A stretch of DNA of 64,000 nt. Origin: Patescibacteria group bacterium (GTDB lineage Bacteria; Patescibacteriota; Minisyncoccia; UBA6257; GWB1-50-10). How positions within the stretch are numbered: the first letter of the stretch is position 1; every line of letters starts with the position of its first letter. Position numbers and translations under genes: made by a program. The stretch spans positions 171,010 through 235,009 of the forward strand of contig JANBVK010000001.1 of assembly GCA_024239035.1 (NCBI GenBank). The letters are read 5' to 3'. Positions 1 to 64,000 of this stretch are shown piece after piece. The notes under the pieces were generated by a model. That model was not told the origin of the DNA. It ran no database searches and saw only the letters and a list, made by a program, of their open reading frames with translations.

Positions 1-326
1 CAATCTTCACAATAAATTGTGTAGGGAGATTTTGAATTGTACATTGAGAGCATAGATTTTTTACACAAATCACACTGACGTTTGTAAAGTGTCCGCTCAT
101 TCCGAAACACAAGTTTCCTTTTCATCCGGCAATCAGGGCACAAACCAGGGCTCAGCACTTTCATTTTTTCATAAAACGCGAAATCATCAGGTTCAATCAT
201 GAACTCCTGTTTACAATTCTGGCAGGTCGAAGACGCTGAGCCTTGTCGAAGTGTCGAAGACGCTGAGCCTTGTCGAAGTGTCGAAGACGCTGAGCCTTGT
301 CGAAGTGTTTTATCTTCTTGATTCAT
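1..326 (-). CDS. Cys-rich multi-zinc-ribbon paralog (array copy 1), N-terminal part only; the 3' end runs past the window start
   Basis: Reverse-complement translation from the ATG at 326 gives MNQEDKTLRQGSASSTLRQGSASSTLRQGSASSTCQNCKQEFMIEPDDFAFYEK...CPDCRMKRKLVFRNERTLYKRQCDLCKKS..., the same N-terminal architecture as the downstream copies. Confidence 0.7.
   Translation of the reverse strand, partial: MNQEDKTLRQGSASSTLRQGSASSTLRQGSASSTCQNCKQEFMIEPDDFAFYEKMKVLSPGLCPDCRMKRKLVFRNERTLYKRQCDLCKKSMLSMYNSKSPYTIYCED
226..306 (-). repeat. Three perfect in-frame tandem copies of a 27-bp unit (GTCGAAGACGCTGAGCCTTGTCGAAGT) encoding TLRQGSASS x3 in the N-terminus of copy 1
   Basis: Read directly from the sequence; the unit length is a multiple of 3 and the reading frame is preserved. 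Confidence 0.9.
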
Positions 327-362
327 AATTCTCTATTCTAATTACCGGTCACTAATTACTAG

Positions 363-2135
363 TTACACCACCTCCGTCTGATAGCACGGTTCACAATATA
401 TAATTTCCGGTCTTTCCGGAGTGTATGTAGTATGAAACTCGTTGGAACATCTGTTCTTTAAATGATGTCTGTGTTTGGTAATATTTTTATAAACTTTATA
501 ATCACACATACACCGACGAGAATACCACCTTAACGGATTACGCATTTTTATCCTCTCCTCGTAGCGACACGCGTAACATAAACGCGGTAACGGTAAACCA
601 ATACGCTTATAAAATTGCAGTTCAGGAAGAACGATCCTGTAAGCTTTCTTGCACGATAAACATTCTATAATTTCCTTACAAATACTTCCATTAACGTCCT
701 TGATATGATCTGGCAAGTTCTCAGCAGACACTGTTATTGCAAACTCCCGAACCTCCGGCTCCCGCCAGACAAAACCTTTTTCCACCACCCCTTCCTTATC
801 CAGAGGAAGATAACTCACGGCAACGCTCTCATTATATGCCAAAGGTGAAAACTCCGGTGGAAAAAACTCCCCGTACTTGTATATCCTGTCATGAGAATTT
901 TTATACGGCATCTGGTTCATATGTTCTACAATTTTCTCGCGTAAGGTGTAAAATTCGTTTTTGGTGTACTGTTTATTCAAAATAAAATAAGATTTTTTAT
1001 TTAATCCTATGCATCCGAAAAGATTCGTTGATGAATGGCAATTCACAGAATACTCCAAATCTTCGCAGCCCGGCCAGCAATTAATGCAAAACTTTAATCT
1101 CTTACAGTCGGATCCACATACAACTGCCTCATATATCAACTCAGATTTATCACCCCAGCTTGTGTAATCATACGAATCAAAAACACGGTTAACTATATTC
1201 TGACAGTACTTTACTCTTTCAACTTCAGCGCACTGATAACAAAAGTGGGAATCTTTTGAACGGTATGCGTACTCACCACCCACAACATTAATTGTGTTAA
1301 AGCTGTGTGCGTATTTAAACGGGAATTTAGACCAAAATTTATACACTTTCTTCTTCATTTCAATCAATGAACCGTATGAACCAAGGTTAAATCCATGTAC
1401 TTTCTTATAATACTCCTCCTTAGTATAAGGAGTGTTGAATATATGATATTTCTTATGCCATAAGTTAACGCAGCCAAAACAGTTGTTACAATCCACGCAA
1501 TCCCGCGAAAACCACACATCTCTACAATCAACGCTCTCGGTGGAAAAAAAGGTCTTGTGGCAGCGGGCGCAAGAGAAAACCTCATAACAAAGTTCCAGAT
1601 GGTCACCTTGCGTAAAATCAACCGAACTTTTCGCATTTCTAAATCCTACGCCATACAAACAATCCTCCGAAGCATCACAATCAAAACAAAGATAACAATT
1701 TTTCAAAAAGCCTGCGTGATTGCAATAGTCACTATTTATAAGCTGTTTTATTTCTCGTGAAGGAAGAGGTACCTCATAGAGAAGTTCTCTGAATTGCTCA
1801 AAAAACGGGCGGGAGAAATCATAATCTCTGCCATACTCAAGCGGATCCCACTTGTCCGACCACCAGTAGTCGTGTTCGTAAATTTTAATCGGCGATGCCC
1901 TTGGATACGTAGAAAATATTTCCTTTTCCGTGCGAGCGTCTTTCTTACGAAATAGATTGTGCTCGTTCCAAAAAACAAACCGGCGAGTTGCCCGACATTC
2001 CGGACACCACGTCGGCGGCGGGACATTAATCCTTTTATAAAAACCTAAATCCCCCGGCTCAATTAAAAACTTAGCCCCGCAGTTTTGGCATGCCTGCGCT
2101 GAGCCTTGCCGAAGTGTTTTTGTTTCGTTGGGCAT
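363..2135 (-). CDS. Cys-rich multi-zinc-ribbon protein, tandem paralog (copy 2), function unknown
   Basis: 590-aa ORF. N-terminus CQNCGAKFLIEPGDLGFYKRINVPPPTWCPECRATRR, CxxC-rich core with NCFGCVNL and LFGCIGL repeats, C-terminus CLSCKKAYRIVLPELQFYKRIGLPLPRLCYACR ... VYCEPCYQTEVV. Confidence 0.8.
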   Translation of the reverse strand: MPNETKTLRQGSAQACQNCGAKFLIEPGDLGFYKRINVPPPTWCPECRATRRFVFWNEHNLFRKKDARTEKEIFSTYPRASPIKIYEHDYWWSDKWDPLEYGRDYDFSRPFFEQFRELLYEVPLPSREIKQLINSDYCNHAGFLKNCYLCFDCDASEDCLYGVGFRNAKSSVDFTQGDHLELCYEVFSCARCHKTFFSTESVDCRDVWFSRDCVDCNNCFGCVNLWHKKYHIFNTPYTKEEYYKKVHGFNLGSYGSLIEMKKKVYKFWSKFPFKYAHSFNTINVVGGEYAYRSKDSHFCYQCAEVERVKYCQNIVNRVFDSYDYTSWGDKSELIYEAVVCGSDCKRLKFCINCWPGCEDLEYSVNCHSSTNLFGCIGLNKKSYFILNKQYTKNEFYTLREKIVEHMNQMPYKNSHDRIYKYGEFFPPEFSPLAYNESVAVSYLPLDKEGVVEKGFVWREPEVREFAITVSAENLPDHIKDVNGSICKEIIECLSCKKAYRIVLPELQFYKRIGLPLPRLCYACRYEERIKMRNPLRWYSRRCMCDYKVYKNITKHRHHLKNRCSNEFHTTYTPERPEIIYCEPCYQTEVV

Positions 2136-2187
2136 AGGTCATTTAAAAATTAGAGGACCTTTCTTCCCTTATTATTCTACCTCAAAT

Positions 2188-3954
2188 CTATACTATCTCG
2201 CTCTGATAGCATTGCTCGCAATAAACGACCTCTTTCCTCTCTGGGGCGTAACTTGTTTCAAACTCATTGGGGCACCTCCCTTCCAGATGATGGATATGTT
2301 TCGCGGTATTTTCGCGCACTTTGTAATCACATACGCATTGTCTGTGCCAAAGTTTAAGAGGGTTTCGCATTGCAAATCGTTCCTTATAACGGCAGTTTTC
2401 GCATTTCCTAGGAAGCGCTATCTTTCTCATTCGCAGGAAATCAAGTTCTAGTTTCACTATTCGATACGCGCGTCCACAATCATTACAACCGATCACTTCT
2501 TTAATAATCGAGTCCTCTACGTCTTTTATATCCATAGGTAATTGCGATGACTGCATTGTAGGCGTATAAGGATACTTGTCTGGTTCTCGCCATGAATATC
2601 CCTTTCTTTCAGCCTGCTCTTTTGTAAGAGGCATATATTCCTGGGCAATTGTTTCGTTGTACGCATATAAGCTCAATCCAATTGGAAAAAATTCGCCGTA
2701 TTTATACACACATCCTGTTTTATCAGTATATGGCTTGTCATTCATATGCTCTTTAATTTTAGCTACGAGGGCACCATACTCTTCTTTAGAGTATTGCTTA
2801 TTAAAAATACAATATTCCTTTTTCCTCACACCCGAGCAGCCGAACATGTTGGTAGAATTAAGACACCAATACGCATAGTTACTATCCCTTGTTGCCTCAC
2901 CAAACATGGAAAAAAGAGTCTTATAGCATCCGAAGCCTCCAGCCATGAATTCGTACATTAATTCAGATGTCGCACAGCCAAACATGTCGTAAATCTCTTT
3001 AGCGCCAATTATCCTCGAACTATACTTAATGTTTTCCGATTCATACGCATCAAAAGTGAAATGGGCGTTTTTTGAATTTTCAATATTATCCCCTGTGCAA
3101 TTTATAGTTTTTGTGAAATTAGCGAACTTGTGAAGAGAAGATCTTATAAGCTTCTTGAATTCCTTTTTTAACTCTTGAAACTGGTTATGATTCCCCATGC
3201 TGATTTTATTTATCTCTTTTGAATATTCTTCTTTCGAGCACCGCCTATTTCTAAAAACATAACGTTGATTTCTCAAATTCGAGCTCATGAAACAATTTTG
3301 GCACCCCGAGCAGTCAAAAAGATATGCCGACTCGATGCATTCTCTTGAACGTAACGTAAAACTTGTCCTATTATTACGATCCCCGTCTATATTCTCGTAA
3401 ACCATTTCCGAACCTTCAATATTAAAACTATCAAAGCAGGTCTTGTCTTTGTCCATAAAGCGAGAGTAATATACGTCCTCACTTTCCAATACCGAGTACG
3501 AAAGGTATATGTTCTTGTTGTCAGCAATGAAATTTGCGTAATCTGAATTAATATTTGTATGATATTGTGCAATGGCAATTTGAGGAACTCTCACCAGCAG
3601 TTCTCTATATTGCTGAAAAAACGGCTTATCCCAATTGTATTCCACGCCATATTCAAGCGGATCCCACTTGTCGGAAAACCAACATTCACGGCAATAAACC
3701 TTATACGGTTTATCCGGCGAATACATTGAAATTATAGACTTACCACAAAGGTCACATGAGTCCTTATACAAAGTCCTCTCGTTTCTTACTGCCATACGTC
3801 TCTGTTGTCGGCAGTCCGGACAAAATGTCGGCGGTGGAACACTAATCTTCTCGTAAAACGAGAAGTCATCCGGTTCAATAGTGAACTGGTTTTTACAATT
3901 TTGACAGGTCGGAGATGCTGAGTCTTGTCGAAGTGTTTTGGTTTCGGTATTCAT
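2188..3954 (-). CDS. Cys-rich multi-zinc-ribbon paralog (copy 3); the core is Cys-depleted relative to its siblings
   Basis: The ORF track starts at 3975, but the conserved MNTETKTLRQDSASPTCQNC start is at 3954, in an ATGA overlap with the stop of copy 4. The termini match the family. The core has about half the Cys count of copy 2. Confidence 0.75.
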   Translation of the reverse strand: MNTETKTLRQDSASPTCQNCKNQFTIEPDDFSFYEKISVPPPTFCPDCRQQRRMAVRNERTLYKDSCDLCGKSIISMYSPDKPYKVYCRECWFSDKWDPLEYGVEYNWDKPFFQQYRELLVRVPQIAIAQYHTNINSDYANFIADNKNIYLSYSVLESEDVYYSRFMDKDKTCFDSFNIEGSEMVYENIDGDRNNRTSFTLRSRECIESAYLFDCSGCQNCFMSSNLRNQRYVFRNRRCSKEEYSKEINKISMGNHNQFQELKKEFKKLIRSSLHKFANFTKTINCTGDNIENSKNAHFTFDAYESENIKYSSRIIGAKEIYDMFGCATSELMYEFMAGGFGCYKTLFSMFGEATRDSNYAYWCLNSTNMFGCSGVRKKEYCIFNKQYSKEEYGALVAKIKEHMNDKPYTDKTGCVYKYGEFFPIGLSLYAYNETIAQEYMPLTKEQAERKGYSWREPDKYPYTPTMQSSQLPMDIKDVEDSIIKEVIGCNDCGRAYRIVKLELDFLRMRKIALPRKCENCRYKERFAMRNPLKLWHRQCVCDYKVRENTAKHIHHLEGRCPNEFETSYAPERKEVVYCEQCYQSEIV

Positions 3955-5651
3955 ATCACTTCCTTTTGATAACACTTCTCACAATAAACTATTTCCTTTT
4001 TCTCTGGAGCGTAACCCGTCTTAATTTCCTGACCGCATTTGGCGCATTTACGGTCCCACAGGCGCGGCGGATTGACACGACTCATCCGCTCCATGTGCCT
4101 GCAATCCGGACACTTCCTCGGTAAAGGGAATTCAAACCTGCGAAGCAGATCGAGTTCCGAACGCACTACGCGATATGCTTTTTTACAATCCATACATTCC
4201 AAAACTTCCTGAAGAATAGAATCCGTAACGTCATTGATGCTGTCGGGCATTTTTTCAGATAGTAATGTAATCTTATGCTCAGCCGGCGTTGGTTCGTGCC
4301 ACCGCCAGCCTTTCTCTAGTATCTGCTCCTTCGACAACGGGTAATACTGGTGCGCCGTGGTTTCATTATAATCGAATAAGCTTAGATCGTACGGAATAAA
4401 TTCTCCATATTTCCATACTCTGCCCTTGCTATCAACGTACGGACGCTCATTCATATCCTGAATGATTTTCCCTCTGAGCCTGCTAAAAGATTCTTTGTCG
4501 TACTGCTTGTTTAAAATACAATACCGTTTCTTCTTTACGCAGACACAGCCGAATACATTTGAAGAGGAAACCGCGAACATAGAATACTCATTCTCTAGAG
4601 CGGTATCCCACGTTCCAAAACAAAACCGTATGGTATCAGCCCCTTCTCCAACGGTGATAGAATCACACACACGCTGCACGCCATTCCCCCATTCACTGAG
4701 GTCATAAATATCCTTCGCCGGCTTCAAAGTCATAAACTGACAAAACTTCCCGTCTTCAACAAATCGAGTTTGGTACATATAGTGCGCATTCTTACACTCA
4801 TACACATAGTCTCCGGAAACGTTCACGTTATGAAACCCGTGTATAAATTTACGCGGAAATTTCTCCCAGAAAGTATGGGTTTTTTTCTTCTCTTCTATAA
4901 GAAAGGTATGTGAATCCAACTTTAATGCTTTTAATTTTTCCTCATACTCCTCTTTTGGGTACGGTTTATTGAATATATGATAGTTCTTGTTCCGCAGATT
5001 AACACAGCCAAAACAGTTGTTGCATCCAATGAGACTCTTCGAGAAATATACATCACTGCAACCACTGCAGTCTTCAGAAAAAAACGTCCGGTAACATTTC
5101 CGGCAGTTGATCACTTGATAACATAACTCTGACTCGTCAAGGATAAGCGCGTCCATGGAATCCTTGTCATAATTTACCGTCGTACCATAGAGAACGTTCT
5201 CGCAGTGGTCTGAGTTGAAAATAAGATAACAGTTTTTCGCATACCCTGCGTGGTTTACGTACTCACTATTTACGAGGGTGCTATATCCGGTGACCAAGCT
5301 CATATGCGGCACTTTTCTCTGAACTTCCTTAACCTGCTCAAAGAAATTCCGGCCGGAATCATACTCCATCGCATAATCATCAGAATCCCACTTATCAGAC
5401 CACCAGCACGGCTGGCAGTAAACCGTGTAGGGCTTATCCGGAGAAAAAATAGAAACCACGCTCTTACCGCATAAATCGCACTTACGTTTGTAAAAAACCC
5501 GTTCGTTGCGAAATATCAAACGCCGCTGAAACCTGCACTCCGGACAAAACGTCGGCGCTGGAACGTTCATTTTCTTATAAAAATCAAAATCTTCTGATTC
5601 AATCGTGAACTCCTTCTTACAATTTTGACATTTCTTAACTTCTTGATTCAT
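3951..5651 (-). CDS. Cys-rich multi-zinc-ribbon paralog (copy 4)
   Basis: 566-aa ORF beginning MNQEVKKCQNCKKEFTIESEDFDFYKKMNVPAPTFCPECR. It has the family core and C-terminal zinc ribbons. Confidence 0.8.
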   Translation of the reverse strand: MNQEVKKCQNCKKEFTIESEDFDFYKKMNVPAPTFCPECRFQRRLIFRNERVFYKRKCDLCGKSVVSIFSPDKPYTVYCQPCWWSDKWDSDDYAMEYDSGRNFFEQVKEVQRKVPHMSLVTGYSTLVNSEYVNHAGYAKNCYLIFNSDHCENVLYGTTVNYDKDSMDALILDESELCYQVINCRKCYRTFFSEDCSGCSDVYFSKSLIGCNNCFGCVNLRNKNYHIFNKPYPKEEYEEKLKALKLDSHTFLIEEKKKTHTFWEKFPRKFIHGFHNVNVSGDYVYECKNAHYMYQTRFVEDGKFCQFMTLKPAKDIYDLSEWGNGVQRVCDSITVGEGADTIRFCFGTWDTALENEYSMFAVSSSNVFGCVCVKKKRYCILNKQYDKESFSRLRGKIIQDMNERPYVDSKGRVWKYGEFIPYDLSLFDYNETTAHQYYPLSKEQILEKGWRWHEPTPAEHKITLLSEKMPDSINDVTDSILQEVLECMDCKKAYRVVRSELDLLRRFEFPLPRKCPDCRHMERMSRVNPPRLWDRKCAKCGQEIKTGYAPEKKEIVYCEKCYQKEVI

Positions 5652-5659
5652 GGTTCATG

Positions 5660-7450
5660 CTATACCACCTCTGCGTTGTAACACTGTTCACAGTACACAA
5701 TCTCTTTCCTCTCCGGTGCATATGATGTCTCAAACTCATTGGGACACCTACTTTTACCATGGAAGTGTTCTGTGGTGTTTTCATATCTTGTAGCTTGCCC
5801 TGAGCCTGTCGAAGGGTCACACACGCACTGGCGATGCCAGAGTTTTCGCGGCGGACGCAGGGCAATTTTATTAAGGTAGCGACAGTGGGGACATAATCGG
5901 GGAATTGGTATTTTTTCCCTGCGATATAAATCAAATTCAGAACGTATAATGTTGTAATTTCTCTTGCACTTAACACACATAAGAACTTCATTCACAATAG
6001 AGTCCTCTACATCTTCTATTTTGTCAGGGATATCGTTCGGCTTCACTGTTTCCTTACCAAACGTGCCGGGAACCTGATCTTCCCATCTCCATCCCCTTTT
6101 CATTACTTCTTCTTTGCTAAGCGGCATGTAGATTTGCCCCTGTGTTTCGTTATAACCAAACGGAGAAATCTTTGCAGGGAAAAATTCCCCAAACTCTCCC
6201 GTCTCACTCATGTGCGCAATAATTTTACGTTTCAGCTCCTTATACTCCTCTTCGTTATAACGCTTGTTAAAAATTGAATATTTCCCTTGTTTCACCCCAA
6301 CACAACCGAATAAATTCTCGCTATTGTGGCAACTATCACAGTACATAATATGAGAATCATCATAACTCAGATTCGTGAACAATACGTTATAATCTCTAAT
6401 TAGTGCATGGCATTCATAAATTAATTCACAATTAAACCCAAAATGATACGAATCCATGCACTCCTTGGAATCAATGGCGACAATCAAATATTTTGCATCC
6501 TCTATTCCACTCGCATCAAAAGAATGATGAATATTCTTCGAATTGAATATCATGTTACCGGTGGCATTTGCTGACTGCAAAATTACCGCGGCACGATGTA
6601 ATACGTTATCACGAATTATCGCAAGCCACTTCTCATAAAGCTTTACCCTGCTCTCATACGAGCTCAAATTAAATTCTTCTATTTTCTTCTGGTATTCCTC
6701 TTTAGTATAGGGCTTGTTCAAAATATGATACTGCTTATTGCGGAGATTGTATGAAAGAAAACAATTTGAACAACCGCGACAATCGTAGCAATAATAACAA
6801 TTCGTGCAACCCTCCAACAAAAAACCGTACTGACTTTGATAACATTTATATGAATTAATACATTCGTAAAGAAGTTCATTGCTCTCTTTTTCAATACGAT
6901 AACAATCAATGCAATCTCGCGCAGGAAATATATTAGTGGAATACATCACGTTTTCCGACCAGCCACAACCAAAGCACAAGTAACAATTCTTGTTATCCCA
7001 CGCGTGGTTTGTATATTCTGAATTAACGCTGTTTTTTGTAAGGAGCGCGATGCGAGGCACCTGTAACTGTAGCTCCTGCCACTGCCCAAAAAATGGGCGC
7101 GAGAAATCAAAATCCCGCCCGTATTCCAGCGCATCCCATTTATCACTCCACCAACAAGGCGGGCAATACACCTTAAACGGTTTGTTTAGAGAATATATTG
7201 TTACCGTGCTTTTGCCGCATAAATCACATCTGCGGCGATAGAGCACCCGCTCATTCCGCCACGCATAACGCCTCTGCTGCCGGCAGTCAGGGCACAAAGT
7301 CGGCGGCGGGACACTTATCTTCTCATAAAACGCGAAGTCATCCGGCTTGATGGTAAATTTTTGCTCACAGCTCCGGCATACCTGCACTGAGTTTTGTTGA
7401 AGTGTCGAAGATGCTGAGTCTTCTCGAAGTATTTTAATTTGATTCTCCAT
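5660..7450 (-). CDS. Cys-rich multi-zinc-ribbon paralog (copy 5) with a degenerate 2x N-terminal repeat and a C-terminal 36-nt insertion
   Basis: The likely start is MENQIKILREDSASSTLQQNSVQVC at 7450, in a TAATG overlap with the copy 6 stop. The C-terminus carries CDPSTGSGQATRY. Confidence 0.75.
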   Translation of the reverse strand: MENQIKILREDSASSTLQQNSVQVCRSCEQKFTIKPDDFAFYEKISVPPPTLCPDCRQQRRYAWRNERVLYRRRCDLCGKSTVTIYSLNKPFKVYCPPCWWSDKWDALEYGRDFDFSRPFFGQWQELQLQVPRIALLTKNSVNSEYTNHAWDNKNCYLCFGCGWSENVMYSTNIFPARDCIDCYRIEKESNELLYECINSYKCYQSQYGFLLEGCTNCYYCYDCRGCSNCFLSYNLRNKQYHILNKPYTKEEYQKKIEEFNLSSYESRVKLYEKWLAIIRDNVLHRAAVILQSANATGNMIFNSKNIHHSFDASGIEDAKYLIVAIDSKECMDSYHFGFNCELIYECHALIRDYNVLFTNLSYDDSHIMYCDSCHNSENLFGCVGVKQGKYSIFNKRYNEEEYKELKRKIIAHMSETGEFGEFFPAKISPFGYNETQGQIYMPLSKEEVMKRGWRWEDQVPGTFGKETVKPNDIPDKIEDVEDSIVNEVLMCVKCKRNYNIIRSEFDLYRREKIPIPRLCPHCRYLNKIALRPPRKLWHRQCVCDPSTGSGQATRYENTTEHFHGKSRCPNEFETSYAPERKEIVYCEQCYNAEVV

Positions 7451-9135
7451 TATCCTACTTCTTGAAGATAACATTTATCACAGAAGATTTTATGTTCTTT
7501 CTGTTCTTCCTGCGAATAAGAGGTTTGAAAACCAGCCCCACAGTTAGCACACGTTCCCGGCCAGAGCTGCCGTACATTTCTTGAGCCCATTCTTCTTTGA
7601 TGACGGCAATTAAAACATTCTCGCGGGAGGGGAAGCCCCACTTGTTTATAGAAATTAATTTCCGGTTGAATAAAACGGTAATTTCTGCCGCAGGCATCAC
7701 ACCTCAGAACTTGTTTTATTAAATCTCCCGAATATCCTTTCGGATTCGTCGGAAGTTCATCATGCGAAATAGTTTCCTGTCCGCTAGTTATAGGAATGTC
7801 TTCTTCCCAGCGAAATCCCTGCGCGAGCGCTTCTTTTTTCGCAAGCGGCATATATTCATTAACAATTGATTCATTGTAGGCGAACGCTGAAAGTTCCGGG
7901 GGGTGATACTCCCCCCACTCCCCCGTTTTCTTCATATACTCTATAATTTTCGACTTCAAAGATTCATATTCATCTTTGGAATACTGCTTGTTTAAAATGC
8001 AGTACTCCGCGCTTTTTAAGCCTACACAGCCAAAAATATTATGAGAGTTAAAACAATCTTCCGAATAATAGGCATCTGTAGAATTCACGCAATTCCGGGT
8101 AAAAAACTGTCGCATGCCTTGACCCGCGAGAACTTCGTAACACAGCTCCAAGTCGGGCGAAAAAGAAACATCATAGTCATCAACAGCTTTTCTGAGTGTG
8201 AAAACATATTTAGAATTCTCCCCGCTTTTTACGTCAAATGAATAATGGACGTTTTTAGAATTGTAAATATGGTTGCCGGAAACATCATTATTATGAGATC
8301 CAAAAAAGTATCTCTGCGGAAGTTTTTTCCTAAGACCCTGTTGTTTATTCAAAATTAGAGATATCGTCCTTGGGTCATGTAAAGGGTGTTCGGTCAGAAA
8401 CTTTTCGTATCCCTCCTTCCCAACATTTTCATTAAAAATATGGTAGGACTTCTGCTTCAAACCAACACAGCCTATGCATTGCGTACATCCTCGGCAGTCA
8501 TACAAGCCCACACTATCAGCGCAGTCCTCACACTCTTGTGAATAAAGAAGTCGATATGAACCCAAACAATCCACGCATTCATAACAGAGTTCCCCTTTAA
8601 ACATATAAAGATTGTCAAAACAATCCTTGGAATTCCACACTATATGCCCGTATGCACAATCCTCATCATCAACACAACCAAATACCAGATAACAATTCTT
8701 ACTCTCAAATGTAAGATTCGAATAGACGCAGTTCTCACTCCTTGTGTTCATAACCGCATAATGCGGGACCACTTTTTGCAACTCGGCAAATTGCAGAGAG
8801 AAAGGACGACTAAAATTAAAATCCCGCCCGTACTCCTTCGCGTCCCAGTCATCAGCCCACCATTCCTCATGGCTCCACACCGGAAACGGAGCCTTTTCGG
8901 AATACATTGATATCACTGATTTCCCAGACTTGTCGGATTTTCGCTTGTAGAGCGTCTTAAAATTTCTAAATAATATTCTCCTTCGCTGCCGACATTGGGG
9001 ACAATTCTTCGGCGGCGGAACGCTTATCTTCTCATAAAACGCGAAGTCGTCCGGTTCAATCACGAAAGACGTCCTACAGCTCTGACAAGTCGAAGACACT
9101 GAGTCTTGCCGAAGTGCTTTAGTTTCCTTATTCAT
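7450..9135 (-). CDS. Cys-rich multi-zinc-ribbon paralog (copy 6)
   Basis: 561-aa ORF beginning MNKETKALRQDSVSSTCQSC. The family architecture is present, with a divergent C-terminus CANCGAGFQTSYSQEEQKEHKIFCDKCYLQEV. Confidence 0.8.
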   Translation of the reverse strand: MNKETKALRQDSVSSTCQSCRTSFVIEPDDFAFYEKISVPPPKNCPQCRQRRRILFRNFKTLYKRKSDKSGKSVISMYSEKAPFPVWSHEEWWADDWDAKEYGRDFNFSRPFSLQFAELQKVVPHYAVMNTRSENCVYSNLTFESKNCYLVFGCVDDEDCAYGHIVWNSKDCFDNLYMFKGELCYECVDCLGSYRLLYSQECEDCADSVGLYDCRGCTQCIGCVGLKQKSYHIFNENVGKEGYEKFLTEHPLHDPRTISLILNKQQGLRKKLPQRYFFGSHNNDVSGNHIYNSKNVHYSFDVKSGENSKYVFTLRKAVDDYDVSFSPDLELCYEVLAGQGMRQFFTRNCVNSTDAYYSEDCFNSHNIFGCVGLKSAEYCILNKQYSKDEYESLKSKIIEYMKKTGEWGEYHPPELSAFAYNESIVNEYMPLAKKEALAQGFRWEEDIPITSGQETISHDELPTNPKGYSGDLIKQVLRCDACGRNYRFIQPEINFYKQVGLPLPRECFNCRHQRRMGSRNVRQLWPGTCANCGAGFQTSYSQEEQKEHKIFCDKCYLQEVG

Positions 9136-9152
9136 ATTCTTGGTCGCGGAGT

Positions 9153-10628
9153 TTAGAAACCTCTCAAAAATTGCACAAGAAGCGCTACCGGTGCACCGGC
9201 TGCACCTTTTGCCAAATAATCACCTTCAATTGCAGTCATCCGCGGCGCAATATCAAGATGAACCCAATTATGACCTTTGATAAACTGCCAGAGAAATGCC
9301 GCACTCGTACTAACGCCTCCGGTGCGATTCTTGCCGGTTGTAGTATTTGCTACATCCCCGAACGTCCCTTTTATGTCCTCCTCATACTCTTCCCAAAGCG
9401 GCATAGGCCAGACAAAATCACCGGTGACCTCTCCGGCTATCCGCAATTTCTCACTCACCCTATCGTCGGTAGCAAAGAGAGCCGACGCGCGCTGGCCAAG
9501 AGCAACTACCGCTGAGCCTGTAAGCGTCGCAACGTCAATAACAAGCCGCGGCTTGTACCGCTTCGCATACTCCAGCGCATCGGCAAGTATCACCCTCCCC
9601 TCGGCATCGGTGTTTAAAACTTCAATTGTCTTGCCGGACATGGTGCGGAGAACGTCACCCGGGCGATAACTTGAGCCCGAAGGCATATTCTCGACCGCCG
9701 GGACAAGACCAATAATGTTTCTCTTTGACTTAAGCTTCGCAAGTGCAGCGAGCGTATGAATCACCGCCGCTCCACCCGACATATCCATATGCATCTCATA
9801 AATTCCCTCAGTCGGCTTCAAGTTCAACCCGCCGGTGTCAAACGTCACTCCCTTACCCACTAAAACCACGGGTTTCTCACTGCGCCTGCCTTTTAGGTAC
9901 TCCATAACGATAAAGCGAGGACGCTCGTCTGACCCGCGCGACACACCGAGCACACCCCCCATTTTCAGTTTGCGGATCGCCCTCTCATCTAAAACTTTTA
10001 CTTTAAACCCTGCACTGCGGCCGGCCCGCCGCGCGGCATCAGCAAGTTTTGATGGAGTCATATCCCCACCGGGAGTATTTGAGAGAATTCTTGTGTGATT
10101 AATCTCTTCTCCTACAACTTTCCCGCGTCTAAGTGCTGCTTTAATCTTCACGCTCCTCCCGGATGAAATAATTTGGACCGCATTTACAAAAAACCAACCC
10201 TCTTTCGGTTTAGTCTTATACTTAACAAACTCAAAATTAGCGATCTCAATCTGTGTCGCAAGCATCTCAGCCACGGACTCACGTAAAATACCCGATTCTT
10301 TAACCAGAAAATCATCTAAATACAGGGCAAGATTACCAATCTTCTCGCGCCGGGCGAGTGTCACCACCTGCCGCATTGTACGCAGCGCCCTTCGGTGATT
10401 AAATCCTTCTGGGACGCTAATCACTAAAACCCGCCTCCCGCGGGACAACAAAAGCACATGACTCTCATTCCCTTCCTGCTTAGCGTTACTTTTAAGAAAG
10501 CGTAGGTTCACTTGGTCCTCTTTTGAGAGCGTTTTAAAAAACGGATGCAATTCAATTTTTTGCTTATCTCTTAAAACAAAAACAGGAGCGGTCTGCCGTG
10601 AAAATTCTTTGGTGTGTATTATTTTCAT
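9153..10628 (-). CDS. pepA: Leucyl aminopeptidase, M17 family
   Basis: 491 aa carrying the M17 signature NTDAEGRVILADALEYA plus VGKGVTFDTGG and the surrounding LAP catalytic-domain conservation. The gene is visibly more GC-rich than the flanking paralogs. Confidence 0.9.
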   Translation of the reverse strand: MKIIHTKEFSRQTAPVFVLRDKQKIELHPFFKTLSKEDQVNLRFLKSNAKQEGNESHVLLLSRGRRVLVISVPEGFNHRRALRTMRQVVTLARREKIGNLALYLDDFLVKESGILRESVAEMLATQIEIANFEFVKYKTKPKEGWFFVNAVQIISSGRSVKIKAALRRGKVVGEEINHTRILSNTPGGDMTPSKLADAARRAGRSAGFKVKVLDERAIRKLKMGGVLGVSRGSDERPRFIVMEYLKGRRSEKPVVLVGKGVTFDTGGLNLKPTEGIYEMHMDMSGGAAVIHTLAALAKLKSKRNIIGLVPAVENMPSGSSYRPGDVLRTMSGKTIEVLNTDAEGRVILADALEYAKRYKPRLVIDVATLTGSAVVALGQRASALFATDDRVSEKLRIAGEVTGDFVWPMPLWEEYEEDIKGTFGDVANTTTGKNRTGGVSTSAAFLWQFIKGHNWVHLDIAPRMTAIEGDYLAKGAAGAPVALLVQFLRGF

Positions 10629-10633
10629 AAATC

Positions 10634-12328
10634 TTAGATAACTTCAGCTTGATAACACTTCTTGCATAATATGTATTCTACTTCCTCTTTAGGGTAATTG
10701 GTCTCAAACTCACTGCCGCACTTGGAGCACACTCGTTTAAAGACTCTTAAATTCTTCACCCATTGCTTGAACTTTTCATCAATGCGGCAGAAGGGACATT
10801 CTCTGGGCAGCGGCAGGTTCATCTTCCGTAAAAATTCAAGCTCCATCTGAATAATCTTAAATCCTTTACCGCACTTTTTGCAACTAATCACCTCTTTCAA
10901 AATATCATCGGGGGTATCCCGGATATGATCAGGTAGCTTGTCATGAGTTATTGTTATCACATACTGCCTCGACTCCAGTTCTCTCCATCGGTAACCTTCT
11001 TTCTCCGTCTGTTCACGAGAAAGTGGGAAAAAGTCATTCGCAACTGTCTCATTGTACGCAAATGGACTAAACTCAATAGGAAAAAACTCACCGTATTTAT
11101 AAACTCTTCCTTTCTTATCTGTGTATGGCATCTCTTCCATGTGCGCTACAATCCTTTCTCTTAACTTTTCAAATTCCTCCTTGGAGTATCGCTTGTTTAA
11201 AATGCAGTAATCACCTTTATTTATCGACACACAACCAAAATGATTTGATCCTGCAAGAGAAAGTTTAGAATATTCAGTGTCGTACAAACCAAGGCCCGCC
11301 TCTTGAGAAAATCTTACATTTGAAGCGTCTTCCCCAACCACACAGCATTCATATGCGAGGGTAAGATTATGTCCCCAGCTTGAAATATCGTAACAGTCTT
11401 TCATCGGCGGCTCTGTGATAGAAATAAATTTACAATCTTCGGCGCCAACTACTTCAAAGCACTCTTTACAGTTTTTTGATTGAAAAACATGGCTGCCGGT
11501 AGAGTTAATCGCAAACTCGTCCATTGTTGGTTTTGGCGGAAACATTTTCCAATGCTCCTCGGCGCGTTTCTGTAACTCTTTATATGTTTTGTAAGAACCC
11601 AAGTCCCACTTTCCGATCTCCTTGAAATACTCTTCTTTGGTATACGGTTTATTGAAAATGTGGTATTTCCTGCCTCGCAGGTTAGCTGATGCAAAACAGT
11701 TCTGGCAATTCATAGAATCTTTCAAGAACACGCAGTCAAGCGACTCTGTTACCTGGCTTCTCGTTCCAACACATCGGTTATTCTTATACGAATGCATCGA
11801 ATCATAACATAGCTCAGACGAATTAATTAAAGAACAGTCAAGTACTGATCTGTTGTGAGTTACTACCACGCCATAAGCGCAATCCTCATCGACATCAGCA
11901 TGAAAAAGAAGATAGCAGTTTTTAAGATGGCCGGCATGGTTGTTGTGGGGTGAGGTTGCAAGAGTCTCCAAACCAAGCGAGAGCCCCAGCATTGGCACTT
12001 CGTGCCAGAGTTCATTGAATTGTTCAAAAAACGGCCGCGAGAAATCATAATCACGCCCATATTCAAATGCGTCCCAATTATCCGACCACCAACAACGAGG
12101 ACAATACACGCGGTACGGGCTCTCTGGCGCATACATCGAAATCACATCTTTCCTACAAAGATCACAAGGGCGCTTATAAAGATTAATTAAATTAAAAAAC
12201 GCAAGCCGCCGTTGCAGACGGCATTTTGGACAAAACGTCGGCGCCGGAACGTTAATCTTTTGGTAAAAACTCTGGTCTTCGGTTGTGACCTCAAACTGTG
12301 TTTTACAATTTTGGCATTGTTTGGTCAT
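10634..12328 (-). CDS. Cys-rich multi-zinc-ribbon paralog (copy 7)
   Basis: 564-aa ORF beginning MTKQCQNCKTQFEVTTEDQSFYQKINVPAPTFCPKCR, with the family core and C-terminus. Confidence 0.8.
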   Translation of the reverse strand: MTKQCQNCKTQFEVTTEDQSFYQKINVPAPTFCPKCRLQRRLAFFNLINLYKRPCDLCRKDVISMYAPESPYRVYCPRCWWSDNWDAFEYGRDYDFSRPFFEQFNELWHEVPMLGLSLGLETLATSPHNNHAGHLKNCYLLFHADVDEDCAYGVVVTHNRSVLDCSLINSSELCYDSMHSYKNNRCVGTRSQVTESLDCVFLKDSMNCQNCFASANLRGRKYHIFNKPYTKEEYFKEIGKWDLGSYKTYKELQKRAEEHWKMFPPKPTMDEFAINSTGSHVFQSKNCKECFEVVGAEDCKFISITEPPMKDCYDISSWGHNLTLAYECCVVGEDASNVRFSQEAGLGLYDTEYSKLSLAGSNHFGCVSINKGDYCILNKRYSKEEFEKLRERIVAHMEEMPYTDKKGRVYKYGEFFPIEFSPFAYNETVANDFFPLSREQTEKEGYRWRELESRQYVITITHDKLPDHIRDTPDDILKEVISCKKCGKGFKIIQMELEFLRKMNLPLPRECPFCRIDEKFKQWVKNLRVFKRVCSKCGSEFETNYPKEEVEYILCKKCYQAEVI

Positions 12329-12447
12329 ACGATTTTTTTGCTGTGCCCGTCCGTAGCCTTGGGCGAAGGAGGGTAAAAATCAAAATCCTCCGGTTCGATC
12401 TGAAAAACTGATTTACAATTCTGACAATTTCTAGTTTCGCTATTCAT
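12325..12447 (-). pseudogene. Orphan N-terminal fragment of the paralog family (40 codons), out of frame with copy 7; its stop overlaps the copy 7 ATG
   Basis: Reverse-complement translation from the ATG at 12447 gives MNSETRNCQNCKSVFQIEPEDFDFYPPSPKATDGHSKKIV*. The first 25 aa match the family N-terminal zinc ribbon and the remainder is junk. It is below the ORF-track length cutoff. Confidence 0.45.
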
Positions 12448-12474
12448 AGTCTTAGTCTGAGGTGGTATGACATG

Positions 12475-14244
12475 TTATACCACCTCCGTGTTATAGCAGG
12501 TCTCACAATACACAATCTCCTTCCTCTCCGGTGCGTATGATGTCTCAAACTCATTGGGACACCTGCCCTCTGGGTGATGAGAATGTTTTGTGGTGTTTTT
12601 ATATCTTGTAGCTTGCCCTGAGCCTGTCGAAGGGTCACAAAGGCACTGGCGGTGCCATAACCTATTCGGTCCGCGTGCATTGAATCGCCGCGCGTGCCGG
12701 CAATCGGGACAAAGACGGGGCAAAGGAATGTGCAGATTTCGGTAGAACGAAAACTCGTTTGATATAATCTTATAGTTTTTCTTGCAGTTAAGACAGACAA
12801 AAATCTCGCGCTTCACGTCCAGGTCGTGAACATCGTAAATAGAGTCAGGAACTTTATCCCACGAAATGGTTTCTTTACCAAAAGTACCTCTAGGATAATC
12901 TTCCCATTTGAATCCTTGCTTCAACGCTTCTTCTTTCAATAAAGGGAATTGTTCCTGAACGCATGCCTCATTGTATCCAAAAGTACTAAGCGGCGGCGGG
13001 AAAAATTCTCCATAAACGCCCTCTTTTTTCATATCTTCTATAATGGTTGTCTTTAGTTTCTCGAAAGTCCCTTTGTCATATTCTTTATTTAAAATGCAGT
13101 ACTGCCTCTTCCGCAAACCCGCTGAACCAAAGCAGTGCTGAGAATCATAACAGTACATGCAATATGTTAAAAAGCTGTTTCCCCAACATAAGCTGCAACA
13201 AATACATTGAGAGCTATTGAGTCCGGTATTTGTGGAATTATAGACCAATTCCGCTCCCCGACCAGCGGTGTCACAATCAACACAATCTTTGGCGTTTCGC
13301 CACACATGCACGCTGTATGCGCAATCTTCGGCGTCGTATGCGTGAAAACAGGAACGACAGTTTTTTACATTCTTGATATAATTTCCCGTTGTATTAGTTG
13401 CATTCACGATTTCAGCAAATTTTTGAGGTTGCGTAGCTGCAAATTTTTGAAATTCCTTGCGAAGTTTCTCCACACCGCTATACGTATCTAACTTTGCTGA
13501 TTCCAAAAATTCCCCGTATTCTTTCTTTGAAAGCGGTTTATTAAAAACATGATATTGCTTATTGCGAAGGTTTACGCACCCTATACAATTTGATGAACCA
13601 CGACAATCAAGGAGAAAATAACTCTCGTTTGAATCATGACAACCCTTGCTGTAGAAAAGTTTGTACGAATTATAACAATCGTCGGACTCATAAGAGAGCT
13701 CAGTTTGGTGAGCAAATGAAACGTCAACGCAACTTTTACAGACTTGTATCCAATAACAGTGGGTGCAGTCTTCGTTGTTGGAAGATTCAACAATCATGTA
13801 GCAATTCTTGTTATCCGCAGAGATATTAATGTATTCCGAATTAACGCTTCGCACATGAATGAGGGCTACTTTAGGAACGACTTTCCACAATTCATGAAAC
13901 TGCTCAAAAAAGGGCTTTCCTGAAATATAATTGCGCCCATAATCTCTTGGGTCCCAATCGTCCGAGAACCAGCAGTCATGACACCACACGGTGTATGGCT
14001 TGTTAGGATTATACATTGAGACAATATCTTTCTTACAACGATCACATGGACGTTTATAAAACACTCTCTCGTTCCGGAACGCTAAGCGCCTCTGCGCACG
14101 GCACAAGGGGCACATCTGCGGTACTAGAGTCCCTATTTTCTTATAAAACGAAAGATCATCCGGTTGGATGATGAATTGACTTCTACAGTTTTGGCAGGCC
14201 TGCGCTGAGCTTTGTCGAAGTATTTTATTTTCCGCCTTTTTCAT
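12475..14244 (-). CDS. Cys-rich multi-zinc-ribbon paralog (copy 8) with the C-terminal 36-nt insertion
   Basis: 589-aa ORF beginning MKKAENKILRQSSAQACQNC. The C-terminus carries CDPSTGSGQATRYKNTTKH...NEFETSYAPERKEIVYCETCY. Confidence 0.8.
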   Translation of the reverse strand: MKKAENKILRQSSAQACQNCRSQFIIQPDDLSFYKKIGTLVPQMCPLCRAQRRLAFRNERVFYKRPCDRCKKDIVSMYNPNKPYTVWCHDCWFSDDWDPRDYGRNYISGKPFFEQFHELWKVVPKVALIHVRSVNSEYINISADNKNCYMIVESSNNEDCTHCYWIQVCKSCVDVSFAHQTELSYESDDCYNSYKLFYSKGCHDSNESYFLLDCRGSSNCIGCVNLRNKQYHVFNKPLSKKEYGEFLESAKLDTYSGVEKLRKEFQKFAATQPQKFAEIVNATNTTGNYIKNVKNCRSCFHAYDAEDCAYSVHVWRNAKDCVDCDTAGRGAELVYNSTNTGLNSSQCICCSLCWGNSFLTYCMYCYDSQHCFGSAGLRKRQYCILNKEYDKGTFEKLKTTIIEDMKKEGVYGEFFPPPLSTFGYNEACVQEQFPLLKEEALKQGFKWEDYPRGTFGKETISWDKVPDSIYDVHDLDVKREIFVCLNCKKNYKIISNEFSFYRNLHIPLPRLCPDCRHARRFNARGPNRLWHRQCLCDPSTGSGQATRYKNTTKHSHHPEGRCPNEFETSYAPERKEIVYCETCYNTEVV

Positions 14245-14248
14245 AAAC

Positions 14249-15901
14249 TTATGATATCTGAGTTTGATAACAGTCTGTACACATAACTTTCCGGTAACCC
14301 CACTTCCGAGGATAGAAGTGATTAACTTTCCTGGAACAAAAGATGCACGATCCCCGGTAAGACTTTAACACAGTGAGCGGCTTGAACCGTTCACGTGTTC
14401 GCCAGTCAGGATGATGACGTGGAAGAGGAATTCCGTGCTCCTTATAAAAAGCGAGTTCGTGGCGAGCTATATTAAAGCGCCAGCCGGTTTCAGGACAGAT
14501 AATTGCCTGCGCAGTTATATCATCTCCTACGTTATCAATTCTATCCGGCAGGTCATCCCCGCTTATTCCCTCATAAGCTGTTTCCCGAACATCATCCCAT
14601 CGCCCTCCAATTTTCTCAATATCCTCTTTAGTTTTAGGGAAATACCATTGGGCAAGAGTTAAATTATATCCTGAATACGCAAACGAATATGGAAGAAACA
14701 ATCCCCATTCACCTCTCTGCTTCATCTGTTCTTTAATTTTTGATGTGAGTTTTGCATACTCATCTTCGGTATACTGCTTGTTTAAAATACAATGCTTTTT
14801 CTTTCTTAATCCCACACAGCCAAAACAGTTCTCACAATCCTCACAATAATCTAAATATGCCGAGTGGCGACAATTCGAGCACCACACGTTTACAATTGCA
14901 TCATAATAGGTAATCCCTATACTCATCGCACTCTTTTCTGCCCTGCCAATACCGACAGAATCAATCACATCCTTGTTTTCTAATCCCCTGAATACATATC
15001 TGCAATTCTCTGATTTTTCTAAAAAGTAACACGAGAAACAATCTTTACACTCATTGATAAAGTTTCCGATGGAATTAGTAACTTTAACGTTAAAATTTTC
15101 TCTATGTACGGCCTCTCTCGCCGTAATATCGCTGAACTCTTTCTTGAGTTCTTGAACCTTCTTATATGAATGAGTGTCAAACTTCTTAAGTTCTTCAAAA
15201 TATTTCTCCTTGGAATACGGTTTGTTGAGAATATGATATTGCTTATTTCTCAAATTCCAGCACATAAAACAGTTCTGGACATTGCGACAGTCATAAAGGA
15301 ACATACTCTCCATACAATTTCTAGCATCAAAGGCGTATTTCACCCTGTAGCACTTAAAACAGTAGAGACAATCATAAGACAACTCTGAGTCGAAACAGTA
15401 GGCAAGATCAATTGAATTTTTGCACCCAAAAGCGCGATAGCTATAGCTCAAATATTCACTGCCTATCATTGCTCGACACAAATAGCAGTCCCTACATTCC
15501 CATATGTCGTCACACCAATCACAATTTACGTTCTTTACCCCCTGCTGATGGGGGTGTGGAACACTGGAACGCAACTCCCCAAATTGTTCAAGGAAAGAAC
15601 GTGAAAAATCATATTCTTTTCCATAATCCGTCGGATCCCAGGCATCAGACACCCATTCATTCCGGGCATAAATAGGAAATCCAGCACTCTCCGGTAGTAC
15701 CGTAATTATTGTCTTCCCGCTCAAATCAGACTTTGTTTTTCGAAACTTTCCGAATGTCCAGAAAGCTAACTGATGTCTCCAGCGACACCTCCGGCACTCC
15801 TTTGAGGGAGGAGTGCCTATTTTCTTATACAGGTTAAAATCCTCCGGTCTGATAGTGAACCGCCGCTCACAACTTTTACAAGTTTTAATCTCAGCTATCA
15901 T
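14249..15901 (-). CDS. Cys-rich multi-zinc-ribbon paralog (copy 9, divergent)
   Basis: 550-aa ORF beginning MIAEIKTCKSCERRFTIRPEDFNLYKKIGTPPSKECRRCR. It has the conserved NCFMCWNLRNKQYHILNKPYSKEKY and CFGCVGLRKKKHCILNKQYTEDEY internal repeats. Its start shares an ATGA overlap with the copy 10 stop. Confidence 0.75.
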   Translation of the reverse strand: MIAEIKTCKSCERRFTIRPEDFNLYKKIGTPPSKECRRCRWRHQLAFWTFGKFRKTKSDLSGKTIITVLPESAGFPIYARNEWVSDAWDPTDYGKEYDFSRSFLEQFGELRSSVPHPHQQGVKNVNCDWCDDIWECRDCYLCRAMIGSEYLSYSYRAFGCKNSIDLAYCFDSELSYDCLYCFKCYRVKYAFDARNCMESMFLYDCRNVQNCFMCWNLRNKQYHILNKPYSKEKYFEELKKFDTHSYKKVQELKKEFSDITAREAVHRENFNVKVTNSIGNFINECKDCFSCYFLEKSENCRYVFRGLENKDVIDSVGIGRAEKSAMSIGITYYDAIVNVWCSNCRHSAYLDYCEDCENCFGCVGLRKKKHCILNKQYTEDEYAKLTSKIKEQMKQRGEWGLFLPYSFAYSGYNLTLAQWYFPKTKEDIEKIGGRWDDVRETAYEGISGDDLPDRIDNVGDDITAQAIICPETGWRFNIARHELAFYKEHGIPLPRHHPDWRTRERFKPLTVLKSYRGSCIFCSRKVNHFYPRKWGYRKVMCTDCYQTQIS

Positions 15902-17694
15902 ATTACTTCACTTTGATAACATTGTTCGCAGTATACAATCTCTCTCCTTTCTGGAGCATAACTTGTCTCAAATTCATTGGGACACCTGCCTTCCAGGTGA
16001 TGATCATGCTTCGTGATATTCTTATATCTTGTAGCTTGCCCTGAGCCTGTCGAAGGGTCGCATACGCACCGGCGATGATACAACTTACTCTTATTTCTCT
16101 GGGCAACCCTCGCATTGTGCCTACAGTCCACACACGTCCGGGGCGCAGAAATCTTTTCTACACGCAGGAAATCAAGTTCCGGTTTAATGAGCCGATACGC
16201 CCTTTTACAATCACTGCACCGAATAATCTCCTTTAAAATACTATCCTGAATATCGTTTATGGAGTCGGGTATATCTTCCGATTTCATCGTAATCTCATAC
16301 TCCCGCGATGACGGTTCCTGCCATTTATATCCTTCTTCCTCTGCCTGTTCTTTCGTCAACGGAAAATGCTCGTTGGCAATGGTTTGATTGTAACCAAAAG
16401 GAGAAAGTTCTATGGGGAAAAACTCACCGTATTTATAGATCCTTCCTTTTTTATCAATATATGGCTTTTCACCCATTTGCTTCTTAATTCTCTCTACCAG
16501 CATTTCATACTCCTCTTTAGAATATTCTTTGTTTAAAATACAATGTTGCTTTTTACGCAAACCAACGCAACCGAATAAATTTGATGCCGAATGACAATAT
16601 ATACAATATTCCATATCCCGAATGTCCGTCCATGACTCGACGCAGAACTTCACGTTAAACGTCCCCATACCGGTAACAGCATTCTCATACCCCAATTGAT
16701 TGTTCTGACCCCAAACCGTCACATCATAGCAGTCTTTATTGGGTGGAAACTGGTAATATTGAACATATTTTAAGTTTTCACCTTCTCTAACTAAGTAACT
16801 TTGGCGGACATTTTTAGAGTTGGTAACGTACTCACCGCTCACGTTAGTGTTTTTAATCCCTTGTAGATACTTATTGGGAAACTTCTTCCAAAACTCACTT
16901 ACACCCCCTTTCACCGCAGTAAGGCCGTTCCACGAATGCAAATTCATCCCCTTAATCTTTCTTTCATATTCCTCCTTGGAATAAGGAGTATTATAAATAT
17001 GATACTTTTTATTGCGGAGGTTAACACACCCAAAACAATCACTGCAACCTTTGCAATTCTTTGAAAACCACACGCCGTGACAGTCCTCGCACTGTGAAGA
17101 AAAGTGCGTTTGATAACAATTCTCCAGCCAGAACGAGTCATAGCAACGCTCACACCTACCGATATGTGAATTGTCAAAACAGTTCTTACAATTATCCACT
17201 CCGTTACCATAGGCACAATCTTCGTCCTTATTTGAGTTAAACATCAAATAGCAGTTTCTCAGATAGCCGGCATTGGCGCAATATTCGCTGTTTACCATAT
17301 TAAGCACTGAAAGATTAAATCTTGGTACCACTTTAGCAAGTTCGAAAAATTGTTCAAAAAAGGTTCGTGAAAAATCGTAATCCCTTCCGTAGGAGGTTGC
17401 ATCCCAATCATCAGCCCACCACTCTTTCTCTTCATATAAAGTAACTTCTGATTCCGGAGGATAGAGAGCTAAAATTTCCTTCCCGGATTTTGCGCTCTTT
17501 GTTCTAAAGAGTTTCCGCTCGTTGCGAGACGCAATCCTTCTCTGAAATCTACACTCCGGACAAAACGTCGGCGGCGGGACGCTGATTTTCTTGTAGAAAT
17601 CAAGGTCCTCCGGTTCGATGGTGAACTCTGTTTTACAGTTCTGGCAGGTCGAAGACACTGAGTCTTGTCGAAGTGTTTTGGTTTCAGTATTCAT
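15898..17694 (-). CDS. Cys-rich multi-zinc-ribbon paralog (copy 10) with the C-terminal 36-nt insertion
   Basis: The likely start is MNTETKTLRQDSVSSTCQNC at 17694, in an ATGA overlap with the copy 11 stop. The C-terminus carries CDPSTGSGQATRYKNITKH. Confidence 0.75.
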   Translation of the reverse strand: MNTETKTLRQDSVSSTCQNCKTEFTIEPEDLDFYKKISVPPPTFCPECRFQRRIASRNERKLFRTKSAKSGKEILALYPPESEVTLYEEKEWWADDWDATSYGRDYDFSRTFFEQFFELAKVVPRFNLSVLNMVNSEYCANAGYLRNCYLMFNSNKDEDCAYGNGVDNCKNCFDNSHIGRCERCYDSFWLENCYQTHFSSQCEDCHGVWFSKNCKGCSDCFGCVNLRNKKYHIYNTPYSKEEYERKIKGMNLHSWNGLTAVKGGVSEFWKKFPNKYLQGIKNTNVSGEYVTNSKNVRQSYLVREGENLKYVQYYQFPPNKDCYDVTVWGQNNQLGYENAVTGMGTFNVKFCVESWTDIRDMEYCIYCHSASNLFGCVGLRKKQHCILNKEYSKEEYEMLVERIKKQMGEKPYIDKKGRIYKYGEFFPIELSPFGYNQTIANEHFPLTKEQAEEEGYKWQEPSSREYEITMKSEDIPDSINDIQDSILKEIIRCSDCKRAYRLIKPELDFLRVEKISAPRTCVDCRHNARVAQRNKSKLYHRRCVCDPSTGSGQATRYKNITKHDHHLEGRCPNEFETSYAPERREIVYCEQCYQSEVI

Positions 17695-19436
17695 ACCACT
17701 TCCGCCTGATAGCACTCCTCACAATAGGGCTTGTAGCCATCAGTAGATTTATAACTGGAGTAAATTTCCTTGTTACAATTGTGACACTTTTCGGGGAAAA
17801 TCCGATAGTTGTTCAAAATGGCAAATCGATCAACTATCCTTTGGTAGGGATATCTGGTTGGGATAGGCAGTTTTTTTCTTCTGTAAAACTTGAGTTCGGA
17901 AGAAATAATCCGAAAGGGATAGCCGGTCTTCTCGCAAATAAGAGCTTTATTTACAATATCATCAGTGACATCTTTAATATCTTTTGGAATATCACGAACA
18001 GAAACCGTCTCCATTCCCTTGACATCAATATTGACTTCTTCTTGCCACAGAGCACCAAACTTCTCAATTTGCTCTTTATTTAACGGAAAGATGATCTGGG
18101 CCATCGAATCATTGTAGGCGAAGGTACTAAATTTCAAGGGGAAAAATTCTCCATACTCTCCCCTTTCTAAAAGCTTTGTTTTAATGTCATCAACTATTGC
18201 CCAATATTCATCCTCCTCATACTGTTTATTAAAAATACAATACTGTTTATTCTCTACACCGACACAAGCGAAACAATTAATGCAATGGAGACAATTTATC
18301 AAGTACTCCGATTCGATAATAAACTTTGAAGCGAAAGAAAACTTGACCCTTGAACCCTCGGAACCTACTCCTACTGTCTCATATAGTAATTCCGAACCAC
18401 CCGAAATGCTGTAGTCCATTGAATCTTTATTCCTAACGGTTATTTCAGCAAATCTGAGGTTCTCTGACTTCTCAGCGTGAAAAACGTTGTCACAATTCTT
18501 GCAGCTGGCAATTTGATTCCCAAACGAATTATGTGACTTATCAATTCTAGTAGCTCTGACGGGAGACTCCTTAACCAGATTCCAAAACTTAGCTTTATAG
18601 CCCTCGAGTAATTCCCTATCACCAAGGTAAATTTTCTTTCTCTCTTTTCTATATTCTTCTTCGGATAATTGTTTATTAAAAATACAATATTTCTTATTCC
18701 GAAGGTTAACACAGCCAAAGCAGTCACTGCAGTTACGGCAATCATAAATGAAGGCGCAATCTAAGCAATCATTTGAAAAGTAAGCATAATCACATCGGTA
18801 GCATTTCTTGGTAAGAACGCTTTCATAACACTGTTCACATTTCCAAATACTATAACAATCAATGCTGTCCCTGGAGTTAAAAACTGACATGCTATAAGAT
18901 ATATTCTCGGAACGCCAGCCTCCTGAGACATAGTAGCCATTTTTCAAATCTCTCCCTCCTAGGGTGTAGTCGCTGTTTATACAATAAGGATCACGAATAA
19001 TAGTGGGTTGAGGAACAACGCTTCTCAATTTTTCATAATAAGTATCAAAAAATGGCTCGCTAACCTCATATTCCTGGCCATATTTCAGGGGATCCCAGCC
19101 GGCTGACCGATAAAATTTAAAATCATATACGGTAAAATCTTTCACGGGCGAAACAAAAGAGACAACTTGCTCATCATGCCGGGGAGCATCACAGGACCGT
19201 TTATATAATTTAATAGTGTGTCCGAAGGTCAAACGTCTCTGCCGACGGCAGTTAGGACAGAGGGTGGGCGGGGGCACGCGGAGTAAATTATAAAACTCAA
19301 TATCCCTTTCTATTATTTCAAACTCTTTCAAACAATAAGGTGATTTCCCCGACCAAGCACATTTCCTGGTATGCGGCTTGATATCCTTCAATATCTCATC
19401 AAGCGCCCTGTCAAATTGTGGCGTTTTAGATATCAT
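17691..19436 (-). CDS. Cys-rich multi-zinc-ribbon paralog (copy 11, most divergent)
   Basis: 581 aa. The N-terminus KCAWSGKSPYCLKEFEIIERDIEFYNLLRVPPPTLCPNCRRQRR and the core motifs CSDCFGCVNLRNKKYCIFNKQLSEEEY and CINCFACVGVENKQYCIFNKQYEEDEY are retained. Confidence 0.75.
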   Translation of the reverse strand: MISKTPQFDRALDEILKDIKPHTRKCAWSGKSPYCLKEFEIIERDIEFYNLLRVPPPTLCPNCRRQRRLTFGHTIKLYKRSCDAPRHDEQVVSFVSPVKDFTVYDFKFYRSAGWDPLKYGQEYEVSEPFFDTYYEKLRSVVPQPTIIRDPYCINSDYTLGGRDLKNGYYVSGGWRSENISYSMSVFNSRDSIDCYSIWKCEQCYESVLTKKCYRCDYAYFSNDCLDCAFIYDCRNCSDCFGCVNLRNKKYCIFNKQLSEEEYRKERKKIYLGDRELLEGYKAKFWNLVKESPVRATRIDKSHNSFGNQIASCKNCDNVFHAEKSENLRFAEITVRNKDSMDYSISGGSELLYETVGVGSEGSRVKFSFASKFIIESEYLINCLHCINCFACVGVENKQYCIFNKQYEEDEYWAIVDDIKTKLLERGEYGEFFPLKFSTFAYNDSMAQIIFPLNKEQIEKFGALWQEEVNIDVKGMETVSVRDIPKDIKDVTDDIVNKALICEKTGYPFRIISSELKFYRRKKLPIPTRYPYQRIVDRFAILNNYRIFPEKCHNCNKEIYSSYKSTDGYKPYCEECYQAEVV

Positions 19437-21124
19437 ACAACCTCACTTTGATAACATGGTTCGCAATATACAATTTCGGGTCTGTCAGGAGCATAGGTAG
19501 TCCTTATCTTCTTCTTGCACTTCGCGCACTCGCGGTCATAAAGCTTCATTGGATTGAGTTTCTTCACGCGCGCATAATCCCGACACAGCGGGCATTTTTG
19601 CGGAATAGGAATCTGAAATCTGCGATAGAGGTTCAATTCACCCTTTATTAACTTATAGTTCTTGCCGCATTTTTCACACTTGAGAATCCCTTTCAAAATG
19701 TCATCCGTCACGTCTCTAATATGGTCCGGTACACTCACGGTTGCATCCTGATACTCCCGTAAATCGGGGTCTCGCCACCGAAATCCCTTCTTTAAGGCCT
19801 CTTCCTTACCGAGCGGATACCATTCGTATGCGGTAGATTCATTGTATGCCCACGGGAGAAACTCCGCAGGAAACAACTCGCCATACCTATACTCTCTGCC
19901 AAGCTTATCCCGATATGGGACCTCTATCATTTGCTTTTTTATTTTCTGGACTTTATCCTGATATTCATCTTTTGAATACTGCTTATTTAAAATACAGTAT
20001 TCAGAACTTCGTATTCCAACACACCCAAAAATATTTCCGGAGCCATGGCATCCGAAACAATACTCTACATCGTGACAACGATAAACCCACTCTCCAAATT
20101 TCACATTATTAACGTTGATACCCGTCCAGGAACTCTCATAAATCCATTCCGCTTTATCCGCAAACATCGTGTAGTCATATGATTGCGCTACGGGACCATC
20201 CTTTAGCAGCTGACAATATCTGCAATTCTCACCGTTTCTGACCATAAATGAATCTTGTACGTTTTTGCAGCTAAAAATGTAATCCCCGGAAGAATTTGTG
20301 TTTTTCCTCCCATGAAATTCTTTACGAGGAAATTTTCTTATAAAATCGTTAACCTTTTTCTTGAATTCCCCAACGCTTTTCGCCGAACCGAAGTTAAATT
20401 CACCAACCAGTCGCTCGTACTCCTCTTTTGAGTAAGGTTTATTAAAAATGTGATAACTTTTATTCCTTAAATTGATACAGCCGACACAAGAAGAACACCC
20501 CATAAGATCTTGAGAAAACCATATATCGTGGCAATCCTCGCAATCCTGTGAATAAAACGTCCGGTAACATTTATTAATCGTCACCGATCCGTAGCAGAGC
20601 TCACAGTTATTAGAAAACGAAACGTCAAAACAATCCTTCATATATTGGATTGTATTCAAATATGCGCAATCCTCGCTGTGATCTGCTTTGAAACATAAAT
20701 AACAATTCTTTAACGTAGCGGCGGCATTACAGTACTCGCTGTTTATCATCGTTGTATATTCGGTGTAGAGCGCCGGGAAGGGAACCTCCTGCAACAATTC
20801 GTGGAACTGTTCAAAAAATGATCGGGAGAAATCATAATCCCGCCCATAACTTTTAGAATCCCACTTATCAGACCACCATATATCTTGGCGGTATACCTTA
20901 TGCGCCAAGTCCGGAGAATGAACGGATATCACCATATCCCCTGTGAAATCACACTTACGCTTATAGAGAACGCGGTATCCTTGTGCTGCTACTCTCCGTA
21001 TGAACCGGCACTCCGGACACCATGTCGGCGGCGGCACATGTATTGTCTCATAAAACCCAAAATCATCCGATTCAATCGTGAACTTTTGCTTACAGCTTTG
21101 ACACTGTCGAGTTTCTTGCTTCAT
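19433..21124 (-). CDS. Cys-rich multi-zinc-ribbon paralog (copy 12), the first gene of the array in the transcription direction
   Basis: 563-aa ORF beginning MKQETRQCQSCKQKFTIESDDFGFYETIHVPPPTWCPECR, with the full family architecture. Its stop shares an ATGA overlap with the copy 11 start. Confidence 0.8.
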   Translation of the reverse strand: MKQETRQCQSCKQKFTIESDDFGFYETIHVPPPTWCPECRFIRRVAAQGYRVLYKRKCDFTGDMVISVHSPDLAHKVYRQDIWWSDKWDSKSYGRDYDFSRSFFEQFHELLQEVPFPALYTEYTTMINSEYCNAAATLKNCYLCFKADHSEDCAYLNTIQYMKDCFDVSFSNNCELCYGSVTINKCYRTFYSQDCEDCHDIWFSQDLMGCSSCVGCINLRNKSYHIFNKPYSKEEYERLVGEFNFGSAKSVGEFKKKVNDFIRKFPRKEFHGRKNTNSSGDYIFSCKNVQDSFMVRNGENCRYCQLLKDGPVAQSYDYTMFADKAEWIYESSWTGINVNNVKFGEWVYRCHDVEYCFGCHGSGNIFGCVGIRSSEYCILNKQYSKDEYQDKVQKIKKQMIEVPYRDKLGREYRYGELFPAEFLPWAYNESTAYEWYPLGKEEALKKGFRWRDPDLREYQDATVSVPDHIRDVTDDILKGILKCEKCGKNYKLIKGELNLYRRFQIPIPQKCPLCRDYARVKKLNPMKLYDRECAKCKKKIRTTYAPDRPEIVYCEPCYQSEVV

Positions 21125-21144
21125 ATGACCCTACTTTGAATCAT

Positions 21145-21176
21145 AAAGAATACTAGATTTAAATCTAGTATTCTTT
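21145..21176. promoter_or_regulatory. Perfect 32-bp palindrome (AAAGAATACTAGATTT|AAATCTAGTATTCTTT) 21 nt upstream of the array start codon. Candidate operator and/or terminator of the upstream ATPase gene
   Basis: The 16/16 inverted repeat is read from the sequence. On the minus-strand sense it overlaps a weak -35/-10 pair (TTTAAA ... TATGAT), followed by AGGG and then ATG. Confidence 0.45.
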
Positions 21177-21208
21177 AAATTTCAGGAAGGTAAGAACCCT
21201 AAACCCTA

Positions 21209-22702
21209 CTAAATAAGCGGCTCCTCTAACTGAGATGCCTGCTCTTCGGCTGGGGCGCCGGCAGGCCCTCGACTGAGCTCGGTCGAAGTCCCGCCAGCAG
21301 ACGGACTACCGGTAATTGCTGCTTTTTCCTGGGCGCTCCGAATAATTGTCGCTTCCTCTTCCTCAATAAGCTTCTTGGCAGCATCGGCGGAGATAGTATA
21401 TTTCCGCCGTGACGCGGCAATGACCTCTTCCTTAAACGACCTGTGGGGCGGGGGTAATACTTTTAGCGTCTCAGCTGAGAAAGGATCATACGATTCACCA
21501 TCAATCATGAGTTTAATATAGAATTCCTGCATACCGAGGTTAATCATGTCTTTTGTCTTAAAAATCGGTGCCATCTCTGGTTCCAATGTCTTCGCATCCT
21601 CGCCGCCAACCCGGAATATAATAATACTCCCCACATTACCTAAAACCGCTGCCCGCACTCTCTCAATAAGCTGGCCGATGTATTGATGAGCAATCGTAAT
21701 ATTAAGTGCATATTTTCTAGCCTCGGACAATAAATTCTCAAACGTCTCGGTAACCAAATTATGGAACTCATCAACGTACAAGTAAAAGTCGTGGCGTTCC
21801 TTTTCAGGTAGCTTTGCCCTAGCCATTCCAGCCTGTTTAATTTTTGTAATAAACATCGAACCAAAAAAACTCGAGTTCTCCTCCCCCAGCTTTCCCTTAG
21901 AGAGGTTTATTAGAATAATTTTTTTCTCTCCCATAAGTTTTTCAAGATCTACTTTATTCTCTTTCTGACCAAAAATATTCCGCAGCATTGGGTCAGAAAG
22001 AAATTGACCAAGTTTATTCACAAGCGGAATGATAGCATCGGTATCAAACTTCTCTGACCAATCAGCAAACTCGATTGCCCAAAAGCGTTTTACCATATCG
22101 TCCTCAATATATTCCACTACTTTTTGCCGATAGTTCCTGTCGGTAAGCATGGATATCATTCCTCGCATCGTCGCATGAGGATAGTCAAGAAGAGCGAGAG
22201 AAGTAAACCGGAAGACGTGCTCAAGTCGAGGTGTCCAGTTTGCGCCAAATTGCTTCTCCATAACCTCAATCAATCCTTGAGTCAACTGGTGCTTAAATAA
22301 AGGATCTATGTTCGACAATGGATTAAATGAAACTGGATAGTCGTTATCTGAGGGGTCAATAATAACTACGTCTTCAATCCTATCCTCCGGAACAAAATCT
22401 AAAGTTTCCTCAATAACGTCTCCGTGAGGATCTATAAGACAAAGACCGTGCCCGTAAGCAATGTCCTGACGAATAAGAAGTTCCAAAAGCTTAGACTTTC
22501 CAACGCCGCTTTTCCCTATGATGTATAGATGGCGCCGTCGATCCACCCGTTTGATGCCGAAAATAAATTTTTTCTCCTCAAGAGCAGCCACATAGTTAGT
22601 GCGGCCGATAAATGAAGTTTCTTTAGGATCAATGCGCCCATACGTCGGTAGTTCCGGCGGCGGCGGCGCATATCTAATTATTTGGATTTTACTTCTAGCC
22701 AT
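21209..22702 (-). CDS. TraD/VirD4/TraG-like (DUF87/FtsK-HerA superfamily) ATPase, stand-alone ATPase domain
   Basis: 497 aa with Walker A IIGKSGVGKSKLLE, LIDPHGDV, Walker B YLYVDEFHNL and ARKYALNITIAHQYIGQL. It is a paralog of the C-terminal half of 54676..57030. Confidence 0.75.
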   Translation of the reverse strand: MARSKIQIIRYAPPPPELPTYGRIDPKETSFIGRTNYVAALEEKKFIFGIKRVDRRRHLYIIGKSGVGKSKLLELLIRQDIAYGHGLCLIDPHGDVIEETLDFVPEDRIEDVVIIDPSDNDYPVSFNPLSNIDPLFKHQLTQGLIEVMEKQFGANWTPRLEHVFRFTSLALLDYPHATMRGMISMLTDRNYRQKVVEYIEDDMVKRFWAIEFADWSEKFDTDAIIPLVNKLGQFLSDPMLRNIFGQKENKVDLEKLMGEKKIILINLSKGKLGEENSSFFGSMFITKIKQAGMARAKLPEKERHDFYLYVDEFHNLVTETFENLLSEARKYALNITIAHQYIGQLIERVRAAVLGNVGSIIIFRVGGEDAKTLEPEMAPIFKTKDMINLGMQEFYIKLMIDGESYDPFSAETLKVLPPPHRSFKEEVIAASRRKYTISADAAKKLIEEEEATIIRSAQEKAAITGSPSAGGTSTELSRGPAGAPAEEQASQLEEPLI

Positions 22703-22724
22703 GCGATGTTTTAATTTTTAATTT

Positions 22725-23243
22725 TTACAGCACTCCCACCTCCTTAAGAAAGGACTCGTAACTCCTCAAAACCATCTTGGCGTCTGTCGGTGATAAAACA
22801 AAGCCGGGTGTGTGAACTAAATTATTGCGAATCTTGTGAGCCTTCCATAAACTCTCTACTGTTTTCAGGTCTCGAGTCCCTAAACGCTCCAATCGATCGG
22901 CCATGTGTTCACCTTTCAAATCCATACGTTTTAATATGTCGTCAATAAAACTATCTGCCTCAATAATACCGAGCGTTAATGACTGCGGCGGAGACCTGTG
23001 GGCTTTCTCCACAACCTGCTGCCAGCGTCCCTTCAGTACCGCATCTTTTAAAAGTAGGCCTCCTTTAGCCGGCTTAGGATTAAAAACAAATTTCGGACGA
23101 AACGGTAATGATTTAATAAAAACGAACACAAATAAGATTATTAGAACAATATCGAGAACTATAAAAACAACCCTTAAAGTAAAAAATATGTCTCTCCAAG
23201 GGATACCCGAAAACCATTGAAAAGCAGATTGGATAAAATTCAT
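22725..23243 (-). CDS. Small N-terminally membrane-anchored protein with a possible HEPN-like R-x4-H motif (AHKIRNNLVH)
   Basis: 172-aa ORF with a hydrophobic N-terminus (FTLRVVFIVLDIVLIILFVFVFI). The C-terminal motif assignment is tentative. Confidence 0.5.
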   Translation of the reverse strand: MNFIQSAFQWFSGIPWRDIFFTLRVVFIVLDIVLIILFVFVFIKSLPFRPKFVFNPKPAKGGLLLKDAVLKGRWQQVVEKAHRSPPQSLTLGIIEADSFIDDILKRMDLKGEHMADRLERLGTRDLKTVESLWKAHKIRNNLVHTPGFVLSPTDAKMVLRSYESFLKEVGVL

Positions 23244-23245
23244 AT

Positions 23246-24652
23246 TTATCTAAATTTCTCTATTTCCCCTTCTTCGCCGAAAATCGCAAGTCCGGATGGT
23301 GGTCCCTTCCGGCGACTCTCCAAGTGTTTAATGTGCGGCTCTGTTAAAACTATTGAGGTCGGCGGGTGGAAAAGAGTAGCCAATCCTTCAATGTTCATAA
23401 CAAAACGGCGAGAAGCAAAGTTCCAGTTCATTAAATAAGCAAGCACAAGCCGTCCCAGCCGCGTCTCCGGCGGCATCTCTCGCCTAATGAAATTGTAGAG
23501 TACACGCTGCTTCCTGTACTCATTACGCCACTTTGGAAAAAGATGCGGCCAGTTCCAAATTAAAGCTCTGGTACTTATGGGCCAATTCTGACGAAAGAAA
23601 TTAAGATTCAGGGCGCTGTATTGATTAAAAGCGCCGGCCAAGCCGCGACGAGCAAAACTATCATAGAATATGGACTTGGGCGATAAATATATAAAGCGTA
23701 TCAACGTCTCAAAGGCGGATTTAGAAAGGTTGTTCTCAACGGCTTCCAGAATTTCAGTTTCACCCGGCGATCTCGCAATAAACTTAGCGAAACTCTCAAC
23801 TTGACCCTCAGCACCAGTTTTAGTCCCTTTTTGGGTTTTCGGTTCTTTTAATCTATTAAGCATACCATCCCATTTATTTACCCATTCGTTACCAGTAGGA
23901 GCAATCAATATCTGAATACCCACAACTTCCTCTTCTTTTAATTTACTCAACACCTCCAAAAAAGTTGATATGGGATCAATCAGTTTTTCTTCTTCTTTTT
24001 CTTGTCTTTCAAAAGCGGGGTAGGTCTTAATCGGATACAGATCTTCTCTTGCAAGAACCATCTCTGAACCCCACAAATCCATGCCTCGGCCATACATCTC
24101 TGGAACGCTTGCCGGAAACTTATCAACATAATCATCCACTTCCACTATCTCAATGTCCGGGTAATAAGAAAAGAACGCTGACTCAACTAAGTTTCTTTGT
24201 TTATGGTAAATCCTAACGTAAAAATGAACTTCTCCGCCGAAACTCACTATCTCAAGACTAAACCACCTTGTAACCTCGCCATCAAAATATTTTTCCCCGA
24301 AATTACTTGGAAGATTCCGCAGGGAATGCAGAGCAGCTAAAACTTGCTCCATTGATTGCGAGCTCTTCTGAAGTTCTCTGGGAATTATGAGTTCTAAGAG
24401 AACAGTCTTAAAATGAATTTTTTTATAAAGCTCTTGCCGCCAAAAAAGCCAAATAGACCTAAATGCAGGAAAAATAATTAGGAACAGTAAAAACGGCAAC
24501 AACAAAACCAAGACCCGAATTAAAATACCCCCCGGCAGAGCAACTACTAACGCTCCTCCGAGAAGTATAACAAATAAAAGAAACCAAATCTCTTCCTGTT
24601 TAAATAACTCCTCAATGATATCAACAAAATGGCCTAAGAGATGACGAAACAT
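23246..24652 (-). CDS. Membrane protein homologous to the N-terminal domain of the 784-aa TraD-like ATPase at 54676..57030
   Basis: 468 aa with an N-terminal TM segment. Blocks shared with the 784-aa protein are FSLEIVSFGGEVHFYV~FVFEVAVPYIGEEIHFFI and LATLFHPPTS~LASIFHFPTP, with a C-terminal RRKGPP~KEAPPP. Confidence 0.6.
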   Translation of the reverse strand: MFRHLLGHFVDIIEELFKQEEIWFLLFVILLGGALVVALPGGILIRVLVLLLPFLLFLIIFPAFRSIWLFWRQELYKKIHFKTVLLELIIPRELQKSSQSMEQVLAALHSLRNLPSNFGEKYFDGEVTRWFSLEIVSFGGEVHFYVRIYHKQRNLVESAFFSYYPDIEIVEVDDYVDKFPASVPEMYGRGMDLWGSEMVLAREDLYPIKTYPAFERQEKEEEKLIDPISTFLEVLSKLKEEEVVGIQILIAPTGNEWVNKWDGMLNRLKEPKTQKGTKTGAEGQVESFAKFIARSPGETEILEAVENNLSKSAFETLIRFIYLSPKSIFYDSFARRGLAGAFNQYSALNLNFFRQNWPISTRALIWNWPHLFPKWRNEYRKQRVLYNFIRREMPPETRLGRLVLAYLMNWNFASRRFVMNIEGLATLFHPPTSIVLTEPHIKHLESRRKGPPSGLAIFGEEGEIEKFR

Positions 24653-24663
24653 ACCGTTCTAGT

Positions 24664-25686
24664 TTATGTTTCTCTAACGTGATAACGTCCATTATCCAAA
24701 CGCCTGAAGTGGCTCCGATTTTGAAGGCTGAGCAAGATAGTATTCTCTCTCAAAATTCTCTGCTCGTTGACTAAGTTAACAACCGCGCTTGAGGTTAATG
24801 GTCCTTGTTTCTTTAATAACCTCACTATCACCTCCCGAACCGTCCCCGGCTCAAAACCATGCTCCACTAAAGCGTACATTCCGCGGCCGACCAAAACAAA
24901 TCGATCATCTTTAATAAGTTCGTTATGGACGGTTTGAATGTGAGCTGGTTTCTTATCAATGCCATAGTGATTAATGTGCTTGGCAATACCACTAAAGTGA
25001 AGTGGTTCACTGTGTTTTTTTAAAACGAGATATGCCTTATCCCGAATAGTCTTGGGTTCAATTTCTGGCCAGGTTCTCAAACCAAAGTCACCAAAAACAT
25101 TCATCCCTAGATGCTTAGGAACAGAAAGGAAATGATAGAAAGAACAATTTTTACATTCCGTCAGATAACTCTTCTCACTCAACGCTTTCTGTCTATCACC
25201 GGCTTTTAGAGACTTAGTAATCTTTTTAACGAAATTTAAAAACTTATTCTTCGAGCCTTCGTCGGAATACCAAAAACCAAACATTGAATCGTCTTCTTGA
25301 AAATAAAAAGGTTCTTCGGCAACCAAGAATAAAAACCTTAATTTTTGAGCAGGGTGTTTCACTTTTTTCAAAGTCATCCCTAAAACGTACTGCAAATCAC
25401 CAACGAAATAATCGTCCCGCCGTACACCGCCAACCCTAACCAAATAAGTTCTGGCTTGATCTAGGATTTCCGCGGCCTGTTCTTTAACTCTAGACCTTAG
25501 CCGATCTACGGCTTGTGCCTCAATTTGTCTCACCCTCTCCCTGGTAATGCCCAAATCATCCCCTATTTTCTGGAGGGTTACCCGACTGCCGGACTTTAGG
25601 CCGAAACGGCCATCAATAACTCTGCGTTGTTTGGCGTTGAACTCCCGGAGCAAACTATCAATAAATTGGTCGATATTTCCAATCAT
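24664..25686 (-). CDS. Protein with an N-terminal sigma-70 region-4-like HTH (LQKIGDDLGITRERVRQIEAQAVDRLR) and a C-terminal domain of unknown function
   Basis: 340-aa ORF. The HTH motif is characteristic of sigma-70 region 4. Confidence 0.55.
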   Translation of the reverse strand: MIGNIDQFIDSLLREFNAKQRRVIDGRFGLKSGSRVTLQKIGDDLGITRERVRQIEAQAVDRLRSRVKEQAAEILDQARTYLVRVGGVRRDDYFVGDLQYVLGMTLKKVKHPAQKLRFLFLVAEEPFYFQEDDSMFGFWYSDEGSKNKFLNFVKKITKSLKAGDRQKALSEKSYLTECKNCSFYHFLSVPKHLGMNVFGDFGLRTWPEIEPKTIRDKAYLVLKKHSEPLHFSGIAKHINHYGIDKKPAHIQTVHNELIKDDRFVLVGRGMYALVEHGFEPGTVREVIVRLLKKQGPLTSSAVVNLVNEQRILRENTILLSLQNRSHFRRLDNGRYHVRET

Positions 25687-25750
25687 AATAAGTGTTAATA
25701 CTTTAGCATATTTAGTTTAAGGGGTCAAGGTGGACGCTATAATAGTGAGG

Positions 25751-26641
25751 TTAATCCTTTTTTCCCTTCCCCCAAATATATAGTATTGGGCTTGCAACAA
25801 AAATTGATGAATAGGTGCCGACAACCGTCCCCACTAAAATAACCAAAATAAAGAAAAAGAGGGAAGGTGGACCGAAGAAAAGCAAAGCCGCCAATATAAA
25901 TATAAGAGTAAGAGACGTATTAATAGAACGGGCAAGCGTATCTCTAACGCTCTGGTTTATTATACTACTCAAGGGAACGTCCTTGCCGCGGTTAATTAAC
26001 AAATTCTCCCGAATCCGGTCAAAAACAACAATGGTATCGTGAACCGAAAATCCCATCACCACAAGAAGAGCAACAATAAAATTGGTGTCAATTTCAATTC
26101 CCTGCCACCAGCCCAAGAACGCCAGCATACCGATCGGGATACTGACATCATGAAATAGAGTTATAAGAGTGACTACGCCATATTTCCAAGACCTAACCGG
26201 CTCCGAAACTTTTCTGAAAGCCCAAGTAACAAAAATAGAAATACCAACAAGGACTAAAATCATCGCCCAGACTGACCTACGCCGAAGATCCGAACCGATG
26301 GTCGGACCGATGCTTGAAAAATTTTTTTCCTCCAGTTCTCCTAAACTCTGTTTCAAAACCACTAAATATGCCTGGTGATCCTCTTCGCTCAAGTCTGGCA
26401 ACCGAATAATGAAACTTCCATCACCAGCTGTTTTAACAGACGCCTCTAAACCAGCTATTTCTCTAAAAACCGATTTAATCTCTTCGACGCTAACAGGGTC
26501 TGCGAAAGACACCTGCCATGAGGTACCCCCTTTTAAATCGATGCCTGGTTTTACTCCTAAAAATATAACTAAAAGCCAACTCACAAGCACAAATGCTCCG
26601 GCAATACCTAAATATATTTTTCTTTTAGCTACAACATTCAT
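25751..26641 (-). CDS. secF: Protein translocase subunit SecF
   Basis: 296 aa with GIDLKGGTSWQVSF and a six-TM C-terminal half typical of SecF. It is adjacent to secD. Confidence 0.8.
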   Translation of the reverse strand: MNVVAKRKIYLGIAGAFVLVSWLLVIFLGVKPGIDLKGGTSWQVSFADPVSVEEIKSVFREIAGLEASVKTAGDGSFIIRLPDLSEEDHQAYLVVLKQSLGELEEKNFSSIGPTIGSDLRRRSVWAMILVLVGISIFVTWAFRKVSEPVRSWKYGVVTLITLFHDVSIPIGMLAFLGWWQGIEIDTNFIVALLVVMGFSVHDTIVVFDRIRENLLINRGKDVPLSSIINQSVRDTLARSINTSLTLIFILAALLFFGPPSLFFFILVILVGTVVGTYSSIFVASPILYIWGKGKKD

Positions 26642-26659
26642 ATCTTTAGTAACTAGTGA

Positions 26660-27937
26660 TTAAGCGTTTCTTAAGAATACCCTCAGTAAAGTTCTGGTAA
26701 TAGTAATGGCTGAAAACATACTCACCACCACACCAATAAAAAGCGCCAGCGCGAAACCCTGAACAAAACTAGAAGTAAAATAGTAAAGTACCGCCGAGGT
26801 AATCATGGTGCTTATGTTAGAATCGCGAATTGAAGTCCATGCTCGACGAAACCCTTCCTCAATTGCTGCTGCTTTTGATAAACCTTTCTTTAACTCTTCT
26901 TTAGTCCTCTCGAAAACTAAAATATTTGCATCCACTGCCATGCCAATTGAAAGGATCACGCCAGCTATTCCAGCAAGAGTTAAAGTAATCGGAATAATTT
27001 TAAAAACAGCCAGAGTAAGAGCGATGTACATCAAAAGGGCAACGGCAGCAAAGAGACCTAAACGCCGGTAATACAGAATCATAAAGAATATTACCACCAC
27101 CGTTCCTAAGAACCCCGCTGTAACGGCTCTCTCCAAAGAATCCTTACCAAAATCCGCACTAACCGTTTGCTGGTTTACAAGCTTAATCGGCGCCGGTAGA
27201 GCACCGGCATTAAAACGCTCAACGATCTGCCGAGCTTCTTCAATGGTAAAACGGCCGGTAATCTGAGCGCTGCCGCCGGAAATTTTCCCCTGCACAATAG
27301 GACAATCATCTTCAAAACTTCTAATCTCGTTATCTAAAAATATACATAAAGGGTTACCCACATTCCGAGCAGTTACCTCCTCAAAAATTTTCGCTCCTTC
27401 TTTATTAAACTCAAGGAATATCTGCGGCTGCCGCGTAATTTGGTCAAAGGTAAGTTGAGCCCCTTTGATGTAACGACCAGTGAGATCAGTAGGAACAAAC
27501 GTAACCGTAGCGGTATCTTCCTCTGTCTCGCTTGGTGTTTCCTCCACAACGACTTCTCGAAAATCCAGAAATGGCGTAGCGCCAATCTCTTCTATAGCCT
27601 GATTTACATCTTTAATACCTGCTAATTCCACAACTAGTCGGTTCCTACCCCGGACAGTTTCTGTGTACACTTTTGGTTCACTTACTCCGAAGAGGTTAAC
27701 ACGTTTTTCAATAACGTCACGCAGACCCTTCACAACCGATTCTCTGTCTAGCCCTGATATCTGGCCTAGATCAATCTCGTAAACTAAAAAACTACCGCCG
27801 ACCAAATCTAAACCTAACCGCCAAGGCCTAAAAGAGCTAAATTTACTCCAAAACGGCTGATAATCAAAAATACCGGCAATAAGAGACAGTCCAATTAAGA
27901 TTATTAAAATAAAAACTAATCGCTTCCGATTAGGCAT
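26660..27937 (-). CDS. secD: Protein translocase subunit SecD
   Basis: 425 aa with GLDLVGGSFLVYEID, a periplasmic domain and a C-terminal TM bundle. It sits immediately upstream of secF. Confidence 0.8.
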   Translation of the reverse strand: MPNRKRLVFILIILIGLSLIAGIFDYQPFWSKFSSFRPWRLGLDLVGGSFLVYEIDLGQISGLDRESVVKGLRDVIEKRVNLFGVSEPKVYTETVRGRNRLVVELAGIKDVNQAIEEIGATPFLDFREVVVEETPSETEEDTATVTFVPTDLTGRYIKGAQLTFDQITRQPQIFLEFNKEGAKIFEEVTARNVGNPLCIFLDNEIRSFEDDCPIVQGKISGGSAQITGRFTIEEARQIVERFNAGALPAPIKLVNQQTVSADFGKDSLERAVTAGFLGTVVVIFFMILYYRRLGLFAAVALLMYIALTLAVFKIIPITLTLAGIAGVILSIGMAVDANILVFERTKEELKKGLSKAAAIEEGFRRAWTSIRDSNISTMITSAVLYYFTSSFVQGFALALFIGVVVSMFSAITITRTLLRVFLRNA

Positions 27938-27949
27938 GATTAAGACAGT

Positions 27950-30634
27950 CTATTGTTTTCGCAAAAATTTGTAAAGTTCACCGAACCAAAAAACCGACGA
28001 GGTAAGGGCAATAATCATTAACCATTCACCTAAATTTAGAGGTTCAAAGCGAAAAGCTTTTTGCAAAAAAGGAATGTGAATAACCGCAACTTGAACCGCT
28101 ATCGCCGCAAGCAAAGCCAGATTAATAAACTTATTGGTGAAAAAGCCTATTTTGAACACGGAATTTCTAAGCGAGCGCATATTTAACACGTTAAAAAGCT
28201 GAAAAAATGCCATAACGGTGAAAGCGACTGTCCTCGCTTTCTCAAGCCCTTGGGGTAAATACAAAAAAAATATAACGATCGTCCCCACCACCATCAATCC
28301 CGCCATCAACAAAATATACGGTACTACTTCCTTAGATAAAATTTTCTCTTTCGCGCTACGTGGCTTCTCGCTAAGCTCGTGATGGTGTCCCCGCTCCATA
28401 GCTAAACCTATGGTTGGGATGCCGTCGGTTACCAAATTCAACCACAACAAATGAATCGGAAGTAGTGGCAATGGCAAAAATAAGAGTAGTGTACCAATAA
28501 CAGTAATGCCCTCGGCAATATTTGTAGTGATAAGATAAAAACTAGTCTGGCGAACATTAGTAAATACAATCCTGCCTTCTTCAATTGCGTCTACAATTGA
28601 AGCGAAATTATCATCAGCAAGCACTATCTCACTTGTCTCCCGCGCGACATCAGTACCAATTACGCCCATAGCAATGCCGATATCTGCCTTTTTAAGAGCT
28701 GGTGCATCATTTACGCCATCGCCGGTCATAGCCACCGTTTCCCCCTGCTTTTGAAGCGTCTCAACAATCTTCAGCTTCATCTTGGGGGATACGCGCGCAA
28801 AAATGGGAACGGTCCGAACAGCTTCCTCAAACCCTTCCTCCCCAAGCTTCAAAAGATTCGTAAGATCATCTTCGGTCAAAACAACTTTCTCCAGCTTTAC
28901 ATCAGGATCAACAAGTCCAATCTCACGTGCAATCGCAACGGCGGTTTTCTTATGATCACCGGTCTTCATAATAACCCGTAAACCGGCTTGTTTCGCTCGA
29001 GTGATTGCGTCTTTGACCTCCGGCCGCGGAGGATCAATCATACCAACAACACCAACAAAAGTAAGTTGTTTTACAAGGGTAGGCGAGATTTTCTCGGTAC
29101 GAGCCGGCACTTCTCTAAAGCCTAACGCAAGTACACGTAAGCCCTCTGCCGCCAAATTTTCAGCGCTATAGAGAATCTGCTGACGCTCGCGGTTAGTAAG
29201 GATTACTTTCTTACCACCCCGCAACGCGTGGCTGCTTAAGGTAAGTATGTTTTCAAAAGCACCGACAACGCAGATAGTTTTCCTTCTATGTTTTGTTAGT
29301 ACCGCTCTGTACTTCCTCTCCTGATCAAATGGAAGCTCATCAAGCACCTGCTCCTCCTCCAGAACAATATTTTTTCGGAGACCGGCTTTTTCCGCTAAAA
29401 CAGCAAGAGCTGCCTCAGTAGGATCGCCTATAATCTCAAAATGGTTATCCGTTTTAAACACCTTACTTTTGTTGCACACCGCCGCTATATGCAAAAGTCT
29501 TGAAAGGTCTCCATGTCTTAAAGGATGAATTGACTCATTATCTCTAAAAAAAGAGCCTGAAGGTTTCCAACCGCTGCCCGAGACAGTGATCTCATCTCCC
29601 CCGGCCATAATAATCTTCTCTACCATCATTGAATTCTGAGTAATCGTCCCTGTCTTATCGGTGGCGATCACCGTTGCAACACCTATTGTTTCCACCGCGG
29701 GTAGGTGTTTAATAATAGCTTTCTTCCTAGCCATGCGATAAGCTCCAATAGCAAGCACTATTGCCATTACCGCCGGCAATCCTTCAGGAATTACTGAAAC
29801 CAATAACGCAACAGAAAAAATAAAAATTTCAGACAGCTCCAACCCGCGAATAAAAAAACCTATAAAGAAAGTTATCGCTGCTCCGGCAACAGCAATAATC
29901 CCCATCTGAAACGCAAGTTCTTTTGTTTTTTTTTCAAAGTGGCTTTTCGGGCGTTTCACCTTAGTAATTGATTCGGCAACCTGCCCGATAGCAGTCCCCG
30001 CCCCCGTAGCGGTAACAACGGCTTTTGCTTCTCCGCCAACAACTACCGTTCCCATCCAAACCATGTTTTTTTGGTCCGCTAAGGACGTTGATTGTTCCAA
30101 TTCATTAGTGGTTTTATCAACCGGAAAAGACTCCCCTGTTAGTGATGCCTCGCTGGTACGGAGATTTTTAACGTCAATAAGTCTTGCGTCGGCCGATACT
30201 TTGTCGCCTTCTTCTAAAAAGAGAATATCACCAGGCACCACCTCGCTTGCAGGAATCCGTAACAGCTCTCCGCCGCGATATACCTTAGCAAAAAGAACTA
30301 GTATCTTCTTCAACTGTTCTATCGCATTCTCTGCTCTCAACTCCTCAAAAAAACCGATCAGGGCGTTGAAGAAAATAACGGCTAGAATAACGTAAACATC
30401 AACAATGTGATCTAAAAAGAAAGAAAGCAGAGCCGCGCCAAAAAGGATATAGATAAATGCGCTATTAAATTGTTTTAAAAAAATAAGGGCTGGGCGAATC
30501 TTCTCGGTGGGGGGTAACTCATTAAAACCTGATTCTAGGAGACGTTCACTCGCCTCTTTTTTTGAAAGACCGTCTGGATTCGAATCTAAACTTTTGAGTG
30601 TCTCTTCAACGGTTTCGGTATGAAAAATATTCAT
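27950..30634 (-). CDS. Cation-transporting P-type ATPase (type II, Ca2+-type)
   Basis: 894 aa with the phosphorylation site ATDKTGTITQN, VIPEGLPAV, TGDHKKTA and the hinge TGDGVNDAPALKKADIGIAMG. Confidence 0.85.
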   Translation of the reverse strand: MNIFHTETVEETLKSLDSNPDGLSKKEASERLLESGFNELPPTEKIRPALIFLKQFNSAFIYILFGAALLSFFLDHIVDVYVILAVIFFNALIGFFEELRAENAIEQLKKILVLFAKVYRGGELLRIPASEVVPGDILFLEEGDKVSADARLIDVKNLRTSEASLTGESFPVDKTTNELEQSTSLADQKNMVWMGTVVVGGEAKAVVTATGAGTAIGQVAESITKVKRPKSHFEKKTKELAFQMGIIAVAGAAITFFIGFFIRGLELSEIFIFSVALLVSVIPEGLPAVMAIVLAIGAYRMARKKAIIKHLPAVETIGVATVIATDKTGTITQNSMMVEKIIMAGGDEITVSGSGWKPSGSFFRDNESIHPLRHGDLSRLLHIAAVCNKSKVFKTDNHFEIIGDPTEAALAVLAEKAGLRKNIVLEEEQVLDELPFDQERKYRAVLTKHRRKTICVVGAFENILTLSSHALRGGKKVILTNRERQQILYSAENLAAEGLRVLALGFREVPARTEKISPTLVKQLTFVGVVGMIDPPRPEVKDAITRAKQAGLRVIMKTGDHKKTAVAIAREIGLVDPDVKLEKVVLTEDDLTNLLKLGEEGFEEAVRTVPIFARVSPKMKLKIVETLQKQGETVAMTGDGVNDAPALKKADIGIAMGVIGTDVARETSEIVLADDNFASIVDAIEEGRIVFTNVRQTSFYLITTNIAEGITVIGTLLLFLPLPLLPIHLLWLNLVTDGIPTIGLAMERGHHHELSEKPRSAKEKILSKEVVPYILLMAGLMVVGTIVIFFLYLPQGLEKARTVAFTVMAFFQLFNVLNMRSLRNSVFKIGFFTNKFINLALLAAIAVQVAVIHIPFLQKAFRFEPLNLGEWLMIIALTSSVFWFGELYKFLRKQ

Positions 30635-30646
30635 GATCGAAGAACG

Positions 30647-32284
30647 TTACGACCGACTAATGTGTTCCAAAGAGTAATTGGGGTCGGCATAGACCTTCTT
30701 TCCTGGATTAAATAAGTTCTCCGGATCAAAAATATTTTTCACCTCTTCAAAAAAGCCATAAACTCTGTTCCCATACATTTTCTTTAAATAAGGACTGCGA
30801 ATTATACCGTCATTGTGTTCAGCAGTGATTGAACCGCCATATTTAATAACTAAATCGTAAATTTTATCTGCAACTTCCGGGATTTTTTTACGCTCGGATT
30901 CTTTAGTAAGATCCATTAAGGGGATTATATGGAAATTGCCGCTTCCTGCGTGCCCCGCAAGCGTCGCCTTAATATTGTAGTCCTTAAGAATCTTTTGTAC
31001 TTTGGGTAATAATTCCGGAAGTTTTGAGGGTTGAACGATAATATCATCAACAAAAGGCGCGGTTCTTTTCCCTTTCACGTGCTGACGTAAAAGATTAAAA
31101 CTTTCTCTCCTTATTACCCAATATTTTTCTGCCTCTTTCTCCGTGTGTAAAATACGTCTGTGAACTTTAAATGGTTTAAGTTTGTCTTCAAGTTGCTGTA
31201 ATTTACGTTCCGCTTCTTCATTAGAATTCTCAGCAAACTGAACTAAAACTACTAGCTTTGCAAGACGAAACATACGCAGCTGTATCAGCGCGTCAGGAAG
31301 AAATTGCCAGGCAAAGGTAATGAGGTTCTGCGATTTCACCTTTTTAGCAATAGCCGGGAAAAAACGGATTGCTAATTTTAATGTATTATCATCAAACATC
31401 TCGAGACCCTCTGGCTCAAGCGGCAAAATTGTGTTAATAATCTCAGGAAGTGATTTCAAGTCTTTTAAAAAGAGTATCGCCATTTTCCTGTGCTCTTTAG
31501 TTTTAATAAGTTGGAATTTAACCTCAGTAATAATACCCAATGTTCCTTGGGAACCCACAAATAACTGTGTTAAATCAAAACATTTTCTATCCCACACGTT
31601 CCAAAGAGCATATCCTGCAGAGTTTTTTGAAACTTTTGGTTTAGCGTCTTGAATAACATCGTAATTATCCTCAAGTAAATTGTACATTTTGCGGTATATC
31701 TCGCCTTCAAAATCAGACTGTGCCATCTTCTTTTTCAATTCTTTCTTATTAAGACTATTTAATGCATACTCGTTGCCGTCAGATAGTACAACCTTCAGTT
31801 CTTTTACGTATTTTTCTGTTTTGCCGTACCGCAACGTTTTTTCCCCACCGGCATTATTTGCCACCATCCCGCCCACCGTGCAAATCTCTCGCGAGGCGGG
31901 ATAAGTTGGCAACAAAAGACCCTCTTTTAGTGTTTCTTTCTCAAAATCACGATAAAAAACACCGGGTTCAGTCACGACAGATGAATCTTTTATTCTCTCG
32001 ATGTGATTAAAGTGCCGAACAAAATCAACGACAATTGATTCACTAAGCGGTCCGCCACTCATATCAGTTCCACCTGAACGAGCGGTAAGCGAAAGATTAC
32101 TTGAGGTTTTTTTTCTCTTCTTGATAAAACGAACTAAATTTTTAACATCTTCAACGTCTTTAGGAAAAACTACCGCCGCCGGCCTTACCTCAAAAAGACT
32201 TGCGTCGCGGCTGTATTTTGTAAGAGTTTCGTTGTCATCGGCTACTTCTCCTCTTAAAACTTCTCTTAGTTCGTTTGTTATCAC
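30647..32284 (-). CDS. FAD-linked oxidase (GlcD/D-lactate dehydrogenase family)
   Basis: 545 aa with the FAD-binding PCMH-type N-domain (ARSGGTDMSGG, TVGGMVANNAGG) and a C-terminal HAGSGNFH. The apparent start is GTG. Confidence 0.75.
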   Translation of the reverse strand: MITNELREVLRGEVADDNETLTKYSRDASLFEVRPAAVVFPKDVEDVKNLVRFIKKRKKTSSNLSLTARSGGTDMSGGPLSESIVVDFVRHFNHIERIKDSSVVTEPGVFYRDFEKETLKEGLLLPTYPASREICTVGGMVANNAGGEKTLRYGKTEKYVKELKVVLSDGNEYALNSLNKKELKKKMAQSDFEGEIYRKMYNLLEDNYDVIQDAKPKVSKNSAGYALWNVWDRKCFDLTQLFVGSQGTLGIITEVKFQLIKTKEHRKMAILFLKDLKSLPEIINTILPLEPEGLEMFDDNTLKLAIRFFPAIAKKVKSQNLITFAWQFLPDALIQLRMFRLAKLVVLVQFAENSNEEAERKLQQLEDKLKPFKVHRRILHTEKEAEKYWVIRRESFNLLRQHVKGKRTAPFVDDIIVQPSKLPELLPKVQKILKDYNIKATLAGHAGSGNFHIIPLMDLTKESERKKIPEVADKIYDLVIKYGGSITAEHNDGIIRSPYLKKMYGNRVYGFFEEVKNIFDPENLFNPGKKVYADPNYSLEHISRS

Positions 32285-32290
32285 GATTCC

Positions 32291-32299
32291 ATTATACCA
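32291..32299 (-). promoter_or_regulatory. Extended -10 box TGgTATAAT placed 6 nt before the GTG start of the FAD oxidase; possible leaderless transcript
   Basis: The minus-sense sequence cgTGGTATAATggaatcGTG is read directly. No convincing -35 element is present. Confidence 0.4.
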
Positions 32300-32307
32300 C
32301 GTTATTT

Positions 32308-32404
32308 ATCCGCCTTCGGTCGCCGTAGCGACCTTCGGCGGATGAAATCCGCTTAAGAAGGTTGCGAAGGAGATCTTCTCGCCCGCCAGCGGGCTTCGGC
32401 GGGC
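32308..32404. other. Two GC-rich stem-loops downstream of uvrC; candidate transcription stop or insulator between uvrC and the oxidase promoter
   Basis: The first is atccgcc-ttc-ggtcgc-cgta-gcgacc-ttc-ggcggat at 32308..32342. The second is gcccgcc-agcgggcttc-ggcgggc at 32381..32404. Neither has a classic T-run, and both stand out in an AT-rich genome. Confidence 0.4.
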
Positions 32405-32431
32405 TCCACCTCTCTGTTTCGAAACATTACT

Positions 32432-33718
32432 TCAATTTCTTAAAAAATCACCGCTCCTTATCTTTTTATGATAAGTGTGCGCAAAACGATGAGCTTCATC
32501 ACGAATCCTAATTAAAGTATTAGTCCCCACACGCCGCGGAACAACCCCCACAAAAACATTCCTCTTTCTTTTAGGGCCTTTTGCAATACCCACCACCGGG
32601 ATTCTCAACCCAAACTCCGACAAAACATTCCTCACGGCATTAACCTGTGGTTTACCCCCATCAACTAAAATGATATCAGGTAGGGGCCAGGGGTTATTAA
32701 AACGACGACTTAGTACCTCTCTGAGCATCCCAACATCGTCTGGTTGGGTGATAGTTCTAATTTTAAATTTCCGGTACTCGCCTTTAGCCGGTTCACTATC
32801 AATAAAAACAACCATTGCTCCTACCGCCGACTGCCCTGAAATATTGGAGACATCGTACCCCTCGACCCGTACCGCAACTTGCGACCTGCGATCTGCAATC
32901 TGTGATTTACTAACTAACGAGACATCCTGAATGTGCTGTAGGGCAAAAATCTGACGACGCAGTGTCCGAGCTCTTTCAAATTCAAGGATCTCACTAGCCA
33001 GGCTCATTTCCTTCTCTAAATTCCTTAAAATCCTTTTCTTTTTTCCTTCAAAAAGAAGTTTGATATTCCTAATATTTTTCAGGTAATCCGATCGAGTCAC
33101 GCTATCAATGCAGGTCCCAGGACAAAGACCGATTTCAAAGTCGAAGCAAGCCCTTCGATGTGACTCAGGGTAAAGTCTCTTTTTTCTCGGGGGACCTGCC
33201 CTGAGCTGCGTCGAAGGGTGGATACTGTAAGGAAATATCCGGCGGATAATCTTAAGCGCCTCCCGAATGCCGGAGGCAGACGTAAACGGCCCGAACACTT
33301 CGACTCGCTTACGCTCGCCGAGCGCAAGACGTTGACCCCGCACAAGAAGCACGCGGGGAAATTTATCTTTCGTAATCTCAACATAGAGAAAGCTCTTATC
33401 ATCTTTTTCTTTAATGTTGTAAGGCGGCTGTTGTTTCTTAATGAGATCTGCTTCTAAGATTAATGCTTCAAGAGCGGTGTCCGTTTTTTTATAATTTATG
33501 CTTTTAGTTTCGTGAACTAATTTTTCAGTTCTTGAACCGTGGGTCCGCCGGCCAGCGGAGAGAAAATAACTAGAAACTCTACGCTTCAGGTTTGCAGCTT
33601 TCCCAATATAAAGAGTCTGTCCCCGACTGCCTTTCATTAAATAAACTCCCGGTGTCCCCGGCAGATTCTTATAAAGATTTCTAATTTTGACCATACGCTT
33701 ACAACACGACAATATCAT
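32432..33718 (-). CDS. uvrC: Excinuclease ABC subunit C, short form
   Basis: 428 aa with a GIY-YIG N-domain (GVYLMKGSRGQTLYIGKAANLKRRVSSYF), the Cys motif CFDFEIGLCPGTC and the UvrC endonuclease domain. It appears to lack the C-terminal HhH region. Confidence 0.8.
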   Translation of the reverse strand: MILSCCKRMVKIRNLYKNLPGTPGVYLMKGSRGQTLYIGKAANLKRRVSSYFLSAGRRTHGSRTEKLVHETKSINYKKTDTALEALILEADLIKKQQPPYNIKEKDDKSFLYVEITKDKFPRVLLVRGQRLALGERKRVEVFGPFTSASGIREALKIIRRIFPYSIHPSTQLRAGPPRKKRLYPESHRRACFDFEIGLCPGTCIDSVTRSDYLKNIRNIKLLFEGKKKRILRNLEKEMSLASEILEFERARTLRRQIFALQHIQDVSLVSKSQIADRRSQVAVRVEGYDVSNISGQSAVGAMVVFIDSEPAKGEYRKFKIRTITQPDDVGMLREVLSRRFNNPWPLPDIILVDGGKPQVNAVRNVLSEFGLRIPVVGIAKGPKRKRNVFVGVVPRRVGTNTLIRIRDEAHRFAHTYHKKIRSGDFLRN

Positions 33719-33773
33719 TTTTATAGTACGATAGTATCACCTCAAAGGAAAAATAAAAAATATTCAAGTGGTA

Positions 33774-33815
33774 TAAAAAAGCAAAAGCCCCCGTTCTACA
33801 TAAAGGGGCTTTTGC
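33774..33815 (-). terminator. Rho-independent terminator: an 11-bp perfect stem (gcaaaagcccc / ggggcttttgc) followed by TTTTTT on the minus sense
   Basis: Read from the sequence. It lies directly downstream of the small ORF 33845..34030. Confidence 0.6.
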
Positions 33816-33844
33816 TCCTGTAAATAAGACAGGTAATAACTATA

Positions 33845-34030
33845 CTAATTGCCTTCACCAGAACCGGGCTGCGCTGGTTGGTCTCCGCCTGGCTGCCCTT
33901 CACCTTCTGACGGCTGCGGTGCTGTTGGCTCAGCCGGAGTTGGTGTCTGACCTGGCTCTCCAGCTGGCGTGCCACCTGGAGCATTCGGATCTTGATTAAT
34001 AACGTCCATAAAACTTTTCACTCTCTGCAC
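33845..34030 (-). CDS. Small Pro/Gly/Glu-rich, low-complexity protein (61 aa)
   Basis: The ORF MQRVKSFMDVINQDPNAPGGTPAGEPGQTPTPAEPTAPQPSEGEGQPGGDQPAQPGSGEGN has its own downstream terminator and a long upstream intergenic region. The segment is locally GC-rich. Confidence 0.5.
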   Translation of the reverse strand: MQRVKSFMDVINQDPNAPGGTPAGEPGQTPTPAEPTAPQPSEGEGQPGGDQPAQPGSGEGN

Positions 34031-34316
34031 AGCAGTCGTGCAAAAAGCAATGTTAATCTTCTAATCTTTTCGACCTTTCATACCTGTTAAAAAGGTTTCT
34101 TAATTGTATATTAAAGATAATTATTATGTCAATCCCCCACACAAGCGCTTATATGGAGATTAACCACGTTTAATCAACTAACTCTGCCCCAAATGTAGTT
34201 CATAAACCTTTTCTGCAGTATAATTGGAGCCGGAGCAAGAGTTATATCCCCCTAACACCCATTTTCTAAAGTTTTTTGTTTCCGGAGACTTCTGCTGATG
34301 AGGAAAGCAGAAAACT

Positions 34317-36827
34317 TTATAATACTTTCCTTAAGTACTCTCCCGTAAAACTTCCGGCCCTTTTTGAAACGCTTTCCGGAGTACCAATGGCCACTACCTC
34401 ACCACCCCCATCTCCTCCTTCGGGCCCTAAATCAATAACCCAATCCGCAGTCTTTATAACATCAAGATTATGCTCAATTACAACCACCGTATTCCCGCGA
34501 CCAACCAATCGCTGAAGCACCTTAAGAAGATTTTCAACGTCAGCAAAGTGAAGTCCGGTCGTCGGCTCATCTAGCAAATAGAGAGTTCTCCTCGTATCAC
34601 GTTTCCCCAGTTCAGCTGAAATCTTAACTCGCTGAGCCTCCCCCCCCGAGAGCGTCGTTGCCGACTGGCCCAATCCTAAATATCCCAAACCAACTTCGTC
34701 TAAAATTTTTAGGCGGTCATGAAGCCACGGAATATCTTTAAAAAATCGCGCCGCCTCCTCAATAGTCATCTGCAGCACCTCATAAATATTTTTACCATTA
34801 TACTTCACCTCTAAAGTTTCCCGATCAAAACGCTTTGCCTTACACACGTCACATTCAATATAGACGGTCGGCAAAAAATGCATCTCAATCGCAATCGTCC
34901 CATGCCCTCTGCAATTTTCACATCTCCCGCCCTTCACGTTGAAACTAAATCTCCCTGGTTTATAACCGCGAACTCTGGCATTTTCTGTAGCGGCAAAGAG
35001 ATCTCGAATATATGTCCATGCCCCAACGTAGGTTGCGGGGTTTGAACGCGGCGTTCTCCCGATCGGCGATTGATTAATGTTCACCACGCGATTTACATAC
35101 TCAAGTCCTAACATCGCCTTATGCAATCCGGCTTTATAATTTGCGCCGTTCCATTTATTAGCAAGTGCTTTATAGAGAACGTCATATACGAACGTGCTCT
35201 TACCGGAGCCGGAAACGCCTGTTACCGCCGTAAGACGTCTTAGAGGAATTTGGATATCAATGTTTTTAAGATTGTTCGCCGTCATTCCTTTAATTTTTAA
35301 AAAGTCGTGATTTTTCGTAACGTTGCGACGCGTCTTCGGGACTCCTATGAATGTCTTTCCTTTTAAATAATCAATGGTTAATGAGGAAATTTTCTTATTC
35401 TCCAGGATATCAGGGATAGGGCCCGCAGCAACTATTTTCCCGCCATGCACGCCGGCTTTAGGGCCAATATCTACCAAATAATCCGCTGATCTAATTGTTT
35501 CTTCGTCGTGCTCGACAACGATGATGGTATTACCCAAATCCCGCAGATCGTGAAGCGTCTTGATAAGCTTTGCATTATCCCGTTGATGGAGACCGATAGT
35601 TGGCTCGTCTAAGATATAAATCGTGCCGGTGAGCCGCGACCCAATCTGCGATGCAAGTCTTATCCGCTGCGCCTCGCCGCCCGAGAGTGTTCTAGTCTTG
35701 CGATCAAGGGTGAGATACTCAAGCCCCACGTCATTCATAAACTTAAGACGATTTTTTATTTCTCGGATCGGAGCTTCAGCGACTACTGAGTTAAGACTTT
35801 GTGATTTCTCTAGATTATTGAAAAATTCAAATACTTCTCCGATTGATAAAGCTGTTACCGCGGCAATATTTTTACCGTCTATCAAGACGCTCAAAGCTTC
35901 TTCCTTAAGTCTTTTCCCAAAACAAGTCTTACAAATTTTTTCTGACCATGCGTGTTCGGTGCCTAATCCATGGCATTCTTCACAGGCCCCATAAGGACTA
36001 TTAAAAGAAAAGAGACGCGGCTCAATCTCGGGAAACGAAAAGCCGTCGTGAGGACAAGTAAACTTAGCTGAAAGCGATGTTTCTTTATCGGCGATAATCG
36101 TCACCACGTCGTTCCCATACTTAAGCGCCGCCTCAACCGCCTCGGCAAGCCTCAGTCGGTTATCCTTATCTTTCATAAGAAGACCGCTCGGCAAACGGTC
36201 GATAACAAGTTCAATGGTGTGTCGCCCATAACGGCTCAAATCTATCTTATCGCGAAGTGAGTAATACGTGCCGTCAATCCGAACCTCAGAAAATCCAGCA
36301 TTTAAAAAATCATATAAAAGTTGATAGTATTCTCCTTTTCTCCCCCGAACCGCCGGCGCTAAAACTACCAGATTTCCATCCGACTTCCGTCTCTTATATA
36401 ATTGCACTACCGCATCAACAATTTCTTCACTCGTCATCTTTCGAATCTCCCTACCGCACTTCGGGCAATGTGGTTTTCCTCCTCTGGCAAAAAGCACCCG
36501 CAGATAGTCGTATATCTCGGTGATGGTTGCAACTGTTGAACGGGGATTCGACGTGTGACTTTTTTGATCGATTGAAATCGCGGGTGATAAACCCTCAATT
36601 TCATCAACGTCCGGTTTATCCAGTCGCCCTAAAAACTGCCTTGCGTAGGCTGAGAGTGACTCAATATATCGCCTCTGTCCCTCGGCAAAAATCGTATCAA
36701 ACGCCAAGCTCGACTTTCCTGACCCTGAAAGCCCGGTAAACACAATCATTTTGTTCCGCGGAAGCTCTAAATTTATATTTTTTAGATTATGCTCCCTCGC
36801 TCCTTTGATACGTATAAATTCACTCAT
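34317..36827 (-). CDS. uvrA: Excinuclease ABC subunit A
   Basis: 836 aa with two ABC modules, each carrying the LSGGEAQRIRLA/LSGGEAQRVKIS signature, and the zinc-finger Cys pairs. Confidence 0.9.
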   Translation of the reverse strand: MSEFIRIKGAREHNLKNINLELPRNKMIVFTGLSGSGKSSLAFDTIFAEGQRRYIESLSAYARQFLGRLDKPDVDEIEGLSPAISIDQKSHTSNPRSTVATITEIYDYLRVLFARGGKPHCPKCGREIRKMTSEEIVDAVVQLYKRRKSDGNLVVLAPAVRGRKGEYYQLLYDFLNAGFSEVRIDGTYYSLRDKIDLSRYGRHTIELVIDRLPSGLLMKDKDNRLRLAEAVEAALKYGNDVVTIIADKETSLSAKFTCPHDGFSFPEIEPRLFSFNSPYGACEECHGLGTEHAWSEKICKTCFGKRLKEEALSVLIDGKNIAAVTALSIGEVFEFFNNLEKSQSLNSVVAEAPIREIKNRLKFMNDVGLEYLTLDRKTRTLSGGEAQRIRLASQIGSRLTGTIYILDEPTIGLHQRDNAKLIKTLHDLRDLGNTIIVVEHDEETIRSADYLVDIGPKAGVHGGKIVAAGPIPDILENKKISSLTIDYLKGKTFIGVPKTRRNVTKNHDFLKIKGMTANNLKNIDIQIPLRRLTAVTGVSGSGKSTFVYDVLYKALANKWNGANYKAGLHKAMLGLEYVNRVVNINQSPIGRTPRSNPATYVGAWTYIRDLFAATENARVRGYKPGRFSFNVKGGRCENCRGHGTIAIEMHFLPTVYIECDVCKAKRFDRETLEVKYNGKNIYEVLQMTIEEAARFFKDIPWLHDRLKILDEVGLGYLGLGQSATTLSGGEAQRVKISAELGKRDTRRTLYLLDEPTTGLHFADVENLLKVLQRLVGRGNTVVVIEHNLDVIKTADWVIDLGPEGGDGGGEVVAIGTPESVSKRAGSFTGEYLRKVL

Positions 36828-38848
36828 GTTTTTGAAATTGCTTTGATATTAATTTTCTTGCTTAACACTCTGACTTCATCCCTCAAAATCGCTGCGAGTT
36901 CAAAATCTAAACGTTCTGCGGCCTCTTTCATCTCTTTCTCCTTTTTATTAAGAAGTTCGCGAATAGCTGTGCGCGACCTCGGCAGCGGTTTCGTCTCTAG
37001 TTCCAAAATATCCTCAACTGGAATGATGTCGCTGATTTTCTTAACAATTGTCTTTGGTGTAATTCCGTGTTTCTTATTATATGTAATCTGCAACTTACGC
37101 CGCCGATCGGTTTCATCTATTGCGCGTTTCACCGAACCGGTAATTTGGTCAGCATACATTATTACCTCACCCCGAACATTTCGTGCCGCCCGACCAATAG
37201 TTTGGACAAGAGATGTCTCACTCCTTAAAAATCCTTCTTTGTCAGCATCTAAAATCGCCACCAGAGATACTTCCGGCAAATCAAGCCCTTCCCGTAAAAG
37301 ATTTACTCCCACAAGCACGTCAAATCCGCCGGACTTAGCGGATCCTTTTCTTAAATTTGTTAAAATCTTTATGCGATCCAGAGTCTTCACATCACTGTGG
37401 AGGTAAGTAACCTTAATCTCCCGCTCCTCAAGATAGTTAGATAAATCCTCTGCCATACGTTTAGTGAGCGTTGTTACAAGCACTCTTTCTTTTATTTTCA
37501 CACGCTCTTCAATGCGCGGAATTAAATCATCAACTTGGCCGCGTGCGGGACAAATTGTTATCTTTGGGTCAACAAGGCCGGTCGGCCGAATAACCTGTTC
37601 TACAACCCCTCGACTTCGCTCAGGGTAAGTTTGCCCACTCTTCCTCAGTTCATACGGGCCGGGTGTTGCTGAGGTATAGATAACCTGCCCAATCCGATTC
37701 TCAAATTCATGAAATTTAAGTGGCCGGTTATCAGCAGCAGACGGCAATCTAAATCCATACTCAATAAGAGTTTTCTTCCGTGATGCGTCACCTTCAGACA
37801 TACCGTTCAACTGCGGAACGGTGACGTGCGACTCGTCAATCACAGTCAAGAAATCACCGTTATAGTAGTCCAGGAGCGTTGCAGGCGGTTCACCAGGGGC
37901 GCGGCCCGAGAGGTGACGTGAATAGTTCTCAATACCGTTGCAATACCCAATCTCTCGAAGCATTGAGAGATCCGCTCTTGTGCGACGCTCAAGCCGTTCA
38001 ACTTCAAGATATTTTTTTTCTTTCTCAAAATATTTCAATTGATTACTTAGTTCCTCTCTAATCACATTAAGAGCTCTTTCACGTTCTGGGCGCGGGGTTA
38101 TGAAATGTTTGGCAGGAGCAACGTAAACTTCTGAAAGTGTAGGAGTATTACCCGGTTGAAATCCCTTCACGGGATCTACTTCATAAATTTTTAGAATAGT
38201 ATCACTTCTTACCTCAAAATTATAAATAACTTCTCTATCCGGCGGCATAATTTCCCAGTTATCGCCTCGCAAGCGAAAAGTCCCTCTCTTCAAGTCAGCG
38301 TTCGTTCTTATAAATTGAAGTTCAATAAGTTTACGAGTAAATGCCTTACGATTAATAATGTCTCCTACTTTTAAGTGAAAAATATTCCGGGCATACACCT
38401 CGGGTGATCCCAAACCATAAATACATGAGACCGAGGCAACAACGATTACATCTTGACGCGTAAGTAAAGCCATTGTTGCCGCATGTCGAAGCTTGTCAAT
38501 TTCATCGTTAATCATCGCCTCCTTGCCTATGTAAGTGTCTGTATTAGGAAGATACGCCTCTGGTTGGTAATAATCATAGTAGGAAACAAAATAGTGCACG
38601 GCATTCTGAGGGAAAAGCTCACGAAATTCGTTGCAAAGTTGTGCCGCAAGAGTCTTGTTATGCGCAATAACAAGCGTAGGTTTATTCACTTTCTCAATTA
38701 CATTGGCAACCGTAAACGTCTTCCCGGAACCAGTAACCCCCAAAAGTGTCTGGTGCTTAAAGTTTTTCCCTAAACCCGAAACAAGCGCCTTTATCGCTTT
38801 AGGTTGATCCCCAGATGGTTTAAATTGAGAAGAAAGATTAAATCTCAT
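36824..38848 (-). CDS. uvrB: Excinuclease ABC subunit B
   Basis: 674 aa with the helicase motifs GVTGSGKT and DESH, and a C-terminal UvrB/UvrC interaction helix. Its stop shares an ATGA overlap with the uvrA start. Confidence 0.9.
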   Translation of the reverse strand: MRFNLSSQFKPSGDQPKAIKALVSGLGKNFKHQTLLGVTGSGKTFTVANVIEKVNKPTLVIAHNKTLAAQLCNEFRELFPQNAVHYFVSYYDYYQPEAYLPNTDTYIGKEAMINDEIDKLRHAATMALLTRQDVIVVASVSCIYGLGSPEVYARNIFHLKVGDIINRKAFTRKLIELQFIRTNADLKRGTFRLRGDNWEIMPPDREVIYNFEVRSDTILKIYEVDPVKGFQPGNTPTLSEVYVAPAKHFITPRPERERALNVIREELSNQLKYFEKEKKYLEVERLERRTRADLSMLREIGYCNGIENYSRHLSGRAPGEPPATLLDYYNGDFLTVIDESHVTVPQLNGMSEGDASRKKTLIEYGFRLPSAADNRPLKFHEFENRIGQVIYTSATPGPYELRKSGQTYPERSRGVVEQVIRPTGLVDPKITICPARGQVDDLIPRIEERVKIKERVLVTTLTKRMAEDLSNYLEEREIKVTYLHSDVKTLDRIKILTNLRKGSAKSGGFDVLVGVNLLREGLDLPEVSLVAILDADKEGFLRSETSLVQTIGRAARNVRGEVIMYADQITGSVKRAIDETDRRRKLQITYNKKHGITPKTIVKKISDIIPVEDILELETKPLPRSRTAIRELLNKKEKEMKEAAERLDFELAAILRDEVRVLSKKINIKAISKT

Positions 38849-39045
38849 TATGTTTGAAGTAAAACTTGTAGAAATCGAGTTAAATAAATCGCAGTTCTAC
38901 TACTCGATCATGACGAACACGCAAAGACCCCCCGAAACAAGACTATAGGGGGACATATACGCCAAGTTTAGTTTCTAATACCCGAGAAGTCAATGAAAGA
39001 AGCCCGCCAAACTTCTGACGGACTTAAAACATTAGACAAGACTGG

Positions 39046-39627
39046 TTAGCCCTCCCTAACTACTTCTGCTTTCCCTGGCATATAAGATTTCAATAAACGT
39101 CTCACAATTAAAACGGATACAAATGCTATTACCACAGCTCCTAAAATATCGCTTAGCCAATGAATACCGACAAACACTCTAGCCAAACTGTTCAAGGCTG
39201 AAAATCCTAAAAACCACCACCCCCAACGTCTTCCGTCAAAGGCGGAAAAGTAAAATATTGCTATTGATAGAGCGAAGAAAAATGCGGCATGACCCGACGG
39301 GAAAGAAGGATTAATATCCAGAATTAGTGGATTAAAATCTAAAACCTCAAAAGGTCTTGATCTATCATAAAAGAAACGGATCACCTCCGTAATAATGCCC
39401 CGCGAAAGAATAACGCTTAGCGCCAACGTTACAAAAACAAAAATTTTCTCTCTCAGGGGTTTTATGCGAAAAACAAAAATAAGAGCAACGATTACCAAAA
39501 TATATGGAAGGTGCTTAGCAAAAAAAATGGCCAAGCTGTCTAAAAAATACAACCGGCCGGCCAAAGAATGGATGATTTGAAAGAAAAAAAGATCCATACC
39601 AAATTTACTTGTGAGCAAAGCGAACAA
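39046..39627 (-). CDS. PAP2 family membrane phosphatase
   Basis: 193 aa with the PAP2 motifs RSRPF, PSGHAAF and ARVFVGIHWLSD. Confidence 0.75.
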   Translation of the reverse strand: MFALLTSKFGMDLFFFQIIHSLAGRLYFLDSLAIFFAKHLPYILVIVALIFVFRIKPLREKIFVFVTLALSVILSRGIITEVIRFFYDRSRPFEVLDFNPLILDINPSFPSGHAAFFFALSIAIFYFSAFDGRRWGWWFLGFSALNSLARVFVGIHWLSDILGAVVIAFVSVLIVRRLLKSYMPGKAEVVREG

Positions 39628-39647
39628 TCATAGATTAGACAAAACCC

Positions 39648-39848
39648 CTACTTCCTAACAAACGGTAATAGACCCATTATTCTCGCGCGCTTTATGGCTC
39701 GAGCCAGCTGGCGCTGGTGTTTTGCGCACACCCCCGTATGCCGTGGGTCAATAATCTTTGCCTGACTTGAAATATATCGTTTCAAAATATCAATGTCCCG
39801 ATAATCTATCGCTTTAACATTTTTAGAACAAAAATTACACTGTTTCAT
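39648..39848 (-). CDS. rpsR: 30S ribosomal protein S18
   Basis: 66 aa; [41 protein letters not shown] is typical bS18. It sits in the rpsF-ssb-rpsR order. Confidence 0.85.
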
Positions 39849-39879
39849 GCTGATAAGGTTTACTATCAGAGCAATCTCT

Positions 39880-40329
39880 TCAGAACTGTATATCCTCGGG
39901 TTTTATATCGTTATCATCAATATTAATCTCGGGTAAACTATCTTTTTCTCCGCCCTGATTTTGGGGAGAAGGAGTTCCTTGAGAAGGAATGTTCGCACCG
40001 GCCGACCGCGGCCCAAATTGAACTCGCTCGCAGATAACTTCTGTAGTTCTCCTATTTTGACCTTGATTATCCTGCCAGGTCCGGGTTTGCATTCGGCCTT
40101 CAATCATCGCCAAGCTGCCTTTTTTTAAAAACTGATTAACAATCTCTGCTTGGCGTCCCCATACCACCACATTATGAAATTGAACGTCTTCCTGGCGCTG
40201 ACCCGTTTTATTGGTCCAAACTCTGTTCGTAGCGAGCGATATAGTTGCCACTGACTGACCCGCCGGAGTAGTCCGTAGCTGCGGATCCCCCGTGAGACGC
40301 CCAATTAAAAATACTTTATTGAAATTCAT
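39880..40329 (-). CDS. ssb: Single-stranded DNA-binding protein
   Basis: 149 aa with an OB-fold N-terminus ([28 protein letters not shown]) and an acidic C-terminal tail ending DIQF. Confidence 0.85.
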
Positions 40330-40334
40330 GAAAA

Positions 40335-40739
40335 CTATTGCGATATTTCTTCAATCTTCTTCTCAAGATCTTCGTTTGTTAAAACCGGCTCTAAAGACTT
40401 TCTGGTCTCAGCCTTTAGAGGTTCTCTTCTACTAATTGGTACAGCACGGGTTAATTTTCTCTCTCCTCTCTTCTCCACTTCACTGGTCTTAATCTTATTG
40501 ATCATGTAACGAATTATATTCTCTGCTAATTTCATATCAGAAAACATATTTCTTATATGTTCAGGATCAACCTTAAATCTAAAAACCCCTAAAAAACCAT
40601 AATTTTGCTTCTTTATGGGATATGATAAACGAACCTTTTTAAGTTCTTCTTCACCTACAATATCCGCTTTATTTTTTTCTAGAATCTTTCTTATCTCGGA
40701 TAAATCCTCCTGTCTCAAAACAAATGCGATCTCATACAT
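40335..40739 (-). CDS. rpsF: 30S ribosomal protein S6
   Basis: 134 aa. MYEIAFVLRQ is a typical bS6 start, and the gene sits upstream of ssb and rpsR. Confidence 0.7.
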   Translation of the reverse strand: MYEIAFVLRQEDLSEIRKILEKNKADIVGEEELKKVRLSYPIKKQNYGFLGVFRFKVDPEHIRNMFSDMKLAENIIRYMINKIKTSEVEKRGERKLTRAVPISRREPLKAETRKSLEPVLTNEDLEKKIEEISQ

Positions 40740-40789
40740 AATTCCTAAAATCTATCAATATTTTGTTCTAAAGTCAATTAGAAAAAATA

Positions 40790-43700
40790 TTAGGGGGTTC
40801 CTATCTCCTGAGGTTGTGGGATTAAATCGTCCTCACCCTCACTATCGGTAACTGGGGGATAAAACGTTTTCTTAAGCGTTTCCAGCTCATCCTCGGGAAT
40901 TCCCCGGTATCCGGTGCCAACAGGAATTAGTTTTCCAATGATAACGTTCTCTTTGAGCCCCCGGAGAATATCAGTCTTGCCGGCAACTGCAGCGTTCACT
41001 AACACTCTACTTGTCTCCTGAAAAGACGCCGCTGAAAGAAAACTCTCAGTGGTAAGAGATGTCCTTGTGATACCCAAAATTAATTGGGTACCTTTGGCAA
41101 CGGCTTTCCCTGTTTTTTTCACTTCTTGATTAACTTGCTTAAATTTAGATTTCTCAACCACGTCGCCAACCATAAAATCGGTATCCCCTGAGTCCTTAAT
41201 AAGTATCCGCGATAACATTTGGCGGACAATGATTTCTATGTGTTTATCGTTAATAGAAGTGCCCTCCGGAACGTAAATTTTCTGAACTTCATTTACAATA
41301 TAATGTTTCACGGCTTCAATGTCTCTATACATTAGAAGCTCCTTTAAATCCAAAGGCCCCTCACTAAGCGGCTGTCCCTTTACAACCATATCCCCTTCTT
41401 TAACATTTAAGTTAACGCCCGAGGGAACTGAATACTCGGAAATAGATTTTTTACTGTCTTTATCTTTTAGAGCAGTTTCCTTAACTTTAACAACTCGGGT
41501 AAGGCCTTGATCTTCAATAGATGCCACCCGACCATCAGCTTTGGCAATAAAAGCTTTTCCTTTAGGTGGTCTCGCTTCAAATATTTCCTCAACCCGGGGT
41601 AAACCGGCAGTAATATCAACTCCAGCTACTCCGCCTATGTGAAAAGTTCGCAGAGTAAGCTGTGTCCCCGGCTCGCCAATTGACTGGGCAGCAATGATAC
41701 CAACAGCCTCGCCTTTATTAATTAACTTTTCTGTAGAGAGATCCCAACCGTAACAAGTTGAACAAATGCCATAAAGGGTTTTACAAGTTATAGGGGAACG
41801 AACTTTTACCATCTCTATTTTTAAATCCTTTATCTCTTTAGCTTTCTCTCGACTAATAATCTCACCCGCTTTGACGATAATCTTACGACCGACTTTTACA
41901 TCTTCAAGACTGGTCCGCGAATAAAGACGTTCTCTGAAAGAATAACTGTATTCGTCTCCTTCGCTCTTTACTATTTCCATTCCTCGGCGAGTCTTGCAAT
42001 CAACCTCTTTAATAATCAAGTCTTGGGCAACATCCACTAAACGACGGGTAAGATATCCAGCCGAAGCGGTCTTTAAGGCAGTGTCAGTTGAGCCTTTCCG
42101 GGCGCCGTGAGTAGAAATAAAATATTCCAAAATTTTCAACCCCTCTTTGTATGACGACTTAATTGGCAACTCAATTGTCTCGTTCTTTGGGTTGCTCACA
42201 AGCCCTTTCATCCCCATTATCTGGTGTGATTGAGCCCAACTACCCCGAGCGCCGGAATCAATGATGGCGTATATAGGATTATAAGAATCTAATATAACCC
42301 GGTCCCCTATTTCTCCTTTAATCCTGGTCCAAACGTTAATAATGTTTTCTTTTCTCTCTTTTTCAGTTAAAAGTCCTTCATTGAACTGACTCTCAATCAA
42401 AGACACCTCCTTGTTTCCTTTCAATATTATATCTTCTTTTTCCTTGGGTGAAACAGTATCACCCATGCCCAAGCTAATTGAAGAAAGGGTAGCATAAACA
42501 AACCCAAGATCTTTCACGCGATCAAGATACCTGTGGGCGAAGTCGACCCCATATCTATTAATAACTTGAGTAACCACCGAGGAAAGTGAACCTTTATTAA
42601 GGTGCTCATTAACAAAACCGAATCCCTCGGGTAAAGACCGATTAAAGATAAGGCGGCCATAAGAAGTTTCTATAAGTTTCCCTTCCTGGAAAATTTTTAT
42701 CTCTGCATTTAAATCCAAAAGTCCCGTTTCATAAGCAAGGGTAGCTTCAGTAAAACTTGAGAGTACCATTCCTTCGCCCCGGCTACCCGGTTTTATTTGA
42801 GTCAAATAGTAACAACCGAGCACCGTGTCTTGGGTGGGAGAAACAATTGGATCGCCGCTTGCTGGTTTTAGAAGATTCCGAGCTGCATCCATCAAATTTC
42901 TGGCCTCGTATTGAGACTCCACCGTAAGCGGTAGGTGAACAGCCATCTGATCACCATCAAAATCAGCATTAAAAGCAGCACAAACCAAAGGAGGTATCCT
43001 GATGGCTAAATCTTCAATCAAGAGCGGCTTAAAAGCTTGAATACCAAGTCGGTGGAGCGTCGGAGCACGATTTAAAAGTATTTTCTTATTAGCAATAACC
43101 TCTTCAAGAATGGCCCAAATATCAGACGTGCCCTGCTCGATTAAGCGGTTTGCTTGCTTAATATTATAAGCCAAACCCCGCCCAATGATTTTATTAATAA
43201 CGAAGGGTTTAAAAAGCTCGAGAGCTAAATTTTTGGGCAAGCCGCATTCGTTAAGTTTAAGCTGCGGTCCAACTACAATCACTGACCGGCCCGAATAATC
43301 CACTCTTTTACCGAGTAAATTCTGACGAAAACGACCTTGTTTACCTTTCAGCATATCTGCCAAAGATTTTAAGGGACGCCGCCTGGTTGAAAGTATCTGC
43401 GTTCCTAAACTAGGTGAATTATCAATAAGCGCATCAACGGCTTCCTGCAACATCCTTTTTTCGTTGGTGATAATTACTTCCGGGGCTTTAAGATCAGTAA
43501 GCTTTTTTAAACGGTTATTACGATTGATGACCCGACGATAGAGATCGTTTAAGTCAGCGGTGGCATACCTACCGCCGTCTAAAGCCACCATCGGTCTGAG
43601 TTCCGGAGGTAAGATCGGCAAAACTGTGAGAATCATCCATTCTGGTCTGATACCAGCTTTAATTAAGGAACGAACAAGTCTTAGTCGCTGCAGAATGCGC

Positions 43701-44428
43701 CGTATTTTATTGGCATCTCTCAGCTTTTCTAATTCTTGATAAAGTTCCTTTACAACTTTCTCTAAATCCATCTTTTCTAAAATTTTTCGCAAAGCTTCAG
43801 CCCCCCGATCAGCCTCAAAAACGTCGCCAAACAGCTTGGCTAAAGAGTAATATTCCTGCTCAGTTAAAATAAGTCCCGGTCGGAGCACGGACAAAATTTC
43901 CTCATGCCGCTCTTTTACCTCTTCTAAATCTTGGGTATCGCCTTTTTCTTTCTTTAAAGATTTAAACTCTCGTTTGAGCTTTTCCAGAACCCGAGTCTTA
44001 CTCTCTTCATTAACCGAGGTAACAATAAATGCCGCGTAGTAGAGAACTTTTTCAAGTTTGGGGACGGAAATATCAAAAAGTAGACTAAGTTTTGAAGGAA
44101 CCGTTTTTAAAAACCAGATATGGGCAACTGGTGTCGCGAGTGTTATATGACCCATCCGCTCGCGACGGACAACGGATCGAGTTACTTCAACTCCGCACTT
44201 TTCACAAGTAATTCCTTTATACCTGACTTTCTTATACTTGCCGCAGTAACATTCATAGTCTTTGGTGGGACCGAAAATACGCTCAGAAAACAAACCATCT
44301 TTCTCTGGTCTCTGGGTTCGATAATTCAGGGTTTCCGGTTTTATCACTTCTCCGTGAGACCACTTAACAATCTCCTCGGGTGATGCCACCCGTATGGAAA
44401 TAGATTTTAAATCTAGGCTTCTATTCAT
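40790..44428 (-). CDS. rpoC: DNA-directed RNA polymerase subunit beta prime
   Basis: 1212 aa with the zinc-binding CYCGKYKKVRYKGITCEKCGVEV, the catalytic NADFDGDQM and the remaining conserved beta-prime regions. Confidence 0.95.
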   Translation of the reverse strand: MNRSLDLKSISIRVASPEEIVKWSHGEVIKPETLNYRTQRPEKDGLFSERIFGPTKDYECYCGKYKKVRYKGITCEKCGVEVTRSVVRRERMGHITLATPVAHIWFLKTVPSKLSLLFDISVPKLEKVLYYAAFIVTSVNEESKTRVLEKLKREFKSLKKEKGDTQDLEEVKERHEEILSVLRPGLILTEQEYYSLAKLFGDVFEADRGAEALRKILEKMDLEKVVKELYQELEKLRDANKIRRILQRLRLVRSLIKAGIRPEWMILTVLPILPPELRPMVALDGGRYATADLNDLYRRVINRNNRLKKLTDLKAPEVIITNEKRMLQEAVDALIDNSPSLGTQILSTRRRPLKSLADMLKGKQGRFRQNLLGKRVDYSGRSVIVVGPQLKLNECGLPKNLALELFKPFVINKIIGRGLAYNIKQANRLIEQGTSDIWAILEEVIANKKILLNRAPTLHRLGIQAFKPLLIEDLAIRIPPLVCAAFNADFDGDQMAVHLPLTVESQYEARNLMDAARNLLKPASGDPIVSPTQDTVLGCYYLTQIKPGSRGEGMVLSSFTEATLAYETGLLDLNAEIKIFQEGKLIETSYGRLIFNRSLPEGFGFVNEHLNKGSLSSVVTQVINRYGVDFAHRYLDRVKDLGFVYATLSSISLGMGDTVSPKEKEDIILKGNKEVSLIESQFNEGLLTEKERKENIINVWTRIKGEIGDRVILDSYNPIYAIIDSGARGSWAQSHQIMGMKGLVSNPKNETIELPIKSSYKEGLKILEYFISTHGARKGSTDTALKTASAGYLTRRLVDVAQDLIIKEVDCKTRRGMEIVKSEGDEYSYSFRERLYSRTSLEDVKVGRKIIVKAGEIISREKAKEIKDLKIEMVKVRSPITCKTLYGICSTCYGWDLSTEKLINKGEAVGIIAAQSIGEPGTQLTLRTFHIGGVAGVDITAGLPRVEEIFEARPPKGKAFIAKADGRVASIEDQGLTRVVKVKETALKDKDSKKSISEYSVPSGVNLNVKEGDMVVKGQPLSEGPLDLKELLMYRDIEAVKHYIVNEVQKIYVPEGTSINDKHIEIIVRQMLSRILIKDSGDTDFMVGDVVEKSKFKQVNQEVKKTGKAVAKGTQLILGITRTSLTTESFLSAASFQETSRVLVNAAVAGKTDILRGLKENVIIGKLIPVGTGYRGIPEDELETLKKTFYPPVTDSEGEDDLIPQPQEIGTP

Positions 44429-44430
44429 AA

Positions 44431-47400
44431 TTACTCTAGTTTTTCAGCTTTTATATCATCTTCCCTACCATAATCAACGCTCAAGCCCAAGGATTTCAAT
44501 TCGCTAACTAGAACATTGAAAGATGCTGGGATGTTAGGTTTTTTGATGTCTTGACCGCGGATAATTGATTCAAAAGCAGCTGACCGCCCGATTATGTCGT
44601 CGGACTTAATAGTCAGCATTTCCTGGAGGGTGTGGGCGGCGCCATAACCTTCAAGTGCCCAAACCTCCATCTCACCAAAACGCTGACCACCAAGTTGAGC
44701 TTTCCCACCAAGCGGCTGCTGGGTAATTAAAGAATAAGGACCGGTTGAACGCATGTGAATTTTATCTTCAACTAAATGACTGAGCTTCATTATGTATATG
44801 TAGCCAACGGTAACCGGCCGATTAAAAGCTTTACCTGTTAAGCCGTCGTAGAGAGTAATCTTGCCGCTTGGAGGTAAACCAGCATTCACGAGTTCTTGTT
44901 TAATATCATCTTCAGACGCCCCAACAAAGTTGGGGACAACAGCTCTAAAACCAAGACGTTTAGCAGCAAAACCTAAGTGAGTTTCCAAAATCTGACCAAG
45001 ATTCATTCGGGAAATCACCCCCAAGGGGTTTAGAATAACGTCAACCGGCGTACCATCCTCTAAATAAGGCATGTCTTCAACGGGGCGAATTTGAGAAATG
45101 ACTCCTTTATTCCCATGGCGGCCGGTTAATTTATCACCAGCCATAATCTTTCTAATCTGGGCTACCTCAATTTGTATTTTCTTAATAATACCCGGTTCTA
45201 GTTTATCACCCTTATCCCTTGAGAAAATCTTAATACCTATAATCCTACCCTGCTTACCGTGGGGTAGAGTAAGTGAGGTATCTTTAACATCGCGGGCTTT
45301 CTCACCGAAGATAGCCCGGAGAAGCCGTTCCTCAGAATTAAGCTCAGACTCGCCTTTTGGCGAAATTTTTCCGACCAAAATATCGTTAGAGCGGACCTCA
45401 GCCCCAATCCGAACGATGCCCTCCTCATCTAAATTCCTAAGTTTTTCTTCGGCAACATTCGGGATATCCGGCGTGGTTAACTCCGGTCCCAGCTTTGTAT
45501 CCCGAACCGAACAAACCGAAGTTTCGATGTGAATAGACGTAAATAAATCATCTTTTTGAACACGCTCGGAGAGAATAATTGCATCCTCAAAATTTCCTCC
45601 ATGCCAGGGCATAAAAGCGACCAGTAGATTTTGACCCAACGCGAGTAAACCCCCTTCCGTAGCGGGACCGTCGGCTAAAAGAGTTCCTTTTTTAACCCTG
45701 TCCCCGACGCTCACTACTGGCTTCTGAGAAAGACAGGTAGATTGATTGGAACGTTTAAATTTTGAAATCGGGAAAATTTTTTCTTTAGAGTCGGCTTTAA
45801 TAACAATTGACTCTCCATCCACCAAACTAACAACTCCTTCAATATCAGAGATCACTACTTGTTTAGAGTCTCTAGCAGCTTTTTCTTCCTGACCTGTTCC
45901 AACAAGCGGCGCTTGAGGAAGAATAGACGGCACAGATTGACGTTGCATGTTCGAACCCATTAGTGCTCGGTTCGCGTCGTTGTGCTCTAGAAACGGTATA
46001 AGCGAAGTAGAGACACTGATAAACTGATCAGGTGATACATCGATGAAATCAAGTTCATCCCGCGAACAATTTCCAGGTTTCCCTTTGATCCTTGATGGAA
46101 TCCGTTTTTTTATAATAAGGTTCTTCTCGTCAGTTTTAATATCAGCTTGACCGATGTTGTATCTTTGCTCCTCTACCGCATCAAACCATACTATCTTATT
46201 CGTCACCCGGCCCTTTTCAACCTTAAAATAAGGCGCTTCCAAAAACCCCAGCTCATTAACCCTTGCATAGTTCGCTAAGTAGTTGACCAACCCAATGTTT
46301 GCTCCCTCAGGAGTCTGAATTGGACAAACACGGCCATAATAAGAAGGATGAACATCTCTAACTTCAAAGCCAGCCCGCTCGCGAGTAAGCCCTCCCGGAC
46401 CCATCGCCGACAGACGCCGCTTATGTTCGAGCTCAGCCAATGGATTTACTTGGTCCATAAACTGAGAGAGTTGAGAAGAAGTAAATAGGTCTCTTACAAC
46501 GGCTGTCAGCACTTTATAATTAACCAGTTGAGCTGGTTGAAAATTTTTTCTGTCTAATGTTGACATCCTGTCCTGAACGCCTCGGCGCATCCTCGCAAAC
46601 CCCACCCTTAATCTTGCTTGAACTAATTCACCGACGGCTCGAATGCGACGATTCCCTAAATGATCAATATCATCCGCCTCAGCATACTTATCATTGTTCA
46701 AGCGAATAATCTCTTTCACCATCGCCACTATATCCCCCAGATCTAAAACCCCTCCCTTCTTTTTCTTTAAACCAAGCCGCTGATTAAATTTAAACCTGCC
46801 CACCGCACCCAAATCATAACGATCAAAACGCTGAAACATTGGCTCAATAAGAGATCGGGCGTTATCAGCGGTTGCTAGATCTCCGGGCCTTAACCGTTTA
46901 TAAATTTCAACAAATGATTCATCAACGGTTTTCGTTTCGTCCTTATCAAGTGTCGCTTTAATATGTTCAACTTCACCGGTATCAACGCCTTTGAAAGTTC
47001 TAATTATTGCTTCGTTTGTTTCAAGCCCAAAAATTCTAAGAAGTTGTGTCACGGGCGCTTTGCGTTTCCGGTCAATTTTAACGCTGATTAAACCGCTCGC
47101 ATCGGTTTCGAGCTCAATCCACGAACCGCGGCTCGGAATAACTTTCGCGCCAAAAAGTTTCTTTCCTTTAAAAACACTAGCCGTGAAGTAAACGCCGGCA
47201 GAACGAATAAGTTGGGAAATTACCACCCGCTCAACACCGTTAATAATAAATGTTCCCCTCTCCGTCATTATTGGGAAATCTCCAAGATAGACCTCCTGAG
47301 TCCTAACTTGTTTAGCTACTTTATCAACTAACTTAAGGTTAACTCTGAGAGCGGCTTCATAAGTTTGGTCTTTCTCTTTGGCCTGATTCTCGGTGTATTT

Positions 47401-47631
47401 AGGCGAATCAAATTTATAATCCAAAAAATGAAGTTCTAATTCATTACCAGTATGATCTTTGATGGGAGATGTCTCACTAAAAAGTTCCTTCAAACCCTTT
47501 TCGCGGAACCATTTGAAAGAATTGAGCTGAACCTCAATAAGGTTGGGGCCCTTAAAAGCATGGCCTTTGTAAAATGAAAAAACTTTGGTTTTAAGCATAT
47601 AATGGCTAACCATGACAATACAGAGCAACAA
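44431..47631 (-). CDS. rpoB: DNA-directed RNA polymerase subunit beta
   Basis: 1066 aa with the conserved beta blocks, for example GRHGNKGVIS and LGGQRFGEMEVWALEGYGAA. The exact start is uncertain; MLKTKVF is also possible. Confidence 0.95.
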   Translation of the reverse strand: MLLCIVMVSHYMLKTKVFSFYKGHAFKGPNLIEVQLNSFKWFREKGLKELFSETSPIKDHTGNELELHFLDYKFDSPKYTENQAKEKDQTYEAALRVNLKLVDKVAKQVRTQEVYLGDFPIMTERGTFIINGVERVVISQLIRSAGVYFTASVFKGKKLFGAKVIPSRGSWIELETDASGLISVKIDRKRKAPVTQLLRIFGLETNEAIIRTFKGVDTGEVEHIKATLDKDETKTVDESFVEIYKRLRPGDLATADNARSLIEPMFQRFDRYDLGAVGRFKFNQRLGLKKKKGGVLDLGDIVAMVKEIIRLNNDKYAEADDIDHLGNRRIRAVGELVQARLRVGFARMRRGVQDRMSTLDRKNFQPAQLVNYKVLTAVVRDLFTSSQLSQFMDQVNPLAELEHKRRLSAMGPGGLTRERAGFEVRDVHPSYYGRVCPIQTPEGANIGLVNYLANYARVNELGFLEAPYFKVEKGRVTNKIVWFDAVEEQRYNIGQADIKTDEKNLIIKKRIPSRIKGKPGNCSRDELDFIDVSPDQFISVSTSLIPFLEHNDANRALMGSNMQRQSVPSILPQAPLVGTGQEEKAARDSKQVVISDIEGVVSLVDGESIVIKADSKEKIFPISKFKRSNQSTCLSQKPVVSVGDRVKKGTLLADGPATEGGLLALGQNLLVAFMPWHGGNFEDAIILSERVQKDDLFTSIHIETSVCSVRDTKLGPELTTPDIPNVAEEKLRNLDEEGIVRIGAEVRSNDILVGKISPKGESELNSEERLLRAIFGEKARDVKDTSLTLPHGKQGRIIGIKIFSRDKGDKLEPGIIKKIQIEVAQIRKIMAGDKLTGRHGNKGVISQIRPVEDMPYLEDGTPVDVILNPLGVISRMNLGQILETHLGFAAKRLGFRAVVPNFVGASEDDIKQELVNAGLPPSGKITLYDGLTGKAFNRPVTVGYIYIMKLSHLVEDKIHMRSTGPYSLITQQPLGGKAQLGGQRFGEMEVWALEGYGAAHTLQEMLTIKSDDIIGRSAAFESIIRGQDIKKPNIPASFNVLVSELKSLGLSVDYGREDDIKAEKLE

Positions 47632-47685
47632 CGACCACTAGCAGCTTTTTAAGCTGTTATTGTTATGGTTATTATTATTGTAAAA

Positions 47686-48747
47686 CTAGAGGTATCTCAC
47701 CCGATTGCGATTATGCTCTTCCAGTGTTCTGGAAAATATTGTTTCTTTTGTTTCTTTTGCTGAAAGGTAATATAGGTAAGGACTTGCTTGAGAATTAAGA
47801 GCGGCGGAGATCGCGGACTGACCAGGATTTGCAATAGGCGTCGGTGTCCATCCTAGTCGCTGATAGGTATTGTAAGGGGAAGAAAGAGTCAAATCTTTCC
47901 TGGTCACTACCGCTTGGGAACACTCCTTAAGTTCACCACCGCATCTAAAGTAACTAACTGTCGCATCTACCTGTAATGGTATGCCGAGACGCAAACGCTT
48001 AAGTAAAATACCAGCCACCACCTGCCGGTCATTAAAATCAGGAACTTCTCTCTCTAAAAATGATGCAAGAATGAGAAAGTCATACCAATTCTTTTCTGTC
48101 TGAAGAAGTGACCAGGCTTTGATTTTAAAGTTATCAAGAAAACGCTCCACAACCCTATCTATTCCAGAATCAACTTCAAATCGATAAGTATCGGGAAAAA
48201 TAAAACCCTCTAAAGAAGTAACTTGGGCAAGAAATGGATAATTATCTGCAAGTTCATCAAAAGAATAATTAATTAAAGCGCCCTTTTCAATTACCCCTGC
48301 CGCTCTTAAAATACCATCAATGTCTTTAAAGGTTGTTCCCTCGGGTATAGTGACAGTAACCTCATTCTTACCTCTCGTTGTTAGTAGATTGACAACCTGA
48401 GGCACGCTCATGGTCTCTCTAAGCTCGTGAATTCCGGGTTGGAATTTCTGGGCTTTGCCAGTTAGTAATGAATATAATTTAAACACAGTAATAGATTTTA
48501 TAAGTGACTGACTAGAAAGACGAGCGCTAATTTCTTTAAGACCTTCCCCTTTGGAAATTTTGAAAATAGTCGGCTCTATATTTTGGGCTGCACCGTCCAC
48601 AACCTCCTCCGATACGTTTGGCTGCAAACCATAAAAAAAATAGGCAGTCATCAGTATCAAAAATAAAACCGCTCCCAAACTTATCAGAAGACGTAAATCT
48701 AATAAGCCTCTTTGTTTAGTATGAGGATTCAAGCTTAATTTTCTCAA
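47686..48747 (-). CDS. mltG: Endolytic murein transglycosylase MltG/YceG-like
   Basis: 353 aa with an N-terminal TM and a YceG-like domain whose C-terminus reads ...YYLSAKETKETIFSRTLEEHNRN. The annotated start overlaps the ftsW 3' end by about 30 nt. Confidence 0.65.
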   Translation of the reverse strand: MRKLSLNPHTKQRGLLDLRLLISLGAVLFLILMTAYFFYGLQPNVSEEVVDGAAQNIEPTIFKISKGEGLKEISARLSSQSLIKSITVFKLYSLLTGKAQKFQPGIHELRETMSVPQVVNLLTTRGKNEVTVTIPEGTTFKDIDGILRAAGVIEKGALINYSFDELADNYPFLAQVTSLEGFIFPDTYRFEVDSGIDRVVERFLDNFKIKAWSLLQTEKNWYDFLILASFLEREVPDFNDRQVVAGILLKRLRLGIPLQVDATVSYFRCGGELKECSQAVVTRKDLTLSSPYNTYQRLGWTPTPIANPGQSAISAALNSQASPYLYYLSAKETKETIFSRTLEEHNRNRVRYL

Positions 48748-49789
48748 TTATACTTATAAGGACTGAAATCGTCAATATGCTCGACCCGCCATAGCTCAAA
48801 AAAGGAAAGTTAATCCCGGTTACGGGCAAAAACCCCAGATTTGAGCCAATATTAACAAAAAAGTGTATAACCAATATTAACCCAACGCCTAAAACAATGA
48901 ATTTCGAATCATTATTTCTGGCTTTTATGCCAATACCCACCATTCTAAAAATAATTAAAAGAAACGTCAAGACAACGAAAATTCCCCCAAATAAACCCCA
49001 CTCTTCAATAAAGGCCGCGAATAAAAAATCGGTCTGAGCTTCCGGTAAAAAATTAAGTTGAGTCTGAGTCCCCTCGCCAAATCCCTTACCCCAAAAACCG
49101 GCTGACCCTATAGCAATCTTAGATTGAATAACATTATAATTGACACCCAACGGATCCGACTCTGGAAAAATAAAACCTGTAAGGCGATCTTTTTGGTAAG
49201 GTTTAAGAAAAAACATCCAAAGCAGGGTTACCACAAGAACGGCAACAACAAGACCTAAGACTAACCTTTTTTTGTTAATACCGCTTATAAGTAAAAAACC
49301 GATCCAAATACCTAAAATTACCAGAGCCGAACCAAAATCGGGTTGTATAGCAACAAGAACGACTGGGATAAGAGTATAGAATAAAGAAAGAGCAATGTTC
49401 TTCCCTAACCACGCCGCGATGTACCGGCGCGAAAAAAAACCCGCCAAAACTATAATGAGCGCTAGTTTCGCGAGCTCCGCAGGTTCAAATTGGAGACCCC
49501 CAAATTGAAGCCAGCTTTTTACTCCGCGAACCGTCCCTGTCTGTAGATTAGATAAAACGAGAAGCAAAACACTAAACCAATATAGACCATAGCGAAACCG
49601 TGGCTGACTAATTAATCTTCTCCAATCTAGACGGCTGGCTCCCAAAATAATAATAAAACCCAAAATATACCAGACCAATTGCCGCCAGAAAAAACCTATA
49701 CTGGAACTTGCAAGAGAAACGAGGCTTGCAACCGCAAGCACTAAAAGACCAACAAATAAGACCCAATCAAAATTACGTAACGTACCCAT
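48716..49789 (-). CDS. ftsW: SEDS family peptidoglycan glycosyltransferase (FtsW/RodA)
   Basis: 357 aa polytopic membrane protein carrying the conserved FQPAELAK and NFPFLSYGGSS motifs. Confidence 0.8.
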   Translation of the reverse strand: MGTLRNFDWVLFVGLLVLAVASLVSLASSSIGFFWRQLVWYILGFIIILGASRLDWRRLISQPRFRYGLYWFSVLLLVLSNLQTGTVRGVKSWLQFGGLQFEPAELAKLALIIVLAGFFSRRYIAAWLGKNIALSLFYTLIPVVLVAIQPDFGSALVILGIWIGFLLISGINKKRLVLGLVVAVLVVTLLWMFFLKPYQKDRLTGFIFPESDPLGVNYNVIQSKIAIGSAGFWGKGFGEGTQTQLNFLPEAQTDFLFAAFIEEWGLFGGIFVVLTFLLIIFRMVGIGIKARNNDSKFIVLGVGLILVIHFFVNIGSNLGFLPVTGINFPFLSYGGSSILTISVLISIIEKIKLESSY

Positions 49790-49954
49790 TATTTGTAAGA
49801 AATCCTAGCATCGTTTACAATTTTTCGTTATACAAGCCGAAGTAAGTAGTTCCGATTCGCGAGGGTAAGACCGGGCTAGCGCCCTCGGAGCGCACGAGCG
49901 AGTGGAACTATTTGCTGAGGTGAAAGTGTAAACAACGCTCTATATTCTTACACA

Positions 49955-50722
49955 TTATTGAACGTTAAAAAACACCTTTGTTGCCTCCTCGTCAATCTGC
50001 TCACTAAAACGAGTGTCCGCTGGGAAAAAAATATTAAACGGGGCCTCTTCAAACCCACCAATTCTTGCAATAACCGTCTGCGATGCAAAGAGTTCTGCCC
50101 CGTGAACATTGTCCAAAATAACTGCCACAACGTTCACGGTTGGAGCAATAACCGGTGATCTGTTTCTCATTATCCCCGCCACTCGCACCTTCCCATCTTC
50201 CTCCACTACTGTGTCCACTTCCGATATAATAAGCGAAGGATATGGCATCTCCGAAGCAACCACCCAGTCGGGCTTACTAAAAACAAGTTCTACGTGCGAA
50301 ATGTCAGGAGTTTTCACGACAACATTCGGCTCATACATATACGTTCTCTCTGAAGGATACAAATGTTCTTCTCCTACAATAGTCTCAATAAGCGCGCCGC
50401 CCCGATTATAAAGACGAAATCGGTAATCAACTATTGCGCCGTAGGTAGAGTTAGGATTCACAATCTCAGCCAAAAGAACAGTTTGTCCTGAGGATAGACC
50501 GAACACCCGCACCGGCCCCGTTACCTTGGGCGCTTTAAGGTTTAGCTCCTCACACGATATACAAGGACCATCACAGTCTATCCCCTTCTCATCCTGGTTA
50601 ATCTTATTATCAAAACAACTGGGACTTGGTTTAAACGCCGACGAATAAATACTGAGTAAAATCAATGCAAAAATTGCCAGATAAAAAATGCCATAGACGA
50701 ATTGTTTAAGAGAACGAGACAT
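49955..50722 (-). CDS. Hypothetical exported or membrane-anchored protein
   Basis: 255-aa ORF with an N-terminal TM and a Cys-containing extracytoplasmic domain. No family was recognised. Confidence 0.5.
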   Translation of the reverse strand: MSRSLKQFVYGIFYLAIFALILLSIYSSAFKPSPSCFDNKINQDEKGIDCDGPCISCEELNLKAPKVTGPVRVFGLSSGQTVLLAEIVNPNSTYGAIVDYRFRLYNRGGALIETIVGEEHLYPSERTYMYEPNVVVKTPDISHVELVFSKPDWVVASEMPYPSLIISEVDTVVEEDGKVRVAGIMRNRSPVIAPTVNVVAVILDNVHGAELFASQTVIARIGGFEEAPFNIFFPADTRFSEQIDEEATKVFFNVQ

Positions 50723-50727
50723 GATGC

Positions 50728-51495
50728 CTAGAACTTACTCGCTATTCGTACTATCTTCCTAAACTCCAGTTGCTTCAAACTCGCTCCTCCAACGAGCGCG
50801 CCGCCTATCTCATCGTGCTTTAAAAACCCCTCAGCGTTTTTTGCATCCACCGATCCTCCATATAATATCCCAGCTTCCGGCTTAACCCTGGCTTTTAGCA
50901 CTCTTTTTATAAATTGGATCATTCTGACGGCATCTTCTGGCGTATCGCTTTTTCCCCCACTGACCGAAGAAATTGCCCAAATGGGTTCATAAGTAACAAT
51001 TAACCGATTAGTGTTTAGTAGGTAACTCTTAATTCCATACAGATTCTTCGATAATTGCTGTTTAACAAACCGCTTCGCAGCGGCGAGACCTCTTCTCCGA
51101 ACCGCTGGAGGTTCGCCAACGCATAAAATTACTTTTAAGCCTGCAGTGAGAACTGCAATCACCTTTTTATTTACTTGGTTTTCTGTTTCACCGAGCGCAC
51201 GGCGTTCAGAGTGACCAACTATAACGTATTTCACCCCAAGCGATTTCAGCTGTGAGGAGGACACTTCTCCTGTATACGCTCCTCCGCCGGCTGACGGATT
51301 CTCCCAAAAAACGTCTTGAGCGCCAAGCTTAGCTTTTTTCATTACCTGATTCAAAGGCGATAAAAATGGGAATGGCGGTGCTATCACCACTTCCACACCG
51401 CGAGGAATTTCCCCATCAATTTGTCTCGCAAGACGCTCCGCTTCTTTCTCGCTGGCTGGATTCATCTTCCAGTTTGCAATAATTATCTTTTTCAC
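50728..51495 (-). CDS. tpiA: Triosephosphate isomerase
   Basis: 255 aa with IIANWKMN, VIVGHSERR and a GGASL-type C-terminus. Confidence 0.9.
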   Translation of the reverse strand: MKKIIIANWKMNPASEKEAERLARQIDGEIPRGVEVVIAPPFPFLSPLNQVMKKAKLGAQDVFWENPSAGGGAYTGEVSSSQLKSLGVKYVIVGHSERRALGETENQVNKKVIAVLTAGLKVILCVGEPPAVRRRGLAAAKRFVKQQLSKNLYGIKSYLLNTNRLIVTYEPIWAISSVSGGKSDTPEDAVRMIQFIKRVLKARVKPEAGILYGGSVDAKNAEGFLKHDEIGGALVGGASLKQLEFRKIVRIASKF

Positions 51496-51600
51496 CCCGT
51501 TAGAAAATTAAAACCAGTGTCTTTCCGACCCAAAAGACGCTTTGTTCTTGTATGAAGCCCTGAATTAGAATAAACATTTTTGTTAATTTTCTAACGGGGT

Positions 51601-52065
51601 TCATAAAAAGAGTAGTGTCGTCTCAGATAATGATAAAACAACTAAACCGGAAATGATAATCCCGAATGCTATTATAAATGTCGCTCGTCTCGGGGGTACT
51701 CCGAAGACGAATGCGGCCACCGTCCCGCTCCACGCACCGGTAAAAGGCAGCGGTATGGCAACAAAAAGTAAAAGCGCCAACTCTTTCCAAACCTCAAAGC
51801 GTTTTTCATGCCTCGCCCGCGTTCGCTCAAAGAGCCACGCGAAGAAACGGTTAAGAAAGTACAACCGGTGAATAAGCTTCTCATAGAGAAAATTCCAGAA
51901 AAAAAGTAGTGGAATAACCGGTAAAAAGTTCCCCACCACGCCCAAAACGTACGCCTCAAATGAAGGAATGCCAAAAGCAAAAATAGCCACCGGTATCGCC
52001 CCTCTTAACTCCAACACCGGCGAAGCAGCTATAAGAATAGTGAGTATTTCTTTAGAAAAAAACAT
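51601..52065 (-). CDS. Small polytopic membrane protein, possibly of the small multidrug export (COG2426) family
   Basis: 154 aa with four hydrophobic segments and an ELRGAIP motif. The family assignment is tentative. Confidence 0.45.
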   Translation of the reverse strand: MFFSKEILTILIAASPVLELRGAIPVAIFAFGIPSFEAYVLGVVGNFLPVIPLLFFWNFLYEKLIHRLYFLNRFFAWLFERTRARHEKRFEVWKELALLLFVAIPLPFTGAWSGTVAAFVFGVPPRRATFIIAFGIIISGLVVLSLSETTLLFL

Positions 52066-52083
52066 AAATGTAATGTCTTAAAC

Positions 52084-52191
52084 TCTACTTTCTTTTGTTG
52101 CTGAGTATCTCGGAGTGAGGCTACAAATTACCGAAGCGAGTGAGGATAATTTGTCCGAACGAAGAGCACGAAACAACAAAAGAAAGTAGAG
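52084..52191. other. Long nested stem-loop: an 18-bp perfect inverted repeat (ctctactttcttttgttg / caacaaaagaaagtagag) enclosing an inner 8-bp stem. Candidate terminator or structured RNA
   Basis: Read from the sequence. It sits 6 nt after the galT-like stop, and the next gene's ATG is about 20 nt beyond it. Confidence 0.5.
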
Positions 52192-52196
52192 ATAAC

Positions 52197-53192
52197 TCAC
52201 TTCTTTACCCGTAAAAGCTGTGCTGCTTCGTCCGGGTCAACTACGTTAATATCAATGCCAGTCCCCAATTCAAAACCAGCCGCAATACTTATCTTGGGTA
52301 AAATCTCAATGTGCCAATGGTAATGTTTATATCTTTTCTTGTTTAGAATAGGACTCGTATGAATGAAAAAATTATAATCAGGATCACTCAAATTCTTCTC
52401 CAGCGTTAAAAGCGATTTCTGGAGCGCTTCTACCACCCACTTTAATTCTGAACGAGAAACATCTTCAAAAAATGGCTGATGTCTCTTTGGAAAAATTCTT
52501 AGCTCAAAGGGTGCGCGCGAAACAAAAGGAGCAAATGCAATGCTTCCTCGATTTTCATAGATAACTCTGGATCGCCCTTTCTGTTCCCATTTAATCATCT
52601 CACAGTGAACGCATTTCTTATGTTTTTTAGAATAATTAAATGAACCATGAATAGAATGTTCCACGTCCGGCGGGATAATCGGAAGTGCAATCATCTGGTA
52701 GTGGGGATGATAAATTGAAGCCCCCGCGCTCGGTCCCCAATTATGAAACATGGAAATATAAGCTATACAAGCGTCATCACCAAGCATTAAATAACGCTCC
52801 TTAAAAACTTCAAAAACCTGATTAGCACGCTCGGTACTAAGATGGGGAAAATTCCTATTGTGGTCGCGTGTAACTACTAAATCCTGATGGCCAATATCCC
52901 CGACCATTGAATAGGGCCCCTTTTTAAAGATCTCTGCGCAGACTTCCTGATGAATTAAAATAGGATATTTATTCTCAAAAACCTGTACCTGCCAATCACT
53001 TCCATTTTTCTTAATAATAAAAGGTTCTCCATGGCCGGTTTTCTGGGGATTTTCAAAAGGACACCCTTTTAAAGGTGCTTTTCTCCTTTTTGCTTTTTTT
53101 TTAATGATATCGTGAGGACGTTTGCGGCGACCCGGGGCAATAACAATCCAATCACCGGAAACGGGGTCTTGCCGTAATTGTGAACGCCTCAT
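52197..53192 (-). CDS. Galactose-1-phosphate uridylyltransferase-like HIT-superfamily nucleotidyltransferase
   Basis: 331 aa with the N-terminal CPF zinc motif, HPHYQM and a C-terminal HYHWHIEILPK. Confidence 0.6.
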   Translation of the reverse strand: MRRSQLRQDPVSGDWIVIAPGRRKRPHDIIKKKAKRRKAPLKGCPFENPQKTGHGEPFIIKKNGSDWQVQVFENKYPILIHQEVCAEIFKKGPYSMVGDIGHQDLVVTRDHNRNFPHLSTERANQVFEVFKERYLMLGDDACIAYISMFHNWGPSAGASIYHPHYQMIALPIIPPDVEHSIHGSFNYSKKHKKCVHCEMIKWEQKGRSRVIYENRGSIAFAPFVSRAPFELRIFPKRHQPFFEDVSRSELKWVVEALQKSLLTLEKNLSDPDYNFFIHTSPILNKKRYKHYHWHIEILPKISIAAGFELGTGIDINVVDPDEAAQLLRVKK

Positions 53193-53920
53193 GATTTAAT
53201 ATTGTACTTTCCTCCCCATAACCACCACCGTACTCTCACCACATCCCAAAGCGTTGAAATATAACCTTTTATGCCTACGTGCGAGTACGGATCGTTAACC
53301 CACGTTACGGGAATTTCTTTAATCTTATAACCTAACTTTTTAGCCAGAGCGAGAGCTTCAACATCAAACCCCCAACGGTCAATTTTAACCAAGTTAAAAA
53401 TCTTTTTCGCAGACTCTTCAGAAAAAGACTTAAAACCGCATTGAGTATCCCAGATACCGGGTAAAACAAGCGCTTGAATAAACAAATTGCCGAGATTACC
53501 CAACAGTACTTTGTACCATGGCTGCGGCGGTACTAATTTAGCTCCTTTTATGTCCCGAGAACAAATCACCACGTCATAACCTTTTTCAAAATAAGGAATC
53601 ATTTTATTGAAATGATCAACAGACGTTGAATTATCTGCATCCGTAAACAGCCGCCAACTCCCTTTAGATTCAAGCATTCCCTGACGAACCACCCAACCCT
53701 TACCATGATTTTCTTTATTATCAATCACCCTCAAGTTTTTCATCAAATTACTAAATTTCTTCACAACTTCCACTGTGGAATCCTTAGAACCATCACTCAC
53801 CACAATAACCTCCGAAGAATACTCGGCTTTAGAAAGATGACGATTAACATCAACAAGCGTCGGGATTATCCGCTTGGCTTCATTATAGGCAGGGATAATG
53901 ACAGAAAGAAAAGGTTTCAT
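53189..53920 (-). CDS. Family 2 glycosyltransferase (polyprenyl-phosphate sugar synthase-like)
   Basis: 243 aa with VIIPAYNEAKRI, DGSKD and a DAD motif. Confidence 0.7.
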   Translation of the reverse strand: MKPFLSVIIPAYNEAKRIIPTLVDVNRHLSKAEYSSEVIVVSDGSKDSTVEVVKKFSNLMKNLRVIDNKENHGKGWVVRQGMLESKGSWRLFTDADNSTSVDHFNKMIPYFEKGYDVVICSRDIKGAKLVPPQPWYKVLLGNLGNLFIQALVLPGIWDTQCGFKSFSEESAKKIFNLVKIDRWGFDVEALALAKKLGYKIKEIPVTWVNDPYSHVGIKGYISTLWDVVRVRWWLWGGKYNIKS

Positions 53921-53983
53921 ATATTAAAATTCCAAATCACAAGTCCCAAATTATAAACAATATCAAAATTCCAAATTCAAAAT

Positions 53984-54646
53984 TCAAGACACGTTTTGGT
54001 CATTTGAATTTCGGTCATTGGTACTTATTTGTGATTTGGTGCTTGGTGCTTGGGATTTAAATACAATGTACCTGTATGCCAAAAAGTTCCATAAAAGAGA
54101 GATGACGGTAGCAATGAGTGCTCCAATATTAACCCATAGTCTTGGATCTACCTCAAAAACAGGTCCTAAGACGGTAACTATAAAAGAAGCGATACTCACG
54201 TTAATTAAAAGACCTATGATTGTAAAGAAAATAAACCGGCTGAATTCCTTCAATTTAACAGGTATTTTACTCTGGAACGTCCAGAATTTATTCCAAAAAT
54301 AGCTGTTGACCGTAGCCGCCAAAAAAGAAATGGCTTTGAAAACGCTAAAATAAATCCCGGCGTAAACACCTGTCAGTAATATCAAAAAGTTCAGTACTCC
54401 TAAATCAATCACTGTGTTCAACGCTCCCACTGCCGCGAATTTCCCAAATTGATAGAGCACCGCCCAAAAACGGCTTAAAAATTTGAGAATCAAAAGTGCG
54501 ATCGGAGCTAATACGGTAAAGCCGACAACTGAGATGAGAGCCAATTTAGGAGTAACTACAAGACCTAAATTTTTAGCCGGTAAGAGCACCAACAAACCAA
54601 ACAAAAACCCAATAAGTGATACAAGATATAAATCTTTTTTGGTCAT
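53984..54646 (-). CDS. GtrA-like polysaccharide-synthesis membrane protein
   Basis: 220 aa with four TMs and a GALNTVIDLGVLNFL block typical of the GtrA family. It is adjacent to the GT2 gene. Confidence 0.5.
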   Translation of the reverse strand: MTKKDLYLVSLIGFLFGLLVLLPAKNLGLVVTPKLALISVVGFTVLAPIALLILKFLSRFWAVLYQFGKFAAVGALNTVIDLGVLNFLILLTGVYAGIYFSVFKAISFLAATVNSYFWNKFWTFQSKIPVKLKEFSRFIFFTIIGLLINVSIASFIVTVLGPVFEVDPRLWVNIGALIATVISLLWNFLAYRYIVFKSQAPSTKSQISTNDRNSNDQNVS

Positions 54647-54675
54647 TTATAATTAATAATACGAGCTACTATCTG

Positions 54676-57030
54676 CTAACCTCTTAGTCTTTTATAAATT
54701 TCTTCTTCAACTTCTTTGCGGTTCCGACCATATTTCTCTCGCGAGATTGCTTTTATCTCATCTGCAACCTCTCTATTGCCTGCATGGGCTGGGATAGTTT
54801 TAATATTAAAAGGCTTAGTTGTTTCCCCTCGTATTAAAAGTTTAACATAAGCGTTGAAATTATCTATGTTGACAAGATCTTGCTCTCCGAAAACCGGTTT
54901 AAATTGTTTAACTAAAAACTCAGCATCCAGTTCACCCACTCTAAAAGCGATTGTTGAACCCACGTTACCGAATACGGCATCTCTAATTTCTTCACTAAGC
55001 TGGCCGATAAATTGGTGGGCAATGGTTAAGTTTAGGCGATACTTCCTGGCCTCAGAGAGAATAACGGCAATGGAATCGGTAGTAAAATTCTGAAATTCAT
55101 CAATATAAAGGTTAAAATCACGCCTCTCGTCCTGAGGCATGTCAACGCGTCCCAGAGCAGCCATAAGAAGCTTACCCACAATAATCATCCCCAAAAGATT
55201 AGCATTAATATCTCCAATTTTCCCTTTAGAAAGATTAACTAATAAAATTTTTCCCTCGTCCATCACAGAACGGAAATTAAAAGCAGATTTAGTCTGACTA
55301 ATAATAACCCGCATATAGTCATTGGCCGTGAAATTATTGAACTTAGAAGTAATGTAGGGAGTCATATTTGCCAATGATGCTTCCCCTCCAGCTTTTACCG
55401 CTTCTTTCTTCCAAAAATCAATAACGGCGGGATTATTAATGCGTTCCAATTTACGCTCCCTAAAATCGGCGTCGGTGAATACCCGCGACACCTCCATTAG
55501 AGTAGCGGGTTCTTCTGTAGAATCTTCCATTAAAAGCAAAAGCGCATTCCTCATATATTGTTCAAACATAGGTCCCATTGTTTCAGCGGCAAAAAGTTTG
55601 TTAAACATGTTCTGCATCTCATTTACAATAAATGTCTTCTCTTCCGGCCGTTTGAGGTCGTATTCGATTATATTCAAACCTGATGGCCTATCAATATCTC
55701 CCGGATTAAATACAATCACGTCCTTAAAACGCTTCTTCGGAATTAAACTCAAAATATCTTCCGTAAAGTCCCCGTGAGGATCGAGTACCGCTACTCCTTT
55801 GTCGTTACTAACGTCATCAATTACCATGTTAGTTAGCAAGTTAGATTTCCCGGTTCCGGTCTGGCCGACAATATAGATATGGCGCCGACGATCCTCATTG
55901 CCGACACGTATCTTTTTTACTTCACCGCGATAAACGCTCTCGCCGATCAAAACACCTTTCTCCGGCAAATTAGAAGGAGGTGGCGCTTCTTTAGATTTTA
56001 ACTCTTTAATCTTCGGAATATCTGTAAAAGGCGTCGGAAAGTGAAATATACTCGCAAGCTCTTCGCTGTTTAAAACCATTGCTTGTTTGCTGTTAAATTC
56101 ACGAAAAGAAAACCGGTGAACCAAATTCTTAACATTCCTGGATCGTACAAGTTTAAATCCGTTGCGCTCCGGCGCGCTGAACTGAGAAAAACCAGCCGCA
56201 ATGCTACCCAGAATACTATCTGCTTGACTCTGGCTTGGCGCTGAAGAAACCACACGCACGTTAACTTCAAAAAAAGGTTTTGATAATTTCAGCTCTAGTG
56301 CTTTAACGGCTTGCTCATCAACCAGTTTTTCATAACCTTCCTCTTCTTTTTTAGGTTTAGGTGAGATTGCTGCGGTAACATCAGATAAAGAAACTGATAA
56401 AGGATGACGTAGGACATAATCCAGTCTATTTCCTTTCTTTAGAAATCTTAAAGCTACTTGGGTTTCTTTTTTATAGGCGCGGGTGGCCGGGCGAACAATA
56501 AATTGAAGAGCCGCTCCTTCTCCTAGTTCGTTAATTTTTGTAAAACCTCCTAAAAGTGGCGAGAAAGTGTCTGCGTCAAACTCTTGATACGTCCGAATGG
56601 GTAAAACAAAACGTTTTTTAAGGTCTAACCAAGCGCCTAACGTTACGCCCGAATAATTAAAGATATTATAGTCCTCTACTGCTCTCACTTCAGCGTCATT
56701 CCAGAGAGATTGGACTTGACGAACAAATGATTCACTAAGAGAACTCTGAACAGCAATAAAAAAATGAATTTCCTCACCTATGTAAGGAACTGCTACCTCA
56801 AATACGAATGGTTTTTTGAAAGCGGCGAGAGCACTGAAAAGCTGTTCGGTAACGTTAATTTCTTGCTTTAAATCTTTTCCTTCTTTACTTACCCACGGCA
56901 TTCGAACTAAAAACAGTTTTAGTTGTAATGTCTCCAGGATTCTCTTTTTACGAATTATCCGTCCTACAAAGTAAAAAACAACGCCGAACCCGAGCACTAT
57001 CAAGACAATTATGAGAACAGAAAGGGGCAT
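54676..57030 (-). CDS. TraD/VirD4/TraG-like ATPase with a fused N-terminal membrane domain
   Basis: 784 aa. The N-terminal TM and about 350-aa domain are homologous to 23246..24652. The C-terminal ATPase (IVGQTGTGKSNLL, LDPHGDF, NLYIDEFQNF, ARKYRLNLTIAHQFIGQL) is homologous to 21209..22702. Confidence 0.75.
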   Translation of the reverse strand: MPLSVLIIVLIVLGFGVVFYFVGRIIRKKRILETLQLKLFLVRMPWVSKEGKDLKQEINVTEQLFSALAAFKKPFVFEVAVPYIGEEIHFFIAVQSSLSESFVRQVQSLWNDAEVRAVEDYNIFNYSGVTLGAWLDLKKRFVLPIRTYQEFDADTFSPLLGGFTKINELGEGAALQFIVRPATRAYKKETQVALRFLKKGNRLDYVLRHPLSVSLSDVTAAISPKPKKEEEGYEKLVDEQAVKALELKLSKPFFEVNVRVVSSAPSQSQADSILGSIAAGFSQFSAPERNGFKLVRSRNVKNLVHRFSFREFNSKQAMVLNSEELASIFHFPTPFTDIPKIKELKSKEAPPPSNLPEKGVLIGESVYRGEVKKIRVGNEDRRRHIYIVGQTGTGKSNLLTNMVIDDVSNDKGVAVLDPHGDFTEDILSLIPKKRFKDVIVFNPGDIDRPSGLNIIEYDLKRPEEKTFIVNEMQNMFNKLFAAETMGPMFEQYMRNALLLLMEDSTEEPATLMEVSRVFTDADFRERKLERINNPAVIDFWKKEAVKAGGEASLANMTPYITSKFNNFTANDYMRVIISQTKSAFNFRSVMDEGKILLVNLSKGKIGDINANLLGMIIVGKLLMAALGRVDMPQDERRDFNLYIDEFQNFTTDSIAVILSEARKYRLNLTIAHQFIGQLSEEIRDAVFGNVGSTIAFRVGELDAEFLVKQFKPVFGEQDLVNIDNFNAYVKLLIRGETTKPFNIKTIPAHAGNREVADEIKAISREKYGRNRKEVEEEIYKRLRG

Positions 57031-57050
57031 GTGAAAATCTCTGCGAAACT

Positions 57051-57470
57051 CTATTTGAGTATTCCTTTCTTCTTTAGCTCCGGTAATAATTTATCTACCA
57101 GAGCATCATGAAATGCGTCTTCAATAAAGGGTGAATGCTTGCTAGCCTCTTTAAGAGCCTTCTCGAGGCCTTTGTGGAAGACCAAATCCACCAAGCGCTC
57201 AACCTCGAGTTTAACCCGACTATCTACGCCTTCACCTTGGAGATATGTTGGTAGTAACTCGCTTTCACCGGCCGAAGGAACGTCCTCGGGTGGCGTACCA
57301 CCGTTATCTTTAGTGGTCACTGAGCTAGAGAAGGACTTAATGGATCGCTTAACCAGTTCCCGTTCTGGAAGTGCTTTAGTCTCAGAGTGCTGTCTCTCTG
57401 TTTCAATTTGCTGCCCAAGTCTCTCTAAACTTCTCTCAAGCTCTTCGTGAAAATTTCTGACTTTAACCAT
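57051..57470 (-). CDS. Hypothetical charged/helical protein
   Basis: The ORF-track start at 57536 is a GTG inside a hairpin. The ATG at 57470 (MVKVRNFHEE...) is the more likely start. Confidence 0.45.
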   Translation of the reverse strand: MVKVRNFHEELERSLERLGQQIETERQHSETKALPERELVKRSIKSFSSSVTTKDNGGTPPEDVPSAGESELLPTYLQGEGVDSRVKLEVERLVDLVFHKGLEKALKEASKHSPFIEDAFHDALVDKLLPELKKKGILK

Positions 57471-57520
57471 GCTAATGTTGTCTAAATTTAAGAGTTTTGT
57501 AAATAAATTTACACCCGCCC

Positions 57521-57551
57521 GCCTTGACTTCGCCACGTCAAGTTCATTTTT
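57521..57551 (+). other. Stem-loop (cttgac-ttcgccac-gtcaag) followed by TTCATTTTTTT on the plus strand, within a divergent intergenic region
   Basis: Read from the sequence. It is terminator-like, yet no plus-strand gene lies upstream. The segment gacttcgcc is complementary to ggcgaagtc at 57606..57614. Confidence 0.35.
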
Positions 57552-57672
57552 TTGACTGACGGGAACGTTAATAAGATATAACCATTAATTTTCATTTTCA
57601 GTCAAGGCGAAGTCGGGCGTGGTCGCCTCTGGCTCGAAAATTTAAACAAAACTCTTTATAATTATAGAGTAA

Positions 57673-59169
57673 ATGAGCCCCCATTGGAAAATAACAACTC
57701 TTGTCTTCATAATTTTTCTCGCTTTATTTTTCAGGTTGTTTGACCTAAAAAACACTCCGCCTGGTCTTTATCCCGACGAAGCGATGAACGGGAACAACGC
57801 TGTGGAAGCACTCGAGGAGACTTCGCCAACCGGCGGATTCAAGGTATTCTATCCTGAAAACAACGGCCGCGAAGGACTCTTTATGAACATCCAGGCCGGC
57901 TTTTTGAGTCTTACAAAACTTATAAGTCCCGGGGGCCTCATTAATGAGCCGTGGGCTCTAAGACTGCCAAGCGCACTTTTCGGAATACTTACGGTACTGG
58001 GAGTATTCTTTTTAACCAAAGAATTATTTGGAAATTATGAAATTGCTCTCCTTGCCTCCTTTCTAATTGCGATCTCATTCTGGCATATTAATTTCTCCCG
58101 CATTGGTTTTCGTGCCATTATGGCACCGGCGTTTCTCACATGGGCACTATATTTTCTGCTGCTCTCTCTCCGAAAAAACAGCAAGTGGTTTCTGCCAGCT
58201 CTTGGAGGACTAATCTACGGCCTTGGTATGCATTCCTACATCGCCTATCGGGCCACACCGCTTTTAATAGTCCTCGGGTTTTGGTTTTTAACTTTTAGGT
58301 ATGGCTGGAAAAGTGTTTTGAGAATAGGGGCGATATTTACTTTGGCTGCAATAATTGTCTTTCTGCCTCTTGGATTTTACTTCTTGGATAATCCTCAAGA
58401 TTTCTTCGGCAGAACAAGTCAAATTTCAATCTTCAGTTCCGCCACGCTTTTTAAAGATTTGAGTATCAACGTTCTAAAAACTGCCGGGATGTTTAATATA
58501 AGCGGCGACTGGAACTGGCGGCACAATATTGCCGGCCAACCGCTGCTCTTCTGGCCGGTAGGAATATTGTTTTTGGTCGGTGTGCTCTTCGGGTTACGAG
58601 CGGTGTTTAGGAAGGTGTCCCGCAGCGTTCCTCGAGAACAATACTTGCAATCCTATATATTGCTTTTTTCGTGGCTCATTGTTGCTGCTCTCCCGGTAGT
58701 TATCTCCAACGAAGGTCTCCCCCACGCTCTCCGCGCCATTATAATGATTCCTCCGGTTTTTATCCTCGCCGCAATCGGCGGACGCGAGGTATACAACTGG
58801 TTATCAAAAAAAATATCAAAACGAATCCTACTCAACACTACCTACACACTGCTTGCCCTACTCATCATCGAAGCCTACGTCAGCTATTTCATAATTTGGG
58901 GAAGAAACCCCGAAGTTGCCGGATCATTTAACCAAAACTATGTTGAAATTGGACGTGAATTAAACAACCTGCCTCAAGAATTACCAAAATATGTCTTAGT
59001 TGAAGCAAGAGGTACTGATGTCCGGGGGATTCCTATGCCCACCCAAACTGTAATGTTTATCACCGACACCTTCTCGCTGGAAAAACAACAAGAGAAAAAT
59101 ATTCATTACGTGCTACCTTCTGACGTTGCTACTATCCCTCCGGGAAGCTTCGTTGTAACGCTTAATTAA
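57673..59169 (+). CDS. GT39/ArnT-like polytopic glycosyltransferase
   Basis: 498 aa with about 11 TMs and an N-terminal LYPDEAMNGNNA loop motif of the ArnT/PMT type. This is the only plus-strand gene in the window. Confidence 0.55.
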   Translation: MSPHWKITTLVFIIFLALFFRLFDLKNTPPGLYPDEAMNGNNAVEALEETSPTGGFKVFYPENNGREGLFMNIQAGFLSLTKLISPGGLINEPWALRLPSALFGILTVLGVFFLTKELFGNYEIALLASFLIAISFWHINFSRIGFRAIMAPAFLTWALYFLLLSLRKNSKWFLPALGGLIYGLGMHSYIAYRATPLLIVLGFWFLTFRYGWKSVLRIGAIFTLAAIIVFLPLGFYFLDNPQDFFGRTSQISIFSSATLFKDLSINVLKTAGMFNISGDWNWRHNIAGQPLLFWPVGILFLVGVLFGLRAVFRKVSRSVPREQYLQSYILLFSWLIVAALPVVISNEGLPHALRAIIMIPPVFILAAIGGREVYNWLSKKISKRILLNTTYTLLALLIIEAYVSYFIIWGRNPEVAGSFNQNYVEIGRELNNLPQELPKYVLVEARGTDVRGIPMPTQTVMFITDTFSLEKQQEKNIHYVLPSDVATIPPGSFVVTLN

Positions 59170-59182
59170 TGTGATTGTCAGA

Positions 59183-59217
59183 TTCTATAAATATTAGAGT
59201 CCTTCAATTTTTATAGA
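59183..59217. terminator. Inverted repeat (ttctataaa ... tttatagaa) between the convergent GT39 and pilin genes; candidate bidirectional terminator
   Basis: 9-bp arms with an 17-nt loop. The right arm overlaps the last codons of the pilin gene. Confidence 0.35.
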
Positions 59218-60513
59218 ACCTACGGGATTACTTACGCCCGTCGCGCTTGAGTACTTACTACCCGGATTAGTAAGCGGCCCTTCTTCTCCCGATCCGCCGG
59301 ACCAGTCGGTTTGGTTAAAAACTCTATTACTCCAACGAGTAATGTAATCAACTATTTTAACCTGACCCACTGCGCTTCCTGCTCCTGGCCATTCAACGTA
59401 TGTGGTAATTTTCTGGGTTGAAGGATCATCGTCGCCACCCGATGCGACGATATTCCCACTGCTGTCCCGGTTCACATTTTCCAGGTTTAAGTATCTTGTA
59501 AAAACCGTACTGCCATAGAGCCGGTTTATCTCATCAGCTGAAAGGGCACGGTTGTAAACACGAACGTCGTCAATGAGGCCTTGCCACATATCGACGGAAA
59601 AATCACTTCTACCAACTCTAAAATTATTACTGTCGTCAAAAGACCCATCCACCGTCCCCGAACCATCAGTTACACCGTTCAAATACACCATCATCGTAGT
59701 ACCAGACCTCACTGCAGCAACATAGTACCACTGATTCAAACCCAGAGAAGTATTCCCGATCGTATCGTTTTGTGGGGTTAATCTGTCTCTAAATATAAGT
59801 CTCCCAGGATTGGCAGCATTAATTCCAAATCTCCAACCAGTTGTATCAACTGCACTATTGTCTTTTGCTAAAATCCAAGCCCAACCACTCACGTTAGCGC
59901 TATAAACCCACGCTGACAAAGTAAAATCATTGCTGCCGAAATCAAGCACACCGCTTGATGGATCACCTACATCAACTCCATCATTAACCCCGTCAAAATC
60001 CAAACAGTGGCTCACCTGACATGTTGACGTCGCTCTCGATGTGCCGCCGACAAGTGTCCCATTATTGCTATTACCTGAGGCATCATACGTAGTGGTACTC
60101 GCCGTACTCGTCGCCTCATCAAATTTCCAATGCCCGACCAACCCACTTGAAATATCATCACCCAAAACTCCTTCCTTCCCCTCTAGAATAATCAGTTCTG
60201 TACCGGAAGCATTTATAAAATACGCCGTACTCGTCCCTTTGGTTAGTCCGTAAACGTTCTGCCAATCAGCAGAAGAAACCGAACGTGCCCTTTCAACTAG
60301 ATCCCGCGTGAGTCCTGAGGCGCTCTGCAATTTCTGGTTCGCGGTGCTTGAGCGAAGAACAAAAGCAATGCTTAAACTTGCAGTACCAATCAAAATCGCA
60401 CCGATAGCAAGAGCAATCATAATTTCTATGAGTGATTGACCGGCTTGACCCTTGGCTGATAACCAATGACTAATGACTGTTCTCTTTTGTTGTTGTGTTT
60501 TGTTATTTGTCAT
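59194..60513 (-). CDS. Type IV pilin-like protein with a C-terminal LamG (concanavalin-like) domain
   Basis: 439 aa. Prepilin-type N-terminus GQSLIEIMIALAIGAILIG, and a LamG_3-like block GLVGHWKFDEATSTAS...YDASGNSNNGTLVGG...FTLSAWVY. Confidence 0.6.
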   Translation of the reverse strand: MTNNKTQQQKRTVISHWLSAKGQAGQSLIEIMIALAIGAILIGTASLSIAFVLRSSTANQKLQSASGLTRDLVERARSVSSADWQNVYGLTKGTSTAYFINASGTELIILEGKEGVLGDDISSGLVGHWKFDEATSTASTTTYDASGNSNNGTLVGGTSRATSTCQVSHCLDFDGVNDGVDVGDPSSGVLDFGSNDFTLSAWVYSANVSGWAWILAKDNSAVDTTGWRFGINAANPGRLIFRDRLTPQNDTIGNTSLGLNQWYYVAAVRSGTTMMVYLNGVTDGSGTVDGSFDDSNNFRVGRSDFSVDMWQGLIDDVRVYNRALSADEINRLYGSTVFTRYLNLENVNRDSSGNIVASGGDDDPSTQKITTYVEWPGAGSAVGQVKIVDYITRWSNRVFNQTDWSGGSGEEGPLTNPGSKYSSATGVSNPVGSIKIEGL

Positions 60514-60530
60514 AAATTATCAGTCATTTG

Positions 60531-61631
60531 TTATTTTAAATCGTTGTAATGATTTAAAATCTCCTCCGCGCTAAGCGCACGATTGTAGATACGGACTTCA
60601 TCAATGCGACCGTTAAAATTCTCTGTAGCTCCTTCGCCACCAATACGTGGAGTAAATACAGAAAACGACCCACTTTTCGTTGAAGATGCCACCGCGCTGC
60701 CATCAACGTACAAGACAGCAATCGAACTATCATACGTTCCCACCACATAATGCCATGCTCCATTGATATTCGTGGTGTACGTTATCGGGTTAAAAGGATC
60801 GTTACATTGTCCACCAAAAGCAAGGTTATTATTGGAAAACCCGAACAAAACGTTTCCACAACCGCCCACCACAATGTCATCCCAATCAGAAGTTGAATTA
60901 TGGAAAACCCACGCCGAAACAGTCACAGCATCCGCATAAGGTTGAGAAGCGCCTAATTGAATATAATCATTCACCCCATCAAAACTCAAACACTCCCCAG
61001 CTTTACAATTTGAACTTGTCTGCCATGTCGGACCATTGGTTAATGTACCGGTGTTACCAAAACCCGAAGAATCATAGGATTTAGTACTCGTCGCCTCATC
61101 AAAATGCCAGTAACCGACGACACCAGTCTCCAATCTGGTCGTAATTTTACCTTGGGGGAGCATAGTAACGTCTCCCACTAAGTTATCCCGTCTCTGGCTA
61201 ACAAGGGAGATAATTCTCGTCTCCCCAAGTTTTCCGCTTATGGGATTGAAAATCGCATCCACATTTAATCCGTCACTGGGATTACCAAACGCAACACCAC
61301 GCTTTAAGGGATATAAACTATTCACCGTGCCTGAGGCATAACTCACCCCGCTAAAAACCTCATATGAATGAATAGTGCTTGTTGAGTTTATAAAACGCAG
61401 ACCCCACCGTTTACCGTCTTGTTCTGTAATTGAACGTCTCTGGACGTCTTTTATTACCGCTGCCAACTCGCTCATGGTAAGCCTAACATTCTGGCTGCCT
61501 TTATAACTTGTGAATGCAAAAAAACCGACCGTTGAGACGGTTACAAGCACAGCAATAGCGATAAGAATTTCAATTAACGTAAATGCCGATTTCTTATAAA
61601 TTTTAGAACGAAGTGATGAAAATTTATCCAT
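60531..61631 (-). CDS. Type IV pilin-like protein with a C-terminal LamG domain (paralog of the previous gene)
   Basis: 366 aa. Class III signal KSAFTLIEILIAIAVLV, and LamG block GVVGYWHFDEATSTKSYDSSGFGNTGTL...VTVSAWVF. Confidence 0.65.
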   Translation of the reverse strand: MDKFSSLRSKIYKKSAFTLIEILIAIAVLVTVSTVGFFAFTSYKGSQNVRLTMSELAAVIKDVQRRSITEQDGKRWGLRFINSTSTIHSYEVFSGVSYASGTVNSLYPLKRGVAFGNPSDGLNVDAIFNPISGKLGETRIISLVSQRRDNLVGDVTMLPQGKITTRLETGVVGYWHFDEATSTKSYDSSGFGNTGTLTNGPTWQTSSNCKAGECLSFDGVNDYIQLGASQPYADAVTVSAWVFHNSTSDWDDIVVGGCGNVLFGFSNNNLAFGGQCNDPFNPITYTTNINGAWHYVVGTYDSSIAVLYVDGSAVASSTKSGSFSVFTPRIGGEGATENFNGRIDEVRIYNRALSAEEILNHYNDLK

Positions 61632-61660
61632 AAAAATCGAGCACCTCCCCTCCTTTCTCT

Positions 61661-62872
61661 TTAAAACTGCGTAGTCAACTGATAAATCGGGACAATAATG
61701 GCAAGCGCAATCAGACCAATCACAAGACCAATAAAGAGAAGGAGGGCCGGCTCCAAAAATGAAACCAATGTCTTTAAGGAACTGTCAATTTCGCTGGTGT
61801 AAAAGTCAGCGAGCGTGCCCAAAACTTCTTCAATATGACCCGCTTTTTCAGATATCGCCATTAAATTTACTATTGTCCTTGGGAAAAACGGCTCTTTCTT
61901 AAAAGCCTGACCCACAGTTAAACCTTTCAATAATCCCTCGCGAGAAATTCTAAGCAGGGCCCGCCTAAGCTCAACATGACCCACTGTCTCAGCAGTAATC
62001 TCAAGAGCATCTGTTAAAGGCATTCCTGCTCTAATTAAAGAGGAGAGAGTTGCAGCAAAACGCTGAAGAGCGATCTTATTAACAATGTCTTTAATAAGAG
62101 GGATTTCACTAACAATAGTAGAAATAAATCTTTTAAATAGAAGAGAGGAACGATATGCAATAAATAAAGCAATTGCTCCTACTATGGCGGCGACAAGAAT
62201 AAGGATGCCGAACTTTCCAAAAAATAATCCAACACCGAAAACAATTCTAGAAAAGAGAGGTGGTTCGAAACCCGATTCTAAAAATACGCCGGCAATCCTT
62301 GGCAAAGCGAAAGTAACCAAAAAAATCAAAATCAAAACCGAGGTAGCCAAAAGAAGAATAGGATAAACAAGTGCGCTCCGCACTTGATCTTTAAGCTTTT
62401 TCTCCTTACTCAATGAACCCGTAAGATTATCAAAAATCTTCTCTAAATTACCCGATGTCTCCCCTGCTTTAACCAAATTAATATATACCTGGCTGAAAAC
62501 CTTGGGATGACGGGCAAATGTTAAGTAAAAAGGCAGTCCTTTCTCAAGATTAGAACGAATCTCTATTAAAAATGACCGGAGAGAGGCTTTCTGGAAATCC
62601 TCAATCAAAATATTAATCGCCTGGAGAAGACTGGTGCCGATCTTCAGCATTAAAGTCAAATATTTAGAAAGGAAAATCTGATCGGTTAAATTTATCCGAC
62701 CTCCAAATAATGTGGAGAAACGTTTTTTAACATCCTTTTTTAAGGGTTTAACGCTTACTGGTTTTAAATTACGCGAAGTTAAGAAACTTAAAACCTCAGC
62801 CACGTCTTTGGCGTCCATCTCACCCTCAACAACTTTACCATCCGTTTGTGAAGCTATGTATTTAAACTGCAT
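61661..62872 (-). CDS. pilC: Type IV pilus assembly / type II secretion platform protein (GspF/PilC family)
   Basis: 403 aa with two GspF-type repeats (LLKIGTSLLQAINIL..., LSSLIRAGMPLTDAL...) and three TMs. Confidence 0.8.
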   Translation of the reverse strand: MQFKYIASQTDGKVVEGEMDAKDVAEVLSFLTSRNLKPVSVKPLKKDVKKRFSTLFGGRINLTDQIFLSKYLTLMLKIGTSLLQAINILIEDFQKASLRSFLIEIRSNLEKGLPFYLTFARHPKVFSQVYINLVKAGETSGNLEKIFDNLTGSLSKEKKLKDQVRSALVYPILLLATSVLILIFLVTFALPRIAGVFLESGFEPPLFSRIVFGVGLFFGKFGILILVAAIVGAIALFIAYRSSLLFKRFISTIVSEIPLIKDIVNKIALQRFAATLSSLIRAGMPLTDALEITAETVGHVELRRALLRISREGLLKGLTVGQAFKKEPFFPRTIVNLMAISEKAGHIEEVLGTLADFYTSEIDSSLKTLVSFLEPALLLFIGLVIGLIALAIIVPIYQLTTQF

Positions 62873-62886
62873 ACCTAAACGTTATT

Positions 62887-64000
62887 TTACTCTCTTATCA
62901 CTCTAAACAGTTCTTCAACCGTTGTTAACCCCAGCTCGACCTTTTTTAAGCCGTCTTCAAACAAAGTTATCATCCCCTCTTGATGGGCAATTTTTTTTAA
63001 ACTATCCAAATTAAATGCCGGGTCAATAATAAGTTTCCGAATCGGCTCAGTTACATTCAAAACCTCATAAATACCCGTTCTTCCCGAATAGCCAGTGTAA
63101 TTATCAGCCGCACAGCCCTTACCCCGATAAAAGGTTTTAGGTAATTTAAAGGTTTCAGTGTTCACGCCTATCTCATTTAGCGTCTTCTTAATCGTGGAGA
63201 GTACACCCTGATCAGGAACATAAGATTCAATACAATCTAGATGGATCCGACGGGCCAAACGCTGGGAACTTACTGCATTCAAAACAGCGGCCACTAGAAA
63301 GGGTGGTATACCCATATCAATCAAACGAGGAATGGCCGTCGGTGCATCATTGGTGTGCAAACTCGATAACACTAAGTGACCCGTGAGCGCCGACTGCACT
63401 GCAATATCAGCAGTTTCTTTGTCGCGAATTTCCCCAATCATAATAATATTAGGGTCCTGCCTTAGAATTGAACGAAGACCCGTTTCAAATGTGATGCCGG
63501 CCGTTGCATTAACCTGCACTTGATTAACATAACGCATGTCATATTCAATTGGGTCCTCTATTGTAACAATATTGACCTCGGGACGATTCAAAATATTCAT
63601 AATTGAGTAAAGAGTGGTGGTTTTACCAGAGCCGGTAGGACCGCAAGCTAATACCATTCCATAACTTTTCTTAATTGCTTCCTGAATAACTTTAACCGTC
63701 CCCTCGAACATACCCAATTCAGCTAAAGAAAGTGGCTTTTGAGCGGCTGAAAGAAGTCTTAACTCTATTTTCTCGCCATAAAAAGTCGGGATTATCGAAA
63801 CCCTAATGTCAACAATGTCATCCCCAATTTTATAACGGAACCTGCCGTCTTGAGGATGGGTATGCTCATCAACCCGAAGACGGGATAATATTTTCATTCT
63901 TGCAACCACCGCCGGGTGAATCTCTTTAGGCATCCTGATAACTTCATGTAAAACGCCGTCAACACGATAACGAATTAAAATTCCGTCATCCAAAACCTCA
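62887..64000 (-). CDS. pilB: Type IV pilus assembly ATPase (GspE/PilB family), C-terminal part; the N-terminus lies beyond the window end
   Basis: Walker A GPTGSGKTT, the Asp box, Walker B IIMIGEIRD, the His box and the tetracysteine-like motif region. The in-window M at 63993 lies in mid-domain, so the gene continues past 64000. Confidence 0.8.
   Translation of the reverse strand, partial: EVLDDGILIRYRVDGVLHEVIRMPKEIHPAVVARMKILSRLRVDEHTHPQDGRFRYKIGDDIVDIRVSIIPTFYGEKIELRLLSAAQKPLSLAELGMFEGTVKVIQEAIKKSYGMVLACGPTGSGKTTTLYSIMNILNRPEVNIVTIEDPIEYDMRYVNQVQVNATAGITFETGLRSILRQDPNIIMIGEIRDKETADIAVQSALTGHLVLSSLHTNDAPTAIPRLIDMGIPPFLVAAVLNAVSSQRLARRIHLDCIESYVPDQGVLSTIKKTLNEIGVNTETFKLPKTFYRGKGCAADNYTGYSGRTGIYEVLNVTEPIRKLIIDPAFNLDSLKKIAHQEGMITLFEDGLKKVELGLTTVEELFRVIRE

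What the first reader, a model, noticed from the sequence alone, without database searches (positions are those of the whole stretch)
1..21124. ~21-kb array of at least 12 tandem paralogs of an unnamed Cys-rich multi-zinc-ribbon protein family, tightly packed with overlapping start/stop junctions
Twelve co-directional genes of 550-605 aa share one architecture. They are interrupted only by pepA. The architecture has four parts. The first is an N-terminal zinc ribbon CxxC-x17-CPxCRxxRR inside an FYxKIxVPPPTxCPxCR motif. The second is a second Cys4 pair followed by a WSDKWDPxEYGRDYDFSRPFFEQF block. The third is a core dense in [DN]CxxCxxCFxC repeats that contains an internal duplication (NCFGCVNLRNKxYHIFNKPYxKEEY versus LFGCVGLxKKxYCILNKQYSKEEY). 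The fourth is a C-terminus that repeats the two N-terminal ribbon types (...FYRxxxxPLPRxCPxCR, then NEFETSYAPERxEIVYCExCY). None of the copies has a signal peptide or TM segment, so they are predicted cytoplasmic metal-binding proteins. Copies 3/4, 9/10, 10/11 and 11/12 share ATGA overlaps, and 5/6 share TAATG, so the array is probably one polycistronic unit running from 21124 downward. It continues beyond position 1. I do not recognise the family and cannot assign a function. The copy number, the strong sequence divergence between copies and the intracellular location are the sort of pattern seen in rapidly diversifying recognition or immunity-type modules, but that is speculation.
Basis: partly seen in the sequence, partly recalled or inferred. 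Interest (0 to 1): 0.88.

Follow-up and report, generated by a model that had tools for sequence, protein, structure and literature searches.

The report
Cysteine-rich solenoid gene array beside secretion-type ATPase
A tiny symbiotic bacterium spends about 3% of its genome on 13 old, well-conserved copies of an undescribed zinc-binding rod-shaped protein, and these genes sit next to a secretion-type ATPase in many related genomes, so the two probably work together.

Summary
The window holds 11 complete copies and 1 partial copy of one protein family, plus pepA. The source genome, a 729-kb Patescibacteria scaffold, has 13 copies.

Each protein has two zinc fingers at each end. The core is a duplicated beta-solenoid with 12-residue coils and cysteines at every third position. 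The AlphaFold2 model has pLDDT 90. The core matches nothing in Pfam, NCBIfam, PADLOC or the PDB beyond generic beta-solenoids.

The family is very large, with at least 2,399 clusters at 50% identity, and the named records are all Paceibacteria/Parcubacteria.

The "rapidly diversifying immunity" idea is not supported. The paralogs are ancient: 31-49% identical to each other, but most are 54-69% identical to copies in other genera. Ortholog dN/dS is 0.075-0.10.

The new finding is a conserved neighbourhood: DUF8128 membrane protein, small membrane protein, VirD4/TrwB-like ATPase, then the array. It appears in 31 of 79 loci found through the family and in 5 of 5 loci found through the ATPase. A second ATPase type carries the same CxxC-x17-CxxC finger.

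My best reading, at about 0.38 confidence, is that these proteins are clients (cargo or adaptors) of that ATPase. Function is unproven.

The parts
1..326 (-). Copy W12, N-terminal part only. The full gene is 580 aa on the source scaffold. Its N-terminus carries LRQGSASST three times.
226..306 (-). Perfect 27-nt tandem repeat, three copies, inside W12. Degenerate copies of the same element lie in other copies of the family.
363..2135 (-). Copy W11 (590 aa).
2188..3954 (-). Copy W10. The ORF extends to 3975. The likely start is the ATG at 3954, which gives an ATGA overlap with W9.
3951..5651 (-). Copy W9 (566 aa), the copy that was modelled. It is identical to NCBI KJI72_01005.
5660..7450 (-). 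Copy W8. The ORF extends to 7474. The likely start is at 7450, which gives a TAATG junction with W7.
7450..9135 (-). Copy W7 (561 aa). Its finger 1 passes the Pfam zf_Tbcl threshold.
9153..10628 (-). pepA, an M17 leucyl aminopeptidase inserted in the array. The same insertion is seen in loci L007 and L090.
10634..12328 (-). Copy W6 (564 aa).
12325..12447 (-). Fossil 40-codon ORF. Its first 25 residues match the start of a family member, after which it diverges into a repeat-like tail. Its TGA overlaps the ATG of W6.
12475..14244 (-). Copy W5 (589 aa).
14249..15901 (-). Copy W4 (550 aa), one of the most divergent copies. Fingers 2 and 3 are degenerate.
15898..17694 (-). Copy W3. The ORF extends to 17715. 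The likely start is at 17694, which gives an ATGA overlap with W2.
17691..19436 (-). Copy W2 (581 aa). Finger 3 is degenerate.
19433..21124 (-). Copy W1 (563 aa), the first gene of the array.
21146..21175 (-). Perfect 13-bp hairpin between the ATPase stop codon and the W1 start codon.
   Evidence: z-score -4.0
21209..22702 (-). Type 1 VirD4/TrwB-like ATPase. It is the nucleotide-binding part only (497 aa) and is 79-87% identical across Paceibacteria genera.
22725..23243 (-). Small membrane protein (172 aa), a conserved partner encoded between the DUF8128 gene and the ATPase gene.
23246..24652 (-). Membrane protein of 468 aa with N-terminal hydrophobic helices. Its homologs are marked DUF8128 (PF26449).

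Best explanation
**What the array is.** It encodes 13 ancient paralogs of an undescribed protein family that is widespread in Paceibacteria. The proteins are cytoplasmic and bind several zinc ions.

**Shown.**
- Each protein is one compact unit. The N-terminus has a treble-clef finger pair: CxxC-x24-CxxC, then CxxC-x17-CxxC.
- The core is two homologous beta-solenoids of 12-residue coils. Small residues, mostly Cys, occupy every third position and form ladders. Each solenoid ends in a conserved [NS]xFGCxxLxxKxY[HC]I[FL]NK cap followed by a helix.
- A conserved ~50-residue domain follows, and then a second finger pair of the same two types.
- The termini are basic (pI ~9-10) and the core is neutral to acidic.

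**Shown by comparative genomics.** Across Paceibacteria the genes lie immediately downstream of, and on the same strand as, a split VirD4/TrwB-like ATPase module: DUF8128 membrane protein, a ~160-aa membrane protein, and the ATPase. The array is often closed by a second ATPase paralog that carries the same CxxC-x17-CxxC finger and a long disordered tail.

**Inferred.** The family members are clients of this membrane ATPase. Either they are Sec-independent cargo that it hands on for export or injection, or they are adaptors that bring different cargo (nucleic acid or protein) to it. On this view the shared finger type is the docking element or common-ligand element, and the solenoid is the paralog-specific surface.

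I regard functional coupling to the ATPase as likely. The direction of the relationship (cargo or adaptor) is open.
For: **Architecture.**
- AlphaFold2 on 89 sequences gave pLDDT 89.9 and pTM 0.88, with 12-residue strand periodicity.
- The internal duplications are confirmed by hhalign.
- Fingers 1 and 4 are ~100% conserved in 468 sequences. Finger 2 is all-or-none. Position 225 alternates His and Cys and co-varies with C216.
- The CxxC-x17-CxxC domain binds Zn experimentally (PMC12704099).

**Family size and selection.**
- At least 8,000 clusters at 90% identity (search saturated) and 2,399 clusters at 50% identity with E<=1e-30, all ~550-600 aa.
- Purifying selection: omega 0.075-0.10.
- Ancient orthogroups.

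**Link to the ATPase.**
- Of 79 loci found through the family, 31 hold 45 ATPase genes in 1.2 Mb (3.75 per 100 kb). Of these, 39 of 45 lie within 1 kb of a family gene and 44 of 45 are on the same strand.
- For comparison, a CPR-wide survey found about 2 T4CP genes per genome (10.1101/2025.01.22.634366).
- In the reverse test, 5 of 5 look-ups that started from ATPase homologs found DUF8128, the small membrane protein, the ATPase and then 1 to 6 family genes.
- The ATPase passes the Pfam thresholds for TrwB_AAD_bind, T4SS-DNA_transf, DUF87 and TraG-D_C. Its best PDB relative is TrwB.
- Sixteen of 47 neighbouring ATPases carry the finger; in the one scanned against NCBIfam it matches TIGR04272 at E 1.5e-15.
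- The survey reports that only 148 of 5,713 CPR T4CP homologs lie near virB4 and suggests they may serve other functions.
- The family has no Sec signal or TM segment.
Against: - The link is genomic only. No interaction, expression or localisation data exist.
- All loci come from one bacterial class, so part of the adjacency could be inherited synteny. SecDF and a sigma-like gene are also conserved upstream in some loci.
- 48 of 79 family loci show no ATPase within the DNA held, although many of those loci are short.
- A second ATPase in the window (54676-57030) has no family genes beside it.
- No VirB4, VirB6 or relaxase gene was identified among the genes I scanned against Pfam in the 64-kb window; a few ORFs (for example 61661-62872 and 62887-63993) were not scanned.
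- Zinc-stabilised, compact proteins are awkward cargo for a translocase that needs unfolded substrates.
- Very low dN/dS and deep orthogroup conservation look more like housekeeping genes than typical host-directed effectors.
- The ATPase scores far below the curated NCBIfam cut-offs for every named TraD/VirD4 family.
Confidence: 0.38

Rival explanations
1. The family members are autonomous cytoplasmic nucleic-acid-binding factors, such as RNA or DNA chaperones, regulators or ribonucleoprotein scaffolds. On this view the neighbouring ATPase reflects conserved gene order, not shared function. The basic finger pairs would grip nucleic acid, and the solenoid would act as a spacer or a second binding face.
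For: - The termini are basic (pI ~9-10) and carry R/K-rich helices after the CPxCR knuckle.
- Treble-clef and zinc-ribbon modules often bind nucleic acids (general knowledge; PMC4999995 reviews the fold).
- There is one natural fusion of a NYN nuclease domain (E 1e-16) to a complete family member.
- Strong purifying selection and deep conservation fit a core cellular role.
- pepA, which sits inside the array in three lineages, is a DNA-binding moonlighter in E. coli. This last point rests on my own knowledge.
Against: - The NYN fusion is a singleton among thousands of members, and no NYN genes lie near other arrays.
- This view does not explain why 13 paralogs are kept in a 729-kb genome.
- It does not explain the same-strand, under-1-kb adjacency to the ATPases, which persists through many rearrangements.
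- It does not explain the shared finger on the type 2 ATPase.
Confidence: 0.25
2. The family forms a structural or cytoskeletal polymer. The solenoids would stack end to end, as in bactofilin or curli-type beta-solenoids, to build an intracellular or ATPase-extruded filament made of several paralogs.
For: - Many conserved paralogs under purifying selection would fit subunits of a hetero-assembly.
- mreB/mreC lie just downstream of the array.
Against: - Both solenoid ends are capped by conserved cap motifs and helices, and the model is compact (pTM 0.88) with finger pairs packed on it. Capping usually prevents end-to-end stacking.
- Copy number varies from 1 to 13 between genomes.
Confidence: 0.1
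3. This is the first reader's idea: an intracellular immune or recognition repertoire, in which variable solenoid surfaces sense invaders and an FtsK/HerA-type ATPase acts as the motor or effector.
For: - The genes form tandem multi-copy arrays, and copy content differs between related genomes.
- The ATPase has weak hits to HerA and mad8 models in PADLOC (E 6e-13, partial).
- The second solenoid is the least conserved and least confidently modelled part.
Against: - The family has no PADLOC hit.
- dN/dS is 0.075-0.10 with no elevated domain.
- The paralogs are ancient orthogroups shared across genera.
- The type 1 ATPase is 79-87% identical across genera. That fits a core gene, not a patchy defence island.
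- The surrounding genes are housekeeping genes: uvrABC, rpoBC, secDF and mreB.
Confidence: 0.08
4. The family is a metal store, metal buffer or redox buffer, comparable to a metallothionein or ferredoxin.
For: - Each protein has 24-41 Cys and 7-18 His.
- CutA1, a divalent-cation tolerance protein, recurs between the ATPase and the array in 13 loci.
- A P-type cation ATPase lies at 27950-30634.
Against: - Cys makes up only 5-7% of residues.
- Most solenoid Cys are replaceable by Ser, Val, Ala or Leu.
- Many non-Cys residues (W, Y, N, D, F) are invariant.
- There is no Fer4 or metallothionein hit.
- A fixed 560-aa architecture is unnecessary for buffering.
Confidence: 0.05

Closest known systems
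Type IV coupling proteins (VirD4/TrwB/TraD) with their substrates, and by analogy the T7SS EssC/EccC ATPases with their downstream substrate arrays
   Same: A membrane-anchored FtsK/HerA-superfamily ATPase is encoded directly upstream of, and on the same strand as, a variable-length array of paralogous proteins that lack Sec signals. The ATPase passes the Pfam TrwB/T4SS-DNA_transf thresholds, and TrwB is its best PDB relative.
   Different: - The ATPase is split into three genes, with a large DUF8128 membrane partner in place of a short two-helix anchor.
- No relaxase, VirB4 or channel genes were identified nearby.
- The putative clients are large zinc-finger/solenoid proteins unlike any known effector.
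- Translocation has not been shown.
- The ATPase scores far below the NCBIfam cut-offs for named TraD/VirD4 families.
Tenebrio molitor antifreeze protein type of beta-helix (12-residue coils, PF02420)
   Different: - The antifreeze protein is secreted, disulfide-bonded and 84 aa long, with a TxT ice-binding face.
- The proteins here are cytoplasmic, about 560 aa, with two solenoids of ~9-10 coils each.
- Their Cys sit at every third position rather than at i and i+6, they have no TxT motif, and the solenoids are flanked by zinc fingers.
- The resemblance is most likely convergent.
CxxC-x17-CxxC small zinc proteins (TIGR04272 / PF23477 zf_Tbcl_2) and PF13451 zf_Tbcl
   Same: Fingers 2 and 4 match zf_Tbcl_2, and fingers 1 and 3 match zf_Tbcl. 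W9 and W7 pass the Pfam thresholds. Zinc binding by this domain type has been shown by ICP-MS in Methanosarcina mazei.
   Different: Those are stand-alone proteins of ~40-60 aa with unknown function. Here four such modules decorate a ~370-residue solenoid core, which is itself unmatched.
Pentapeptide-repeat and left-handed hexapeptide beta-helix proteins
   Same: They are cytoplasmic repeat solenoids with regular ladders, and they turn up as generic fold hits.
   Different: Their coil lengths are 20 and 18 residues, against 12 here. There is no A(D/N)LXX or [LIV]Gxxxx motif and no Pfam hit. TM-scores are about 0.1.

Membership tests
zf_Tbcl (PF13451) treble-clef finger | Profile match above the Pfam gathering score, with two CxxC knuckles | tested here: met
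   W7 scores 25.1 bits against a cut-off of 24. W6 scores 18.3, below the cut-off. C8, C11, C36 and C39 are ~100% conserved in 468 sequences. This covers only residues ~1-50, and finger 3 through its homology to finger 1.
zf_Tbcl_2 (PF23477) / TIGR04272 CxxC-x17-CxxC | CxxC-x17-CxxC spacing and a profile match | tested here: met
   W9 scores 29.5 bits against a cut-off of 27 in Pfam, but 27.8 against 36 in TIGR04272. The spacing is exactly x17 in fingers 2 and 4. This covers only ~35 residues per finger.
Insect antifreeze beta-helix (PF02420) | 12-residue TCTxSxxCxxAx repeats; a secreted, disulfide-bonded protein | tested here: not met
Hexapeptide (LbH) or pentapeptide repeat proteins | 18- or 20-residue coils with their signature motifs and a Pfam match | tested here: not met
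   No Pfam hit. The coil length is 12 residues. Foldseek TM-scores are ~0.1.
Known anti-phage defence systems (PADLOC-DB 2.0) | A match of the protein to a defence-system model | tested here: not met
   No family matched for four copies at E<=0.1.
Ferredoxin-type Fe-S proteins or metallothioneins | A CxxCxxCxxxCP motif with a Fer4 profile match, or a small protein with very high Cys content | tested here: not met
   No Fer4 or metallothionein hit. Cys content is 5-7% in ~560 aa. Most core Cys are not conserved. Metal content itself cannot be tested with these tools.
Type IV coupling protein (applies to the neighbouring ATPase at 21209-22702) | A P-loop nucleotide-binding domain of the TrwB/VirD4 type | tested here: met
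   All four Pfam domains score above their cut-offs: TrwB_AAD_bind 28.3 against 20.5, T4SS-DNA_transf 30.2 against 20.1, DUF87 31.7 against 23.2, and TraG-D_C 23.2 against 22. TrwB is the best PDB hit.
Type IV coupling protein (applies to the neighbouring ATPase) | An N-terminal membrane anchor on the same chain, and genomic linkage to a relaxase or VirB4 channel | tested here: not met
   The anchor is supplied by separate genes, the DUF8128 protein and the 172-aa protein. No VirB4 or relaxase was identified among the window genes I scanned. All named NCBIfam TraD/VirD4 models score far below their cut-offs.
Type IV (or other Sec-independent) secretion substrate | ATPase-dependent translocation out of the cell, with a recognisable export signal | not testable with these tools
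   Only indirect evidence exists: no Sec signal, basic C-terminal region, a fixed C-terminus ending xxE[VI]x in 440 of 458 sequences, and adjacency to the ATPase.

The most novel reading that the evidence does not exclude
Paceibacteria have a previously unrecognised export or injection pathway. A split, orphan VirD4-like coupling ATPase (DUF8128, small membrane protein, ATPase) would handle a dedicated, ancient repertoire of metal-stitched Cys-ladder solenoid proteins, up to 13 per genome. These would be delivered to the cell surface or into the host cell and would be central to the episymbiotic lifestyle. The shared CxxC-x17-CxxC finger would be the recognition module.
Probability: 0.15. Interest if true: 0.9.

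Novelty: categorically new. Interest (0 to 1): 0.72.

Why it matters
Paceibacteria (Parcubacteria) are among the most abundant uncultivated bacteria. Their genomes are under 1 Mb, and how they interact with hosts is largely unknown.

This genome keeps 13 paralogs, about 3.1% of its 729 kb, of a family with at least 2,399 clusters at 50% identity. The family has no name, no Pfam model for its ~370-residue core, and no solved relative.

A CPR-wide survey (10.1101/2025.01.22.634366) found thousands of VirD4-like coupling ATPases encoded away from any type IV secretion genes, with no known partners. The conserved neighbourhood reported here gives a concrete candidate partner set for one highly conserved class of them. 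It turns "what do orphan coupling proteins do in CPR bacteria?" into testable experiments on interaction, metal content and localisation.

The fold is also a new structural theme: a 12-residue-coil solenoid with Cys at every third residue, capped by probable Cys3-His/Cys sites and bracketed by four zinc fingers.

The novelty rating refers to the family architecture and its association with the ATPase. The sequences themselves are already in public databases as "hypothetical protein".

Tried and rejected
**Sequence and profile searches with no useful hit.**
- Pfam, NCBIfam, PADLOC and PHROGs scans of several copies hit only the terminal fingers. One unannotated phage group, phrog_15341, weakly matches the solenoid.
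- A profile search of PDB sequences hit only LIM-type fingers, at E>=0.003.

**Structure searches.**
- Foldseek against the PDB and BFVD gave nothing meaningful, with TM ~0.1.
- The AlphaFold database library was not available. Model coordinates are not exposed, so I could not measure Cys-Cys geometry or check the proposed cap metal sites.

**Phage or mobile-element origin: rejected.** There was no tblastn hit in 50,697 phage records and one marginal hit in IMG/VR.

**Assembly artefact: rejected**.

**Recent or rapid diversification: rejected**.

**Analyses that were uninformative.**
- An attempt to map paralog-specific positions by clustering at 55% identity failed, because single linkage merged most sequences.
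- Promoter and terminator scans were no better than shuffled sequence.

**NYN fusion.** I followed up the NYN-nuclease fusion as a functional clue. It is a singleton, so it carries little weight.

**Literature.** Ten searches found no description of the family, PF13451 or DUF8128.

Full report

Yes. ORF listing and translation show eleven complete minus-strand genes of 550-605 aa between 363 and 21124. pepA lies at 9153-10628, and a twelfth copy has its N-terminus at 326 and runs off the window. I number the copies W1 (19433-21124) to W11 (363-2135) in the direction of transcription.

A family profile matches every complete copy end to end. Copy W9 is 100% identical to a protein on a 729,382-bp scaffold of a Patescibacteria MAG (NCBI tag KJI72_01005). 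That scaffold shows the array completes W12 (580 aa), adds W13 (582 aa), and then ends at an APH-type kinase gene, a class II aminoacyl-tRNA synthetase gene (tRNA-synt_2b + HGTP_anticodon) and mreB.

Thirteen genes of ~1.75 kb amount to about 3.1% of that scaffold.

The junctions are tight. Four are ATGA overlaps and one is TAATG. Most of the rest are gaps of 4-52 nt. The 146-nt gap between W5 and W6 contains a 40-codon fossil of another copy.

The copies are 31-49% identical to each other. The same order is seen in an independent assembly (L002). A collapsed or expanded repeat is therefore excluded.

**2. Anatomy of the protein**

AlphaFold2 on an 89-sequence alignment gave a confident single-unit model of W9: pLDDT 89.9 and pTM 0.88, with only residues ~270-340 at pLDDT 60-70. 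The parts are as follows (W9 numbering):
- **Finger 1:** C8, C11, C36, C39.
- **Finger 2:** C58, C61, C79, C82, spacing x17.
- **Linker:** a helical linker containing the WSDKWD...FEQF block.
- **Solenoid A:** residues 127-232, followed by a helical hairpin.
- **Solenoid B:** residues 263-385, followed by a helix.
- **Conserved domain:** residues 403-455.
- **Finger 3:** C486, C489, C514, C517.
- **Finger 4:** C536, C539, C557, C560, spacing x17.

The strand pattern EEEE--E--E-- repeats every 12 residues.

Profile-profile comparison confirms that A and B, fingers 1 and 3, and fingers 2 and 4 are homologous pairs. Probabilities are 98-99.9% and E-values run from 2e-13 to 2e-31.

Cysteine conservation in 468 distinct family sequences:
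- Fingers 1 and 4 are essentially invariant.
- Finger 3 is 82-99% conserved.
- Finger 2 is all-or-none, complete in 47%. That pattern is what a single metal site would give.

In the 89-sequence alignment the solenoid Cys fall at positions 0, 3, 6 and 9 modulo 12 and form ladders, but most are only 30-80% conserved. In the 468-sequence set they exchange with Ser, Val, Ala and Leu. I read them as small core-filling residues of a very narrow solenoid, not obligate ligands.

The exceptions are the caps. C210, C213 and C216 are 86-96% conserved in the 468-sequence set. Position 225 is His (37%), Cys (33%) or Tyr (19%), and it co-varies with C216. C369 and C378 are 95% and 90% conserved. An extra Cys3-His/Cys site in each cap is plausible.

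No copy has a hydrophobic segment compatible with a TM helix or signal peptide. The termini are basic and the core is neutral to acidic. In 440 of 458 sequences the chain ends exactly five residues after the last CxxCY, with xxE[VI]x.

**3. What it is not**
- Only the terminal fingers hit curated libraries: zf_Tbcl PF13451, and zf_Tbcl_2 PF23477/TIGR04272.
- The core hits nothing in Pfam, NCBIfam or PADLOC. It matches only an unannotated PHROG, weakly.
- No PDB sequence relative exists beyond LIM-like fingers.
- The family is absent from phage genomes and, with one marginal exception, from viral contigs.
- Ten literature searches found no description of it.

**4. Distribution and evolution**

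The word-indexed search saturated at 8,000 clusters, all named "hypothetical protein", from the Parcubacteria/Paceibacteria lineages Giovannoni-, Sung-, Lipton- and Jorgensenbacteria. The exhaustive search found 2,399 clusters at 50% identity with E<=1e-30. All of the 150 listed are near full length.

In species-representative genomes, 568 or more stretches encode relatives. Among the 79 loci fetched, many hold 2-9 copies within about 20 kb, some of them frameshifted.

For 11 of the 13 window paralogs, the closest relative in another genus is 54-69% identical, against 31-49% for in-genome paralogs. W2 and W10 show only a small margin. The set therefore consists of old orthogroups, not a recent burst.

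A related genome (L082) keeps W2, W4, W5, W9 and W13 in the same order at 73-94% identity. It lacks W3, the W6-pepA-W7-W8 block, W12 and the kinase gene, and it has only distant relatives of W10 and W11 (48% and 53%), placed upstream of W2. Content changes by block gain and loss.

Nei-Gojobori dN/dS for five ortholog pairs is 0.075-0.10, and no domain segment exceeds 0.15. The sixth pair, W5, and one segment of W9 were saturated at synonymous sites.

These results contradict the "rapidly diversifying immunity" speculation.

**5. The neighbourhood**

Directly upstream of W1 lie three genes:
- a 468-aa membrane protein (23246-24652);
- a 172-aa membrane protein (22725-23243);
- a 497-aa P-loop ATPase (21209-22702).

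The ATPase passes the Pfam thresholds for TrwB_AAD_bind, T4SS-DNA_transf, DUF87 and TraG-D_C. Its best solved relative is the conjugative coupling protein TrwB. Homologs of the 468-aa protein are marked DUF8128 in the public annotation.

*Forward test.* I clustered all non-family ORFs from the 79 loci. The ATPase was by far the most recurrent neighbour. In total, 31 loci hold 45 ATPase genes in 1.2 Mb. Of these, 39 lie within 1 kb of a family gene and 44 are on the same strand, often interleaved with the family genes. A CPR-wide survey counted 5,713 VirD4-like genes in 2,918 genomes, about two per genome. Only 148 of those were near virB4, and the authors suggested they might serve another function. 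The local density here is therefore more than ten-fold above that background. This comparison is rough, because detection thresholds differ.

*ATPase types.* Type 1 is ~490 aa and consists of the nucleotide-binding part only. It is 67-85% identical to the window ATPase among the fetched loci and 79-87% among the best database hits from several genera. Type 2 is 634-868 aa and carries, after the ATPase domain, a CxxC-x17-CxxC finger and a 185-450-residue tail (lysine/glutamate/proline-rich and apparently disordered in the one I read). In the one scanned, the finger matches TIGR04272 at E 1.5e-15 and is the same type as fingers 2 and 4 of the family.

*Reverse test.* Five look-ups that started from type 1 ATPase homologs in different lineages all returned the same order: DUF8128, a 156-173-aa protein, the ATPase, optionally a 58-aa protein or CutA1, and then one to six family genes. 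In two of the five a type 2 ATPase lies downstream of the family genes.

**6. Interpretation**

The shown facts are:
- a compact, cytoplasmic, multi-zinc solenoid protein;
- ancient paralogs under purifying selection;
- a neighbourhood conserved through many rearrangements, shared with a split coupling-protein-like ATPase;
- a finger type shared with a second ATPase paralog.

The most economical inference is functional coupling: the family members are clients of the ATPase. Cargo arrays that lack Sec signals and lie downstream of FtsK/HerA-type secretion ATPases have precedents in T7SS substrates after essC/eccC, and in type IV effectors that depend on a coupling protein. That comparison rests on my own knowledge.

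I cannot tell whether the proteins are exported cargo or cytoplasmic adaptors. Arguments against the cargo reading are the stable zinc-bound fold, the very low dN/dS, and the absence of identified channel genes nearby.

I give the coupling model 0.38. The rivals are:
- an autonomous nucleic-acid-binding role, 0.25. It is supported by the basic fingers and by one NYN-nuclease fusion, which proved to be a singleton;
- a structural polymer, 0.10;
- an immune repertoire, 0.08;
- metal or redox buffering, 0.05. The recurrent CutA1 neighbour is the main hint for this.

**7. Novelty and verdict**

The sequences are in databases as hypothetical proteins. The family, its fold combination and its link to orphan coupling-type ATPases are, as far as these tools and the held literature show, undescribed. 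It fails every membership test for known solenoid, defence and metal-protein families.

I rate it categorically new as a protein family and association, and I rate interest at 0.72. Its biological role remains unproven.

Noticed in passing
window 226-306; related copies near 3908, 7404, 9089, 17648, and near 5809, 12627, 16050: A short DNA element, CTTCGACA(A)GGCTCAG..., lies inside the family genes in two reading frames. At the N-terminus it encodes LRQ(G/D)S(A/V)SST, and in W12 it forms a perfect 27-nt repeat of three copies. In the C-terminal region of W3, W5 and W8 it encodes PSTGSGQAT. Matches to the 27-nt unit are found only inside the array in this 64-kb window (7 matches against 0 expected). 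It may promote unequal recombination between copies.
   Followed up: partly
window 12325-12447 (-): A 40-codon fossil ORF. Its first 25 residues match the start of a family member, up to the first CxxC and the DFDFY motif. It then has a repeat-like tail (PPSPKATDGHS). Its stop codon overlaps the ATG of W6. This looks like the remnant of a deleted copy.
   Followed up: partly
window 21146-21175 (-): A perfect 13-bp AT-rich hairpin lies in the 84-nt gap between the ATPase stop codon and the start of W1. The fold z-score for the gap is -4.0. No clear U-run follows it. It could be an attenuator, a terminator or a protein-binding palindrome.
   Followed up: partly
window 54676-57030 (-): A second ATPase of the same superfamily (784 aa), in which the DUF8128-like membrane part and the nucleotide-binding part are fused. 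It has no family genes beside it; its neighbours are a GtrA-like protein gene and a glycosyltransferase gene.
   Followed up: partly
L088 11803-14202: A single natural fusion of a NYN nuclease domain (Pfam E 1e-16) to a complete family member. No second example appeared among the 120 best hits, and no NYN genes lie near other arrays.
   Followed up: yes
13 loci, for example L007 2607-2921, L009 9305-9628, L090 5399-5713: A CutA1 (divalent-cation tolerance) gene recurs between the type 1 ATPase and the first family gene, or inside the array. It is absent from this window.
   Followed up: partly
window 9153-10628; L090 7414-8850; L007: The M17 aminopeptidase gene pepA sits inside the array in at least three lineages, so its position is not unique to this genome.
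   Followed up: partly
window copies compared with L082 and L084 orthologs: Synonymous divergence between the same two genomes ranges from 0.31 (W2) to saturation (W5). The array is therefore a mosaic, produced either by recombination between populations or by replacement of individual copies.
   Followed up: no
window 59194-61631 (-): Two adjacent genes encode LamG/concanavalin-like domain proteins. At least one carries an N-terminal type IV pilin methylation motif, so these may be pilus-tip adhesins.
   Followed up: no

Follow-up and report, generated by a model that had tools for sequence, protein, structure and literature searches.

How do neighbouring genes of one family come to carry closely similar ends around strongly diverged cores? 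This question is raised by a tandem gene array in a 64-kb stretch of Patescibacteria DNA (the window, i.e. the whole stretch analysed). For the region 2188-17694, an initial annotation had proposed concerted evolution or gene conversion of near-identical termini with hypervariable, diversifying cores, or relaxed constraint in copy 3 (c3), thought to have lost about half of its cysteine scaffold. According to our analysis, the array quite probably consists of ancient, conserved subfamilies in which neither the cores nor c3 are rapidly diversifying or decaying, while the extreme ends have been exchanged between copies.

Eleven full copies of the same protein family lie in the window, together with a partial copy and a stub (Table 1). 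Every copy is on the minus strand, and the gene coordinates given earlier were right. The full c1 and one further copy (c0) are located beyond the left end of the window, where genes of 538 and 579 aa downstream of c2 (locus L001) are both matched by the family HMM. The whole tandem array thus comprises 13 copies of a ~580-aa protein, corresponding to ~3% of the 729-kb genome. The region 2188-17694 falls within this operon-like set of 13 ancient paralogues; all copies are full-length and lie in one operon with start/stop overlaps. The family is very large and uncharacterised, and its named homologues are nearly all from Patescibacteria; the c3 protein is an exact match to KJI72_01000 of a Patescibacteria MAG. 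Copy number differs between this array and that of a close relative; the close relative L127 lacks c11 and c12 at the position between its ATPase and c10 orthologue.

Table 1. Features of the array and its surroundings in the window (c, copy; solenoid modules and disorder are predictions).
Feature	Position	Strand	Description	Basis
c1	1..325	-	5' part only; starts at 325, runs off left window end	sequence read
Perfect 27-nt x 3.1 tandem repeat	226..308	-	inside c1 leader; encodes (STLRQGSAS)x3	Tandem Repeats Finder, 100% matches; motif matches at 236-250, 263-277 and 290-304
c2	363..2135	-	590 aa; Cys-rich core (23 Cys); second N-terminal ribbon without Cys	AlphaFold2 model
c3	2188..3954	-	588 aa; Cys-poor core (12 Cys); second N-terminal 4-Cys ribbon intact	
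c3 C-terminal treble-clef finger and terminal ribbon	2191..2493	-	C490, C493, C518, C521	invariant Cys
c3 conserved alpha/beta domain	2503..2799	-	PY.D..G..YKYGEFFP...S.FAYNET.A..Y.PL.KE....GY.WR	
c3 beta-solenoid module 2	2800..3135	-	internal duplicate of module 1	pLDDT 90-99
c3 beta-solenoid module 1	3244..3576	-	hexad repeats	DSSP strand pattern, period 6
c3 second zinc ribbon	3679..3768	-	CDLC...CREC	columns at c2 positions 66, 69, 87, 90
c3 N-terminal treble-clef zinc finger	3793..3906	-	C17, C20, C45, C48	sub-threshold Pfam zf_Tbcl match; invariant Cys columns; pLDDT >90
c3 N-terminal leader	3907..3954	-	MNTETKTLRQDSASPT; predicted disordered	
c4	3951..5651	-	stop overlaps c3 start (ATGA)	orthologue L006_6127, 62% core identity
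c5	5660..7450	-	doubled, degenerate leader; 36-nt C-terminal insert present	
36-nt insert in c5	5783..5818	-	GACCCTTCGACAGGCTCAGGGCAAGCTACAAGATAT, encodes DPSTGSGQATRY	DNA repeat family D14
c6	7450..9135	-	leader 88% identical (DNA) to c10 leader	orthologue L003_8265, 64% core identity
M17 leucyl aminopeptidase	9153..10628	-	embedded in array	Pfam Peptidase_M17, E = 6e-113
c7	10634..12328	-		orthologue L006_11796, 51% core identity
Stub ORF	12325..12447	-	40 aa; stop overlaps c7 start (ATGA); DNA repeat family D10	
c8	12475..14244	-	36-nt insert at 12601-12636	orthologue L003_2767, 69% core identity
c9	14249..15901	-	divergent; two C-terminal treble-clef Cys replaced (H, W)	
c10	15898..17694	-	leader 17647-17694; 36-nt insert 16024-16059	
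c11	17691..19436	-	divergent; long N-terminal extension	
c12	19433..21124	-	first gene of array	
Soluble VirD4/TraG/TrwB-like (DUF87) ATPase	21209..22702	-	directly upstream of array	Pfam DUF87, T4SS-DNA_transf, TrwB_AAD_bind

The order of parts in the proteins is a disordered leader, an N-terminal treble-clef zinc finger, a second ribbon, two predicted hexad-repeat beta-solenoid modules, a conserved alpha/beta domain, a second treble-clef finger and a terminal zinc ribbon. The four Cys of the second ribbon are kept in some subfamilies and lost in others. The N- and C-terminal CxxC...CxxC modules match Pfam zf_Tbcl (PF13451) and zf_Tbcl_2 (PF23477), both described as 'probable treble clef'. 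Most copies score below cutoff (16-21 bits), while the c4 terminal ribbon passes zf_Tbcl_2 (29.5 bits vs the 27-bit cutoff); these entries describe a ~40-aa module only and leave ~450 aa between the fingers uncovered. In c3, the terminal ribbon comprises C540, C542, an H-x-HH loop, C561, C579 and C582. The two predicted solenoid modules are homologous, as indicated by the DNA repeat families D2, D3 and D6, each of which occurs twice per gene at a distance of ~450 nt. Module 1 of c3 ends in a conserved cap, C-x8-C-x2-C-x2-C / NLRNK..Y..N..SKEEY, and module 2 in the cap FGC..LR.K.YCI.NKQYSKEEY. The alpha/beta domain, the most conserved block outside the fingers, had no match in Pfam, NCBIfam or PDB.

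Among c3, c5, c8 and c10, the mosaic of similar ends and diverged cores was borne out, with identities of 46-65% in the N-terminal part (alignment columns 1-130), 32-37% in the core (columns 130-440) and 67-74% in the C-terminal part (columns 560-639). The description of the ends as 'almost identical' applied to some of them. At the N-terminus it was appropriate for c3 and c10, with 79% identity over residues 1-60, and for c6, but not for c8, whose best in-genome match was 54%; c5 reached 65%. At the C-terminus, the last ~30 residues (RCPNEFETSYAPERKEIVYCEQCY) were near-identical in all four copies. These residues are equally conserved in orthologues from other genomes, indicating that their similarity is no peculiarity of the present one. 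In every subfamily, the finger and ribbon ends bear the same constrained residues, and they are as similar between as within subfamilies; most of the end similarity is due to family-wide purifying selection.

Gene conversion of the ends was supported for short, recent tracts in a few copies, but not as a general within-genome excess. Over the first 48 nt, the leader, identity to c10 is 92% for c3 and 88% for c6, compared to ~47% in the core DNA, and the c3 leader is absent from c3 orthologues in other genomes. The copies c5, c8 and c10 share a 36-nt insert block with 100% identity; both this insert and the leader of c10 are absent from the close orthologue of c10. Compared to that orthologue, c10 displayed 90.8% nucleotide identity over codons 52-540, but only 69% over codons 1-51 (Fisher p = 6e-11) and 79% from codon 541 to the end (p = 4e-5). 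The N finger of c10 is as close to the paralogues c4, c8 and c3 as to the orthologue, from which it is separated by an N-terminal dS of 1.2, a value based on only ~14 synonymous differences; the N-terminal replacement could have occurred in c10 or in its orthologue. For identical residues in the C-terminal part of c5 and c8, the codon was also identical in 40 of 50 cases, compared to a baseline of ~45%. In the related genome L005, the ends are strongly similar within the genome (N finger, 81% within vs 60% between genomes; C-terminal ribbon, 65% vs 51%). A GENECONV-like permutation test, which ignores rate differences between sites, yielded only fragments of 17-97 nt.

These differences might also stem from differential purifying selection alone, with the identical short tracts being ancestral or coincidental. 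In its favour, conservation of the terminal motifs extends over the entire family, most pairs have a synonymous codon identity close to baseline at the ends, and no overall within-genome excess occurs here: averaged over all copies, identity within and between genomes is 49% and 54% for the N finger, and 48.8% and 46.8% for the terminal ribbon. However, selection without exchange does not readily account for c10 ends that differ from a close orthologue far more than the middle does, for an N finger no closer to that orthologue than to three paralogues, for an insert shared by paralogues with ~47% cores, for the c3/c10 leader or for the ends in L005, and we consider it rather unlikely. We favour a reshuffling of the extreme ends between paralogues as the probable cause of the observed differences. 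The tracts would be short, from tens of bases up to ~150 nt, and since there is no within-genome excess on average, exchange in this genome would be limited to a few copies.

A ~24-nt motif found across bacterial phyla may have contributed to this pattern by repeated in-frame insertion or spread at the ends. Its sites in the array are the leaders and the C-terminal insert. The motif resembles REP-like repeats in being short and GC-rich, in occurring singly, in tandem or as inverted pairs, and in its presence both inside and outside coding regions, with flanks that are unrelated. REP elements are mostly lineage-specific. In contrast, an identical 23-nt sequence is present in many phyla and here forms in-frame insertions within conserved genes. 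The motif had no Rfam family match, and a literature search returned no paper on it. In the stub ORF, residues 1-24 are a fragment of the family N finger (MNSETRNCQNCKSVFQIEPEDFDFY) followed by 16 unrelated residues whose underlying DNA resembles the motif.

It is highly improbable that the identical leader and insert tracts are assembly artefacts of a repeat-rich region. The genome is indeed a MAG, as are nearly all genomes with the 23-nt motif, neither c8 nor c10 was recovered in an independent assembly, and no independent assembly confirmed their 36-nt insert. However, the paralogues are just ~47% identical in DNA, which makes repeat collapse unlikely, and c2, c3 and c4, including the c3 leader, were reproduced in an independent Logan assembly (L002). 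In addition, none of the inserts disrupts the reading frame, the same site in a protein of another genome (P0201) carries a similar insert (CDPSASSGQATSY), and the motif is also present in records described as MAG 'chromosome' assemblies.

The cores proved to be conserved among orthologues across Patescibacteria lineages rather than hypervariable. Seven copies (c1, c3, c4, c6, c7, c8 and c10) have partners in three other arrays with core identities of 51-69%, while their core identity to any paralogue in the same genome is at most 47%. Orthologues from Giovannoni-, Sung-, Curtiss-, Jorgensen-, Lipton-, Staskawicz-, Uhr- and Nomurabacteria were 55-66% identical to c10 and 55-61% to c3, compared to at most 50% for in-genome paralogues, and when ranked by core, all ~39 orthologues placed above any in-genome paralogue. 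Along six segments of the gene, identity within the c10-type subfamily was nearly flat (70, 52, 54, 55, 55 and 56%), whereas between subfamilies it was 67, 38, 29, 52, 47 and 57%. Between c10 and its close orthologue, the computed core dN/dS was 0.033, the lowest of any region. The divergence of the cores dates from the origin of the paralogues, apparently preceding the split of the Patescibacteria lineages sampled, and inside its own orthologue group each core has remained under strong purifying selection ever since. This already contradicts a contingency or antigenic-variation repertoire with ends homogenised by concerted evolution and cores under diversifying selection: paralogue ends at 46-74% identity around cores at 32-37%, some short tracts identical in DNA and the difference in copy number are compatible with it, but the core conservation, the low dN/dS, the full-length copies in one operon and proteins fitting a cytoplasmic location leave it with hardly any probability.

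In multigene families such as Neisseria pilE/pilS and Borrelia vlsE, conserved flanks surround variable cassettes, and similarity is maintained by gene conversion. The array resembles them in its tandem paralogues, in ends more similar than cores, in short end tracts shared between copies and in varying copy number. Unlike in these systems, the array cores are ancient and strongly constrained, with orthologues across Patescibacteria lineages; silent or truncated cassettes are lacking apart from the single 40-aa stub, and the proteins appear cytoplasmic.

The low cysteine content of the c3 core was confirmed, with 12 Cys compared to 23 in c2 (previously estimated at about 10 and 22), and the c3 peptide quoted as an example is present. 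Across the 11 copies, core counts were 12, 16, 17, 19, 19, 20, 20, 21, 23, 23 and 25, placing c3 at the low end of a continuum, and only one core Cys column is invariant. In total, c3 has 30 Cys and c2 37; at the N-terminus c3 has more (8 vs 4) because c2 has lost the entire CxxC...CxxC ribbon. In 40 c3-type proteins the core contained 9-17 Cys (median 11), and in 39 c10-type proteins 12-23 (median 21). The replacements in c3-type proteins are column-specific and fixed, for example S at position 222 (38 of 40 proteins), N at position 192 (30 of 40) and V/I at positions 147 and 159; G also occurs among them. All c3-type proteins retain the Cys of the second ribbon (100% conservation), which are absent from the c10-type (0%) and from c2. 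c3 belongs to a conserved subfamily, and its Cys-poor core is an old, stably conserved trait of that subfamily. Relaxed constraint, with c3 decaying here and losing a metal-binding scaffold, is likewise contradicted and highly improbable: although c3 has the fewest core Cys and a lower pLDDT in module 1 (65-75 vs 77-81 in c2), the low count and identical replacement residues recur in the 40 homologues, which come from other genomes, the ORF is intact, every family-invariant Cys is retained, i.e. an equivalent metal-ligand set as far as the conserved Cys are concerned, the ribbon lost in c2 is kept, the c3 model is confident overall with a second solenoid scoring above that of c2, and core identity among the 18 closest c3-type proteins is ~50%, compared to 54% for the c10-type.

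Core Cys occupy every third residue of the predicted hexad beta-solenoid; in module 1, hexad positions 3 and 6 hold 864 of the 868 Cys, which alternate there with V, I, L, S, N and G. In the c3 subfamily, these solenoid Cys would have been replaced by V/I, S, N or G, a set of residues that suggests inward-facing or turn positions. In c10-type proteins, the core Cys are 90-100% conserved within the subfamily and may therefore serve as ligands or redox sites, beyond mere packing. The fold of c3 is predicted to be unchanged: the AlphaFold2 models of c2 (pLDDT 88.5, pTM 0.89) and c3 (pLDDT 89.8) are alike, with 88% secondary-structure agreement. The solenoid itself is only a prediction, with a pLDDT of 65-81 in module 1. 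For both models, all of the top ~30 Foldseek matches in the PDB were left-handed beta-helix proteins of the hexapeptide-repeat class, none of them significant (E >= 2e-3, TM <= 0.22).

With LpxA, LpxD, GlmU and gamma-carbonic anhydrase, which form a left-handed parallel beta-helix, the predicted solenoid shares two-residue strands and a strict 6-residue period, and the repeating positions of c3-type proteins carry V/I and S/N/G as in hexapeptide-repeat proteins. In contrast to the latter, the array proteins had no Pfam Hexapep match and combine a duplicated solenoid with four or five flanking zinc-finger modules. Their signature places a special residue at every third position, x-x-[C/V/I/L]-x-x-[S/C/N/G], instead of [LIV]-[GAED]-x2-[STAV]-x. 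No acyltransferase or carbonic-anhydrase catalytic residues were identified in them. Cys-rich beta-helical insect antifreeze proteins (Pfam AFP, PF02420) also combine a tight beta-solenoid with regular Cys spacing; they have a 12-residue repeat with disulfide-bonded Cys, whereas Cys in the array proteins are spaced by 3 residues in a 6-residue period. One paralogue has a 'faint' precomputed AFP match, and a Pfam scan of seven copies gave none. These zinc-finger proteins are unlikely to occur in a disulfide-bonded extracellular setting; the zinc fingers and the lack of a signal peptide would fit a cytoplasmic location.

Tentatively, the common zinc-finger ends may dock all paralogues to one partner, which could be nucleic acid or the co-located VirD4-like ATPase, and the paralogue-specific solenoid surfaces might then confer distinct specificities. 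The ATPase adjoins the array in all five genomes examined (including L003, L005, L006 and L127); the NCBIfam matches of the array-side ATPase are TraD/VirD4-like and all below cutoff. CutA1 and the M17 peptidase also recur near arrays in other genomes, and the M17 gene lies within other Patescibacteria arrays as well (synteny in L003 and L006). One ATPase paralogue bears the terminal ribbon of the family.

The interval 2188-17694, for which the initial annotation had described near-identical gene ends around hypervariable cores, lies within a run of minus-strand genes for Cys-rich proteins of 550-605 aa that can be aligned end to end. Eleven complete copies, c2 to c12, occur in the window together with a twelfth, partial copy, c1, and a recount confirmed that the copies originally numbered 3, 5, 8, and 10 are c3, c5, c8, and c10. 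The c3 protein is identical to KJI72_01000, encoded by a Patescibacteria MAG on a 729,382-bp scaffold. This scaffold contains the full c1 and one more copy outside the window, giving 13 genes that occupy ~3% of its length. Genomes of Patescibacteria are very small, and a large part of the conserved proteome in this group is functionally uncharacterized; for a genome of 729 kb, this share is a large investment. ATGA start/stop overlaps join successive array genes at 3951-3954, 15898-15901, 17691-17694, and 19433-19436, which suggests translational coupling inside one operon. The array is broken up by a gene for an M17 aminopeptidase (9153-10628) and preceded by one for a soluble VirD4/TraG-like ATPase (21209-22702). 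Between c8 and c7, a minus-strand stub ORF of 40 aa (12325-12447) encodes the first 24 residues of the family N finger followed by unrelated sequence. Its DNA downstream of the finger resembles the 23/24-nt motif described below, its stop overlaps the start of c7 (ATGA), and a deleted paralogue may have left it behind. Across the window (1-64000), almost all ORFs of at least 120 aa are encoded by the minus strand, with a negative GC skew over the whole length; no Rfam family, tRNA included, reached its gathering score anywhere in the 64 kb.

Copies of the Cys-rich family in the window.
Copy	Position	Strand	Extent
c1	from 325, off window edge	-	5' part only
c2	363-2135	-	complete copy
c3	2188-3954	-	complete copy
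c4	3951-5651	-	complete copy
c5	5660-7450	-	complete copy
c6	7450-9135	-	complete copy
c7	10634-12328	-	complete copy
c8	12475-14244	-	complete copy
c9	14249-15901	-	complete copy
c10	15898-17694	-	complete copy
c11	17691-19436	-	complete copy
c12	19433-21124	-	complete copy

The mosaic of ends and core proved to be real, as identity varies strongly along the alignment of c3, c5, c8, and c10: 46-65% in columns 1-130, 32-37% in the core (columns 130-440), and 67-74% in columns 560-639. The N-termini had been called almost identical, which fits c3 and c10 (identity of 79% over residues 1-60) as well as c6, but not c8 (at most 54%) or c5 (65%); for the C-termini it fits all four copies, in the last ~30 residues only. 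By itself, such a pattern is ordinary for ancient modular paralogues. A mosaic of similarity among paralogues is not evidence for diversifying selection, and comparison with orthologues reverses the inference.

More than 6,000 relatives of c3 and more than 7,000 of c10 were retrieved from databases. The best matches, from many Patescibacteria lineages, share 55-66% identity, compared to at most 50% for the paralogues in the same genome. In an alignment of 90 family sequences, all ~39 orthologues of c3 or c10 were nearer in the core than any in-genome paralogue, the first of which ranked 40-41. Partners for c1, c3, c4, c6, c7, c8, and c10 were present in three arrays from other genomes (L003, a Liptonbacteria MAG, L005, and L006). 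For the core of c10 and its orthologue in a close relative (L127), we obtained a dN of 0.022, a dS of 0.65, and a dN/dS of 0.033, the lowest value along the gene; this core value applies to the c10 pair, the closest relative of c3 being only 61% identical with saturated synonymous sites. Among c10-type proteins (homologues grouped with c10), identity was 70% in the N finger, 52% in the second ribbon/linker, 54% in the core, 55% in both the mid domain and the C finger, and 56% in the terminal ribbon. Between c10-type and c3-type proteins, the corresponding values were 67%, 38%, 29%, 52%, 47%, and 57%. Thus, the divergence profile is nearly flat inside a subfamily and mosaic only across subfamilies. 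The proposed diversification of the cores was refuted by the low core dN/dS of c10 and by the core identity of 51-69% that the array partners retain across divergent lineages. The same two results speak against a hypervariable or contingency repertoire with a fast-evolving variable region. As judged from these comparisons, the cores are old and constrained rather than hypervariable. Since the copies are ancient paralogues, each conserved in its own right, they are probably non-redundant, with a distinct role for each.

The reported counts of core Cys were confirmed, with 12 in c3 and 23 in c2. That c3 had lost about half of its Cys scaffold is correct insofar as it has the fewest core Cys; however, the number grades from 12 to 25 among the copies, with c3 at the lower limit, and a single core Cys column is invariant in all of them. 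Conversely, in c2, previously taken as the intact reference, the second N-terminal ribbon is devoid of its four Cys, whereas c3 retains them. Core Cys number 9-17 (median 11) in 40 c3-type homologues and 12-23 (median 21) in 39 c10-type proteins. Columns 147, 171, 192, 201, 222, and 353 (c2 numbering) are 90-100% Cys in the c10-type and fixed otherwise in the c3-type, where the replacements include V/I at 147 and 159, N at 192 (30/40), S at 201, S at 222 (38/40), and G at 340 and 353. Ribbon positions C66/C69/C87/C90 are Cys in 100% of c3-type and 0% of c10-type proteins. Every invariant and near-invariant family Cys is retained in c3. AlphaFold2 models computed from the same 90-sequence alignment reached a pLDDT of 88.5 and a pTM of 0.89 for c2, and 89.8 and 0.88 for c3; secondary structure agreed at 88% of aligned positions, and 131/136 helix positions were common to both. 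Taken together, the shared c3-type substitutions, the retained invariant Cys, and the matching models indicate that the Cys-poor core of c3 is an ancient trait conserved across its subfamily and that the predicted fold has not changed. Relaxed constraint in c3, the alternative raised initially, is contradicted by the intact ORF, the preserved invariant columns, and the 40 homologues with the same substitutions. A pseudogene or decaying copy would be marked by lost conserved residues, a broken ORF, or changes without support from orthologues, none of which c3 displays. The Cys loss in the second N-terminal ribbon of c2 (positions 66-90, window ~1866-1940) recurs in c6, c9, and c10, all four residues being absent, and the same beta-hairpin pair is predicted there with a pLDDT of ~96. 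In the models, this Cys-less ribbon appears to be a zinc ribbon turned metal-independent.

In both models the core consists of two runs of two-residue strands with a 6-residue period and helices between them. Each run ends in a homologous cap (...C.NCFGC.NLRNK.Y.I.N..YSKEEY and ...NLFGCVGLR.K.YCILNKQYSKEEY), and the internal duplication of the solenoid is also visible as DNA repeat families occurring twice per gene. All of the top ~30 Foldseek PDB matches to either model were left-handed beta-helix proteins (LpxD, LpxA, GlmU, gamma-carbonic anhydrases). However, none was significant (best E = 2e-3, TM <= 0.22), and the signature of the hexapeptide superfamily, [LIV]-[GAED]-x2-[STAV]-x, is absent, with no Pfam Hexapep match at E <= 1 in seven copies. 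In solenoid module 1 of the 90 sequences, 864/868 Cys fall on hexad positions 3 and 6, where Cys alternates with V, I, L, S, N, A, and G. Most core Cys thus probably occupy repeating inward or turn positions of the predicted solenoid rather than acting as zinc-ribbon CxxC ligands, and annotators should not read the Cys-rich core as a string of zinc ribbons. A cluster C-x8-C-x2-C-x2-C (c2 positions 204, 213, 216, and 219) is 84-100% conserved and could be a true metal site; a Pfam scan yielded no match to Fe-S families. In the c10-type, the additional core Cys are so highly conserved as to leave room for a subfamily-specific cofactor or redox role.

At the ends, the finger modules are recognizable to varying degrees. 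The C-terminal ribbon of c4 scored 29.5 bits with zf_Tbcl_2, above the 27-bit gathering cutoff; c3, c5, and c8 scored 16-21 bits with zf_Tbcl / zf_Tbcl_2, below the Pfam cutoffs of 24 or 27 bits, and c2, c10, and c11 gave no match. Four ligands in two CxxC pairs are present: across the 90 sequences, C16, C19, C44, and C47 of the N finger are invariant, as are C492 of the second finger and C542, C563, C581, and C584 of the terminal ribbon, while C495, C520, and C523 of the second finger are at least 90% conserved. A profile built from this alignment retrieved nothing from PDB sequences at E <= 1, and the core matched nothing in Pfam, NCBIfam, PADLOC, or PHROGs. NCBIfam returned a sub-threshold BsaP match to c3 residues 17-71, in the N-terminal finger/ribbon region, and PHROGs a weak match to phrog_15341, a family of unknown function. 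With at least 2,376 clusters at 50% identity (E <= 1e-30), this is a very large family that, beyond its zinc-finger modules, has no Pfam, NCBIfam, PADLOC, or PDB relative.

The similarity of the ends is, on sequence evidence, mostly family-wide constraint. The N finger is 67.5% identical across subfamilies and ~70% within them, and the terminal motif CPNEFETSYAP.R.EIVYCE.CY occurs in orthologues of many lineages. Averaged over all copies of this genome, N finger identity was 49% within the genome compared to 54% between genomes, hence without excess, and that of the terminal ribbon 48.8% compared to 46.8%, a marginal within-genome excess. Several features, however, require recent events at the ends. 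The leader, a stretch predicted to be disordered ahead of the first finger, lies at 3907-3954 in c3 and 17647-17694 in c10. Its first 48 nt show 92% identity in the comparison of c3 with c10 and 88% in that of c6 with c10; further downstream, synonymous sites are scrambled and core identity is ~47%. This leader (TLRQDS.SST) is absent from almost all orthologues in other genomes. A 36-nt block, GACCCTTCGACAGGCTCAGGGCAAGCTACAAGATAT, is identical in c5 (5783-5818), c8 (12601-12636), and c10 (16024-16059), and where c5 and c8 share a residue at the C-terminus the codons are also identical in 40/50 cases, compared to a baseline of ~45%. Nucleotide identity of c10 and its close orthologue is 90.8% over codons 52-540 but drops to 69% in codons 1-51 and 79% from codon 541 to the end (Fisher p = 6e-11 and 4e-5). 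The orthologue is devoid of the leader and has CDYKI in place of CDPSTGSGQATR, and the c10 N finger DNA is as near to paralogues c4 (85%, 20 codons), c8, and c3 as to this orthologue. A GENECONV-like permutation test, whose model does not cover rate differences between sites, returned only fragments of 17-97 nt. The suggested gene conversion of the ends therefore survives as short, recent, motif-associated tracts (leader, 36-nt insert, c10 ends), but not as a general within-genome excess at the N finger. A strong excess occurs in L005, where paralogue ends exceed expectation in the N finger (81% compared to 60%) and the terminal ribbon (65% compared to 51%), so that exchange at the ends appears to recur within the family.

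The 36-nt insert includes CCTTCGACAGGCTCAGGGCAAGC. A 23-nt motif, CCTTCGACARGCTCAGGRCARGC, is located in frame in c5, c8, and c10 (window 5787-5815, 12605-12633, and 16028-16056). A scan of one genome per species (596 Gb) identified at least 120 loci with this motif, against an estimated chance expectation of ~0.1 matches. Among the matches listed, carriers belong to Acidobacteriota, Chloroflexota, Deltaproteobacteria, Planctomycetota, Alpha- and Betaproteobacteria, Saccharibacteria, Chlamydiota, Bacteroidota, and Actinomycetota; the flanking sequences are unrelated to one another, and some of the copies are arranged as 24-nt tandem runs or as inverted pairs. The N-terminal leaders of this genome and of L005 are variants of the same motif in other reading frames. 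The c1 leader contains a perfect tandem repeat (27 nt x 3.1, window 226-308) that encodes STLRQGSAS three times; its unit is a variant of the motif, suggesting very recent slippage. The motif matched no Rfam family, and literature searches on the peptides it encodes retrieved no relevant paper. Some residual chance that the motif is an artefact has to be conceded, as nearly all carriers among the matches listed are MAGs and searches for c8 or c10 in independent assemblies were negative; against this, the c3 leader is reproduced in an independent assembly, and P0201, a family protein from another genome, has a similar insert at this site. The motif merits a study of its own.

We consider it possible, if rather improbable, that the gene ends are actively remodelled by a new process. 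The ~24-nt motif CCTTCGACA(A/G)GCTCAGG(A/G)CA(A/G)GC, almost unchanged across many bacterial phyla, would be inserted or copied in frame, preferentially just ahead of the first finger Cys and within the terminal-ribbon loop, and would then pass between paralogues via templated exchange of very short tracts. Deletion junctions may carry the motif as well, for example at the stub ORF 12325-12447, and the proteins could be a docking repertoire for the ATPase. If so, a cross-phylum mini-element would have a hotspot in the zinc-finger ends, and the array would offer a natural system in which to study it.

The VirD4/TraG-like ATPase gene adjoins the array in 5/5 genomes examined, and genes for CutA1 and M17 peptidase recur in or beside these arrays. 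This conserved neighbourhood, together with the shared finger ends, makes a common docking mechanism for the copies plausible. As a working model, cytoplasmic paralogues might combine common zinc-finger docking ends with differing solenoid specificity surfaces, the docking partner being the VirD4-like ATPase or nucleic acid. Metallothionein-like metal storage would fit the CutA1, P-type ATPase, and M17 peptidase genes nearby, but is less likely given that each paralogue is separately conserved. A defence or phage origin was dismissed, as the family had no PADLOC match and was essentially absent from IMG/VR viral contigs, with one marginal match at a contig end. Literature searches on the family and the Pfam names retrieved nothing relevant. 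Further work is warranted on the family, the burden it places on a minimal genome, the turnover at its ends, and the cross-phylum motif.

Two of the other arrays contain a second, longer VirD4/TrwB-like ATPase paralogue (L005 5119-7092, L006 13680-15563) with a C-terminal zinc ribbon. The L005 ribbon (KLYDVKCSNCGKDTKVIFEPVAGRPVYCKSC) and the terminal ribbon of the Cys-rich family are homologous; in L006, the paralogue carries a CxxC...CxxC ribbon of similar form and has a precomputed zf_Tbcl_2 match. In L127 (2667-6488, compared with window 14249-22702), the c10 orthologue immediately follows the VirD4-like ATPase; c11 and c12 are missing there, so array copy number differs between close relatives. 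A 232-nt spacer in L127 has an inverted repeat, TCCTCAATTTGTCCAC...GTGGACAAATTGAGGA. In the window (21209-24652), the ATPase and an upstream 468-aa protein encoded at 23246-24652 match different parts of phrog_5156, a phage family of 824 positions, and the two genes thus correspond to one fused protein in some phages. The L127 orthologue of the 468-aa protein is annotated as DUF8128.

Follow-up and report, generated by a model that had tools for sequence, protein, structure and literature searches.

An identical 36-nt patch in three diverged zinc-finger paralogs of a Patescibacteria genome, built around a 24-nt module found in many phyla

Three diverged paralogs of a Patescibacteria genome carry an identical 36-nt segment at the equivalent C-terminal site, and this patch is likely to have arisen by a single insertion in one paralog followed by short-patch copying between paralogs, the order of events and the gene conversion both being inferred. 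The segment ATATCTTGTAGCTTGCCCTGAGCCTGTCGAAGGGTC has three exact matches on the + strand of the window (the whole 64-kb stretch of DNA that was analyzed) and none in 100 shuffles; on the coding (-) strand it reads GACCCTTCGACAGGCTCAGGGCAAGCTACAAGATAT, translated as DPSTGSGQATRY. The copies lie at 5783-5818 (-) in the paralog at 5660-7450, at 12601-12636 (-) in the paralog at 12475-14244, and at 16024-16059 (-) in the paralog at 15898-17694, with the 23-nt core CCTTCGACAGGCTCAGGGCAAGC at 5793-5815, 12611-12633 and 16034-16056, respectively. The original prediction, made from the sequence alone, had reported this segment in three diverged paralogs at the same C-terminal site, and this held, as did the positions of the second and third copies; its placement of the first (5784-5819) was off by one.

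The carriers are 3 of 14 members of a tandem array of (-) strand paralogs, 12 of which lie in the window (1-21124), the total being reached once the contig is traced leftward; a leucyl aminopeptidase gene at 9153-10628 interrupts the array. The 5660-7450 gene (-) encodes a 596-aa protein, P0241, which is 100% identical to NCBI KJI72_01010 and is a Cys-rich zinc-ribbon/beta-solenoid protein of a Patescibacteria family without assigned function. The 12475-14244 gene (-) encodes 589 aa and the 15898-17694 gene (-) 598 aa, the latter counted from the ATG of MNTETK, since the mechanical ORF begins at a GTG at 17715. Pfam and NCBIfam detect nothing in the host family beyond treble-clef zinc fingers at both ends, and an AlphaFold model of the host protein, although confident (pLDDT 88), has no significant match in the PDB, only weak left-handed beta-helix matches with E above 1e-3. 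The insert falls within the variable loop of the C-terminal treble-clef zinc knuckle (CxC-D...HxH...C), and the length of this loop is highly variable across homologs. Insert residues 547-557 of the 15898-17694 protein form a low-confidence loop (551-553 with pLDDT <50) in a model that is otherwise confident. The inserted peptide is probably a hydrophilic surface loop that the protein tolerates, and no function is inferred for it. Two paralogs with an equally long C-terminal zinc-knuckle loop, at 363-2135 and 2188-3954 (both -), have an empty site reading DYKVYK and DYKVRE, respectively, as had been predicted for the other copies.

The carrier proteins are only 43-46% identical to one another, and the 150 nt upstream of the patch show 47-56% ungapped identity. 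The patch is nevertheless the longest exact match in any pair of the 12 paralogs (36-39 nt, the runners-up being 28-29 nt), and given 37% three-way identical columns in the flank, the chance of 36 consecutive identical columns is about 2e-16. The claim that the flanks differ between carriers is thus upheld, and the long identical flanks that would have indicated simple duplication of whole genes are absent.

A related genome at about 91-92% nucleotide identity has orthologs of two carriers, and in both the site is empty and reads DYKIYKN. L120, the ortholog of 15898-17694 (about 91% nucleotide identity across this gene and the one after it), reads GAC followed by TATAAGATATATAAGAAC (also given as GAC followed by TATAAGATATATAAG), and L138, the ortholog of 12475-14244 (92% identity), reads GAT followed by TACAAGATCTATAAAAAT (also given as GAT followed by TACAAGATCTATAAA). 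The site is likewise empty in 359 of 360 representative homologs, the sole exception being the window's own protein, and the patch junction has no match in JGI metagenome contigs. These empty sites show that the patch was acquired recently, in support of the predicted recent spread rather than vertical inheritance. For the 5660-7450 carrier, the best non-self homolog is 68% identical and there is no close ortholog, so that an empty ancestral site is inferred.

Comparison with the empty orthologs shows a compound event, consisting of a 23-nt insertion after GAY (24 nt counting an ambiguous T) and a 2-nt deletion 10 nt past the insertion that brings the gene back into frame, so that 21 nt are gained overall. 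The prediction that all 36 nt were inserted therefore fails; the insertion is 23-24 nt, and the 36-nt segment ends in 10 nt of host sequence, TACAAGATAT, read in a shifted frame. The 12475-14244 carrier reads GAC, the core and TACAAGAT--ATAAAAAC against the empty L138, and all three carriers read GAC, the 23-mer, TACAAGATAT and AAR, so that the compound signature is identical in each. What is shown comprises the identity of the patches, the divergence of their flanks, the emptiness of the site in orthologs and the compound event. Since the same insertion, the same 2-nt deletion and the same 10 nt of frame-shifted host sequence occur in three paralogs, they point to a single origin and copying of the patch.

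In the proposed history, the 23-24-nt module CCTTCGACAGGCTCAGGGCAAGC(T) would have entered one paralog, for which 12475-14244 is the most parsimonious choice, immediately behind the Asp codon GAY. The resulting frameshift would have been mended by the 2-nt deletion, turning YK(I/V)Y into PSTGSGQA-TRY. The finished 36-39-nt patch would then have been copied to the homologous site of two more paralogs by short-tract non-reciprocal recombination (gene conversion), aided by locally conserved flanks encoding HRQCxC and KNTTKH. The criterion for a gene conversion tract is met, since the tract is identical in paralogs, absent from orthologs and includes host-derived sequence; its donor, direction and mechanism are inferred. 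As in ectopic gene conversion, a short identical tract with conserved edges is found in diverged tandem paralogs and not in orthologs, but this tract is merely 36-39 nt, the divergence of donor and recipient is very high, and the rest of the genes is not homogenized, the next longest shared stretches being 28-29 nt. Conversion is unusual at such paralog divergence and no conversion event was directly observed; exact homology flanking the patch is merely ~9-11 nt, with ~80-85% identity across 20-25 nt. Gene conversion and a small insertion element had been predicted as alternatives, and both appear to hold, each for its own layer of the patch. The mechanism of insertion is unknown. The candidate machinery may be a trans-acting enzyme working on single-stranded DNA or via an RNA intermediate, as was reportedly proposed for cyanobacterial small dispersed repeats. 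No local master copy of the module was identified in the 64-kb window, where the canonical copies number three, all in this gene family.

A first alternative is that three independent site-specific insertions occurred between TGYGAY and TAYAAR, each with its own frame-restoring 2-nt deletion. In its favor, the bases ahead of the module are often G-(A/C)-C (G at -6 in 49%, A or C at -5 in 68%, C at -4 in 93%), nested copies sit after TTCGAC, the target GAY-TAY is common to the paralogs, and the 2-nt loss lies in an ATATAT or ATCTAT run, which is a plausible slippage hot spot. However, the empty orthologs L120 and L138 differ at many synonymous sites, and the ancestral DNA of the paralogs therefore differed at the insert site; downstream it was TATAAGATATAT (L120) versus TACAAGATCTAT (L138), whereas the carriers all read exactly TACAAGATAT. 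Independent insertions would need one identical deletion three times and an extra T>C in 15898-17694, and they leave paralogs 363-2135 and 2188-3954 empty despite the same target. This alternative is unlikely.

A second alternative, that the insert is old and predates the paralog duplications, its DNA having been frozen, as the flanks diverged, by strong constraint acting on either the peptide or a DNA/RNA signal, is very unlikely. The module is conserved to the base across phyla, which needs either sequence-level constraint or very recent spread, and to that extent an old insert is conceivable. Against it, the insert is absent from orthologs at 91-92% nucleotide identity and from 359 of 360 homologs, outgroups included; the 10 host-derived nucleotides of the patch are identical too, which constraint on the module does not explain; and the junction is absent from JGI metagenome contigs. 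Single insertion followed by copying between paralogs remains the preferred reading of the patch.

The core also has a relative at the N-termini of the paralogs. The motif TTCGACAAGGCTCAG (with up to 2 mismatches) occurs in 9 copies versus 0.06 expected, all on the - strand and all at paralog N-termini. A 27-nt tandem repeat, ACTTCGACAAGGCTCAGCGTCTTCGAC, with 3.1 copies at 226-308 (-), encodes (TLRQGSASS)x3 in the left-end paralog, immediately ahead of its CQNC knuckle. The repeat is related to the core motif but diverged from it, and this 27-nt variant has no match in JGI metagenome contigs. Six single copies, at 2099-2113, 3918-3932, 7414-7428, 9099-9113, 14205-14219 and 17658-17672 (all -), each follow the start codon of their paralog and precede its first CxxC. 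The N-terminal motif differs from the C-terminal core by a one-base indel; it is read as LRQ before the indel and in the same frame as the core (GS) after it. The prediction had noted this resemblance, with the insert core read in a different frame from the N-terminal unit.

The core is not confined to this genome, and occurrence only here, which would have spoken against the prediction, is excluded by its presence in many phyla. Its consensus is CC(C)TTCGACA(A/G)GCTCAGGGCAAGC, and TCGACARGCTCAGGGCAAGC is found at no fewer than 119 genome loci, with ~2 expected by chance in 596 Gb. These loci belong to >15 phyla, including Acidobacteriota, Chloroflexota, Pseudomonadota, Planctomycetota, Bacteroidota, Cyanobacteriota, Verrucomicrobiota, Actinomycetota and Patescibacteria, and cultured isolates are among the carriers. 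The module is also present in 17 viral contigs and in plasmids of cultured bacteria. Conservation is limited to exactly 24 nt: 83-99% of instances have C/C/C/T at positions -4 to -1, and the bases at -5 and +1 are close to random. The module occurs in three reading frames and in non-coding RNA, which supports the prediction of a DNA-level motif. CPR genomes have it in frame within PNPase, GatB and GlyRS, where it is translated as PSTSSGQA, and it is also found at other sites of the same zinc-finger protein family. Nested copies, arranged head-head-tail-tail, are present in at least 4 phyla, and in some Proteobacteria the motif is paired in inverted orientation at distances of 42-57 nt, and clusters of it occupy almost all intergenic gaps.

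In Acidobacteria, the module lies in the loop of the Acido-Lenti-1 RNA, copies of which occur with and without the clean 24-nt insertion; here the module is an insertion into the RNA and not the RNA itself. The covariance model of this RNA (RF01687) has no match in window positions 1-22000. The cross-phylum distribution, the sharp 24-nt edges and the empty and filled Acido-Lenti-1 sites are shown, and from these distributions and sites it is inferred that the module is mobile or horizontally spread.

An assembly or sequencing artefact, such as chimeric or adapter-like sequence, must be considered, since the genome is a MAG, as are most genomes that carry the motif. It is all but excluded. Three genes that differ in their flanks all keep the patch in frame through a compensated frameshift, cultured isolates and finished plasmids also have the motif (Sphingopyxis granuli NBRC 100800, Microcoleus, Moraxella osloensis, Gloeothece PCC 7822), and 24 nt is far under assembler k-mer sizes.

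Whether the motif forms a hairpin had been raised with the prediction, and no significant hairpin was found; the 24-mer folds at -0.9 kcal/mol (z = +0.8 versus shuffles), and the 60-nt local context folds no better than shuffles. Instances within flanking hairpins are a minority (7 with a stem >=6 versus 1.8 expected). No target-site duplication of 2-5 nt stands out versus shuffled partners at the tested boundaries, apart from a 3-nt signal that is weak and confined to one boundary definition (6 observed versus 2.2 expected), and there are no terminal inverted repeats beyond CCCT/AGGG. Among the 20 neighbor genes of the window covered by the scan, all housekeeping genes such as rpoBC, uvrABC and secDF, and at the high-copy locus L022, no Y1 or linked transposase was found; the ORFs of 53189-63993 and whole genomes were outside the scan. 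Rfam has no RNA family for the motif, with no match in window positions 1-22000 and only Acido-Lenti-1 touching the motif elsewhere. Literature searches with the DNA strings and with encoded peptides (STSSGQA, FDKLR, LRQAQ) returned nothing relevant. A CRISPR-like array was ruled out, since tandem copies (L023, L056, L077) have constant spacing and a constant spacer sequence. A DNA uptake sequence was ruled out for this genome, since the 64-kb window has only 3 canonical copies, all in one gene family.

It is also conceivable that the module is a functional cis-element, for example a DNA or mRNA binding or processing site, that was recruited to three paralogs for co-regulation, its wide spread reflecting a conserved host factor. 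Its exact conservation in very different genomes, its bias toward the sense strand within coding regions (19 of 22 in low-GC genomes) and its placement in RNA hairpin loops (Acido-Lenti-1) and terminator-like palindromes favor this. However, the module itself has neither an Rfam family match nor a stable fold, the housekeeping proteins and intergenic clusters that contain it are unrelated and have no context in common, 11 of the 14 paralogs lack it, and to our knowledge there is no candidate factor. A cis-element is therefore an improbable explanation.

The closest known kinds of sequence, by analogy and without sequence comparison with SDR1-8, may be the cyanobacterial small dispersed repeats (SDRs) and the Rickettsia palindromic elements (RPEs). 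SDR1-8 of heterocystous cyanobacteria (Elhai et al. 2008, Genome Res 18:1484; PMC2527708) are cited in PMC3116915 and PMC4390886, according to which SDR5 inserts precisely into HIP1. SDRs are 21-27 nt, non-coding sequences that occupy precise sites in varied contexts without target-site duplication; they have nested copies, SDR4-6 have a predicted secondary structure in common, and recent mobility is inferred from empty versus filled sites. The module is likewise within ~21-27 nt, lacks coding capacity and target-site duplication, inserts precisely, and occurs, as SDRs do, in hairpins and tandem heptamer repeats (L093 Microcoleus, L141 Gloeothece) and nested within its own copies, with recent mobility inferred in the same way. 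It meets the SDR criteria of unit size, dispersal and sharp boundaries, and that of recency through the window versus L120 and L138, the Acido-Lenti-1 copies and the nesting. Unlike SDRs, which are reportedly confined to one cyanobacterial subgroup (Elhai 2008), the module is nearly unchanged in >15 phyla, viral contigs and plasmids; it is often translated within CPR housekeeping genes, and it lacks the secondary structure that SDR4-6 share.

RPEs (reviewed in PMC10969869) are similar in being selfish-looking repeats in unrelated protein-coding genes, translated as fold-compatible extra surface segments. They are, however, ~100-150 bp, palindromic and restricted to Rickettsia, whereas the module is 24 nt, non-palindromic and cross-phylum, and RPEs insert in frame, whereas the insertion in the window was out of frame and needed a compensating deletion. 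The module does not qualify as an RPE, translation within a host protein being the sole common feature. The inverted pairs and intergenic clusters in some Proteobacteria recall the REP/BIME/REPIN elements with their RAYT transposases (PMC3116915; PMC3733652), but REP families are species-specific, whereas the module is cross-phylum and intragenic too, and no RAYT gene is found near any module copy examined. The 24-mer is not a 20-40-nt imperfect palindrome or hairpin, it lacks the REP tag GTAG or CGTC (PMC3733652), since the unit starts with CCCT and ends with AAGC and its reverse complement starts with GCTT, and the window copies are all intragenic (3 canonical), so that the criterion of extragenic, high-copy elements with a RAYT is not met. 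Nor are the MITE criteria of terminal inverted repeats and target-site duplication.

A bolder reading is that CCCTTCGACA(A/G)GCTCAGGGCAAGC is a 24-nt mobile module that crosses phyla by means of unidentified trans-acting machinery, without target-site duplication and with a preference for the sense strand and for sites after G(A/C)C. The balance tips slightly against this reading at present. Its range would take in Patescibacteria, Acidobacteriota, Chloroflexota, Proteobacteria, Cyanobacteria, phages and plasmids.

The window offers an unusually clean, datable case of protein-loop evolution, in which a tiny DNA insertion with a compensated frameshift has spread among ancient paralogs. The same 24 nt, base-perfect and sharp-edged, occur in otherwise very unlike bacteria, in PNPase, GatB, GlyRS, a structured RNA and REP-like arrays. 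From this conservation and distribution it follows that the module is either a horizontally spreading element below the size thought to be needed for mobility or the recognition sequence of a very widespread factor. Cultured carriers (Moraxella osloensis, Sphingobium, Gloeothece, Microcoleus) make the insertion mechanism directly testable. The outcome would bear on the origin of mini-repeats, on the annotation of spurious ORFs, as the DNA of this module can give rise to the peptides PSTSSGQA, LRQAQGK and FDKLRAS, and on how CPR proteins gain their many small insertions. If the module is indeed mobile, no bacterial mobile sequence would be smaller or more widely distributed, essential CPR proteins would repeatedly have gained 8-residue loops (PSTSSGQA) from it, and the three paralog copies described here would be an example caught in the act, complete with frameshift repair and paralog-to-paralog copying.

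The patch is carried by three zinc-finger paralogs, at 5660-7450, 12475-14244 and 15898-17694 on the minus strand. They belong to an array of 12 tandem paralogs, ~550-600 aa each (1-21124, minus strand), which is broken by a leucyl aminopeptidase gene. Following the contig leftward brings the array to 14 paralogs, and the two additional members lack the insert. The 36-mer ATATCTTGTAGCTTGCCCTGAGCCTGTCGAAGGGTC has three exact copies in the window (5783-5818, 12601-12636 and 16024-16059) and none in 100 shuffles. Every gene of the array region is on the minus strand, where the 36-mer reads GACCCTTCGACAGGCTCAGGGCAAGCTACAAGATAT and codes for DPSTGSGQATRY. The carriers share only 43-46% protein identity, and the 150 nt preceding the patch are 47-56% identical in ungapped nucleotide comparison. 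The longest exact match in any paralog pair is this 36-39-nt patch, with runners-up of 28-29 nt. As 37% of the flank columns are identical in all three carriers, the probability of 36 consecutive identical columns is ~2e-16. Two more paralogs with the same long C-terminal form have DYKVYK and DYKVRE at the insert site. The original prediction of an identical segment set in diverged flanks, with these hexapeptides at uninserted sites, is thus real, although it placed the first copy one nucleotide off.

The window comes from a Patescibacteria MAG, in which NCBI protein KJI72_01010 (P0241), encoded on the 729-kb scaffold_1 of ERZ23499938, is 100% identical to the 5660-7450 product. Orthologs were supplied by a related genome of another sample. 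Its locus L120 has ~91% DNA identity to 15898-17694 and the gene after it, and the site there is empty, with GAC followed directly by TATAAGATATATAAGAAC and coding for DYKIYKN. The locus L138, syntenic with the window and 92% identical to 12475-14244, is also empty, with GAT followed by TACAAGATCTATAAAAAT. All three window carriers read GAC, then CCTTCGACAGGCTCAGGGCAAGC, then TACAAGATAT, then AAR. Aligned with the empty sites, they therefore contain a 23-nt insertion (24 nt counting the next T) immediately 3' of the Asp codon. A 2-nt deletion accompanies it 10 nt downstream, for a net gain of 21 nt, and the host bases TACAAGATAT between insertion and deletion are frame-shifted, encoding TRY now and YKIY before. 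TACAAGATAT is the L138 sequence less CT, and differs from the L120 sequence by one further T>C, making the 12475-14244 lineage the most parsimonious origin.

The alternative of three clean insertions cannot account for the identical host-derived 10 nt in three paralogs. The two empty sites encode the same peptide, DYKIYKNTTKHSHHPEGRCPNEFETSY, with many synonymous differences, so the ancestral paralog DNA differed at the insert site. It is likely that a single insertion underwent frame repair and that the resulting 36-39-nt patch was then copied into the two other paralogs, the copying mechanism being inferred. The local flanks encode the conserved HRQCxC and KNTTKH and have ~80-85% identity across 20-25 nt, so that short-tract homeologous conversion is a plausible, though inferred, route. 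The C-terminal insert was found in one of 360 representative homologs, the window's own protein, and the patch junction was not found in JGI metagenome contigs. The predicted recent spread, by gene conversion or by a small insertion element, is supported and sharpened to module insertion, compensated frameshift and patch copying.

The ortholog of 15898-17694 at L120 lies directly after a DUF87/TraG-like ATPase gene, without counterparts of 17691-19436 and 19433-21124. At L138 the ortholog of 7450-9135 is succeeded by a 2188-like gene, in a position taken in the window by 5660-7450 and 3951-5651. These differences in gene content suggest that the array gains or loses members quickly. Beside the array, 21209-24652 contains the gene of a HerA/DUF87, VirD4/TrwB-like coupling ATPase and uncharacterised genes, including the one at 23246-24652, whose L120 counterpart is a DUF8128 protein and whose order is kept in the related genome. 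Rfam matches at 14931-14960 and 21129-21191 are sub-threshold only (L31-Firmicutes leader, 23.5 bits, and mir-303, 26.8 bits); far below the gathering scores, they are most likely due to chance.

The host family is very large (~6,000-8,000 matches per query) and consists of Patescibacteria proteins without assigned function. Pfam and NCBIfam matches are confined to treble-clef zinc fingers at both ends. The C-terminal finger has a short form, CxxC-x17-CxxC, and a long form in which the first knuckle is enlarged to CxC-D...HxH...C, and homologs differ greatly in the length of this knuckle loop. An AlphaFold model of the 15898-17694 product, built with 80 homologs, is confident overall (pLDDT 88, pTM 0.90). 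Confidence falls at the insert, to below 50 for residues 551-553. Based on the variable loop length and this low confidence, the insert is predicted to be a tolerated surface loop. Comparison of the model with the PDB gave no significant match, only weak left-handed beta-helix hits.

The core of the patch, a 23-24-nt module, is widely dispersed. A scan with TCGACARGCTCAGGGCAAGC, using one genome per species, found at least 119 loci, where ~2 are expected by chance in 596 Gb by our own estimate. Occurrence only in this window would have refuted the original prediction, and that outcome is excluded. The hosts include Acidobacteriota, Chloroflexota, Alpha-, Beta- and Gammaproteobacteria, Desulfobacterota, Planctomycetota, Verrucomicrobiota, Bacteroidota, Cyanobacteriota, Actinomycetota, Gemmatimonadota, Nitrospinota, Methylomirabilota, Omnitrophota, Margulisbacteria and many Patescibacteria classes. 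Cultured isolates with the module include Sphingopyxis granuli NBRC 100800, Chakrabartia godavariana, Citromicrobium bathyomarinum and Microcoleus sp. Across 126 distinct instances, upstream conservation is limited to four bases, C/C/C/T, at 83-99%. Conservation collapses at -5 and +1, indicating a unit of exactly 24 nt with sharp edges, and the flanks beyond are unrelated between instances. No target-site duplication stood out, apart from a weak 3-nt signal under only one definition of the boundary. The suggestion that the motif might form a hairpin was not borne out, as the 24-mer folds no better than shuffles. About one tenth of instances fall within local hairpin loops, and stems of >=6 were counted in 7 cases versus 1.8 expected.

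Coding instances in low-GC genomes are mostly sense-oriented (19 of 22), and 14 of the 22 are read in one frame, (P/H)STSSGQA; examples are PNPase (L083), GatB (L110) and GlyRS (L104). The motif THSTSS(G/V)Q(A/E/V) lies immediately ahead of the N-terminal CQNC in six homologs, and a Saccharibacteria genome (L117) has the module in two tandem paralogs of the host family, at two other positions. Hairpin 1 of the Acido-Lenti-1 RNA (RF01687) is split by the module in Acidobacteria, and the model of this RNA is matched both by an empty copy (L086 1770-1815) and by copies with a clean 24-nt insertion (L046, L038, L086). Alphaproteobacteria and one Pseudomonadota MAG have the module in almost all intergenic gaps, an arrangement like that of REPs and BIMEs, with an inverted partner copy 42-57 nt away; no transposase was seen near these clusters. 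Nested copies, inserted after TTCGAC, were seen in four or more phyla, and 17 IMG/VR contigs contain the module. Near-copies are found in unannotated intergenic plasmid DNA of cultured Moraxella osloensis, Sphingobium, Novosphingobium, Comamonas, Gloeothece PCC 7822 and Nostoc PCC 7120. In Microcoleus and Gloeothece the module is embedded within tandem heptamer repeats.

Three further occurrences were observed. In a Saccharibacteria MAG (L032, ~5380-5460) the 24-mer adjoins what we take, by eye, to be an opposite-strand tRNA gene, with complementary flanks ACAGG...CCTGT. Within the tail-fibre gene, one clade of cultured Pseudomonas LIT1-like phages (H33-H45) has a 20-nt exact match, CCTTCGACAAGCTCAGGGCA, which could be either chance or a real insertion. 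Some host-family homologs (L117 5147-5162; P0114, P0131) have SSFDKLR encoded by DNA matching the core CTTCGACAAGCTCAGG at 16/16 positions, in a conserved ungapped segment with the consensus ...SKEEYxxLRxKII.... This match may be coincidence, conversion by a motif patch, or a clue to the origin of the motif.

A relative of the core, TTCGACAAGGCTCAG, occurs in nine copies (<=2 mismatches) versus 0.06 expected, and each of the nine is placed after a paralog's start codon and ahead of its first CxxC. A one-base indel sets it apart from the C-terminal core; ahead of that point it is translated as LRQ, not PST. The left-end paralog has a perfect 27-nt tandem repeat at its N-terminus (226-308; 3.1 copies, (TLRQGSASS)x3), the exact form of which was not found in JGI metagenome contigs. 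The N-terminal motif is absent from the orthologs P0001 and P0121 and duplicated in P0122. Copy number is probably variable, as a two-unit version is present in P0122, which comes from a different genome and is orthologous to another of the paralogs. In our view the N-terminal motif is likely an older, diverged insertion of the same module family. Public gene calls at the locus L139 begin several paralogs, such as 12475-14244, 7450-9135 and the left-end paralog (546, 537, 538 aa), downstream of the first CxxC knuckle relative to the window ORFs. These starts are probably mis-called, and they leave out the zinc knuckle together with the N-terminal motif.

By the criteria of PMC3733652 the module is not a REP/REPIN, since neither the palindrome nor the GTAG/CGTC tag is present and the requirement for an extragenic location is not satisfied. 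Lacking terminal inverted repeats and a target-site duplication, it does not qualify as a MITE either. Rickettsia palindromic elements also reside in-frame in proteins (PMC10969869), but are ~100-150 bp, palindromic and genus-specific. The small dispersed repeats of Elhai et al. 2008, reportedly 21-27-nt repeats of heterocystous cyanobacteria, are cited in PMC3116915 and PMC4390886, and SDR5 is precisely inserted into HIP1 (PMC4390886). By analogy, without sequence comparison with SDR1-8, they are likely the closest known kind. The module resembles them in being similarly small and non-coding, in forming nested copies and in its sites within hairpins and heptamer repeats, but differs in its cross-phylum range, lack of predicted structure and frequent translation. 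Its sequence was undescribed in the literature searched; most subscription journals were outside the search, and an earlier description is not excluded.

The large ORFs of the window (1-64000) are nearly all on the minus strand, except 57673-59169 and the overlapping 36789-37406, and plus-strand GC skew is uniformly negative, at ~-0.15. This makes it probable that the whole window corresponds to one replication arm whose genes run in the direction of replication, in which case the CCCTTCGAC strand of the motif is likely the leading-strand sequence. The clues to insertion are a site preference after G(A/C)C, the excess of sense-oriented copies, the lack of a target-site duplication and nesting. 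These are weak, and are compatible with a possible single-strand or RNA-mediated process without establishing it. Overall, the patch likely arose when a very small, widely distributed module was inserted and the resulting frameshift compensated, after which the patch was copied between paralogs.
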